In this document: positions 1 through 64,000 of the stretch, one piece after another
Layout: every line of letters begins with the position of its first letter
Position numbering within the stretch: the first letter of the stretch is position 1
NCBI GenBank assembly: GCA_964035545.1
Contig: OZ037766.1
Span: 28,813,673-28,877,672 of the forward strand
DNA: 64,000 nt
DNA from: Bugula neritina
Taxonomy: Eukaryota; Animalia; Bryozoa
Direction of reading: 5' to 3'
Made by a program: the position numbers and the translations under genes
Notes under the pieces: generated by a model
Seen by the model: only the letters and a program-made list of their open reading frames with translations
What the model was told of the DNA's origin: nothing
Database searches by the model: none

Positions 1-286
1 CACACATTGAACTTTCTGAAAATATCATAAAGTTATGGTTTCTAAAACTACCATAGAAGTTACCAATCATCTAGTATAGTACCATTACTGCTTTCGCTAT
101 ATCACTATTACCATGCACTACTACTGTCTGAACCATCACCAGTAACACGAGCAACAAACTAATGCACCACTACCACATCACTATAACCATGTACTATCGC
201 TACTGCTCATGCTACTATAACAGCTATAACTATGTATTAGACAGCTACACATAAATTGTTCAAACATGGTCTAAATATTTGATCAG

Positions 287-2641
287 GTGTTCGAGGAATT
301 AATGGGAAAGACGGAATAAATGGAAGAGATGGAAGAGATGGTGCAGCCGGTCTAAATGGCCGTGATGGTAAATAATAAAAACTATAAAATACTATTTTCT
401 GCATATTATATTGCTAAATATAGTATATTATGTGCAAATACATATGTTATAGTTTGTGCAGTAATGATCAAAATGAAGTAATAAGTGTTTATTTTTTAAA
501 AGCTATTTTACTAGATTCTATAAATATAAAAAATCTTTTTGTAAGTTGCATCAGTGGCAACATTTTGTTAATTTAATGTTTGCAATATGCATGTGCTATG
601 CTTTGAATAAACGAAATAAATAAATTATACTGCTCTAAAAATCAGCTCCAACATAAACTCTTTGCAAAATATACATTAGTTTGGCATTTGAATTGATTCT
701 GTTCTGCTACTGTAGTTTACAAGTATTTAAAACAGTTACAGTCACAGCTGTCAACATTACTTCAATTAAACAATAAAGTCGTGACGTTTTTCACAATAAA
801 CAAGAACTTACCTCTTGTAAAACTAGTCTTATTTATAGGTGCTTTCCCAAAGTTTGAACTTTTCTTACAGGCAGAGATGGAGTACCAGGTTCTCCAGGTG
901 CTCCTGGACTCAAAGGTGATAAAGGTTCATCAGGTCTAGCCGGACTTAGAGGAGAGAAAGGAGTACAAGGATCTCAAGGGAGACCTGGCATTGATGGGGA
1001 AAAGGGAGAACCTGGTGCTAATGGATTGGAAGGTGCTGTTGGAGCAAAAGGTACTAAAGGGGAAAGAGGAGATTTGGGTTCCAGGTCCAACTGTATAGTA
1101 GCCAGTTGGATATACTTGCCTATTAGAATTACTCTAACTGTACACATGCTAATTAGGTGTACATGCTCTGATAAATCTCCAAAGCATATTACACTGGCCT
1201 GCAATGCCTAATTTCAGGTCAAAGTTGCTTACCTTTTATATATAAATATGTTTGATAATGCAGGGTAGGAGCTTACAGGTTATTAGAGGTATTCATGTTT
1301 CTTATATCAACAGCTGTCAATTGCTAACTATATCCATAGTTAGATTTAATAAAAAGTACTAAAGTTACCACAAAGTTACCATTAATTATAAAATAAATTC
1401 CAGCAGTATTGACAATAAATACAGTAGGTACAGCATAAAAAGCCTGTTTAGGTTGCCCGATTTGTTGTCAACTTATTATTCTTATTTTATCTCATTAGGT
1501 TATTTATGGATAATGTCAGAAGCTTATTTAAATTGAATTGTTGTTATCACTGGAATTATGATCCCTGTCACTTTATCATAACTCTTTCGTAATAAAGGGT
1601 CTCAAGGAGTGAAAGGAGAAAAAGGAAACATTGGTAACACAGGAGCAACTGGTCTAAGAGGAGCAACTGGTGCTCGTGGAGTGCCAGGAACTAACTTTGA
1701 AGGAGGTGCTGTGTACACCAGATGGGGGAGGACTAATTGCAGTGCTGGTTCAACTAAACTTTACAAAGGTGTGCTAGTTATTAAATCATTTAACTTTAGA
1801 TAACAAAGTATATTTTAACAAATCTATAGTTGCTTGGTAAAAAAGCACAGCTTCGCGCAGTTGATGCAGTTATTCATTATATTCAGTATATTAGAATATT
1901 AATCTATATTGTTATATCAAATCTATTTGCTATCACAGGCTTTGTTGGAGGATCACACTATACCCACACTGGAGGTGGAGTGAACTATCAGTGTATGCCA
2001 ACTGATCCACAATATAACAGAGTGTACACTGGATCTTTTGCTGGTTCTTGGATTTATGGAACAGAATACCAATCTTATAGTTATGGAATATTCCCCAATT
2101 CAGCTTTTAACCAGAATGTACCATGTGCCAGATGTTATACAGAGAACAGACCAGCTCTTATGATGATTCCGGCTAAAAGATCTTGTCCATCTGGGTGGAC
2201 ACAGGAGTATGAAGGTATTTAACATTATAAAATAACTTTTTTAAACACGTCACTTTTAATTCTCACTAATATGGCATACACTATTTGTCTGCATAATATA
2301 CTGCTATATGGCATCCTTTTAATTTTTTTGAGACAAATCAAACAGAAATTTAACAAATAATTGAGAAATGGCTTGCTAAATGTGTTATAAGTTTAAAAGT
2401 CAATATAATACATTCAAGTTGTATTTCAGGTTACCTAATGACTGCTTATCACAGCCATGCTCACCCAACTACATATGAGTGTGTAGATCAGTATCCTGAG
2501 TATCTATCTGGACTGGCTGGCAGCACGAATGGAGCTTTGTTTTACTTTGTCAGTACTGATTGCTCTGGAGAGGGAACTACTGGACACTGTCCACCATATG
2601 ATGAGAAGAAACAGCTAACTTGTGTTGTTTGTTCTAAATAA
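287..2641 (+). CDS. Short-chain collagen C4/spongin-like gene, copy A (5' partial). Exons 287-367, 871-1050, 1598-1768, 1939-2214, 2430-2641
   Basis: AG/GT-bounded phase-1 exons join into uninterrupted Gly-X-Y (40 triplets) followed by [13 protein letters not shown]...NVPCARC...[14 protein letters not shown]...CVDQYPE...CPPY...LTCVVCSK*, the motif set of spongin short-chain collagen C-terminal domains. The exon 5 acceptor (AAG at 1595-1597) is inferred. Confidence 0.8.
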
Positions 2642-2972
2642 TTTGTGTCTAATCAGAAAAGACTTACTTATCCAACTAGTATTTAACTGCTACAATTTCT
2701 AACCTTTGATAACCTCTATCTGCAAAACTAACTTAAATTATTCAACAAGTGCAGGAAAAGCAATGCTAAAAAATTAATATAATGATATTTGAAAGATCAA
2801 TATATACATATTCACTTTTCTTGCTTAAATTAATATTTTATAAGCTTGTGGGATATTGAATATATAAATAAAATACACAAAAATTAAATATATACTTTAT
2901 TGATAAATTAATTTAGTTTTAGTGAATAGACATTTTTCAGAGGCCCCTGATATCCCCAAGTTTACAATTTAA

Positions 2973-3303
2973 AACATTCTTGTTAGTCATCTTTATAGTG
3001 AAATGCACATAAAATCAAAGTTTCCTACCCATTTATTAACATGTCAAATTGTTTGCCATCTTTATAGTGGATTGTACATAAAATCAAAGTTGCCCACCCA
3101 TTGTCTAACTTTCTTGTTCGGCATCTTTATAGTTAAATCTACACGAAATTGAAGTTGCCCACCTATTTTCAGAACTTTCTTGTTTGCCATTTTTATAGCA
3201 AAATGTACATAAACTTGAAATTGTCACCCTTTTCTGAACATTCTTGTTTGTCATCTTTATAGAGAAATGTACATAAAATTGAAGTTGCCCACCCATTTTC
3301 ACA
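2973..3303. repeat. ~65-bp degenerate tandem repeat x5
   Basis: Core CATCTTTATAG..AAATGTACATAAAATTGAAGTTGCCCACC recurs at ~2988, 3057, 3122, 3188, 3252. Confidence 0.85.
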
Positions 3304-4773
3304 AATGATTTTTAAACACTGCTTCATTTTACAACAGTTTATATACATTTGCATTGTATGTTTGTTGTTTCTAGTCAGTGTTCTTGTTGTTTGTGGGTGG
3401 CCACCATCTTACGGTAAAGAACAACAAGACCTTGAAGCTTTAAATATATATTTTGAGGAAAAGAATGAGCAGACTGAATTCAAAGTCTTCAGAAGCCTAT
3501 TGATTCTGTAACATTCAGCTGGACCTCAATTTTAGATGAATTTTAAAGCTTGATAAGAAGAGCTAAAATAATTTTAGATATCCAAAGTGCAAAGCTCACT
3601 GCTAATGTTCAGTTTTGAATAAAAAAAGCTTAGCGTCCTACAATGATAATTTGTTATATTACTTTTACCTGCTTATATACAGAAATGTACTTTTTGTTGA
3701 TTTTTACTTATAAATAGCCATGTTTTGAATCAAGATTTCAAAAATAGCTTTAATTTTCTGACTGGTTAAATTTTTGCTGTACATCTTATAATCATAGTAA
3801 AAAGCCTGGTTAGAAAGAGATTTTTTAGAAGCAGGCTAAAGAATTATTTGTGTGTGGCAAGAGCCATCATGACTGGGTGTTTTTTCCAACATCACCATGC
3901 AGTGGCTTTTACTGGGATTAGGACCCATGGGACTTTGTGTTTACTAAACCAAAACGCAAACCACGAGACTTGCATAACCGCATGTTCGTATACTGGAAGT
4001 TTATTATATTATTATATTATCTAGCTAATCACAATTATATAAGTATAACATACATATTATTCAATACCAGCTCATGTTATTTAGTTTTGATTCAGCAATT
4101 AGCAAAGAAATAAACACATCCAAGACAGTTTCTGATTTTTGTAGTGATTGGTAAAATATACCTATACCAAGTCAACTAGAAGTATAAGTTTACTAATGTA
4201 TAGCTCTACTGTAATAAAGATATGTTATTTCATAATAATGATAAATACTAAAACTTCTATGCCAAGCAATTCTAACAATGTGCCGCCATGCTATACTATA
4301 AATGAGAAGGAGTATAGAAAATATTCAACTGTAGATTTTGCTTAAGCTGAATACATAGCTAAGAATTTTTATTGACTTCCTTAATTTTGATTGGAAAAGA
4401 TTGAAAGACATCTAAGGCACATCAACTCATTGTATGAAAACATACAATATTAGCTAAACCAGATATTTTTTTAACTTCTCTTATTCCCTGTATTTATAAC
4501 CTATTGGGTTTATAACAGAAACAACTATTAAGATGATGTAAATGCAAATTTAAAGCACAAAATCTTAGAGTTATTTAAACATATTTACAACTATAGTATT
4601 ACTATAACATGCATGCATATATATATGTAAGTCTTTTCTGCCATTAACAATGCCAGTTGAAACTATTGGGAAGAGCTTTTAGCAAAGAGGTGGCAATGAA
4701 GTGCAGTATATTTCCATGATAGAGTATATTAGAAAACTGGTTAAGTTAGACTACAAAATATTATAGAGAAATC

Positions 4774-4829
4774 CTATAGAAGCAAAGCATACCTACAATT
4801 ATAATTGTAGGTATGCTTTGCTTCTATAG
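4774..4829. repeat. Perfect 56-bp spacerless palindrome
   Basis: CTATAGAAGCAAAGCATACCTACAATTA|TAATTGTAGGTATGCTTTGCTTCTATAG. Confidence 0.95.
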
Positions 4830-5295
4830 TTTCCATGAGTTAATATAAAAAAGAATAAAATGTTTCTATTATTCTGATAACAAACTTGTACTAAGAACTG
4901 ATGATTAAATCAGATAACACTGAATGTGACTGAATACTGATGATTATTAGTTATTCTATGAGCTGATAACATCAGGAAGTTAAGTTCTTTTTCCCAAAAT
5001 ATTTGTAGCTATAAGGAACTTCCTCTTTTATAGACCGAAATATTGAACGCAGAGTATAAAACGCCACATAAAAGTGTTTCAACACTGAGAGGTGTTATTC
5101 TACAACTGATGTTAATTATTCTGACTAAACCTTGAGTATATTATACAGATATTCATGGTACACAGTCTAAAGTTGAAGATGATAGGGTTAATGAAGATCC
5201 TCATAATTAAGAAAAAAGAACACACTATTCAGTTACAAAAGTTATAAGTAAATATTTGCAATGATGTGCTATTAGGTAATATAGCTAGTTTAGAC

Positions 5296-5651
5296 CAGGG
5301 CGATCCAACCTTTTCAGAGTAACCTCTACTGATATGGAATATTCCAGTGTGGAGGGCCACATTGTAAAATTTAGTTTATTGAGCTGAGAGAAAGGGCATG
5401 GTATTGGTACATTTAAATTGCTTTCTTCCAATCTCCTATGAATCATGACGTCAATGACGTCATAATTACTGCATATATATATGATGCGTGCATGTTTTGT
5501 AGTAATACATTTAAAAAGTAATTTTTTCACTCTAGTTTATATATGTGTGAAAGCTAATTTTATTTGTTAAATGTCATGCCTTTGAGGGCCACATAAATGT
5601 AGGCTGGGAGTCCATCTGGCCTTGCATGAGGCCACCTGTTGGACAGCCCTG
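5296..5651. mobile_element. hAT/Charlie-like MITE upstream of copy B
   Basis: CAGGG..TCCAAC / GTTGGACAGCCCTG TIRs; 8-bp flanks GTTTAGAC/TACTAGAC; internal GAGGGCCACAT repeats. Confidence 0.75.
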
Positions 5652-5957
5652 TACTAGACTAGTGATTGTTGCAAACCCAATCAGCCATTAACTTGTTAAC
5701 AGTCACTAAGCTACCAAAACTTCAATGGAATGCTGCAATACTAAAATATAATTTAGCCTTTAAATTTGATAAAAATAGAAAGACTACATTGTAATCTTCA
5801 AAAGCTAAAACAGCACAAAAACCAGTGACAATAAGAAGTATTGTATATACTAATGGAACAGCTGAAGATTTATTTTTAACTTTATTGACAAACTCAACAG
5901 AGTAGAGATATTGATTACACATGGACTATAGCTGCAGTCAATAGATGTGACTTGATC

Positions 5958-5980
5958 ATTGGCTCCTTGTAAATATAAAA
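5958..5980 (+). promoter_or_regulatory. Putative core promoter of copy B: inverted CCAAT (ATTGG) plus TATAAAA. Same motif at ~12903-12925, ~25500-25522, ~40107-40129, ~63334-63356
   Basis: CATTGGCTCCTTRTRAATATAAAAGTTGTA is conserved ~150-160 bp upstream of all five visible ATGs, including copy E whose surrounding sequence is more diverged. Confidence 0.6.
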
Positions 5981-6133
5981 GTTGTATCAATTCTGTTCAT
6001 AATCATAATAGGGTTGACAGCAGTTGATCGATGTCATGAAAGAAAACTCTAAGAATAAAAGATAGAGTTTTAAAGTGTTCATATAATTGCGCTTTGATTT
6101 CATAAAAGTTTTGTTAAAAGAACACCATAAAAA

Positions 6134-9100
6134 ATGCGTGTTCCAGTAGTTACTTTGGTCACACTCTGTTCTCTGATTGGATACTCAGCTGGTGTTGGAA
6201 GTTATAATGTAGAGGATGTCAGAGAGTTGCTGGCAGAGCAAAGAGAAGAGCTAAAAGAAGAACTGACTGTTATTCTTAAACAACAGAATGAGACTTATCA
6301 GCAAGAAATTACAGCTCTACGGCAACAGGTTGAAGCTTTACAGCTAAAAGATAAAGCTGTACAGCAAGAGTTAGAGCTTCAACAGAAAGCTAATGAAGAA
6401 CTGCAAGCAACAGTTTACTTTTTACTCAAAGCTGTAAGTTAGAAATATATCAGCTATAATATAGTTGTTTTCTGCAGTGCATGCATGAACTTTGCTAAAA
6501 TAAATGCAACTTTACATGGAGCAAAACAAAAATTTATTACACATATTCAGTAGCTGTTGGTTCAAATTAAAATTAAAAGCTTTAAAGCTACTGCTGTTTG
6601 AGTTTGCAATATCTGAAGAGCTGCATATACAATAATTTAATTATTGGAAACCGGAAAATTGTTAATAGCTCTGGTACTTACTCATTGCTATTAACTTATA
6701 TTTTAAGTTGCTCACTGGGGAGTTGCCTAAAGCAGAAAACTTTGGAGAGACAGATAAGGAAAAGTTTTCAAGTTTGCTGGAACAGATCTGCATATTTGGT
6801 GAGCAGTTAACTTGAATTACAAATATAACAAATTAACTTTGACTAAGATAAGTTATACTGTGGAGATATTTCAGAAGTGTAAATATACCAATCATTGTTG
6901 TTATGCTCATATTGATATTAAATTTGCAAACAATCAGTTATGGCTTCCCCCAATATTGCAGTTTATAAAATTTAAAGTACTGCATGCTTTCCAATTTTTT
7001 GGGTTTGTTTTTGGTTGCATGTTATTGAAGTTTAACCATGCACTTTAACATAACTAAGGTTTAAAAATAGCTACATCTTGCATTTTCTGTACAAAGCATG
7101 TTTTTTCATTGTTGTACTTGTAAGAAATGAAAAAGATAAAAATCAGAATTTTTTAATGAGTGTTAAAGTAACTATATACCACTGCTATATATTACTACAT
7201 GCTACTACTACCACTTTAACCACCACTATACCATGCACTACTACCACTACTACCACTACTACCACCATTACCACTACCACCACTACCACCACTACCACCA
7301 CCATACTACCACTACTACCACCATCATATACCACTACTACCACCATCATCACTCATCACTACTATTAGTTTTATTGCTATAACTACTGCTGCTATTGCTG
7401 CTGCTACTGCAACTGCTACTACTATACTAGTATTACTATTACTACTACTGTTAGTGCTACTACTACTGCTATTACTACTGCAACTATTACTACTATTACT
7501 GTTGCTGCTGCTAGCGCTACTACTACTAATACCGGTGCTGCTGCATGAGTGTTATACAGCTACTTCACCTATAGTTGAAAAATTGACCAGTTAAGACACT
7601 TGATCAGGTGTTCGGGGCATTGATGGGAAAGATGGAAAAGATGGAAGTGATGGGATAAATGGAAGAGATGGGAGAGATGGTAGTGATGGAAAAGATGGTA
7701 GTGATGGAAGAGATGGGGCAGCTGGTTTAAATGGCCGTGATGGTGAGAAATAACAAAAACAAGGCTATTTTATGCATTTACTATAATATTGCTCAATTTA
7801 CAGTGCATGTGTGCATATAAAATTATGCAAATATATTGTTTCAATTAGTGCATCTTTAAAAAAACTATTAAGTACTAGTTATAATTTAAAACGTAATTAC
7901 CCAATTCTCATCACTGACTGTATTCTGCTAACAATTGATAACTGCTGTGAAAAGTTTTTGCCTTACTTTGAAGAAATGAAAGTTTCTTTCATTTGAACAG
8001 AAGTTACACAAAATCAAAAAGAAGTTATACATAAAATAATAAATTAAATAAAATAATGCACGAAGAGTTTTCCCCAGAAGTAATTTCTTACTGAATATTT
8101 CTGCATAGAAGTTTACCCTGTACTACTATTTGAGTTCACTATAAGTTTTTGCAATCATAGCTGTCTACAATACTTTTAATGTGCTAAAAACTCACCCAAG
8201 TATTTAGCTTAGCATTTATTAATGACAATGTTTTAATGTTGCAAAGCAAAGACTATAAATAGTTTTGAAAAAAAGAATTGACATGAAATTTTGCTACAGG
8301 CAGAGATGGAGCACCAGGTTCTCCAGGTGCTCCTGGATTGAAAGGTGCTCTTGGACCAAAAGGAGAACCAGGTAAATTAAAGAATCACTAAAAAAGTTAA
8401 TGAAGGATTATATTCGAGAAATTCCAGTGTGCCATTATATTACATAATGTTTAAGTTTCATCTTACAGGGTTGAAAGGAAATCAGGGATTTAAAGGGTCT
8501 CAAGGAGTGGAAGGAGAAAAAGGAAACACTGGTAACACAGGAGCAACTGGTCTAAGAGGAGCAACTGGTGCTCATGGAGTACCAGGAACTAATTTTGAAG
8601 GAGGTGCTGTGTACACCAGATGGGGGAGGACTAATTGCAGTGCTGGCTCAACTAGACTTTACAAAGGTGTGTACGTCAGTTATTGAATCATTTAACTTTA
8701 AATAACAAAGTATATTTTAACAAATTTATATAGTTGCTTGGTAAAAAAGCACAGCTTCAGTTGATGCAGTTATCCATTATATACAGTATATTAGAGTATA
8801 TATCTATATTATTATATCGAATCTATTTGGTATCACAGGGTTTGCTGGAGGATCACATTACACCCACAGTGGAGGTGGAGTGAACTATCAGTGTATGCCA
8901 ACTGACTCGCAGTATAACAGAGTGAACACTGGGTCTTTTTATGGCTCTTCAATTTACGGAACAGAATATCAATCTTTTAGTTATGGAATATTCCCCAATT
9001 CAGCTTATAACCAGAATGTACCATGTGCCAGATGTTATACAGAGAACAGACCAGCTCTTATGATGATTCCAGCTAAGAGATCTTGTCCATCTGAGTGGAC

Positions 9101-9529
9101 TAAGGAGTATGAAGGTAATTCATAGCATAAACACAATTTCTTTGAATTATTCGTGCAGTGACGTTTTTAAGATATGTGACTCAATTGTTACGATAAAAAT
9201 GGAATTTTCTTCAATTTTTTATAAAAATCCCATAAACTTTAAATAATTAAAAATATCTAATAATATAAACGTTTTATTTTAAAAAACAATATGATTGCCT
9301 TCAAATTTTATTTTCAGGTTACCTAATGGCTGATCGTAGTAACCATGCCCGAGCGGGTACATATGAGTGTGTAGATCAGTATCCTGAGTACATCACAGGA
9401 CTGAGTGGTGACACAAATGGAGCTCTGTTCTACTTTGTCAGAACTGATTGCTCTGGAGATGGAACTACTGGACATTGTCCACCATATCACGCAAACAAAC
9501 AGCTTACTTGTGTTGTTTGTTCTAAATAG
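6134..9529 (+). CDS. Short-chain collagen C4/spongin-like gene, copy B, ~427 aa. Exons 6134-6433, 6708-6798, 7608-7742, 8300-8371, 8469-8666, 8839-9114, 9318-9529
   Basis: ATG plus hydrophobic signal peptide ([20 protein letters not shown]), Glu/Gln/Leu heptads, 37 Gly-X-Y triplets and Cys-rich C-terminal domain. All introns are GT-AG; exon lengths sum to 1284 nt in frame with no internal stops. Confidence 0.85.
7192..7545. repeat. (ACT/ACC/GCT)n compound microsatellite, intron 2 of copy B
   Basis: Read directly; same position in all copies. Confidence 0.9.
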
Positions 9530-12210
9530 TTTGCTTCAACAAAATTCTTATCAAAAACTGCTAGAGCTATATATATGATATTCTCTAACCTAAGATAACA
9601 TGATGTGCTTTACTGACCTAAAATTACTAATTGCAATATATAAACAGAAATCTTTAATGAAAATTATATGTTCTAAATACAAGAAAATTAAAAACCCATG
9701 TTACTGATTTCTATTGACTAGGTAAAAGGAAAGAACATATATATATGAAACATTAGTTTAATGACTCACAGAGTTCCTATATATTTCTGCAAACTAAATG
9801 AATAATCCTTCATAATGTAAACAGAGCAGCACATGCATGTGATAAGTGATGTCAAAGAAAGGGGTCTCTGTGAATTATTTACTTTAGACTTTCCAGCTTT
9901 TATTGTTTATAGGCTCATGTTTCAAATCTGAAAAAGCTGCCAAAGGTAACATTTTGCTTTTTTATCACTTCAAAAAACCTGCAACATTTTTTCATTATAG
10001 CCAGCTGGGTTCAGTGAATTGCTAGGCTCGTAATCAACCAAATGTAAGATATAATAACTATATTTGAGTGGTGCATTCGTTATTGTCTGAAACTGAAAGT
10101 TGGTAAGCTAATAACTAACAATGTCTTTTTGTGATTGTATTTAATAGTGACAAGTAGTAGCTATAGTTGAAAATTGCAGACACTGTTACTTCTAAATATA
10201 CGTACAGGTACATCTAATAAATACTTCACTCAATATTAATATGTCCTTACTCTCAAAATCTATATTTGCTTCAACTACATGTCCTAGTGCAAACATTTAT
10301 TTTTTTGGAGTTTCATTTCAAACAGCTTCTTAGGTATATTATGAAACAAAAATTGAAGACATAAAAGCAAAGCATACCTAAACTCAATAAGCTAATATAA
10401 AAGAATAAAATATTTCTATTATTCTGAAAATAAACTTGTACTCAGAACTGATGATTAAATCAGATAACATTCAATTGAATAATATGTTTCTACTCTAAGA
10501 AGAAAAACTATTTGCATTAACTACAATGTATTTTTATATGTAAAAAGTTACTTCCAAAGACAAAGTAAAATGAAAAGCATACCTAAAATAAATATGCATG
10601 CGTTTATATAAAAAGAATACCTGGAGTTCGTTTGCATGAGTTTATTTAAAAAGAATAAAATATTTCTATTATTCTGATAATAAACTGATGGTTGAATCAA
10701 ATAACACTGAATGTGACTGAATACTGATGATTATTAGTTATTCTATGAGCTGATATGAACTAGGAACTTTCTTCTTAAACTGAATACCTCAATATACAGG
10801 CTAATAGAAACACCTGGATGTATGTGTTGTATATACACTGTAATCAATATATTATGCAATATTCAAATATTATATTTGTAAAGATACATGTAGTCTAATA
10901 AAAACACCTGGTTGTATTTTTTATACATTTCTTCATTATTGCAAGAAAAATAAAGTTTCATGTAAGCAAAAATATTATAGAATGTTGATTTTTTCCACAA
11001 CAAATTTCTAAGAATTTTATTTTTAGTAATTATAGTAAACAATAACACTGTAGTGATAGTAAACAGTAGCAATTAGTGACAGTAATAAATAACAATTTAA
11101 TTAGTGACAATGAGCATTAACAATGATATATAGTAAGCACAGAGAAGTGTGGTGAAAGTAAACAATAACATAGTAGTGATAATAAATACAACAATGTACT
11201 GATAGTGAACCACATTAATATATAGTGAAAATAAACAAAATTGATGTAATGATAGTAAACAATAACAAGAGAGTGAGAGTAAACAATAACAAGATAGTGA
11301 TGGTGTGATAAATTTTGGGCTATCTACGTGAATATATTAGCTAAACAAGATGTTTGTTACATTTCTCTTTCCCTGCATCTACTTATATTGAGTTTATAAC
11401 AGAAGCAACTTTCATGCTGATGTATAAGTACAAATTTATAGCGCAAAACTTTGGAACTATTTGAACATTTACTACTATAATATTGCTACTAAATGCATGC
11501 GTATATACATGCAAGTATTTTCTGCCAATAACAATGCCAGTTGAACTTATTGGGGAGAGCTTTTAGCAAAGAGTAGCAATGAAGTGCAGTATATTTCCAT
11601 GATAAAGTGTTAGAAAACTGGTTAACTTACTATATAATATATTATAGAGAAATCCTATAGAAGTAAAGCATACCTAAAATTAGTTTACATGAGTTAATAT
11701 AAAAAGAATAAAATATTCCTATTATTCTGATAATAAACTTGTACTCAGAACTGATGATTAAATCAGATAACATTGAATGTGACTGAATACTGATGATTAT
11801 TAGTTATTCTATGAGCTGATAACATCAGGAAGTTAAGTTCTCTTTTCCAAAATATAGGAACTTCCTCTTTAGACAGAAATTGAACACAGAGTATAAAACA
11901 ATACATAAAAGTGTTTTCCACCCTGAGAGATGTTATTCTACAACCAAACTTTGAGTATAGTAACGTACAGCTATTTATGGTACACATGCAGTCTAAAATT
12001 GAAGTTGGTAGCTAGGGTTAATGGGGATCCTCATAATTAAGAAAAAGAAAAAAACTATTCAATTGTAAGAGTTAGTAAATATGTGTAATGATGATTACAA
12101 TTCCAATTAGGAAGTAGCTAGCTTAGACCAGCGAGGGATCAGCCTTGGTTTAGGGGTTTCTCACAGAGATATATAAGCAACTATAAACTTGTGTGTATTT
12201 TAGTCTAAGC

Positions 12211-12600
12211 CAGGGGTGTCCAATCTTTTCAGAGCAAGGTCTACTGAAATGGAATATTCCCGTGGTGAAGGCCACATTGTAAAAATTAGCTTGATCTGGG
12301 GGTTCATGGTATAATTAGCATAATTTAAGTTGCTTTTTCCAATTTCCTATGAGTCATGACATCAATGATAACTGTCTCATATCAATGTCAATGATGTCCC
12401 ACTAACTACATGCATGCTGCATGTTTTGTAGCATTTATATAAGTAAGACATTTAAAAGGTAATTTTTCCACTCTAGTTCATATATATATATATGTGTGAA
12501 AACTGATTTTATTTGTTAAATTTCATGCCTTTGAAGGCCACATAAATGTAGGCTGGGAGTCCATCTGGCCCTGCATGAGGCCGCCTGTTGGACAGCCCTG
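12211..12600. mobile_element. hAT/Charlie-like MITE upstream of copy C
   Basis: CAGGGGTGTCCAA / TTGGACAGCCCTG TIRs; homologous to 5296-5651. Confidence 0.75.
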
Positions 12601-13081
12601 TACTAGACAGCCTTGTATTAGACTAATGATTGTTGCAAATCCAATCAGTCAATAAGTTGCTAACAATTATACTTCAATGGAGGGCTGTAATGCTAAAACA
12701 TAATTTAGCTTTCAAATTTGATAAAAATAAAAAGATACATTGTAGTCTTCAAAAGCTAAAACAGCACGAAAACTAGTGACAATAAGAAGTATTGTATATA
12801 CTAATATAAAAGAAGACTTATTCTAACTTTATTAACAAACTGAATAGAGTAGAGAGATTAATTACACATGGACTAGCTGCAGCTAATAGATGTGACTTGA
12901 TCATTGGCTCCTTGTAAATATAAAAGTTGTATCAATTCTGTTTATAGTCATAACAAGGTAGACATCGGCTGATAGATGCTATCAAAGAAGACTCTAAGAA
13001 TAAAGTAAATTAGAAAGTTTTAAAGTGTTCATAATTGTGCTTTGATTTTATAAAAGTTTTGTTAAAAGAACACCATAAAAA

Positions 13082-13749
13082 ATGCATGTTCCAGTAGTAA
13101 CTTTGGTCACACTCTGTTCTCTGATTGGATACTCAGCTGGTGTTGGAAGTTATGATGTAGAGGCTGTTAGAGAGTTGCTGGCAGAGCTAAAAGAAGAACT
13201 AAAAGAACTGACTGTTACTCTAAGACAACAGAATGAAACACATCAGCAACAAAATACAGTTCTGCAGCAACAGGTTGAAGCTTTACAGCTGAAAGATAAA
13301 GCTGTACTGCAAAAATTAGAGATTCAACAGAAAACTAATGAAGAACTGCAAGCAACAGTTTACTCCTTACTCAAAGCTGTAAGAATTAGAAATATATCAG
13401 CTATAATATTATATATGTAGTTTCTTTCTGTGGTGCATGGAACTTTGCTAAAATACATGCAACTTTAAACGTAGCAAAGAAAAATATTTTTACACATATT
13501 CATTAGCTGTTGGTTCAAATTAAATTCAAAAGCTTTAAAGCTACTGCTGTTTGAGTTTGCTACATATGAAGAGTTGCATACAATAATTTAATTATTGAAT
13601 GTTTGAGACTTGTTAACTGTGCTGGTAGGTTACTCAGTTCAATTAATTTATATTTAAGTTGCTCACTGGGGAATTGCCTAAAGCAGAAAACTTTGGAGAG
13701 ACAGATAAGGGAAAGTTCTCGAGTTTGCTGGAACAGATCTGCATTTTTG
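13082..13749 (+). pseudogene. Truncated collagen paralog, copy C (exon 1 13082-13378 and exon 2 13659-13749 only)
   Basis: Exons 1-2 are homologous to the other copies. Intron 2 runs into the LTR element at 14394, and no exon 3-7 sequence occurs before the next promoter (~25500). Confidence 0.8.
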
Positions 13750-14124
13750 GTGAGCAGTTAACTTGAATTACAAATATAACATAATTCTAACTATGCACTT
13801 TAAAATAACCAAGTTCTAAAAATAGCTACACCTTAAATTGCTTTTTCTGTAGAAAATATGTTTTCCATTGTCGTCATGATACGCTGTAAGCTGACGGATG
13901 TTATGAATTACAATTAAATGTACACCTCTATAGCGTAAGATAAAAAAAGATAACAATCAGAAGGTTTAATGAGTGTTAAAGTAACTACTACTGCAGTATA
14001 GTAGTTACTTTAACAGCAGTAGTAGTAGTGGTAACACTAGTATAGTAGTGATGGTAGTGACGATAGTGGTAGCAGTCACCGACACTCATTAAACAACCTG
14101 CTTGTTATCTTTTTTATTTACATG

Positions 14125-14393
14125 CTATCACTACCACCACTACTACTACTACCATCACTAATAATGCTACTACTGCTACTACTACTATATACTACCACTA
14201 CTGCTACTGCTACTGCTACTACTACTGCTACTACTACTATTGCCACTACTACTACTGCTACTACTAGTACTGCTACTACTACTACTACTGCTACTACTAC
14301 TACTGCTACTACTAGTACTGCTATTGCTACTACTACTATTACTACTACTGCTACTGCTACTACTGCTACTACTAGTACTGCTACTGCTACTAC
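14125..14393. repeat. (ACT/GCT)n microsatellite, intron 2 of copy C, abutting the 5' LTR
   Basis: Read directly from the sequence. Confidence 0.9.
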
Positions 14394-17044
14394 TGTAAGA
14401 TGATCTGATGTTGACAAGCTACAAGCTAGCAAGTACTAAAGCTACTGACAAGTGATAGCCGAAGGAAAGCCAACAAGGAACACTCTGGAGCTAGAGCTTA
14501 GCCTGGTAGGTTAACACTACATGGCGCAGTCGGCAGGATATTGAGGAGACAAGAGTTACAAAAGAGAGAAGTGTGTTGTTTGGAGTTCACTAGACTTCAG
14601 AGGTTTATATTTGGAAAAAAGAGTTGAGAAAGGTGGTGAGTGTTGACTTTTGAGCAATTTATAAAGAATACTAATAGATTCAGAATAAGAGTGACTGCGA
14701 AAGGAACTGAGAATTAAACTTTGAGAGACACGGATGCCCAGAGATTGAAACTGAGAGTACAGTGCATAATCACGAGATAGCTGCTTAAAATTAAATTGTT
14801 TTATTTACTCTATTAAAACTGCTCAAGTGTAGTATGGCTCATTAAGACATCAAATTAGACCTTAATGCTTTTCCTAAATTAAAGTTGGATGAAAGCAACA
14901 TAACCAAATCTTGGAACTCATGGCTCATTCAATTTAAATTGATTATAGAAGTTACTTCCCTTAATGCAGGGTTTGAAGTAGTAGGGGATGAACAGGTTAG
15001 CAGATTTAGAGGTAGGAGAAAGCTTTTAGCTCTGTTAGGAGCTGTAGGATCAGAAGGTCTTGATACTTTACAGTCATTAGGTTTTGATTTGAATAATAAC
15101 TCTGATGATGGATATGAGTTAGCCTTAGACTTACTGCAATCTCACTATGATAGAGATGATACATTTTATGTGAAAACCATGAAGTTTGTCACTGTGACCC
15201 AAGCTTGTGGAGAAAACGAAATTGATTATTTGCTAAGAGTTGAGAAGCTAAGTAGAGCAATAAACTTTGGCAATAATGATGATGTTAGAATGGGATTTGC
15301 AGTTGCACTAGCAGTTAATGGTCTAAGAAATGCAGGATTACGTAGACATTTGTTGCAGCATGCTAACCTAAGCTGGGAACAGCTGAAAAGAAAAAGTCGT
15401 GCTGCACATTTAAGTAAACTTACTGAGGATGCTTTAAATGCAATAAACAATGAATGCATAGATGAACAGTCAATTGGTAGACTCACATATTCTTACCAAG
15501 CTAATGGTAACTCAGAACATTGTAAGAAAAGAGATAAAGTCCTACATAGATCTAATTATGATAAGATAACTTCTATCAATAGAGACAACTCTTTTTCAAA
15601 GAAAAAGGAGGCATGTAATTCATATCAACATTGTAGTTATAAATCGCAAAATGCTTACAAAAGTCATGGTAGATGCTTTAGATGTGACCGTACAGGACAT
15701 TATGTGAGAAACTGCCCTAAAACCCGTTGCTACATGTGCAAGGAATTCGGCCACATTGCTCAAGATTGTTCTGATAACGAAAGATACCATCACAAAAAGA
15801 GATATGTGGAACAAAGAGAAAACAGGATCGGAGTTATGGACTCCTTAAAATCAGTGAAGTTTTCTAAAAAGAGTGATGTGACTTATAATCACAATGTCAG
15901 TCCTAAAATAACAAGGACTTTACTAGTTAGTGGTAGGCGTGTAGAATTCTTGCTAGATACTGGGTCTGAGGTTTCTACACTTACTGAGGCGACTGCAGAA
16001 AAGTTGAACATTAAATTAAAGGAACCAGATAAGCATATTACAGGTGTTGATAAGTCTTTGGTGAATGTGCTAGGCAGAGCTAAGGTTTGCATTGGCGACT
16101 TCAACAGATTTGTGGATACCAAGATTTATGTATTGGCAAACTCTACTGAAAATTTGCTTGGTATAGCTGATATTACTAGGTTAAAATTGCTGGATCTGCA
16201 ATGTTGATATAAAATGATACATGTGTGTTGTAGATATGGAAAAGTGTATTGATGTTCACTGTAATGATATAAACACATTATTGCAGTGGAATACTATTGA
16301 ATGACAGGCAGAAGCAGTTACCAACAATGTTGTCTGCTCCCGTGAGTTTAACTCATGGAAGACTCTGTAAGCCGACGAGAGAAGTCAGTTGTGACCCTCG
16401 CTGTTGCTTCACGGGGTGTGAGCCGAGTGTAGTCTATATGCAGACCCTCGACATCTCACTTTCAGATAATATGATAAATGTGAGGTTTGACCTCAGTACT
16501 GACATGACATCATCAACATTGCCACTAATGTTGTCTGCTCCTGTGAGTTCCTTAGTTTAACTCATAGAAGACTCTGCAAGCTAGCAAGAGAAGTCAGCCT
16601 TGACCCTTGCTGCTACTTCACTTGCAGATACTATGATAAATGTCAAATTTGGCATTGTTCTTCCCAACAGTGCTAGCATTGCGAGGAGGTGGGATTCGAC
16701 ATCTAGGACTGAGCCACTTTGAACCACTTCATAATAAGTTTAAGTATTCAAGGGCATTAGTTGAAAGCTAGTTTTGTTTGAATTGATTGCACTTCTCTTT
16801 TAAAAGAAAAGGGCATGTGGAATTATTAGCATCATGATGATGATAATATAGATATGTGTTCTGGTATTCTGAAAATGTGCTCTTGTGCCCTGCTTCTCTT
16901 TTGTAAGGAGGGAGCATGTAAGATGATCTGATGTTGACAAGCTACAAGCTAGCAAGTACTAAAGCTACTGACAAGTGATAGCCGAAGGAAAGCCAACAAG
17001 GAACACTCTGGAGCTAGAGCTTAGCCTGGTAGGTTAACACTACA
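14394..17044 (+). mobile_element. Non-autonomous Ty3/Gypsy (Mag-like) LTR retroelement, 2651 bp, gag + protease only
   Basis: Identical 128-bp TG...CA LTRs (14394-14521, 16917-17044); PBS TGGCGCAGTCGGCAGGAT (14522-14539) complementary to a tRNA-Ser 3' end; purine tract AAGGAGGGAG just before the 3' LTR; no RT/RNase H/integrase motifs seen. Confidence 0.92.
14834..16207 (+). CDS. Retroelement Gag (two CCHC zinc knuckles) fused to aspartic protease; in-frame TAA at codon 4
   Basis: CFRCDRTGHYVRNC and CYMCKEFGHIAQDC knuckles, FLLDTGSEVS active site, C-terminal NLLG. ATG at 14834 is in frame with ORF 14885-16207 but followed by TAA at 14843-14845. Confidence 0.85.
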
Positions 17045-17969
17045 GTTATGAATGCTTTACAGTTTTAAAAAGTTTAAATTTTTTTTAAATATACTTTACT
17101 CTTGGAAATATTGTGAATTTGAGTTGGTATGTTGTTAGAAAAAACATTTAAATTTGAATTTGAATTTAATAACTAAAATAAGAATTACAACTATGCTGAA
17201 AAGATTTTTATATTATTTAATTAATGTTGTGTATGTATTTTATAGTTTCCATTATATAAAGTTAGATTTTGCTGCTTTCCTTTTGTTGAATGTAAAAACG
17301 TTTGGTTTGTGCATAATTTAGAATAAGCGGTAGCCTACTTGTTTAAATGTAGTAGCGTATAGTACTAATATAATATGGAATGTTAGAATGTTCGTAGAAT
17401 GTGGAAACAACTCCTTGTTATAAATTGCGTATCAGAGACATAAAAAGGGTTCAAAGTTGGCTGTTTGAATGTGCCATCTTAGTAGAGGGGGGGGGGGGGT
17501 GAAAAGGTGCTAGGATGAAAAGCTAAGCTGGTGGAGCACGTGAATACTAACCTTTGTTGCTAACGAAGCCAACATTCTGCTGGTTTCAAATATGCAAGTA
17601 ACTTTTATTTCTGGGGAAGGGGAGATGCCGGTTTTTGCTCTAAAGTGATAGATAGCAATTCGATAAACTTTGTAAAATAATTGTTTATGAAAATTCTCAA
17701 AAGTAGAGCTGGAAGCATTTTCATGGTAATTTGTTAAAATTGAGCAACGTTGAGTGGCAGTGGAGTATAAATCTTATCAATGATTTGGTGTGCTGGCTGT
17801 CACTTTGTTTGGTTAAAAGGATTGTCAAATTATACTCTATAGTCCAGAGTTACGATCTCATGTGAGTGTGGGTAAATGTGTCGTGACTCTTCCTAATTGA
17901 TACGAGTTTATAGCTGAAGCTGGTTAGGTATTTTTGTAATGTTTTATCTGTGTTAGCATGTTTCATCCA

Positions 17970-18001
<32 letters not shown>

Positions 18002-18447
18002 ACGCAAACGCACATACTAACACACGCACACTAACACACGCACACTAACACACGCACTCATGTACACACACACTCACACTTACACACACATTCACGTACA
18101 CACTTATGCACACATGCACACACACACACACACTTTAACACACACACGCACTTTAACACACACACACACGCACACACACACCCACGTACGCACGCACGCA
18201 TACACACACGCACTCACACACACACTCACACACACACACTTTAACACACACACGCACGCACTCACACACGCACGCACTCACGCACGCACTCACACACACA
18301 CACACTCACGCACATACTTATGCACACATGCACACACACACACACGTACATGCAAATGTACATACTAACACATGCACACTAACACACGCACACATGTACA
18401 CACGCACTCACACTTACACACACTCACGCAAACACTTATGCACACAT

Positions 18448-18481
<34 letters not shown>

Positions 18482-19158
18482 TAACACACACAGGCACACA
18501 CGCACGCACACACACACACGCACTCACACACACACACACACTTTAACACACACACACGCATGCACGCACTCACACATGCATACACACTCACAAACACATA
18601 CACACTCACACACACTCACACACACACACACACTTTAACACACACACACGCATGCACGCACTCACACATGCATACACACTCACAAACACATACACACTCA
18701 CACACACTCACACACACACACTCACAGTTGCACACACACTCACGTACACACTTATGCACACATGCACACACACACACACACACTTTAACACACACACTTT
18801 AACACACACACACACGCACACACACACACTCACATACGCACGCACACACACACGCACTCACACACACACTTATGCACACATGCACACACACACACACACT
18901 TTAACACACACACGCACGCACACATACACACTCACGTACGCACGCACGCACTCACGCACGCACCCACACACGCACACACACACTCACACACACACTCACA
19001 TACACACACACGCTTTAACACACACGCACGCACGCACTCACACACACACTCACACACACACACTCACGCACACACTTATGCACACATGCACTCACACACA
19101 CACACTTTAACACACACACACACGCACGTACGCACTCACACACTCACACACACACACA

Positions 19159-19244
<86 letters not shown>

Positions 19245-19331
19245 ACGCATACACACTCACACACACTCACACACACACACACACACTCACACACTCACAC
19301 ACTCACACACTCACACACTCACACACACACA
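17970..19331. repeat. Complex (CA)n-based repeat, ~1.36 kb
   Basis: CA runs punctuated by CACG, CACT, TTTAA, TTATG. Confidence 0.95.
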
Positions 19332-21567
19332 ACTAAAACATGCTAATGGAAATAAAATATTAGATATGAATGCCTCTCAAGCTTTGAACTATCAGTTTTA
19401 TTAACTGGGAAGACAGTGCTGGACTACAGTAACTTACACACCTACATGGGCTGATAACTCTTGTCTGTAAAGTTCAACTTGACAATCTTGTCATACAGAA
19501 TAGTTACAGTCTGCACATCAAAATACTGGTAAAATTTATATCATAACTGCTGCTGCAACATTGCTCAATACAAACAAATTATCATAAAATGCCACAGGAT
19601 CTAACTTAAATAATTTACAAAAAACAATTTTTTACAGAATTGATTGAAATACTGATATGTGTGCTACTTTTTAAATGTTTATAATTTTCGGGGCAAATTT
19701 GTTAGCATATTTTCTGCTTTATGTGATGAACAACTTTGATTTTTTGATTAGTTTGCTCCTGATAATTAGTTTGTAGGATGTGGAAGCAACTCCATGTTAT
19801 AAATTCAGTATCCGGGACATGAAAAATATGTACTGCTACCTTTTAAATGCTTCTAGGGTGTAGTCACTGTTTAGTGGTTAGAAAATTGGTGTAACATGAC
19901 ATGTGCTGGCTATATATATATAAAGAGTTCAGCTCCCCTCCCTCCCGCAAGACCAGTGAGACAATGCCAAGAATTTAGTATCTGGTCATTTTTGCTCCTG
20001 TGTTCTGCTATAGATTATTTCAAACCAGGTTATATTAGCAGGGAGAAACCTATTAAGTTAATTTCTCACTTGCAAACTTGACTTTTTAAAATGCATTCTC
20101 ACAATAGCCTTCATTTAAAGCAAACTGTGGGTTAAAAGTTCAGCTTTGATTTGATAAATTTCAGTTTTAAAAGTATCTTTTTAAGATATATTCAGCCTAG
20201 CTTTTACATGCAGCTAGAGTTGTTGATTGTATTTTGTAAATTGTTATTTACCTTGTCATCTGCAGGTTATTTTCTTAAAGAAAAACTTTTAAATTTTAAT
20301 TCTATTTAATTTTTTAAACAATTAAAGTTTACTGAAATCAAACATTAATACACTAAAGCTAAATATAGATCACATTTAAGAGCATTTAGTTATGCATGTG
20401 TAGAACTTTATAGCAATTGGTATAGATATATATACTACATTGAGTTTAATTGCAATAAATTATATCTGCACTGTAAGAATTGGTATTGTGTTGGCAAGAA
20501 TGATTATCAGTTTAAAGTAACCTGAAAATTATTGCAAGAATAATTGATATTAGCTTGTTATGCAAAAATTGGTATTGGTAATGCATCAATAAAAATTTAT
20601 ATTTGAAAAAGTGGTAATAGCATTGAAAAATTGGTATTAGTATTGCAAGAGTTAGTACTTGTAACGCAATAACAAATTGCAAGATTTGATATTAGTATAT
20701 TGCAAGAACAAATATTTATCTTACAAGAATTGGTATTTAATTAAACACACTTGTAGAATTATATCAATAATGTTAGTAGAAAGTAGAACAAGTATAGTAA
20801 GTTATCATATATATTGCTTGCCAGGTAACTCTTTGGCATTTATACTGTTGAGTTATAATGTTGTCCCTTTAAGTAAAACTGCTGAGCGAGTAAACCAAAT
20901 GCATGGTGCATGGTTTCTTATTTCATCGGTCCTCCAGATCCACTTTCAGAGTGGTTTCTTTTAGAGTTTTATCTTGGCATATTTTCTGCATGACGTCATA
21001 TCTTTGCCAAACTATGCATGTCACTGCAAGCGTTTCTTATAGAAACTTATTTATAGTTACTATGGTAACTCTGGACTTAAACTATGCATGTGGGTTTTAA
21101 CGTATACAAGGGCAATATGTGGCTGTTGCAGAGGGTATATCATATAGTTCAACATATTTTTTCAATTTCAAAATCACATTTCATAAGTACTAATTTATTT
21201 ATTTTATTTGCTTTAATTTTTAGCTATAATAAAATTGCTTTGTGTCATAATAATTTCTACATGGTAGTTACTTATAGTAGTAGAAAGCCAACAAAAAAAT
21301 AGTTATTCTTTACTTTTACAGTTTTTGACAATTTTAGCAGCTTGACCAATTTTTTTTTTAATAATAAACTAAACTACTCATAGTAAATACTATAATGGTA
21401 AAGTTATTATATTACATACTAAACCTAAAGAATGCTTTTCATCGCAGCAAGTGCAGATAAATCTTATTTATTTTTGTTTTAAAACATATTATAATTAGAG
21501 TAATAAACACTCACTATTTTTCTCCCCTCTCTTTTACTTTCTCTCTCTTAAAATTTCTATGAATTCT

Positions 21568-21815
<248 letters not shown>

Positions 21816-24800
21816 GTGCAAATTTCTGCTTTGTATTTCTCCTCAAATAGCATAGCTGAACTACCTTATATGACAAACTTCACCATTACATTTAATAGTT
21901 ATGATATGAATCACATTGATTTATGTGCTAGCACAATAATAATATTTACTCACTGATAAAATAAGAATAATATATATTACTTTATAAGAGGTTGTGCTCC
22001 CGCCACTTATACCCTAATAGAAAGGGACAAAATTTCAACAAATCAGATTAAATAATGTATGTAACTGTATTATATAGAGAGATATGGCTTGGCAGTTAGC
22101 ATGCGGCATGCTGCTTTTTGCTTGAACTTTTATTGGACAATTTGTTGATCATAGCTTTTGCATTTCTTCTGCTATACCTACTAGCTAATGACCATATAGA
22201 ATGTTGGTGTATTATTTGGTGTAACCTGTAATAATTCTATCTGTATTATCAAATTTACTCATCAATTTACTGCTCTATTGTATGTTCTATTGCTTATTGT
22301 TGTTGCTAATTATACTTTGTTTTACTTACTATTGTACTTACTATTGCATTTACTGTTATATTGGGTCACTACTGGTTAAGTTTTCACAGTTGTACATCAT
22401 TTGATTATATTTTTGGTGGGCATTAAAAGTCTTCATTATGGTATATTTATTATACATACTTTGGTTTGTGTTATTCAATAAAATGTTTTCTAACATGAGT
22501 TGAAGTTTCTTTATTGGCAGTCCAACACTGCGCCAAACAGCTGAAATTAGTCACAGTTTAGTTGCTGTTTGAATGTCAGCAAACAAAAGGTATTTAGAGC
22601 AAAATAATATAGCAACATAAGGAAAGTCAGAGATCAATAATCCATTCTCACTCAGGGAGAGACAAGCGTCTGTCAGAGTTGACAAAGTATGGCATCTTCA
22701 GTGCTGGTGTCTTGCATATCTGGTCATAAGTCTTTTGACATTGTTTTCTGAGTAGAATGTCTGCTCAGCATGAAAGCTTTGCCTTCATTCAACATGGTAG
22801 TAAGAAAGTGTAGTGGACTGGTTGGGATTTATAATATATGGAAGTCCTTGACATCTTGCTTCAAGAAATATTTAAACTTTGAATATAAGGTCAACGTTTA
22901 ACTAAAATAACTAGTTTGTATTTAGGTTTCAATCAAAAGCTTGTATTTAATGCACCTTTGCATTGAAGGCAACTGAGCTATTGTTTAGGTAAACTTAAAA
23001 TTAACTGAAGTTTATAACATAATAACAATTGCTTTAATATATATACAACTACTGCATATAAAGGTCAACTATATATAAACATTGAAAAACAGCTGAAGAA
23101 TCAAATTGAATAATGCTTTTCTATTATTTCATTCAAACACTGCTTTAAAATGAAATATAGCTATATCATGAGCTAATTTATTGCTGCTGAATTATATGTG
23201 CACACAAGATAAGCATAACTTTGCTATTCTGATATTTAAAGACCATCAACAATATTATGTTGCTATAAGTTAAAGAAAAATTATACAGAGTTTTAACAAG
23301 CTGTGTTATATCTGTCAATTACAATGCAGAAGAGATAGCTTTACGGAGTGACCAAAGCAACATAAGTTCTCTATAGTAAGTATAAATAATTTCCTATATA
23401 ACTGTTTGTTTTATACAGTAAAATGTTGAGAAGAAATTTTATATGATTAATTCTTTAAATCTTAAAACTAAAGACATAATTTTACTAGACATACAGTTTA
23501 TTCAAGGAGCAATTATGACTGGGTGCTTTCCTAACATCACCAGTGGCCTTTACTGGGATTCCAACCCATGTGACTTACTATTTACTAAACCAAGATCTAG
23601 ATCATCTGTAGATCATGGCTGCTGCATAGTTTTTTGCTTATATATATAGTGGAAGTTTGCTATTAATATATTTTCTATAGCTATATATACACATTTATGA
23701 ATATAATATAATATTTAATTTACATTCAGCAGGCAAGGAAATAAACACAGTATACAGGCAACTTCTGATTTTCATAATGATGAATAAAATATATACAGGC
23801 CATCCAGGAATATCAGTTGACTATATAATAATAATATTAGTCCCACATTATGCTATCTCATAATAATGATATGCTAAAACTTCTATGCTAAACAATTCTA
23901 ACAATGTGCCACCATGCTATATCATAAATGAGAAGGAGTATAGAAAATATTCAACTGTATATTTTGCTTAAGCTGAATATACATAGCTAAGAATTTTTAT
24001 TGACTTCCTTAATTTTGACATGGAAAAGATTGAAAGACATCTAAGGCACGTCAACTCATTGGATGAAAACATTTGATATTAGCTAAACAAGATATTTTTT
24101 CAACTTATGTTATTCTCTGTATATCTACCTTTTGGGTTTATAACAGAAGCAACTTTCAAGCTGATGTATGTACATGTTTATAGTGCAAAACCTTAGAGTT
24201 ATTTGAACGTTTACTACTATAATATTGCTATACTAAATGCATGCATATATATGCAAGTATTTTCTGCCATTAACAATGCCAGTTGAGACTATTGGGAAGA
24301 GCTGTTAGCAAAGAGGTGGCAATGAAGTGCAGTATATTTCCATGATAGAGTATTAGAAAACTGGTTAAGTTAGATTATAATATACTATAGAGAAATCCTA
24401 TAGAAGTAAAGCATACCTAAAATTAGTTTATACATGAGTTAATATGAAAAAGAATAAACTATTTCTTTTATTCTGATGATAAACTTGTACTCAGAACTGA
24501 TGATTGAATCAAATAACACTGAATGTGACTGAATACTGATGATTATTAGTTATTCTATGAGCTGATACATCAGGAAGTTAAGTTCTCTTTTCCAAAATAT
24601 TTGTAGGAACTTCGTCCTTAGACATAAATTGAAGGCAGAGTATAAAACATTGCATAAAAGTGTTTTCAACACTGAGAGGTGTTTTGCTACAATTAAACTT
24701 TGAGTATAACGTACAGATTACTATGGTACACAGTCTAATGTTGAAGATGATAGCTATAGGATTAATGAAGATCCTCAAAATCAAAAAAAGGACACACTAT

Positions 24801-24874
24801 CTTCAGTTGCAAAAGTTATAAGTAATTAATATTTGCAATGATGGTCTATTATGCAATATAGCTATAGTTTAGAC

Positions 24875-25181
24875 CAGGGCTGTCCAACCTTTTCAGAGAA
24901 ACGTTTACTCAAATGGAATATTCCGGTGGTGAGGGCCAAATTGTAAAATTTAGCTTGTTGAGCTGGAGAGGGGCATGGTATTAGTATATTTAAATTACTT
25001 TCTTCCAATCTTCTAAGAATCATGATGTCAATGAAGTCCCAATTACTGCATGCTGCATGTTTTGTAGCATTTATATTACTATAACATTTTATTTGTTAAA
25101 TATCAGGTCTTTGAGGGCCACATAAATGTAGGCTGGGAGCCACATGAGGCCCTGCATGAGGCCGCCTGCTGGACAGCTCTG
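24875..25181. mobile_element. hAT/Charlie-like MITE upstream of copy D
   Basis: CAGGGCTGTCCA / TGGACAGCTCTG TIRs; flanks GTTTAGAC/TACTAGAC. Confidence 0.75.
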
Positions 25182-25669
25182 TACTAGACTAATGATAATT
25201 GTTGCAAACTCAATCAGCCAATAACTTGTTAGCAGTCAATAAGCTAACAAAACTTCGATGGAGTGCTGCAATGCTAAAATATAATTTAGCCTTTAAATTT
25301 GATAAAAATAAAAAAATATACCTATTAGTTTGCAAAAGTTAAAACAGCACAAAAAATAGTGACAATAAGAAGTATTGTATATACTAATGTAACAGATGAA
25401 GATTTATTCTAACTTTATCAACAAACTGAATAGAAGAGAGAGAGATTGATTACACATGGACTATAGCTGCAGGTCACAGCCAATGGATGTGACTAAATCA
25501 TTGGCTCCTTGTGAATATAAAAGTTGTACCAATTCTTTTCATAGTCATAATAGGGTTGACATCAGTTGATCGATGTCATGAAAGAAAACTCAAAGAATAA
25601 AATATAAAGTTTCAAAGTGTTCATAATTGTGCTTTGATTTCATAAAGGTTTTACTGACAAAACACAAAG

Positions 25670-27062
25670 ATGCGTGTTCCAGTAGTAACTTTGGTCACAC
25701 TCTGTTCTCTGATTGGATACTCAGCTGGTGTTGGAAGTTATGATGTAGAGGGTGTTAGAGAGTTGCTGGCAGAGCAAAGAGAAGAGCTGAAAGAAGAACT
25801 GACTTTTATTCTAAAACAACAAAATGAAACACATCAGAAACAAAATACAGTTCTGCAGCAACAGGTTGAAGCTTTACAGCTAAGAGATAAAGCTTTACTG
25901 CAAGAGTTAGAGCTTCAACAGCAAGAGTTAGAGCTTCAACAGAAAGCTAATGAAGAACTGCAAGCAACAGTTTACTCCTTACTTAAAGCTGTAAGTTAGA
26001 GCTATATCAGCTATATAATATTATAGTTATTTCCTGTGGTGCACGGAACTTTGCTGAAATACATGCAACTTTAAACAAGCAAAACAAAATATTTTTACAC
26101 ATATTCTTTAGCCGTTGGTTCAAATTAAAATCAAAAGCTTTAAAGCTAATGCTGTTTGAGTTTGCTACACATGAAGAGTTGCATACAATAATTGAATTAT
26201 TGAATGTTTAAAACTTGTTAATGGTGCTGGTATGTTACTCAGTTTGATTAATTTATATTAAAGTTGCTCACTGGAGAGTTGCCTAATGCAGAAAACTTTA
26301 AAAAGACAGATAAGGAAAAGTTTTCAAGTTTGCTGGAACAGATCTGCATTTTTGGTGAGCAGTTAACTTTAATTACAAATATAACAATTCAACTTTGACT
26401 AAACTAAGTTATACTATGGAGATATTTCAGAAGTTTAAATGTACCAACCTTTGTTGTTATGTTTATATATGAGATTGAACTTGCAAACACTTAGTTATGG
26501 CTTCTCTCAATAGTGCAATTGCAACCATAAATAAATTTAATAAAATTTAAAGTCTTGCATGCTTTACAATTTATTGTTTCCCGTTACATGTTATTGCAGT
26601 CTAACTATGCACTTTAAAATCACTAAGTTCTAAAAATAGCTACACCTTGCTTTTTCTGTAGAAAATATGTTTTCCATTGTTGTCATGATTTGCTGTAAGC
26701 TGACGGATGTTATGAATTACAATTAAACGTACACCTCTATAGCGTAAGATAAAAAAAGATAACAATCATAAGGTTTAATAGGTGTTAAAGTAACTACTAC
26801 TGCAGTATAGTAGTTACTTTAACAGCAGTAGTAGTAGTGGTAACACTAGTAGTAGTGATGGTAGTGATGATAGTGGTAGTAGTCACCGACACTCATTAAA
26901 CAACCTGCTTGTTATCTTTTTTATTTACACGCTATCACTACCACCACTGTAATACCACTGCCACCACTACTACCACTACTACCACTACTACCACTACTAC
27001 CACTACTACCACTACCGTCACTAATAATGCTACCGCTGCTACTACTACTACTGCTACTAAAA

Positions 27063-27106
<44 letters not shown>

Positions 27107-27205
27107 ACTACTGCTGCTGCTACTACTGCTGCTACTACTGCTGCTACTACTGCTGCTACTACTGCTGCTACTACTACTACTGCTACTAAAACTACTGCTA
27201 CTGCA

Positions 27206-27274
<69 letters not shown>

Positions 27275-27290
27275 ACTACTACTACTACTT

Positions 27291-27385
<95 letters not shown>

Positions 27386-27471
27386 GCTACTACTGCTACT
27401 ACTACTGCTATTGCTACCGATACTGCTACTGCTGCTAGCGCTATATACTGCTACTGCTACTACCACTACTG

Positions 27472-27522
<51 letters not shown>

Positions 27523-30500
27523 TTACCACTACTACTGCTACCGCTACCGATACTACTACTGCTGCTATAGCGCTATATACTGCTACTGATTCTGTTGCTG
27601 CTGAGTGTTATACCGCTACATAATCTATAGTTCAAAAAGTTGACCAGTTAAAACACTTGACCAGGTGTTCGGGGCATTGATGGGAAAGATGGAAAAGATG
27701 GAAAAGATGGAAGTGATGGGATAAATGGAAGAGATGGGAGAGATGGTAGTGATGGAAGAGATGGAAGTGATGGAAAAGATGGAAGTGATGGGAAAGATGG
27801 GGCCGCTGGTTTAAATGGCAGTGATGGTGAGACATAAAAAAACCAAAGCTATTTTCTGCATTTACTATAATATAATAATAATTATTAAAATTATAGTGCA
27901 TGTGTGCATATAATATGTCAATAAATTGTTACCATTAGTGCATCTGCAAAAAATTATTAGGTGCTAGTTATAATTTAAAAAATAATTACCCAATTCTCAT
28001 CACTGACAGTATTCTGCTGATTTGACCACTGCAGTGAATAGTTTTTGCCTTACTTTGAAGAAATGAAAGTTTCACTCATTTGAAAAGAAGTTACATGAAA
28101 TTAGGAATTAAATAAAATAATGCACGAAGATTTTTTCTAAAAGTAATTTTTTACTGAATATTTATGCATAGAAGTTTACTCTGTACTACTATATTTGAGT
28201 TCATTATAAGTTTTTGCAATCATAGCTGTCTACAATAATTTTAATATGCTAAAGAACTCATCCAAGTAGTTAGCTTAACATTTATTAATGACAATGTTTT
28301 AACATTGCAAAGCAAAGACTAACTGGTTTTGAAAAAAAGAATTGACATGAAATTTTGCTACAGGCAGAGATGGAGCACCAGGTTCTCCAGGTGCGCCTGG
28401 ATTGAAAGGTGCTCTTGGACCAAAAGGAGAGCCAGGAGGTGTTGGAAACGCTGGGAAAGATGGCTTACCAGGTGCTCCTGGACCTAAAGGAAACAAAGGC
28501 TCACCAGGCTTAGCTGGAATTGATGGTGAAAAGGGAGAAACTGGTGCTAAAGGAATGCAGGGTGCTGTTGGAGCAAAAGGTACGAAAAAGAGGGAGTTTT
28601 GGGTGCCACAGGTTTAACCCTATAGTAGTTAGTGGGATATACCTGCTTTTCAAAACTACTCTATCTGCAGGCAAATTTTTTGGGTGCATATGTCCTTATA
28701 AATATCCAAAGCGTATTACACTGACCTTCAATGCCTAGCTTTAGGTCGAAGTTGCTAACTTTTAGATATAACTATGTTTAACAATGCAGGGTAGTAGCTT
28801 GCAAATAATTTTAGAAGTATTTACAAGAATCAGCAACTACCATGCAATTGCTATAACTATTCATATTTGAATTTATTGAAAAATACTAAAGTTACCACAA
28901 TTATTTATAAATTCTCTACTACCCCATAAGTTTTAGAACTATTTAGTGTAAACACAGTAGGTACTGTAGCAAAAACCTGTTTAGGTTGCCCTATTTTCTG
29001 TCCATTTAATATCCTTGTTTTAGCGCTTTAGTTTATTTATGGCCAATATCAGAGGCTTATTTAAATTGAATTGCTGTAGCTGGAGTTGTGATTCCTGTCA
29101 CCTTAACATAATTCTTTCAAATAGAGCATATTATAGAGAAAGTGTTTGTGTAATAAATCCAAAATGGCCGACAGCTCTTGCAGCTTAATTATAGTTAAGG
29201 GAGGCTGATAAAAGAATCACTAACAAAGTTAATGAAGGATTATATTTGAGAAATTCCAGTGTGCCATATTTATATTACATAATGTTTAAGTTTCATCTTA
29301 CAGGGTTGAAAGGAAATCAGGGAGTTAAAGGGTCTCAAGGAATGAAAGGAGAAAAAGGAAACATTGGTAACACAGGAGCAACTGGTCTAAGAGGAGCAAC
29401 TGGTGCTCGTGGAGTGCCAGGAACTAATTTTGAAGGAGGCGCTGTGTACACCAGATGGGGGAGGACATCTTGCAGTCCTGGCTCAACTAGACTTTACAAA
29501 GGTGTGCTAGTTATTAAATCATTTAACTTTAGATAGCAAAGTATATTTTAACAAATATATAGCTGCTTGGTAAAAATCGCAGCTTTAGTTGATGCAGTTA
29601 TCCATTATATATAGTGTAGTGAAATTAGCGCTACTTTGCTAAGCTATTTTAGCTATATAATTAACGTACTAAGAAAAGCTTTCTACAGCACAGCCAGTGC
29701 TAACTGAAAGACCTCTGACACTTGGCAATAGTTAGTGCTAGTGAACTAGTGTAATTTTAAGAGAGCAAAATAAGTAAGTTATATACATTAATTATATTGT
29801 TTCTTTTTCTTGTAGATTACAACTATTTTTTTTGTTTTTCTATTGTTTATTTATGTTTATCCTGATCATGTAAGTTTGAATTGCAATAATTGTAGTCTTG
29901 ACGATGTCAATAGGATGTCAATAGGATGTCAATAGGATGTCAATAGGATGTCAATAGGATGTCAATAGGATGTCAATAGGATGTCAATAGGATGTCAATA
30001 GAAGTCAATGAGATCAACAAATGTATATTAGAATAAAACATAATAAAGGACATCAGTGAAGAGTTAATGCATTTTTTAATTGCATTTTATAAACACTTAA
30101 TTTAGACATTTTAAAAAATCATTTCAAGAGTCATCAATTTAAGATATGAAATTAAATAATGCATGAAAAAAAAGTTGCACAACTAGCTTTTAGAAGCATG
30201 CATATTGCAATTGAACTTGCAGAATTTTATATCAGTTACAATGGTAGAACATTGACCTGGTACACTTCGCTGATTGGCTGAGTTTTACATGGTCTTCTAG
30301 ACCATGTAAAACTCAGCCAATCAGCGAAGTGTACCAGGTCAATGTTCTACCATTGTAACTGATATAAAATTCTGCAAGTTCAATTGCAATATGCATGCTT
30401 CTAAAAGCTAGTTGTGCAACTTTTTTTTCATGCATTATTTAATTTCATATCTTAAATTGATGACTCTTGAAATGATTTTTTAAAATGTCTAAATTAAGTG

Positions 30501-33500
30501 TTTATAAAATGCAATTAAAAAATGCATGTCTGAAAAAATGACCTGGTACACTTTTGCAACTTAAGGCCAATTATTACATAACTGCCAGCTTAGTAGTTAT
30601 TTGTTGTTGCAGCTTGAATGGGTTATTGTTTAGCATTGAAAGCTTGTAGTAAACGGCTGTAAATTTGGTACATGACTTTGATTGGCTGGTTTTTAAATGG
30701 CTCTTTAGTATATGCATCTGGATGGCTGAGTAGTGTAGGCTCCGCCTACATTTAGCTAATGTACAGTAGCCAATCCACAGTAGTATTACAAAATTTCTGT
30801 TTAACATGAAATATTCTCGTCATTTGTTTTGTACTTTACAATAGTATATATTCTATTCAGCTGAAATTTTATTGTATGTAAGCCATGGGAATAACTACTA
30901 AGAGGTTAAATCAACTACCCATGCTGGTAATATTGCAGCTAGCAGTAATAGCAAGTCCACACCATATAAATATACTACACATAAGCTATTATGTGCAGCT
31001 TATGAATGCTAAAATAACCCCATTTCTTACCTTCAATTTGAAAAAAAATGTATCACATTTTCTGCCACTTCTGCACCAAGAATCTGTTTTCCTTTTAAAT
31101 TTTGAAAATAGTAGTCAGTTTCTGCAGCAGTCAACATCCACAATAAACAACGTAAGCTTTCAAATAAACTATAAATATATGAAATAATAATGTGGAAACA
31201 ATGTAATATATTTATTGCTATGATAAAAACTACACGAATATTATATAAAAGCTAGATATAGATTTCTAGTAAAATGGCACAGGTAAAAATAACACATTTT
31301 TACTTCAAATTCTAAATTTCATCAGTCACCAACGGTGGCTGTAGATTACAGAGAGCACAGCACACTATCATAGTCTTGTTTAATAGAGGTGCCAACACCA
31401 AGTTCACACTTCAGGACCATTTAAAATATTGAACTCCTTTATCCTTTTGATTGCTCTTACGACATGGATTCGAAGGTTAGAAATCAACTATGTTTGCAGT
31501 AACTGCATTTGCAAATAGCCTCTTTTCCTGGGTGATATAGCCAACTTGGCTCCAGTGCCTATAAGTTCTTCTTGAATCCTGAAGGTATAAAGGCAACTTA
31601 AAAAAAGCCTCTATCTGCATGACCACATCACCTGGGCTTATGAAGTTTAAGAACCCAGAGTCATCCACTACACACTTGTCTGAGGCTCTACCTCCCATTT
31701 CATGCGAAATAAAGCAGATAGTGCCCCTGGGTGTAATTGCAACCAAATACTTGATGGTGTTGGTCTTTTTATACTCACTCCATGTCAAATATTGAGCCAG
31801 CTTTGATTGAGGCTTGCAAATGAATATTTCTGTGCAGTCTATAATGCACCTAATGTAAGCATATTGGCTTTGAAAGCTCAGAGGGATGTTCAGCTTTTCT
31901 CGTGGTGGAAAATATATTAGATTGTTCAGTTCTCTTGCTAAAATATTTAATGTGTCTTTGAAGGTTTTGCTTGCCAGCAATCTAAAGATATAAAAAAGGC
32001 CAGCAAGTATTTGAAACTGTAAACCTTGACGCAGCTTCATCATAGCCAATTAAAGTTCATCTTGTCTTGTTAACTTTTTTCGGAGAGTAAGAACTTTCAT
32101 CTTTGGACTTATAAATCTAAATATAGTAAATAAAGAAAAAAAATTAAATTATGATTTCAATTATAATGTATGTGCTAAATAAATTTTGTGCTTAGTTTGT
32201 ATTCATTCAGCAGTTTTTACCCTCTGGTAAGTAGCTTCAGTTATATTTTGCAAGAACTATGAAGTTCAAGAACTGCTAGCTGAAGGCTTGACCCAATATA
32301 TCACCATCCAAACAGAATGTAATGTGTGTCAACATGTGTTACATAATACTGTAACAGTACATGATACGCTAGTTGTATGAATACATGCTTTGAATGAAGT
32401 CATGAGTTTAAACAAATACTGTGGACAAACAATTATTACTTTATTTTATGATTATACTATAACTAATTCAAACCCATATTATTTCTAGAATAGCATTTAA
32501 TAATGTGAAACTAGTAACAAGTGTAAACCATTTCAGTTTTAAACACCTACTTAGTTTCAGCTAATAATTAGATTAGGAGGCTACTTTTAATAAGCTTTAA
32601 AATAACCAAGGAAAATTTAGGTTAAAACAATTTACTTTTCCTGGAGAAAGTGAGTCAATTTGTCCACAAATAGAAGACTGTTGCTTGTTTAAATAAAACC
32701 CTAAACTAGATAAGTCAAAGCATATAGATGACCATTGTGGTATTTATGAATATCTTACATAAAACAACATCTTTAATAAAAAACCGTATGAATGATACAC
32801 TCACACTGCAACAAATTTAATTAAAATGACAGTTTTAATACATATCAAATTTAATCAATGTACAAATTTTAGCATAGTCAGACTTGCATTGTTTATTTGT
32901 AATAAACCATAGTATATCTTTGCAATAAGAAAACAATAATTTTCACCTTGCTAAAGAAAAATATAGAGAACGTGTAGGTATTCCAGTATAGAATTTAGTT
33001 CGCTCATCTGTAGTGGTGAAAGTTTTCAAAACTTTAACTTTTTTAATAGTTGCTTTTTGTTTAATCGTGAAATATTTTGAGCTTTTTCTTCCAACTTTTG
33101 AATTCGTCTATCAACAGAATGTGCAGGTTTTTTTCTGAGTAGTTGATGTTTCTGGTAACTCAGTTACTTCTGATGAAGTCTGACTATGAGGATGGCTGTC
33201 AGATGAGTTCTGTTGCTCTATATCAGCTGACTCTGTTGAAGACGTTTTCTGTTCGTTTCCTTCACTTGTTTTATTAAAACCACTGTTTTTTGTGCGTCTT
33301 ACATTATATGCTTTAGTGCGTTGGTAACCCAAATGAAGGGTTGGAGTTGGATTTTGCTCAGTGGGCTGACCATCCTTATGATTATGATTATAATAGTGTG
33401 CTGTGCTCTCTGTAATCTACAGCCACCGTTGGTGACTGATGAAATTTAGAATTTGAAGTAAAAATGTGTTATTTTTACCTGTGCCATTTTACTAGAAATC

Positions 33501-36500
33501 TATATCTAGCTTTTATATAATATTCGTGTAGTTTTCATCATAGCAATAAATAAATTACATTGTTTCCACATTATTATTTCATATATTTATAGTTTATTTG
33601 AAAGCTTACGTTGTTTATTGTGGATGTTGACTGCTGCAGAAACTGACTACTATTTTCAAAATTTAACAGGAAAACACATTCTTGGTGCAGAAGTGGCAGA
33701 ATATGTGATACAATTTTTTTCAAATTGAAGGTAAGAAATGGGGTCATTTTAGCATTTATAAGCTGCACATAATAGCTTATGTGTAGTATATTTATATGGT
33801 GTGGACTTGCTATTACTGCTAGCTGCAATATTACCAGCATGGGTGGTTGATTTAACCTCTTAGTAGTTCCCATGGTGCACATACAATAAAATTTCAGCTG
33901 AATAGAATATATACTATTGTAAAGTACAAAACAAATGACCAGAATATTTCATATGTTAAACAGAAATTTTGTAATACCACTGTGGATTGGCTACTGTACA
34001 TTAGCTAAATGTAGGCGGAGCCTACACTACTCAGCCATCCAGATGCATATACTATAGAGCCATTTAAAAACCAGCCAATCAAAGTCATGTACCAAATTCA
34101 CAGCCGTTTACTACAAGCTTTCAATGCTAAACAATAACCCATTCAAGTTGCAACAACAAATAACTACTAAGCTGGCAGTTATGTAATAATTGGCCTTAAC
34201 CCTTACGCTATCAATTGACCATATATGTCCCTCAAAGCGACACTATCCACAGATCAATGGACCATATATGGTCTTTTAGGTAAACGAACAATAGCGCTTA
34301 CTTTAAACTTCAAGTTTTCAACCTAACAGCCTAAAATTTTTTGTAATTGATGCTGATACTGCAGCTTGGTAATTTTGGGATAGTTATAGCCATTAAATTT
34401 GATTAAATTAATAGCTACCAAGCCAGCTAGTGGCTTTTCAATTTAATCCTTGAATTTCAAAATTATCGGTAAATTTTAACGCTACTTTCAAATGCAAGAA
34501 ACTGCTGTCAAATTATAGAGAGCCAGTTTATTTTATTCAGATAACATTTAGAAGAACATCTTAATAAACAGAAATGTTAAAGTCACTATATTTTGAATCA
34601 TATTATAAAATAATTTTATCATTTTGAGTTTTCAATTTTAAAATGGCGGTTCTGAGAGGTCAAATTAGAATGACTGATTTTAGCTAGAATTAAGGTCTCC
34701 CGTCACTTTAAGAAGCTTTTTATAATAGAAAATACTCCTAAAGTTATAATAACCAGTTTATTTAAGGCCAAAGTCAAGTTTAACTTTTAATAATGAAATT
34801 GAAAGTTATGCAAAATTTGCTAGCAAAATTCGCGATAAACTCAAACGAGGCACAAAATTACGTAACTTCAAAGTTGATCGCGAAAGGGTTAAGTTGCAAA
34901 AGTGTACGAGGTCATTTTTTCAGACATGCAATTTTTAATTGCATTTTATAAACACTTAATTTAGACATTTTAAAAAATCATTTCAAGAGTCATCAATTTA
35001 AGATATGAAATTAAATAATGCATGAAAAAAAAGTTGCACAACTAGCTTTTAGAAGCATGCATTTTGCAATTGAACTTGCAGAATTTTATATCAGTTACAA
35101 TGGTAGAACATTGACCTGGTACACTTCGCTGATTGGCTGAGTTTTACATGGTCTATTCAAAGCCTAGTTCACTACAGTCAAGGTTATTTTGCTCTCCTAT
35201 AATAACACTAGTTCACTAGCACCAGCTATTGCCAAGTGCCAGAGGTCTTTTAGTTAGCACTGACTGTGCTGTAGAAAGCTTTTCTTATAGTACGTTAATT
35301 ATATAGCTAAAATAGCTTAGCTAAGTATAACGCTAATTTCACTACATACAGTATATATTAGAGTATTATTCTATATTATTATATCAAATCTATTTGCTAT
35401 CACAGGCTTTGTTGGAGGATCACGCTATAGCCACAGTGGAGGTGGAGTGAACTATCAGTGTGTGCCAACTGACCCACAGTATAACAAAGTGAACACTGGA
35501 TCTTATACTGGTTCTTGGATTTATGGAACAGAATATGAATCTGGTAGTTTTGGCATATTTCCTAATTCTGCTCATGACCAGAATGTACCATGTGCCAGGT
35601 GTTATACAGAGAACAGACCAGCTCTTATGATGATTCCAGCTAAGAGATCTTGTCCATCTGGGTGGACTAAGGAGTATGAAGGTAATCAACTTCATAAACA
35701 CAACCTCTTGAAGATGTGACTTTTATTACTACTAAAATAGCAATTTAATTATATGTTTTGTGGTACCTAAAATGAAATTTTCCAACATTTCTTTTTAAAA
35801 GTGTAACGATTTTTCGGGCATTCATACGCTACATCACACTGACCCCTTGTTCACATATTACCTTATCGTAAACCGCAACTGCACAAAGAAAATTGACGTA
35901 AAGTGCAACGCATGACATTGAATTGCGATCAATCATAATAAGGTTAATTCTTGTCTGCGGTGATTTGAACACCTTTGGATATTATTCACAAATTTGTAAC
36001 AACATTCTTCTCAAAAGATACGATAAAAATGTTATTGACTAGATAAAATCAATTCAAAGAAGAAGTCTCTCTTTTAAATATATGAGTCTTTAGAGTTTAG
36101 AATATTGTAGTAGATATTAACATTCCCCTTAGTCCTGTTTCCCATGGCTAGTACTGCAGCTATAGCCAAGTCCTGACTACCCATACTTAGATAATAGAGC
36201 TAATGTTTAACTTGAAGTAAATAGCTAATCCCCTTATGAGTACAATACACTTGGTTGAGTTCATTTCTTTTATTTATGTAAACCACAGTTGGACCGATCT
36301 CGGCAGGTGGATGCAGGCAGACCGAATGTCGGTTGCCGACATTTCCAATGTCGGTTACCAACATGAGGAATGTCGGCATCCCATGCCGAACATCGGCCTG
36401 CTGTCGGTCGAAGGTTCTAGAAGTCCTTTGTTCTACTAGTATATAAGGACACGCATTTTAGAGCATCAGTCACTTGAGGACTGGAGCTCGCACTAGATGT

Positions 36501-37700
36501 ATCTATGCTACAATAAAGTACTGCACACACACGGATTCTACTCTCTCTTTTGTCTCTTCTATAACAAGGAGTTATGTTCTCTGCCTGATTTCATTCTATA
36601 ACCCACAAACTACTACAATATATAATTGTGCAAACTAATTTGAATAATAAATATTTAAGCCGTCCAAATTTTTGGTTTGTGCGTTTTTGTGATTAGTGAA
36701 AGCTATATTTCTAGGCTGAATTTAATTTTAAAAAAACTGTATAAAGATTTTTTAATCCTTTGAAACTTTTAAATTGGTTAAATTAAACCAACAATAAGCG
36801 ATTAAAATAAACTAGCAGAAATACTTTTTAAACTTTAGTACTAAATCAACTCTACCCAATAGCAGCCCCACGTTATTTTTTAAATCAAGCACTGCACAGC
36901 GTATAGGCCTACTCTGGTACAATTCAGCTTGAATACGGCAATGTGTGAACAGGGGAATATTTACTGTTATGAAGTACGGCACGGTAAGTGTGAATGAGGA
37001 GTAAGCATCACTAAGCGATCCATCCACAATATCATTTATACGTTTTGTTGCCCCTAAAAATTGATTTGTTGCTGACATGCAACTGACTGTATATGTTACT
37101 CTAGACCAGCACAAGGCTGTGCATATATAATAAGACAATCTTGCGCCAGCTCCACATTGTCTAGCAGTAAGCTGACTTAGTATAGTAGATCTGACTTTTG
37201 TAGGTATTTTTCTTACTCATGTAACGTTTTTACTCTTATATATTTTTGGCATTTCATTAATAATTTGGCATTCGATAAATACTAGATTGTATCATACTCG
37301 TACTGTTGTATAATCACACGTACCAGATCAGTTTATGCTCCAATCTAAATAACCCACACACATTGTGAACTAACGGCATAAATTCACAACAATAATCTAA
37401 TAAAATTTTGACTATAAAAAAGAACTTGATAAACTAAAACTGCAGTGCAATTTTAAAAATCAATATACTGTTCTTTAAATTTTATTTTCAGGTTACCTAA
37501 TGCCTGAGCATCATACTCATGCCCATGCAGCTACATACGAGTGTGTAGATCAGTATCCTGAGTACATAACAGGACTGAGTGGTAATACAAATGGAGCTCT
37601 GTTCTATTTCATCAGAACTAGTTGTACAGATGGAACTACCGGACATTGTCCACCATATGATGCATACAGACAGCTCACTTGTGTTGTTTGCTCTAAATAA
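25670..37700 (+). CDS. Short-chain collagen C4/spongin-like gene, copy D, ~490 aa. Exons 25670-25990, 26264-26354, 27665-27826, 28364-28579, 29304-29501, 35406-35681, 37492-37700
   Basis: Same 7-exon structure, 56 Gly-X-Y triplets, 1473 nt in frame. Introns 5 and 6 are enlarged by transposon insertions. Confidence 0.85.
26935..27600. repeat. Expanded (ACT/GCT/ACC)n microsatellite, intron 2 of copy D
   Basis: Read directly from the sequence. Confidence 0.92.
29903..30001. repeat. 11-bp tandem repeat (GATGTCAATAG) x9
   Basis: Read directly from the sequence. Confidence 0.95.
30067..30527. repeat. 461-bp palindrome (229-bp arms, 3-nt loop TCT at 30296-30298)
   Basis: 30067-30295 reads as the reverse complement of 30299-30527 with no mismatch noticed. 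Confidence 0.92.
31312..33380 (-). pseudogene. Decayed THAP/HTH/DDE_Tnp_4-type (ISL2EU-like) transposase
   Basis: Minus-strand motifs [17 protein letters not shown] (THAP C-terminus), [20 protein letters not shown] (HTH), CIIDCTEIF...[20 protein letters not shown]...GGRASD, frameshifted [13 protein letters not shown] (catalytic E changed to V), [11 protein letters not shown]. Probable intron ~32117-32946. Stops and frameshifts present. Confidence 0.85.
34200..34888. mobile_element. piggyBac-type MITE, 689 bp
   Basis: TTAA duplicated (34196-34199, 34889-34892); termini CCCTTACGCTATCAA / TTGATCGCGAAAGGG; the empty TTAA site is visible in the opposite arm (~30551-30570). Confidence 0.9.
35802..37391. 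mobile_element. Unclassified ~1.6-kb insertion in intron 6 of copy D (TG...CA ends)
   Basis: Absent from intron 6 of copies A, B and E (~200 nt there). Ends TGTAACGATTT / AAATTCACAACA; boundaries approximate. Confidence 0.6.
36106..36617 (+). mobile_element. Solo LTR, 512 bp
   Basis: TGTAGTAG...CTACTACA termini, ATAT target-site duplication (36102-36105, 36618-36621), internal TATATAA (~36440) followed by AATAAA (~36512). Confidence 0.85.
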
Positions 37701-39480
37701 TTTGCTTTAAAGAAACTTAAATCTGCAACTGCTTGAGCTATATGATATTTTTTAACCTAAAATAACATGATGTGCTTTACTGACCCAAAATTACTATTTG
37801 TAATATATAAACAGAAATATTTAATAAAAGTATTTTCTAAATACACTAACAATTAATGAAAATTCAGGTCACTAATTTCTATGAAATATATATTGACCAG
37901 GTAAATGGAAAAAGTATACATCTGAAAAATTAGTTTAATGACTCAAAAAAGCTCCTATACTTCTGCAAACTAAATGAACAATTCTTCATAATGTAGACAG
38001 TGCAGCGCATGTGTGTGCTAAGTGATGTCAAAAAACGATCTCTCTGAATTATTTACTTTAGACTTTTGAGCTTTGATTGTTTGGCTGGCTTCAAATTTAA
38101 AAACTGTCAAAGATAATGTCTTTTGTTGCCAGTCTTGCTTTTTATCACTTCAAAAAACCTGCAACATTTCTGCATTATATAGCCAGCCGGGTTCAGTGAA
38201 TTGCTAGGCTCTTAATCAACCAAATGTAAGATATAATAACTATATTTGAGTGGTGCTTTTATTGTTGGCTAGAACTGAAAGTTGGTAAACCAAGAACTAA
38301 AAATGTTTTTTCGTGATTGCATTTAGTGACAAGTAGTAGCTATAGTTAAAGATTGCAGACACTGGTACTTCTAAATTTGTCCAGGTACATATAATAAATA
38401 CTTCACTCAATATTATTGTCCTTAATCAAAAAATCTACTTGCTTCAACTACATGCCCTCCTAGTGAAAATATTTATTTTTAAAGAGTTCCACTTCGAACA
38501 GCTTTCTACTTGAGTCATTGACCAGCTGTTTAAAATTCACATTACTTAATGCTGGCTGTATTAGAACTCCCTGAATTCAGTTTTCAAAAATGTTTTATGT
38601 GTCACCTAACACAGATTAGCCAAACGAACCAAAATCATGAGAGACGTAGTCTCAGCAAAAAATTTAATATATAATTTATGCTTTAAGGCTCAGTATTTTA
38701 GTTGAACATATTATGAAATAAAAATTGAAGACATAAAAGCAAAGCATACTTAAACTCAATAAGCTAATATAAAAGAATAAAGTATCTCTATTATTCTGTC
38801 AATAAACTTGTACTCAAAACCGATGATTAAATCAGATAACATGCAATTGAATAATATGTTTCTACTCTGAGAAGAAAAACTATTTGCATTAACTACAATG
38901 TATTTTTATATGTAAAAAGTTACTTCCAAAGACAAAGTAAAATGAAAAGCATACTTGAAATAAATATGCATGCATTTATATAAGAAGAATACCTGGAGTT
39001 CGTTTGCATGAGTTTATTTAAAAGAATAAAATATTTCCATTATTCTGATATTAAACTGATGATTAAATCAGATAACACTGAATGTGACTGAATATTGATG
39101 AGTATTAGTTATTCTATGAGCTGATATGAACCAGGAACTTCCTTCTTAAGCTGAATACCTCAATATACAGTCTAATAGAAACACCTGGATGTTATAAATG
39201 TTCTACACTGTCATTATGTAAAATCTACAAACATAATAATGGTGATGTGAACTAAGAACTTTGTTCTTTAACTAAAATGGAATGTTGAGTATATGAAAGT
39301 CACATTAAAGTGTTCTCCACACTGAGACATGTAATATTGTACAACAAAACTTTGAGTATATTTTACACCTATTCATGGTACAGAGTCTAGGGTTGAACAT
39401 AGAATCTAGGGCTACTTCTGATTATCTTAATCAAGAAAAAAGGCAGGACTAGTCAGTTGCAAAAGTCAATAAAATCGTTA

Positions 39481-39830
39481 GTGATAGAAGTAAACAATAC
39501 TAATGTAGGGATAGTAAACAATACTAATGTATTAATAGTGAACAATGACAATGTATTGATAGTAAACAACGACAATATAGTGATAGTAAACAATAACAAT
39601 ATAGTGATAGTAAACAATGACAATATAGTGATAGTAAACAATAACAATATAGTGATAGTAAACAATAATAAATTAGTGATAGTAAACAACAACAATGTAG
39701 CGATAGTAAACAAAAACAGTGTAGTGATAGTAAACAATAATAATTTAGTGATAGTAAACAACAACAATGTAGTGATAGTAAACGATATAATTTAATTTAG
39801 TTATAATAAATAATGTGATATAGTGATAAT
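39481..39830. repeat. 24-bp minisatellite (ATAGTGATAGTAAACAATAACAAT-like); decayed relatives at ~11030-11300, ~45908-46170, ~61458-61710
   Basis: Read directly from the sequence. Confidence 0.88.
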
Positions 39831-40279
39831 AAAGAATCATTTAGGCTCTTTGCTGGTAAAAACTTCTGAAAAGCTTTTTAATAGCCTATAAGCTGCCATA
39901 ATTTTAATGATGTACTGCAATGCTGAAATATGATTTAGTATTAATTAAAGTTGATAAAAAGAAAAAAGACATATAGCTTTGCAACAATATGAACCAGTAC
40001 AAAACCAAACGGCAATAAAATGTATAGTATATAGTGATGTAACAAAGGAAGTATTTGTATTTTATGAACAAACTGAATAGAGTGATTGGAAAGATGTGAC
40101 ACGATCATTGGCTCCTTATGAATATAAAAGTTGTATAAACTCTGTTCATAATCATAGTATGCCAGAGGTGAGTCAGAGGGCTTTACTAACCGAGATCCCA
40201 AGAAGAAAGTGTTATTGACAGTTTTAATGTGTCCTTGTGACCTGAGTTTGTAAAAGCATATAGTTGAGAGAACGCAAAG

Positions 40280-43200
40280 ATGCGTGTTCCAGTAGTAACT
40301 TTGGTCACACTCTATTCTCTGATTGGATACTCAGCTGGTGTTGGAAGTTATGATGTAGAAGGTGTTAGAGAGTTGCTGGCAGAGCTAAGAGAAGAGCTAA
40401 AAGAAGAACTGACGGTTATTCTAAAGCAACAGAATGAAACACATCAGCAAGAAATTACAGTTCTACGGCAACAGGTTGAAGCCTTACAGCTAAAAGATAA
40501 ATCTGTACTGCAAGAATTAGAGCTTCAACAGCAAGAATTAGAGCTTCAACAGAAAACTAATGTAGAACTTCAAGAAACAGTTTACTCCTTACTAAAAGCT
40601 GTAAGTTAGAAATATACATGCAACTATAAACAGAGCAAAACAATTTTTTTTAACACATACTCGCTGTAGCTGTTGGTTCAAATTAAAATCAAAAGCTTTA
40701 AAGCTAAAAATTGTTTGAGTTTGCTATATGTGAAGAGCTGCATACAATAATTTAATAATTGAATGTTTGAAAGTTGTTAATAGCTCTGGTATGTTACTCA
40801 TTGTTATTAACTTATATTTTAAGTTGCTCACTGGGGAGTTGCCTAAAGCAGAAAACTTTAGAGAAACAGATAAGGAAAAGTTCCCGAGTATGCTGGAACA
40901 GATCTGCATTTTTGGTGAGCAGTTAACTTTAATTATAAATACAACAATTCAATTTTGACTAAGATAAGTTATACTGTGGATATATTTCAGAAGTCTAAAT
41001 GTACCAACCATTGTTGTTATGTTTATATGAGATTGAATTTGCAAGCAATTAGTTATGGCTTCTCCCAATATTGCAATATCAACCATGCATAACTTTAATG
41101 AAATTTAAGTCTGGCATGCTTTACAATTTATCTTTTTCTGTTGCATGTTATTGCAGTCTAACTATGCACTTTAAAATAGCCAAGTTCTAAAAATAGTTAC
41201 ACCCTGCTTTTTCTGTAGAAAATATGTTTTCCATTGTTGTCATGATACACTGTAAGCTGAGGGATGTTATGAATTACAATTAAACATACACCTCTATAGT
41301 GTAAAATAAAAAAAGATAACAATCAGAAGATTTAATAAGTGTTGAAGTAGCTACTACTGCAGTATAGTAGTTACTTTACCAGCACTAGTAGTAGTGGTAA
41401 CACTAGTAGTAGTGATGGTAATGACGATATTGGTAGTAGTCACCGACACTCAATAAACAACCTGCTTGTTATCTTTTTTATTTACATGCTATCACTACTA
41501 CCACTGTACTGCCACTGCCACCACTACTACCGCTACCATCACTAATAATGCTACCGCTGCTACTACTAGTATATCACTACTATACTACTATACTGCTACT
41601 ACTACTACTGCTACTACTACTACTGCTACTACTACTACTGCTACTACTACTACTGCTACTACTACTACTGCTACTACTACTACTGCTACTACTACTACTG
41701 CTGCTACTACTACTGCTACTACTACTACTACTACTGCTACAGCTACCGCTAACGATACTGCTACTGCTGCTAGCGCTAACGATACTGCTACTGCTGCTAG
41801 CGCTATATACTGCTACTGATTTTGTTGCTGCTGAGTGTTATACAGCTACTTAATCTATAGTTCAAAAAGTTGACCAGTTAAAACACTTGATCAGGTGTTC
41901 GGGGCATTGATGGGAAAGATGGAAAAGATGGAAAAGATGGAAGTGATGGGATAAATGGAAGAGATGGGAGAGATGGTAGTGATGGTAGAGATGGAAGAGA
42001 TGGAAGTGATGGAAAAGATGGGGCAGCTGGTTTAAATGGCAGTGATGGTAAGACATAAAAAAACCAAAGCTATTTTCTGCATTTACTATAATATAATAAT
42101 AATTATTAAATTTATAGTGCATGTGTGCATATAATATGTCAATAAATTGTTACAATTAGTGTATCTTTAAAAAATTATTAGGTGCTATAGTTATAATTTA
42201 AAAAGTAATTACCCAATTCTCATCACTGACAGTATTCTGCTAATTTGACAACTGCAGCGAAAAGTTTTTGCCTTACTTTAAAGAAATGAAAGTTTCACTC
42301 ATTTGAAAAGAAGTTACATAAAATTAGGAATTAAATAAAATAATGCACAAAGATTTTTTCCAAAAGTAATTTTTTACTGAATATTTATGCATATAGAAGT
42401 TTACTCTGTACTACTATTTGAGTTCATTATAAGTTTTTGCAATCGTAGCTGTCTACAATAATTTCAATATGCTAAAAAACTCATCCAAGTAGTTAGCTTA
42501 GCATTTAATAAATGACAATGTTTTACCAATGCAAAGCAAAGACTAAATAGTTTTGAAAAAAAAGAATTGACATGAAATTTTGCTACAGGCAGAGATGGAG
42601 CAACAGGTGCTCTTGGACCAAAAGGAGAGCCAGGAGCTGTTGGAAACGCTGGGAGAGATGGCTTACCAGGTGCTCATGGACCTAAAGGAGACAAAGGTTC
42701 ACTAGGTTTAGCTGGAATTGATGGTGAAAAGGGGGAAACTGGTGCTAAAGGAGTGCAGGGTGCTGTTGGAGTAAAAGGTATAAAAAAGAGAGAGTTTTGG
42801 GTGCCACAGGTTTAACCATATAGTAGTCAGCTGGATATACTTGCCTTTTAAAACTACTCTATCTGCAGGCAAATTATTTGGGTGCGTATGTCCTTATAAT
42901 TATCCAAAGCGTATTACACTGACCTTCAATGCCTATAGCTTTAGGTCGAAGTTATGCTAACTTTTAGATATAACTATGTTTAACAATGCAGGTTAGTAGC
43001 TTGCAGATAATTTTAGAAGTATTTACAAAAATCAGCAACGTATACCAATTGCTATAACTATTCATATTTGAATTTAATAAAAAATACTAAAGTCACCACA
43101 ATTATTTATAAATTCCCTACTAACCCATAAGTTTTAAAACTTATTAGTGTAAACACAGTAGGTACTGTAGCAAAAACCTGTTTAGGTTGCCCTCTTTTCT

Positions 43201-44561
43201 GTCTATTTAATATCCTTGTTTTAGCGCTTAAATTTATTTATGGCCAATATCAGAGGCTTATATTTAAATTAAATTGCTGTAGCTGGAGTTGTGATTCTTG
43301 TCACTTTAACATAATTTTTTCAAATAGAGCATATTATAGGGAAAGCGCTTGTGCAACAAATCCAAAATGGCCAACAGGTCTTGCAGCTAAATTATAGATA
43401 AGGGAGGCTAATTAAAGTACACTAACAAAGTTAATGAAAGATTATATTTGAAAAATTCCAGTGTGCCATTATATTACATAATGTTCAAGTTTCATCTTAC
43501 AGGGTTGAAAGGAAATCAGGGATTTAAAGGGTCTCAAGGAGTGAAAGGAGAAAAAGGAAACACTGGTAACACAGGAGCAACTGGTCTAAGAGGAGCAACT
43601 GGTACTCGTGGAGTGCCAGGAACTAATTTTGAAGGAGGTGCTGTGTACACCAGATGGGGGAGGACTAGTTGCAGTGCTGGCTCAACAAGACTTTACAAAG
43701 GTGCGCTATTCATAACATAATTTATGTTTAGACTGCAAAGCATATTTTAACAAATTTATAGCTGCTTGGTAAAAAAGCACAGCTTCAGTTGATGCAGTTA
43801 TCCATTATATATAGTATATTAGAGTATAAATCTATATTATTATATCAAATCTATTTGCTATCACAGGGTTTGCTGGAGGATCACATTGGACCCACAGTGG
43901 TGGTGGAGTGAACTATCAGTGTATGCCAACTGATCCACAGTATAACAGAGCATACACTGGATCTGTTGATGGCTCTTCAATTTACGGAACAGAATATCAA
44001 TCTTATAGTTATGGAATATTTCCTAGTTCAGCTTATGACCAGAATGTACCATGTGCCAGATGTTATACAGAGAACAGACCAGCTCTTATGATGATTCCAG
44101 CTAAGAGATCTTGTCCTACTGGGTGGACACAGGAGTATGAAGGTAATTTATAACATAAACACAACCTCTTTAAAATGCAGTTCTTAATTGTTACTATAAA
44201 AATGGCATTTTCTTCAATTGTTTTGTAGTGATATAAGATCTAATAAACTTTTCTTTTTAAAATCCAATAAACTTTAAAGAATGAAAAATACTTAATAAAC
44301 TAAAAGTTTAATTTTAAAAATCAATATGCTTGTCTTCAAATTTAATTTTCAGGTTACCTAATGGCTGAGCGTCATAATCATGCCCGCGCAGCTACATATG
44401 AGTGTGTAGATCAGTATCCTGAGTACATAACAGGAATGAGTGGCAATACAAATGGAGCTCTGTTTTATTTCATCAGAACTAGTTGTACAGATGGAACTAC
44501 TGGACATTGTCCACCATATGATGACAAGAGGCAGCTTACTTGTGTAGTTTGCTCTAAATAA
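40280..44561 (+). CDS. Short-chain collagen C4/spongin-like gene, copy E, ~478 aa. Exons 40280-40600, 40824-40914, 41895-42047, 42589-42777, 43503-43700, 43867-44142, 44353-44561
   Basis: Same 7-exon structure, 52 Gly-X-Y triplets, 1437 nt in frame, GT-AG introns. Confidence 0.85.
41492..41830. repeat. (ACT/GCT)n microsatellite, intron 2 of copy E
   Basis: Read directly from the sequence. Confidence 0.9.
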
Positions 44562-46169
44562 ACAAATTGGTAATGATGAGAATGTAATAGTTTTCATAAC
44601 AGTAAATAAGTATTATAAACAATTTGTTTCGATGAAATTTCTATCTAAAATTGCTTGAACTAAGTATAATATTTTTCTAACCTAAGATAACATAATGTGC
44701 TTTACTGACCTAAAATCCTAAAATTACTAATTGTAATATATAAGCAAAAATCTTTAATGAAAATATGTTCTAAATACACTAACAATAAAAACCCATGTCA
44801 TTGATTTCTATTGATCAAGTAAAAGGAAAGAGTATATATATGAAACATTAGTTTAATAATTATCAATAAAGTTCCCATACTTCTGCAAACTAAATGAATA
44901 ATCCTTCATACTGTAAACATGCATGTGATAAGTGATGTCAAAGAAAGGGGTCTCCCTGAATTATTTATTTTAGACTTTCAAGCTTTGATTGCTAGGCTGG
45001 TGTTTCAAATTTAAAAAGTGTCAAAAAGAATGTCTTTTGTAACCACTTTTACTTTTTTATCACTTCAAAAAACCTGCATAATTTCTGTATAGCCAGGGGG
45101 GTTCAGTGAATTGCTAGGCTTTTAATCAACCAAATGTAATGGCTTTATATATCTCTATTTGGGTGGTGCTTTCATTGTTGTATAGAACTGAAAGTTGGTA
45201 AACTAATAACTAAAAATGTCTTTTCTTGATTGTATTTTTAATCTAAAATGCTTTTGCTTCAACTGCATGTTCGTCTAGTGCTAATACTTATTTTTAAAAA
45301 CTTCAACTTCAAAAAGCTTCCTATACTTGAAACTGTGAGCTGTAGTTTAAAGTTCACATTTCTTGGTGTTGGCTGTATTCGAAATCCCTGAATTCAGTTT
45401 TCAAAATGTTATATGTATAACCTAACACAGAACAGCAAAAAAAATATAATACAAACATAAGAGCAGTAGCCTCAACAAAAAAATTAATAAAATAATTTAT
45501 GCTGCAACGCTCAATATTTTAGTTGAGCTATTATATGAAAAAAAGATTAATAACATCATGCAAAGCAAAGCATAACTACATGGAATCAGTGGGTTAAGAA
45601 ACAAGAATAAAATATTTGCATTATTCTGATAGTAAATTTGTACTCAGAACTGATGATTGAATCAGATAACACTGAATGTAACTACATACTGATGATTATT
45701 AGTTATTTTATGAGCTGATATGAACCAGGAACTTCCTTCTTAAACTGAATACCTCAATATACAGGCTAATAGAAACACCTGGGTACGTATCTTTTATACT
45801 TATTTTTCCATTATTGTAAGAAAAAAAAAAATCAATTTTCATGTAAGCAGACATATTATGGAATGTTGATTTTTTTCACAACAAATTTCTAGGAACCTTA
45901 CGTTTAGTAATGATAGTAAACAATAACACTGTAGTGATACTAAACAAAAGCTATTAGCGACAGTAATAAATAAGAATTTAATTAATGACGATGAGCATTA
46001 AAATGATAGTAAGCACCAAAAATGTAGTGAAAGTAAACAATAACATGGCAGTGATAGTAACTACAACAATGTAGGGATAGTGAACCACATTAATATAATG
46101 ATAGCAAACAATAACGATGTATTGATAGCAAACAATAACAATATAGTGATAGTAAGCAATAACAATGTG

Positions 46170-47343
46170 AGAGAGAGACCAGTGCAAATCAACTGGTAAA
46201 AAAAAAAGGAAGGGATGAGATGAACTGCAAAGTTACAGAGATGCTGACAGAACAAAGTGAATTGAGAAATTTAACATGGGATGAGACATACCAAAAAAAT
46301 TGAAGCAGCGAAGGAGTCACTCAGGCGCAGTAGGAGGGGAATGTACATGGAGAAAGAATCATGGTGGTGGAACGAGGAAGTCCAAGAGGTAGTGAAAAAT
46401 AAGGAAGAAGCTTTCAAAGACTGGAAAAAACAAGATCTGTTGAACACAAGAAAACTTTAAAAATATTGAATAAAATCAGCAAAGGGAAGTGTGCAATAGC
46501 AAAGGAGACAGGCTATGAAGACTTGTATAAAGATTTAGAAGAAATTGGCCCAAAAGAGTTTTACAAGTTAGCAAGGACAAGGCAGAGGAGAGGGAAGGAT
46601 ATAGACTGGGTAGTGTTTACCGAAGATGAGCAAAGCAAAATAGAAAGTGAGGAAAAGGACATCAAAGAAAAATTGAAGGAATATTTTAAAACCCACTTAT
46701 TACCAAAAACAGAACACTGGAAATAACAGCAGCTGAAAAAGTACAAGGGCAGTTGAGGAAATATCACAAGAGGAAGTTACAAACCAGTTAGAAAGAATAA
46801 AACCAAATAAAGCAAAAGGATCTGATGAGCTCCCCATAGAGATGATTAAGAAACTTTAGGACACAGGTACTGCATGAATTACATGCATCCTGTTTTACAG
46901 AAGCAATGAGAAAAGGAATACCAAAAGAGTGGCAAAAAAGTAGAATCATTTCCATTTACAAACAGAAAAGTGACCCTCTCAGCTGTGGTGACTATAACCG
47001 GGGTATAAAGTTGCTCAGCCACTTTCTCAAACTTTATGAAAGAGATATCAAAGCAAGGCTAGCTATAAAGGAGTTGGTCAAGTTAAAGGACAACCAATAC
47101 GGTTTTCAAATAGGCAAATCTACTATTGAGCCAATGTTTTGCCTTCAAATTCTGCAGAAAAAATACAGAGAATTTAAGAAAGAAATGCATATGGTACTTG
47201 TTGACCTAAAGCAGGTTTATGATACCTTCCCAAGAGAGCTAATATGGCATTGTCTAAGGAAGCGCTATGTACCCAAAGCTTACATCAATATCATCAAAAA
47301 TATGTACAAAGACACAAAAACAAGAGTAGTGACAAATAACTAA
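46170..47343 (+). mobile_element. RTE-clade LINE fragment (degenerate ORF, N-terminal part of the RT domain)
   Basis: KESWWWNEEVQE, IPKEWQKSRIISIYKQK.D...C..YRGIKLLSH, QYGF..GKST, VDLKQVYD..PRE.IW..LR motifs with stops and frameshifts; ends before the YADD motif. Confidence 0.88.
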
Positions 47344-48396
47344 GGGGAAGGGGGTGGGGGTGCGGCAGCCAAGACATTGTAGCTTGAGGTTTCAACTATA
47401 TAGCACACATCTGTGTAGATTTTTACTTATCTTGAAAGTATTATATAATTTATAAAAATTATGAAAACACATAGAACAAATTTTTTTATTTAAAGATACG
47501 GACTCATGGAACTTATTTTATGTGTAACTTCACTGCCACAAAATATGTATAGAACTTTGTTTGCGTCAATGGGAATGCTTTTACCAAATTATATTAAATT
47601 ATATTTTTAATTTTACATAATGCATCATATTTTGAACATTAAATATAGCAACAATAATCTCTAACTGGAGGATTCAAGAATTTAAAAATTTAAATATTAT
47701 AAACAATGAAATAATTAGTTGAGAGCCCATTGCCTGCAACACTGAGTGCAACAATAGTTGATAACTAGTATGGATGATGAAATATTGCTTTGTTTGCTAA
47801 TATATTATCAAATTGTTATTGAAGCATGTAAGTAAAGTACACTATTTGTCTACCATAATTTATAACTATTTCAGCATTTTAGCACTAGATTTTTCAATTT
47901 AGGCTTGAGCATAATATATGTGTGACTGTTCGTTCACTGCTATTATTTATTATGCAAATAGAAAGTATCATTGTTTCTCAAAAATGTTATTACTATATTA
48001 TAGCATTGCCATTAGTTATTATCATTTATTCATTACCTAATAAGCTAGTGCATATCACTGTTGTGAAAAATATTAATATAAATTGTTATATTTGTATCTT
48101 TGCTGTTTACTTTAGCTCACTTTAATTCAATATTTTCATAAATTTTCTCAGGTAAAATATTACAAATGTAACAATTATTGCTAAAAATATAATAATATAA
48201 TATGGTAATAAAGGGAAAAGCTTTGATATTTCTTACTGCTAAAATAAGTACATAATTTTGTGTCTTTATACAGCTTGTGAGATTTAATCTGCAAACGATT
48301 GATTACTAAAGACAGCACTTCTTAACGTCTGAGAGCAAAGTTCACCGATTACTTCAAACTCTGACTCATTGAGAGAGATTTGAAGACATCATCATC

Positions 48397-51300
48397 ATGT
48401 TTGAGCCAAGGAAACACGTGACCTACTTAACTTGGGCTTACCCAGACTGCTACAAGTATCTGGTGAGTTGAATATGTATTTTGCTTATAGGTTATTGTGT
48501 TTAAAATTTTTGTAAACTTAGCTGGCCTGCTGATTGTGTATACTGTAAACGATTAGCACAATAAATGGTGCTCATGCCGCATTCCTGCATGAAAGTGTAT
48601 TAAGATAGACAGCAATTTTTCTTGACAGCAAACTGTTACAACTCTTATAACATTTCTGTTTGTCAGATAAAAGATAAACCTGTTATAGTTAAACTAATTG
48701 TAGTAATACTATTGCAGCTCTATAATTTCTTAAAGTAAACCCTAAACCCAAAATGCTAACCCCAAACTTCCGTCCCAACCCCCAACCTCCACCCTCAACT
48801 TCTGCCCCTAACCCCCAATCCTCAGAATCGGCCCCTAATCCCCCGCCCCTAACTTCCAACCACGGCTTCTAACCTCTGAGTTCCGCTCCTAACCCCAAAC
48901 TCCAAATTTCAAACCCCAAACCCCCAACATCCCAACCCCAAAAACCCCAAAGCCCTAATCCCCAATCTCAGCCCATAACCGCCAACCATCGCTTCCAACC
49001 TCCACCTTACCTTCTGCCCTAACCACAACCATCTCCCCTGATCTCCAACCTCTGCCCTAACCCCTATCTCCAAAATCGGCTCCTTACCTCCGCCCCTAAC
49101 CCTCAACCTCTGCTCCTAACCTCAGACTTTTGCCGCTAACCCGCAACCTGGTATTTCTTGCTAAGGTGTCAGTTTATTTGAAATTTCAAACCTTCCTACT
49201 TCTGTCCCTAATCTCAGCCTCTAACCCATAAACTCTGCCCCTAGCCCTCAAACCTTCACCCCTTACCTCTACCCTCAACCTTCATTCCCAACCTTTAACC
49301 TCTACCCCTAACCTCTGCATCTAACCTCCAACTCCCGCCCCTAACCCCAACCTCTGCCTCTAGCTCTCCAATTTTCACCCCTAACCCCTAACCTCTGTCC
49401 TTAACTCCCAATTGCCGACCTCCACCCCTAATCCGCAACCTCCACCCATAAAGCCAACCTTTGTCCCAAACTCCCACTCTCTGCCTCTACCAACCAACAT
49501 CCGCCCCAAACCCCCAACCTCCGCTCTTAACCTCCAAGCCCCAACCTCTGCCCTGAACCCCAAACTTCCACAGCCAACTCTCAACCTCCACACCCAACAC
49601 CCAAATTAATATTTATTGCTAAGGTGTCAGTTTATTTGAAACTTTTATTATGCAAAGACTGCACATCTACTTTGCTATACACGTGTATTCACCTACTTTG
49701 CTATGCCATATGTGTGTTAAATCAACAGGTTTTATTAGTTTTTAGTGAATTCGTTTGTCTTATGTAGGATGAAAACAGAATATTTAAGGTAGAGAAAGCT
49801 TTCCGCCATGTTTTATTTATGGCTGTAAGTATAATATGTATATATTATACATTTAAAAAAAAGTTGGATCTCCACATAAATTACGTTGAGATATTATACA
49901 TGTTATAATTGTATTGTTTGCCCACATACAATAATTAAAATACAAAGTTTGCAAACACCAAATTATGAAAATTAATGTATATCATGTATTTTATTTATAT
50001 AGTATTATAAAAATATTACTGATAATTTTTAGATCTACTAGTACTGTTGTGTAAAGTTGCCTTCTATTAGTATCGGTGTATATTATATCTAATGATATAG
50101 CAACACATGCAGCAGTAGTATATCACATACTGTCAATATTATTACAGTCTAGGAATGCTAACGAGGGTGAAAAATTTGTTCTGGGTCTGCATAGGAAGGC
50201 ATTTGACAACGCACTGCGACCACCTCATGCTGAATACTCTGGTGGTATGTATTGTAACCATAGTGATGACATACATGTTTGAAACAAACAATTCGCCAAA
50301 TGCTAGCAAAACATTTATTCAAGTAAACTAGCTAAAATTTCGCCTTATTTGTGTCTAAATCTAAATGCACTGCAGAAGTAGCATGCAGCAGCTAAAAGAC
50401 ATTCCTAGATATGCACAATGCATTGTTAGCAAGCAACTACTGTTTATTTCATGCAGTTCTTTAAAAATATCTCTTCAATGAGTATAGGCTTGTTAAGTTT
50501 AGAAATTAGAAGTTCATTTATACCTTCATATAACCTTTAGCCAAAAACTCAAAAACCACTAATCAAATTTTTTGTCTGGTGGTTTCAGAACAAAACTCAA
50601 AAATATTGACAAGCCTTTGTGGATATTGGTATTTAATTATTACTTGCCTACTGAGAGACATGGTTTCAATATGCTATATTATTTTGTTATAGATTCAGAG
50701 TCCTTCGTTTATTACACCAGTTCCAGCGAAGGCCCTTCGTATGACGATAACACGCTCGACGACATTTCAGACATACCGGCAGACGAAGACCAGGATGCGT
50801 GGAGAGCAAACCTGCTGAGAATCATGGACGACTCAGGTGCATATACTGGAGAAAACTCTGAGTTCTTATCTCAAATCTGGAGAATGCACAGAAGAGCACT
50901 TGGCGATGCGTTCAGACCAGAAGATTCTGAAGAATCCGGTATGAGTCATAAATAGTAAATACTATTGTAGAACCAAATACAAAAACCATCCTTCATTAGT
51001 CTTTAGGAGTTTATAATAATTATTTTATTTAAAAGAATTTTTTTTAAAAGTAAATGGTCAACCAACTTCAAATGCAAAACCACAAAGCGATAGTCTTTTC
51101 ATATGACTCCGACCTTAAAAACCCAGGAGCACTATGGCTATTGAAGCTATTCTGCAATCATTTATAAAGTATGAAATTATTATTCCACACAGTAAGCTTA
51201 TCTGTCTGTGTGCATACACAGAGTTCTACTAAAGTTTTGGAGATTATATTAGTTATTGAGAAGCAATGTTGGTATGGTGAACTATTTTGCAGAATCTCTC

Positions 51301-52086
51301 ACCCCGGAATACTCCTCAAGGTTCACCCAAAGTTCTGAGACTAGAGACACAACAGATAGCGTTCCAAGCACGTCATCAGAAGAGGCTCAAAGTTCGTGGA
51401 AAAAAGATCTGCTGAGAATTATAGGTGATTCGAGTGAAAGTACTGATGAGATTTGCAATACTGCATTTCTATGGGATGTCAAGAAAATGCTAGAAGAACC
51501 AGGAAATCAAAGGCCGAATAATCGAGCAGCAAAGACTCTAGTTGAAAACCAACGGTGTGCTCCTCAGCAGCAACAAAAGACCAAACGCAAATGTTCTCCG
51601 GTTAAAGTTGAACCGACTGGGCCTAGCGGCAAAACCAAGCCTAAAGGCAAATTTTCCAAGTTTGTCAACAAAGTTTTTCACAGGAATCGAGTTGTCCCTG
51701 TGGAGTGTGTTACCAATGTCAAGAAGACCGGGCCTAAAACAAAGGCACCACTCAAAACTGGTAAATCACCAATGAAATGCCAAGCAACTACTGAGAAGAA
51801 AGTCATCAAGAATGGAAAGAATCCGATCAGAGCTAGAAAAGTCTCAACAGTTCCTAATACTAACAAGAAAGGTGCCTCTACTCCTGCTAAACAAAAACCA
51901 GCCCAGAGTGCCAACCAAAAGCTACGAGATGTGTTCAGAAACTTGAAGAAAAGTCCAACTACCAAGAAAGGACCAGCAGTACCGGCCAACACCACCACAG
52001 GACAGAAGAAAAAGAATGCCACCAAAGCTAAATGCTGCAAATGTGCACAAAAGAAAATTGTTTCTCGACCTCCTTTCAGGTTGTAA
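48397..52086 (+). CDS. Uncharacterised 5-exon gene, ~419 aa, acidic N-terminal half and Lys/Pro/Thr-rich basic tail. Exons 48397-48462, 49768-49824, 50148-50244, 50693-50938, 51293-52086
   Basis: ATG in CATC-ATG context; donors GTGAGT, GTAAGT, GTATGT, GTATGA; AG acceptors; phases 0,0,1,1 join to 1260 nt with no internal stop. Exons are more GC-rich than flanks. No family recognised. Confidence 0.7.
48738..49605. repeat. C-rich degenerate satellite (CCCCAACCTCCGCCCCTAA-like) in intron 1 of the orphan gene
   Basis: Strong C/G strand skew with a ~19-bp recurring unit. Confidence 0.8.
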
Positions 52087-53550
52087 CTTTCTATTCACTT
52101 ACATCTATTATTTTACCCATAAGGTAACCAGGAATAGTGGTGGGAGCGCAACTTCTTTAAGTTCTATGTTATTACTTTATTTCTCTATGCACTTCAGCTT
52201 TAAATTCAAACAACCTTTTGATTCTTCATTTTTCTTGTTTCCATTCTCACCTCCTTATTCATTTATCTAACCATCTGCCTATGACTCTCTCACTGCCTTT
52301 TTTCTATCCTCTCTCTTCTCTTAACCAACCCACATAACTATGTCGCCGTAACCTAATAATTATTTTGATCATAGACATCAAATGAGTTAAATATGAAAAC
52401 ATATTTTTTTCTGAAGCTAATCAAACATTACCTCATCAGCTCACCCATTCACCCATATTATTTTTACAGTCCCTAACATGGCTCACACTTCAGTAGTAAA
52501 CTAGATGAAATAGTATTCACATATTTACTTCAAACTATTGTCCATGTATAAGTTTCACACCAACTACTTACACTAAATATGTAATTATCAAAAACCCAAC
52601 TAATTTTCACTTACCAGCTTAAAATTTAAATTTCACAAACTGTTGTTGTTGGACTTCATATAGAACTACCAATCATCTAAACTCACATCAAAGAGATAAT
52701 TATATATATAATATAATATTTTGCTCAATAACTTATTTTAATGTGTAAAAGATCATGCATAAAGTATCCAGTTGTATATTGATTTCATTCCCTTAAATAA
52801 ACTGACACAATAGTTTTCTTTGAGTGGCACTAGAATTTATCTACTTGGGTTATTAATCACCATTTAATTTTGTTTAGAAAATTTCTTAAACTTCAATTAC
52901 TTTCCCATTTATTTACCCTGTAATATTTCACAAACATTTATGTTTTGCTGATTTTTTTTTATTTCTCCTACTATATAATAGTTTAACATCCTTAAGTGTA
53001 AAAATTGCAAAATTAAGCAACCCCGTAACAGCCACACTCTGCATAATGTAATATGGATGCAAGTTTGCATGTAATAATACGTTGCATGCTTTAAATTTAA
53101 TACTATCTTTGCATGTTTTAAATACCTAATACGTAATATAATTGCATGAAATCCTAATATCTTCAAGGGAAATATCTTTAATGTGGCTAGTACTATTCAA
53201 GTATCTCTAAAAATAACTTAGCTGGCAGCTTATACTCTAACTTTGACTTCTTCAGATATTGTCAATAATGAAGTAAAACTCATTGTTGATCTATACTATT
53301 TGCTGTTATCTATTTCCTTCCCTTATCTTTTGGTTGGCACTCTGAGCTAGTTATTTCTAAACTGTAATCTACGTTTTGCATGTTTTACCACTTCCATCTA
53401 AACACTCCAGTCATTGTGTTCAGATGATGCAAGAGCTTTATTTCACCAGAATTTTAAGTCTACTAAAAATAACTCACACTGGCTTATAGTCATTATCCCT
53501 GGTAAGAAAGTTTGTTAAATCTGGCTGATGACTTATTCATACCTGGCACA

Positions 53551-53664
53551 GGAGCAATTATGATTGGATGCTTTTGCTAGCGTCACCACTGGTTTTTAGT
53601 GGGGTTCAAACCCATGACTTGGTATTTGCTATCCAACGCGTTAACCACTAAACCATGGCTACTC
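53551..53664 (-). mobile_element. tRNA-derived SINE head (related, more decayed copies at ~3860-3980, ~23505-23625, ~60130-60250)
   Basis: Minus strand reads GTAGCCATGGTTTAGTGGTTAA (A box) ... GGGTTTGAACCCC (B box), then CCAGTGGTGACG..AAAGCATCCA; no intact cloverleaf. Confidence 0.65.
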
Positions 53665-54671
53665 ATAGGTTAGTAAAACCTGTACTATAAGCTTAAAAAT
53701 ACTTTTCGGCAATAAACGGGAAGCCAGAAAAATAACTATCATGTATAATTATGAGACGAAACCAGGGTTAGGTGTGTTTAAGCAAAAATTTACTCTAATC
53801 CATTTATTTTAGACCACTCGTCATGTTGAAACTATATTATCTCTAAAGCTTTTAAAATCTAATAACATTGATTGCATGGTTAAAAATTCATCATAACTAC
53901 TAATGTTATCTGTATGGCAAAAGTTCTACTGCATTTAGGGTGCATTACTCATGCATGTTTTATCTATAGGCTTTCATGTGATCATAAAATTTTAGCCAGG
54001 TTGTTATTTGAATCATTGCTACTCTAAACCATCTGCATGTATTACAAACAAACCCTTCCCTAGCTGGTACTCAATTTACAATGAGGAGTTGTGTCCTCCA
54101 TATTATTGCATCTTAAAATCTATAAATACCATGGTAGGCCTCATAACAATGTTAGAGTTTAACTAACTAACTGTGTATGGTGTATAGTGTATATATATAT
54201 CCCTTATACATGTATACTATACTTTCACCCAGTTTCAGTTGTGCACACCATACATCCTCCAACCTAATCGTCAGGAGCAGCCTTGTAAAGTATTAGTTTG
54301 CAGTTGTCCCATAAAATTCAAACTAAGCTACAATGTATAAGCAGTAGCACACATATTAGCATTTCGATAAACTTTGTAAAATAATTGTTTATGAAAATTC
54401 TCAAAAGTAGAGCTGGAAGCATTTTCATGGTAATTTGTTAAAATTGAGCAACGTTGAGTGGCAGTGGAGTATAAATCCTATCAATGATTTGGTGTGCTGG
54501 CTGTCACTTTGTTTGGTTAAAAGGATTGTCAAATTATACTCTATAGTCCAGAGTTACGATCTCATGTGAGTGTGGGTAATTGTGTTGTGGCTCTTCCTAA
54601 TTGATATGAGTTTATAGCTGAAGCTGGTAGGGTATTTATGTAATGTCTAATCTGTGTTAGTATGTTTCAGC

Positions 54672-54850
54672 AAACACGCACTCATGCACTCACGCACTCA
54701 CACACTCACGCACACACGCACACACGCACACACGCACACACGCACACACGCACACACGCACACACGCACACACGCACACACTCACACACACTCACACACA
54801 CTCACACACACTCACACACACTCACACACACTCACACACACTCACACACA
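54672..54850. repeat. Complex (CA)n repeat, paralog of 17970-19331
   Basis: Same flanks, shorter array. Confidence 0.92.
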
Positions 54851-57051
54851 ACTAAAAAATGCTAATGAAAACAAAACATTAGATATAAATGCTTCTCAAG
54901 CTTTGAACTATCAGTTTTATTAACTGGGAAGACAGTGCTGAACTACAATTACTTACACACCTACATGGGCTGATAACTCTTGTCTGTAGAGTTCAACTTG
55001 ACAATCTTGTCATACAGAATAGTTACAGTCTGCACATCAAAGTACTGATGAAAATTATATCATAACTGCTGCTGCAACATTGCTCAATATAAACAAATTA
55101 TCATAAAATGCCTCAAAATCTAATTTTCAAAAATTTCACTAAAAACAAGTTTTTTACAGAATTGGTTGAAATACTGATATGTGTGCTACTGCCTAAATGT
55201 TTATAACTTTCGGGGCAATTTTCTTTAGCATGTTTTTAGCTTTATGTGATGTATAACTTTGATTTCTTAATTAGTCTGCTCCTAATAATTAGTTTATAGA
55301 ATGTGGAAACAACTCCATGTTATAAATTCAGTATCCGGGACATGAGAATAAAAATGTACTGCTACCCTTTAAATGCTATCAGGGTGGTTAGAAAATTGGT
55401 ACAACATGACATGTGCTGGCTATATATATATGAAGGGTTCAAGCCTCCCCCTCCCACAAGACCTTTGACAATGCCAAGAGTTGAGTATCTGGTTATTTTT
55501 GCTCCTGTGTTCTGCTATAGATTCTTTCAAACCGGGTTATATTAGTAGGGAGAAACCTATTAAGTTAATTGCTCGCTTGGAAATTTTATTTTTTAAAAAG
55601 CATTCTCACAATAGCCTTCATTTTAAGCAAACTGTGGGTTAAAAATTCAGCTTTGATTAGATAAATTTCAGTTTTAAAAGTATCTTTTTAAGATATATTC
55701 AGCTTTTTACATGCAGCTAGAGTTGTTGATTGTATCTTGTAAACTGTTATTAACCTTGTCATCTGCAGGTTATTTTCTTAAAGAAAAAATTTTAAATTAT
55801 AATTCTATATAATTTGTTTAAGTAATTAAAGTTCACTGAAATCAAACATTAATACACTAAGCTAAATATAGATCACATTTAAGAGCATTTAGTTATGTGC
55901 GTAAAACTTTATAGCTTGGTAGATATTATATACTACATTTAGTTTAACTGCAATAAATTGTATCTGTACTGTAAGAATAATTGGTATTGAGTTGGCAAGA
56001 ACGGTTATCAGTTTAAAGTACCCTGAAGATTATTGCAAGGATAATTGATATTAGTTTGTTATGCAAGAATTGGTATTGGTAATGCAATAATAAGGATATA
56101 TATTTGAAAAAGTGGTAATAGCATTGAACAGTTGGTATTTATAGTATTGCAAGAGTTGGTACTTGTAATGCAATAACAAATTGCAAGGTTTGATATTAGT
56201 ATATTGCAAAACAAATATTTATCTTACAAGAATTGGTATTTAATAAAACACATCACTTGTAGAATTATATCAATCATGTTAGTAGAAACTAGAACAAGTA
56301 TAATAAGTTATCATATATATTGCTTGCCAGGTAACTCTTTGGCATTTATATTGTTCAGTTAAAATGTTGTCCCTTTAAGTCGGTAAGACTGCTAAGCGAG
56401 TAAACCAAATGCATGGTGCATGGTTTCTCATTTCATCGGTCTTCCAGACCCACCTTCTGAGTGGTTTCTTCTGGGGTTTTATCTTGGCATATTTTCTGCA
56501 AGACATCATATTTTTGCCAAGCTATGCATGTCACTGCAAGTGTTTCTTATAGAAGCTTATTAGTTGCTATGGTAACTCTGGACTTAAACTATGATTGTGG
56601 GTTTCAACATATACAAGGGCAACGTGTGGCTGTTGCAGGGATTATATTATAGTTCAATATACCTTTTTTCAATTTCAAAATCACATTTCACAAATATTAA
56701 TTTATTAATTTTATTTTATTTAGTTTTTGACTATGAAATTGCTTAGTGTCCCATTAACTTCCACATGGTAGTTACTTATAGTAGTAGTATAAGGAGGCCA
56801 ACAAAAAGTGTATGGTAGTTGCTGAAATAGTACATATATTTGTTTCTTGTCTTTGGTTAATCTTTACTTTTACTGGTTTTTGACAATTTTAGCAGCTCGA
56901 CCATTTTGTTTTGAATGATAAACCAAACTACTCATATAAATATTCAAGTTAAAGTAATTCAGTAAAGCTTTTCAGCATAGCAAGTGCTGATAAATCTTAT
57001 TTATTTTAGTTGCTAAACCATATAAATAAAGTATTAAACACTCACAATTTT

Positions 57052-57176
<125 letters not shown>

Positions 57177-58475
57177 TTTTGCCAGTACAAACTGTTGCTT
57201 TGTATTTCTCCTCCAATAGCATAGCTGAACTACCTTATATGACAAACTTCACCATTACTTTTGATAGTTATGATATAAATTAATAAAATAATAATAGATA
57301 ATACTTTATATATACGAGGTTGTGCTCCCACCACTTATATCCTAATAGAAAGAGACAAAATTCCAACAGATTAGAATAACTATATTCTATAGAGAGATAA
57401 AGTTTGGCAGTTAGCATACGGTATGCTGCTGTATGCTTAAATTTTTATTGGACAATATTTTGTTGATCATTATAGCTTTTGCATTTCTTCTCTCTGCTAT
57501 AAACTACTAGCTAATGACCATAGAAAGTTGGTGTATAATTATTTGGTGTAACCTATAATAATTCTATCTGTATTATTAAATTTACTTATTATTTTATTGT
57601 TTCATTGCTCATTAATGTTGCAAATGACTTTGTTGTACTTACTATTGTACTTAATGTTGCATTTACAGTTATATTGAGTCACTACTGGTTAAGTTTTCAC
57701 AGTTGTCAATCATTTGATTATTATATTTTTGGTGATCATTAAAAGCCTTTATTATGATATATATTCATTATAATTACTTTGATTTGTGTTATTCAATAAA
57801 ATGTTTTCTAACACGAGTTGAAGTTTTTTTATTGGCAGTTCAACAGAGCGCCAAACAGCTGAAAATTACAGTTCAGTTGCTGTTTGAATGTCAGCAAACA
57901 AAAGGCATTTAGAGCAAAATAATATAGCAACATAAGGAAATTCAGAGATCAATAATCCATTCTCACTCAGGGAGAGACAAGCGTCTGTCAGGGTTGACAA
58001 AGCATGGCATCTTTAGTGCTGGTGTTTTGCATATCTGGTCATAAGTCTTTTGACATTGTTTTCTGAGTAGAATGTCTGTTCAGCATTAAAGCTTTGCCTT
58101 CATTCAACATGGTAGTAAGAAAGTATAGTGGACTGGTTGGCATTTATATTATATAGAAGTCCTTGACATCTTGCTTCAAGAAATATTTAAACTTTGAACA
58201 TAAGGTCAACAATTAACTAAAATAACTACTTTTTATTTAGGTTTTAATCAAAAGCTTGCATTTAATGCACCTTTGCATTGAAGGCAACTGAGCTATTGTT
58301 TAGGTAAACTTAAAATTAACTGAAGTTTATAACAAAATAACAATTGCTTTAATATATATATATACAACTACTGCATATAAATAAGGTCAACTATAAACAT
58401 TGAAAAACAGCTGAAGAATCAAATTAAATAATGTTTTTCTATTAATTCATCCAAACACTGCTTTAAAATGAAATA

Positions 58476-59766
58476 GGGGTAAGGGGGGAGGGGGGGGCAC
58501 AACGGGCCGAATTTTGCATTTGTTGCTCTCATTCGTCTGTTTTTCAAGTTACTAGCTCAATAATCTCTAGTCTTAATGCTAAATCTGTTGTCTATTACAG
58601 GTACCAGTTTGTTGTTTCTATCTCTTTCACAACTTTCAGAATAATGACGAAAAAATTGGCCCATTGTGCCCCGGTACCGGGGTACAATGGGCCACTGGGT
58701 GGGACACAACAAATATATTGAAATTTTGCGTATTTTGTTATATCTGATCTTTATTTATTTAATAATACAAATAAATAAAGATACTCTTTCAGATTTACAG
58801 CAAAATTCATGTTTTAGCCGTACAGTTTGTGCCACTACGGATAACAGAGGAAGGCAAAATCAAACGCACGTCACTCAGTTCTGCAGTGCCATTATCATTA
58901 CTGTTTAAAACTAAAAATGTTTTGTTATTTTTACTTCAGAACAACGTTTATTAAAAAAAACTTTACTAAAATGTACTGCAAAATTCTGAGTGAACTTTTT
59001 TCAATGAACTGTAGCTAAGGTGCATGCATGGCTGAGGTTTGTGACTGGAGTATACGCTATAGAGAGAGGGGGGAGCGAATTAGCAAATCACAACTTATTT
59101 CAGTCAATTGCATGTATATTCCCTTAATGGTGTAATATATAATGATTATCATGACTATCTAATAGTTATAGCAACAGCAGAGTGTTTTGTATTATGTATA
59201 AAATGGCAAAGCTTTAACCTTACCAGATGTATGTATTAGGGGAGCTTCAACTTGTAGTTTTGTAGTCTTAGCGTACCATGATATCTTTAATATTTTACAA
59301 AAAGGTCAGAAATGGCTATATTTATAGATTTTAGTAACAGTTCAACCAACTTTTTTGGCAAACAAACTAATAACAGTGATCAGGGTGCAATAATCAGGTG
59401 GCCCATTGTGCCCCGTGTGGCCAAACTGAAAATAAATTTATTTCAGTGTTTGCTGTTATACTAGTTAAGCATTGTAGAAACAAGCAATGGCAACAATATT
59501 AGTAAAATCTAGGCTTCTTGCCTTTGAGTGTAAAAAGTTATAAGGCTTCAACGACATCCTAAAAAATTTACAAAAAGTAGGTAAAATCAGTTTTTTACTC
59601 GCCTTTTCAACACGTATATTCCGCAAGTGTTGAAACTACAAAGGCTGAATAATTATGTCAATATCTTTTTATGAAAAAAAAATCGCAACTCTAAGTCAAT
59701 AAGTTCTCTGACAATTTGGCCGGCTTTTTGTACCCCTATGACCATTGTGCCCCCCCCCCTTACCCC
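58476..59766. mobile_element. TA-targeting non-autonomous DNA transposon, 1291 bp
   Basis: TIRs GGGGTAAGGGGGG..GCACAA / TTGTGCCCCCCCCCCTTACCCC; TA duplicated (58474-58475, 59767-59768); empty site TGAAA-TA-TAGCTATA in the paralogous segment (~23151-23166); internal GGCCCATTGTGCCCC repeats. Confidence 0.9.
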
Positions 59767-62622
59767 TATAGCTATACCATATATGAGCTAATGTATTGCT
59801 ACTAAATTATATGTGCACACAAGATATAAGCATGACTTTGCTATTCAGATATTTAAAGACCATCAACTATATTCTGTTGCTATGAGTTAAAGAAAAATTA
59901 TACAGAGTTTTACCAAGCTGTATTATATCTGTCAATTACAATGCAGAAGAGATAGCGTTTTGGAGTGACCAAAGCAACATAAGTTCTCTATAGTAAGTAT
60001 AAATAATTCCATATATATATAACTGTTTGTTTTATTATATACAGTGAAATGTTGAGAAGAAATTTTATATGATTAATTCTATAAATCCCAAAACTAAAGA
60101 CCTAATTTTACCAGACATACAATTTATTAAAGGAACAATTATAACTGGGTCCTTTTTTTAACATTACCAGTGGCCTTTACTGGGATTCCAACCCATGTGA
60201 CTTAGTATTTACTAAACCAAGATCTAGATCATCTGTAGATCATGGCTGCTGCATAATTTTCTGCTTATATGTAGTGGAAGTTTGCTATTAATATATTTTC
60301 TATAGCTATATACACATTTATAAATATAATATAATATTTAATTTACATTCAGCAGGCAAGGAAATAAACACAGTATACAGGCAACTTCTGATTATCATAA
60401 TGATTAATAAAATATACAGGCCATCCAGGAACATCAGTTGACTATATAATAATAATATTAGTCCCACACCATGCTATCTCATAATAATGACATGCTAAAA
60501 CTTCTATGCTAAACAATTCTAACAATGTGCCGCCATGCTATACCATAAATGAGAAAGAGTATAGAAAATAGTCCACTGTATATTTTGCTTAAGCTGAAAA
60601 CATAGCTAAGAAGACGTTTTATAGACTTCCTTAATTTTGATTGGAAAAGATTGAAAGACATCTAAGGCACTCAATTTATTGTAAGAAAACATATAATATT
60701 AGCTAGACAAGATATTTTTTCAATTTCTCTTATTCCCTGTATCTATAACCTATTGGGTTTATAACAGAAACAACTTTCAAGCTGATGTAAGTACATATTT
60801 ATAGCGCAAAGCATTTAGAGTCATTTGAACATTTACTACTATAGTATTGCTATATACTAAATGCATGCATATATATGCAAGTATTTTCTGCCATTAGCAA
60901 TGCTAATTGAGACTATTGGGGAGAGCTGTTAGCAAAGAGGTGGCAATGAAGTGCAGTATATTTCCATGATAGAGTATTAGAAAACAGGTTAAGTTAGACT
61001 ATAATATATTATAGAGAAATCCTATAGAAGTAAAGCATACCTAAAATTAGTTTACATGAGTTATTATAAAAAGAATAAAATGTTTCTATTATTCTGATAA
61101 TAAACTTGTACTCAGAACTGATGATTGAATCAGATAACATTGAATGTGACTGAATACTGATGATTATTAGTTATTCTATGAGCTGATATATGAACCAGGA
61201 ACTTCCTTCTTAAACTGAATACTTTAATACACAGGCTAATAGAAACACCTGGATGTATATGTTCTACACTGTCATTAATATATTATGCAATATTCAAATA
61301 TTATATTTGGAAAGATACATGCAGTCTAATAAAAACACCTGGTTTTACTTTTTATACATTTCTTTATTATGTCAAGAAAAAGTAAAGTTGCATGGAAGCA
61401 AAAATACTATAGAATATTGATTTTTTCACAACAAAGTTCTAAGAATCTTATTTTTAGTAATGATAGTAAACAGTGACACTTAGTGGCGGTAAATAATAAC
61501 AATTTAGTGACAAAGAGCATTAACAATGTTAGTAAGCGCAGGGAAGTGTAGTGAAAGTAAACAAGAACATGGTAGTGATAATAAATACAATAATGCGTAC
61601 TGATAGTGACCGACATCAATATTATAGTGAAAATAAACAAAATTGATGTAATGATAGTAACCAATAACAAGATAGTGATAGTAAACAATAACAAGATAGT
61701 GATAGTGTAGTAAATTTTGGGCTATCTATGTGAATATATTAGCTAAACAAGATGTTTGTTACATTTCTTTTTTCCTGCATCTACCTATTGAGTTTATAAC
61801 AGAAGCAACTTTCATGCTGATGTATAAGTACAAATTTGTAGCGCAAAACTTTAGAACTATTTGAAAATTTACTACTATAATATTGCTATATACTAAATGC
61901 ATGCATATAATTATATGCAAGTATTTTCTGCCATTAACAATTCTAGTTGAAACTATTGGGAAGAGCTTTTAGCAAAGAGGTGGCAATGAAGTGCAGTATA
62001 TTTCCATGATAGAGTGTTAGAAAACTGGTTAAGTTGAACTATAATATATTATAGAGAAATTCTATAGAAGTAAAGCATACCTAAAATTAGTTTACATGAG
62101 TTAATATAAAAAGAATAAAATATTTCTATTATTCTGATAAACTTGTACTCAGAACTGATGATTAAATCAAATAACATTGAATGTGACTACATATACTGAT
62201 GATTATTAGTTATTCTGTGAGCTGATAACATCAGGAAGTTAAGTTCTCTATTCCAAAATATTTGTAGGAACTTCCTCTTTAGACAGAAATTGAACACAGA
62301 GTATAAGAAAGGCACATAAAAGTGTTTTCCACTCTGAGAGATGTTATTCTACAACAAAACTTTGAGTATAGTAACGTACAGCTATTTATGGTACACAGTC
62401 TAAAATTGAAGATGGTATAGCTAAGGTTAATGGGGATCCTCACAATCAAGAAAAAAGAATACATGCACTATATTAAGTAGCAGAAGTTAGTAAATATTTG
62501 TAATGATGATTACAATTCCAATTAAGAAATAGCTAGTTTAGATCAGGGAGGGAACAGCCCTAGTCTAGGGGTTTCTCACAGGAATACAGTGACTCTAAAC
62601 TTGTGTGTTTTTTAGTCTAAGC

Positions 62623-63027
62623 CAGTGGTGCATGTCTATAACTTTTTCAGAGCAAAGTCTATACTGAAATGGAACATTCTGGTGTTGAGAGCCACATTGT
62701 GAAATTTAGCTTGATCTGAGGACCATAGTATTAGCATATTTAATATAAGTTACTTTTTTATAAATTTCTATTCATATGACATCAGTGATAACTGTCTCAT
62801 GTCAACGTATAATGTCCCATGCAATAGCTACTGCATGCTGCATGTTTTGTAGCATGTTTGTAAATAAAATATTTAAAAAATAAATTTTCCACTCTAATTC
62901 ATATATGTAACTGTAAAAACTGATTTTATTTGTTAAATTTCATGCCTTTGAGGGCCACATAAATGTAGGCTGGTATATATTCTCATCTATAATAGCCCTG
63001 CATAAGGCCAGCTGTTGAACAGCCCTG
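62623..63027. mobile_element. Degenerate hAT/Charlie-like MITE upstream of copy F
   Basis: Collinear with 12211-12600; right end GTTGAACAGCCCTG. Confidence 0.65.
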
Positions 63028-63507
63028 TATTAAACTGATGATTGCTGCAAACCCAATCAGCCAATAACTTGTTAACAGTCACTAAGCTACCAAAACTTCA
63101 ATGGAATGCTGCAATGCTAAAATATATTTAGCCTTTAAATTTGATAAAAAACAAAAAAAATACATTGTTATAGTCTCCAAAATCTAAAACAGCACAAAAA
63201 CCAGTGACAATAAGAAGTATTGTATATACTAATGTAACAGCTAAAGACTTATTTTAACTTTATTATCAAACTGAATAGAGTAGAGAGATTGATTACACAT
63301 GCACTGGCTGCAGTCAATAGATGTGACTTGATCATTGGCTCCTTGTGAATATAAAAGTTGTATAAATTCTGTTCTAATCATAACAAGGTAGACATCGGCT
63401 GATCGATGCTATCAAAGAAGACTCAAAGAATAAAGTGATTTAGAAAGTTTTAAAGTGTTAATAATTGTGCTTTAATTTCATAAAAGTTTTGTTAAAAGAA
63501 CACAAAC

Positions 63508-64000
63508 ATGCGTGTTTCAGTAGTAACTTTGGTCATACTCTGTTCTCTGATTGGATACTCAGCTGGTGTTGGAAGTTATGATGTAGAGGGTGTTAGAGAG
63601 TTGCTGGCAGAGCAAAGAGAAAAGCTAAAAGAAGAACTGACTGTTATTCTAAAGGAAGAGGTTGAAGCTTTACATCTAAAAGCTGAAACTTTACAGCAAG
63701 AATTAGAGCTTCAACAGAAAGCTAATGTAGAACTGCAAGCAACAGTTTACTCCTTACTCAAAGCTGTAAGTTAGAACTATACATGCAACTTTAAACGGAG
63801 TAAAACAAAAATTTTTTTACACATATTCATTAGCTGTTGGTTCAAATTAAATTCAAAAGCTTTAAAGCTAATGCTGTTTGAGTTTGCTTTATATGAAGAG
63901 CTGTATATAATAAATTATTTACTGAATGCTGAAAAATTATTAATAGCTCTGGTAGGTTACGATCAGTTTTATTAACTTATATTTTAAGTTGCTCACTGGG
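63508..64000 (+). CDS. Short-chain collagen paralog, copy F (3' partial). Exon 1 63508-63765; exon 2 starts at 63989
   Basis: Signal peptide/coiled-coil exon homologous to the other copies, GTAAGT donor, and conserved exon 2 start TTTTAAG|TTGCTCACTGGG at the window edge. Confidence 0.75.

What the first reader, a model, noticed from the sequence alone, without database searches (positions are those of the whole stretch)
287..63765. Tandem array of collectin-like secreted collagens with a variable spongin-type head: candidate diversified recognition system
Seen: six paralogs share signal peptide - coiled coil - single Cys (EQICIFG) - G(K/R)DG-rich stalk start - collagen - Cys-rich head. In the four visible heads (A/B/D/E), [25 protein letters not shown] and all Cys are invariant. 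Substitutions cluster in short patches rich in aromatic/His/charged changes: SHYT/SHYT/SRYS/SHWT; [40 protein letters not shown]; QSYSY/QSFSY/ESGSF/QSYSY; AFN/AYN/AHD/AYD; [40 protein letters not shown]; DEKK/HANK/DAYR/DDKR. Established: a Cys followed by GRDGRDG at the stalk start plus a terminal globular head is the layout of vertebrate collectins (MBL, SP-D), whereas spongin short-chain collagens are usually treated as structural. Inference: this array may encode ligand-recognition (immune, allorecognition or adhesion) molecules diversifying at a binding surface.
Basis: partly seen in the sequence, partly recalled or inferred. Interest (0 to 1): 0.85.

Follow-up and report, generated by a model that had tools for sequence, protein, structure and literature searches.

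The report
Expanded bryozoan spongin-type collagen gene array
The moss animal Bugula neritina has about 70 genes for short secreted collagens of the known spongin family, and their head domains vary in a fixed set of loops, a few positions of which look positively selected, which hints at (but does not show) a diversified binding role rather than a purely structural one.

Summary
The window (Bugula neritina chromosome 2) holds five intact seven-exon genes and one copy cut off by an LTR element. Each encodes signal peptide, coiled coil, one Cys, 36-55 unbroken Gly-X-Y triplets and a ten-Cys head. The quoted patches are exact and clustered (p 0.006). The head belongs to the known spongin short-chain collagen ("C4-like") family and matches only collagen IV NC1 structures, no lectin. 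These are not collectins: the coil lies on the wrong side, and the GRDG start occurs in 16 of 23 collagen-bearing relatives from other animals. About 70 heads occur genome-wide in tandem clusters, with exon shuffling, turnover and spliced transcripts. The variable patches are loops, and the same columns vary in two clusters. As a whole they evolve near neutrally (omega about 0.8, against 0.2 elsewhere). The window's own heads show no positive selection (p 1; nine-copy cluster p 0.38). A neighbouring cluster does (about 4% of sites, omega 3.5, p 4e-6, surviving recombination controls), at sites inside the patches. A variable binding surface is plausible; an immune role is untested. The scan noted the same family on neighbouring DNA before.

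The parts
287..2640 (+). Copy A, exons 3-7 (287-367, 871-1050, 1598-1768, 1939-2214, 2430-2640); exons 1-2 lie upstream of the window; 444 aa, 39 Gly-X-Y triplets; exon 5 is shortened at its 5' end and uses an in-frame AAG acceptor
   Evidence: open frame, GT-AG introns
6134..9528 (+). Copy B, complete seven-exon gene (6134-6433, 6708-6798, 7608-7742, 8300-8371, 8469-8666, 8839-9114, 9318-9528); 426 aa, 36 triplets (short exon 4)
   Evidence: RNA-type contigs of family members join the exons at 8664/8837
13082..13749 (+). Copy C, truncated: signal/coiled-coil exon and Cys exon only; no stalk or head follows
14393..17044 (+). gag-protease LTR-type element that interrupts copy C; 97% identical twin in the neighbouring cluster
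25670..37699 (+). Copy D, complete (25670-25990, 26264-26354, 27665-27826, 28364-28579, 29304-29501, 35406-35681, 37492-37699); 489 aa, 55 triplets
30067..35155 (.). DNA transposon (DDE_Tnp_4, PIF/Harbinger type) with long inverted repeats inside intron 5 of copy D
40280..44560 (+). Copy E, complete (40280-40600, 40824-40914, 41895-42047, 42589-42777, 43503-43700, 43867-44142, 44353-44560); 477 aa, 51 triplets
63508..64000 (+). Copy F, exon 1 (63508-63765) and start of exon 2; the rest lies beyond the window and is intact (466 aa, 54 triplets)
1939..2214 (+). Head exon 6 of copy A: carries patches 1-4, including the positions with omega above 1 in related copies (the T of SHYT, the A and W of GSFAGSW, the first Y of QSYSY)

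Best explanation
These are secreted, trimeric spongin short-chain collagens whose heads act as variable binding modules at the body surface or in the outer matrix. SHOWN: gene layout, family membership, a head made of two repeats with six conserved strands regions and variable loops, about 70 copies in tandem clusters, exon-level mosaicism, broken copies, splicing in RNA-type runs, near-neutral loops with a few sites at omega 3-4. INFERRED from collagen biology: three chains zip through the N-terminal coiled coil and the head, the single Cys links chains or trimers, and three heads are displayed at the end of a 10-16 nm stalk (36-55 triplets). INFERRED from distant homology: the variable loops lie on the face away from the stalk, which in collagen IV docks on another trimer. 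Unequal crossing-over makes and removes copies, gene conversion mixes exon 6 and exon 7 loop sets, purifying selection holds the core, and selection at a handful of loop positions tunes what each head binds (microbial surfaces, fouling substrate or other matrix molecules). Whether the partners are microbes is not known.
For: 77 and 78 head-exon matches in about eight clusters. Same columns vary in two separate clusters, Spearman 0.62. Variable columns are mostly loops, 28 of 34, p 0.01 (model of a Watersipora relative, pLDDT 94). Patches of the two internal repeats correspond (hhalign probability 98%). Plus cluster with four heads of a second assembly: exon 6 p 0.005, and the A of GSFAGSW (six residues seen) is again a top site. 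Recombination signal p 0.0015 and discordant exon trees; positional orthologs share exon 6 (4.4% different) but not exon 7.
Against: The four window heads give M8 = M8a (p 1) and the nine-copy cluster p 0.38, p 0.07 with the second assembly added. The patches as a block have omega 0.6-1.06, never above 1. Heads are no more divergent than the coiled-coil region (83% against 84% identity). Loop variability is what any relaxed domain shows. No ligand, induction or tissue data; published mentions treat the family as matrix (PMC5395295, PMC6626399). The site models are my own code with naive empirical Bayes, and multi-base mutations were not modelled.
Confidence: 0.45

Rival explanations
1. Structural or adhesive matrix proteins (cuticle, basal attachment, larval glue, frame of the skeleton) amplified for dose or tissue-specific expression; the loops simply drift once a copy is redundant.
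For: Family described as matrix (PMC5395295); two members up-regulated in the sea anemone's adhesive foot (PMC6626399). Patch omega about 0.8 and no selection in the window's own cluster. Broken copies are common.
Against: Sites with omega 3-4 recur in the same loop in two clusters and survive controls. Stalks are short and low in proline (3-7%), poor for load-bearing fibres. RNA contig depth is low (a weak measure).
Confidence: 0.33
2. The loops are an assembly code: as in collagen IV NC1, they decide which chains form a trimer and which trimers dock head to head, so paralogs diverge to avoid mixed assemblies.
For: The only structural relatives are collagen IV NC1 domains, whose trimer-trimer face uses residues 64-78 and 175-189 (PMC6527180); the loop with the strongest selection sits at the matching place in the repeat (inference from remembered collagen IV sequence, not aligned by a tool).
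Against: Structural similarity is low (TM 0.26-0.29, Z 2.7), so the docking geometry may not be kept; frequent exon swapping would scramble a strict code.
Confidence: 0.13
3. Colony allorecognition: the array is a polymorphic locus that decides fusion or rejection between colonies.
For: Colonial animal; clustered, variable, secreted proteins; other samples' heads are only 84-95% identical to these.
Against: That divergence is matched by 11-12% divergence in single-copy flanks of the second assembly, as expected for the known cryptic species (PMC11480708); no allele data; no membrane anchor.
Confidence: 0.05

Closest known systems
[quoted passage not shown]
   Same: Short collagen followed by a C-terminal two-repeat Cys-rich NC1 head with no Pfam model; best full-length hits are Watersipora, Lingula and Branchiostoma proteins of that name or layout. 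Bugula neritina proteins of the other assembly are 84-90% identical in the head exon.
   Different: Copy number (about 70) and recent tandem turnover with exon mosaicism and selected loop sites; I found no paper describing this for the family.
Collagen IV NC1 (C4) domain
   Same: Two-repeat head, shared Cys and CP..W...Y.GY motif; only hits in the PDB by profile (E 5e-6) and by fold (E 5e-4).
   Different: Very short stalk, N-terminal coiled coil, no HSQ motif, weak whole-domain superposition (TM under 0.3).
Collectins, ficolins, C1q (defence collagens)
   Same: Secreted; N-terminal Cys, GRDG-type stalk start, short collagen, terminal globular head (collectin features from own knowledge).
   Different: Head is not a C-type lectin, fibrinogen or gC1q domain; coil precedes the collagen, as in class A scavenger receptors or CL-P1 (own knowledge); no MASP motif.
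Expanded invertebrate recognition families (C1qDC, FREPs, ApeC proteins)
   Same: Lineage-specific tandem expansion of a secreted domain with variable loops. ApeC clusters appear as weak feature look-alikes (0.82 and 0.78).
   Different: No binding data here; the ApeC scores are below the tool's 0.9 lead threshold and did not reappear in the shape search.

Membership tests
Spongin short-chain collagen-related | Short collagenous domain directly followed by a C-terminal NC1 head | tested here: met
   36-55 unbroken triplets, then a head of about 185 aa ending at the stop
Spongin short-chain collagen-related | Ten head cysteines (seven shared with collagen IV plus three family-specific, PMC5395295) | tested here: met
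   10 Cys in all five intact heads; the count was tested, the one-to-one assignment to the published columns was not
Spongin short-chain collagen-related | Head is a two-repeat domain distantly homologous to collagen IV NC1, lacking HSQ and a PF01413 match | tested here: met
Spongin short-chain collagen-related | Sequence similarity to named members | tested here: met
   56-60% identity to Watersipora 'short-chain collagen C4-like' proteins, E 3e-29
Collectins | C-terminal C-type lectin domain with EPN/QPD and WND motifs | tested here: not met
   No Pfam Lectin_C match, no motif, no lectin among fold matches
Collectins | Coiled-coil neck between collagen and head | tested here: not met
   Collagen runs straight into the head; the coil is N-terminal
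Collectins | N-terminal Cys and GRDG-type start of the stalk | tested here: met
   Present, but also in 16 (motif) and 10 (Cys) of 23 collagen-bearing family members, so not diagnostic
Collectins | Calcium-dependent sugar or microbe binding | not testable with these tools
   needs recombinant protein
Diversified recognition gene family | Positive selection at surface sites | tested here: inconclusive
   Met in the neighbouring cluster and in exon 6 of the enlarged plus cluster, not met for the window heads or the patches as a block
Diversified recognition gene family | Selected sites form one exposed face | tested here: inconclusive
Diversified recognition gene family | Expression in immune tissue or induction by microbes | not testable with these tools
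   Only unlabelled contig runs; they show spliced family transcripts

The most novel reading that the evidence does not exclude
Bryozoans have turned the spongin/collagen IV-type NC1 head into a diversified immune recognition module: a 70-gene repertoire of defence collagens whose binding loops are mixed by exon conversion and tuned by selection, a fourth kind of defence-collagen head beside C-type lectin, fibrinogen and C1q domains.
Probability: 0.28. Interest if true: 0.75.

Novelty: new member of a known kind. Interest (0 to 1): 0.42.

Why it matters
The spongin short-chain collagens are widespread in invertebrates, have no Pfam model and no solved structure, and are assumed to be matrix. 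A 70-copy family with recurring selected loop sites is a concrete reason to test that assumption, and gives named positions and natural variants for binding assays. Little is known of bryozoan immunity or of how Bugula handles its bacterial symbiont and fouling films. If the loops merely drift, this is an ordinary tandem expansion.

Tried and rejected
Collectin membership: rejected (no lectin domain, coil on the wrong side, motif family-wide). Link to ApeC pattern-recognition domains: only sub-threshold feature scores, not supported by shape search. Extreme allelic polymorphism: the mismatch with other samples is explained by 11-12% background divergence of the second assembly. Single-sequence fold of a Bugula head failed (pLDDT 30) and was not used. 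A half-repeat profile gave no longer alignment to collagen IV. The Atlas shape search gave TM only about 0.5 to named relatives, so the relative placing of the two repeats in the monomer model is uncertain. The 2006 family paper is not held.
Full report
Source. The window is G000:C2:28813673-28877672 of a 216,009,554-base assembly in 321 pieces, with C2 33,575,671 bases long. This matches the Bugula neritina assembly tzBugNeri2.1 (216.00 Mb, 320 scaffolds plus mitochondrion, chromosome 2 33.58 Mb; PMC11480708). The nearest named proteins are B. neritina models.

Observation. Six copies lie head to tail on the + strand. A, B, D, E and F are intact seven-exon genes with GT-AG introns, 426-489 residues, one Cys in the mature N-terminal part, 36-55 unbroken Gly-X-Y triplets with only 3-7% proline, and a head with ten Cys. 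C keeps only exons 1-2 and is cut off by a gag-protease LTR element at 14393-17044. All quoted patches are exact. His is enriched in them; aromatic and charged residues only slightly.

What the head is. Pfam has no model for it. Exon 6 finds 1812 relatives among cluster representatives; the best full-length ones are Watersipora, Lingula and Branchiostoma proteins named short-chain collagen C4-like or of that layout. This is the spongin short-chain collagen family, described as short collagen plus an NC1 head homologous to collagen IV and present across invertebrates other than ecdysozoans (PMC5395295). A profile of 84 heads finds only collagen IV NC1 in the PDB (E 5e-6). An AlphaFold model of a Watersipora head (pLDDT 94) also matches only NC1 domains, weakly (E 5e-4, TM 0.26-0.29, Z 2.7). 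The head is two repeats (probability 98%).

Collectin comparison. There is no C-type lectin domain or motif, no neck coil before the head and no PGKxGP motif. The coil lies before the Cys and the collagen. The GRDG start is found in 16 of 23 collagen-bearing relatives, with a Cys just before it in 10, so it is a family trait. The claim 'is a collectin' fails; 'displays three heads on a short stalk, as defence collagens do' remains a fair analogy (inference).

Family dynamics. The two head exons give 77 and 78 matches in about eight clusters on chromosomes 1, 2, 3, 5 and 6, about 70 genes. In the 237 kb I could read, stops, a frameshift, lost exons and near-identical recent duplicates occur beside intact genes. 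The window's cluster shows recombination (PHI-type test p 0.0015) and different trees for exons 6 and 7. In a second B. neritina assembly, which differs by 11-12% even in single-copy flanks and is probably another cryptic species, the array is not one-to-one, and the positional ortholog of F shares exon 6 (4.4% different) but carries another type of exon 7. Three runs guessed to be RNA hold contigs that cover exons, skip introns and join exon 5 to 6 at the predicted place, mostly at 85-95% identity to B: the family is transcribed, but no single window copy is shown to be.

Selection. I fitted codon site models with my own code. The four window heads: omega 0.30 overall, 65% of sites frozen, 35% at omega 1, no class above 1 (p 1). 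The nine heads of the cluster: p 0.38; with four heads of the second assembly p 0.07, and exon 6 alone p 0.005. The 13 heads of the minus-strand cluster 77 kb away: 3.6% of sites at omega 3.5, p 4e-6, which holds exon by exon and with gap regions removed, though weaker (p 0.012). None of 21 neutral simulations with four different segment trees reached the observed statistic (22.6; highest 14.5). Taken as a block, however, the patches have omega 0.8 against 0.2 for the rest in sequences outside the window, and heads are no more divergent than the coil. So the pattern is relaxed loops with a few selected positions, not wholesale hypervariability.

Where the patches lie. 28 of 34 highly variable columns are outside strands (p 0.01), and patches in repeat 1 correspond to patches in repeat 2. 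By position between conserved Cys and strands, the most selected loop matches the collagen IV segment 64-78, which lies at the trimer-trimer face (PMC6527180). If right, the variable loops face away from the stalk, which fits either an outside ligand or head-to-head assembly.

Verdict. A real, transcribed, lineage-expanded array of a known family. A variable binding surface is the likeliest reading (0.45), a matrix or adhesive role with drifting loops is close behind (0.33), and a specifically immune repertoire has perhaps 0.28 probability. Paper searches found no description of such an expansion or of selection in this family. Earlier readers in this scan raised the same idea on the flanking windows; that is not independent support.

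Noticed in passing
protein P0052 (not in the window): A 3949-residue protein recorded from the choanoflagellate Choanoeca perplexa carries many tandem spongin-type heads (13 matched stretches), although spongins are described as limited to invertebrate animals (PMC5560861). Could be real pre-animal origin or contamination of the transcriptome.
   Followed up: no
window 14393-17044: Compact gag-protease LTR-type element without pol, interrupting copy C; 97% twin at C2 about 29.009-29.012 Mb in the neighbouring collagen cluster.
   Followed up: partly
window 30067-35155: PIF/Harbinger-type transposon with long near-perfect inverted repeats (461 and 817 bases, 97-99%) inside intron 5 of copy D.
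   Followed up: partly
window 47542-54164: A 6.7 kb block duplicated 69 kb upstream (88.6%), with ORFs 50572-50955 (127 aa) and 51256-52086 (276 aa, lysine-rich); no credible Pfam match.
   Followed up: partly
window 46906-47343: Reverse transcriptase fragment (RVT_1, E 8e-11), LINE-like.
   Followed up: no
L041:2091-6998 (C2 about 28.887-28.892 Mb): Single gene just downstream of the array that looks like a type I membrane protein with signal peptide, CUB-like and sushi-like exons and a Tyr-motif tail (by eye); conserved in place in the second assembly.
   Followed up: no
proteins P0053, P0054, P0056, P0057, P0060, P0064: Collagen-less or nearly collagen-less proteins made of four to six tandem spongin-type heads (one from the clam Tegillarca), showing the head is also used as a repeated module.
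   Followed up: no
window 8300-8468: Copy B has a deletion that shortens exon 4 and the next intron yet keeps frame through a new donor; stalk length varies from 36 to 55 triplets between copies without a single Gly-X-Y break.
   Followed up: partly
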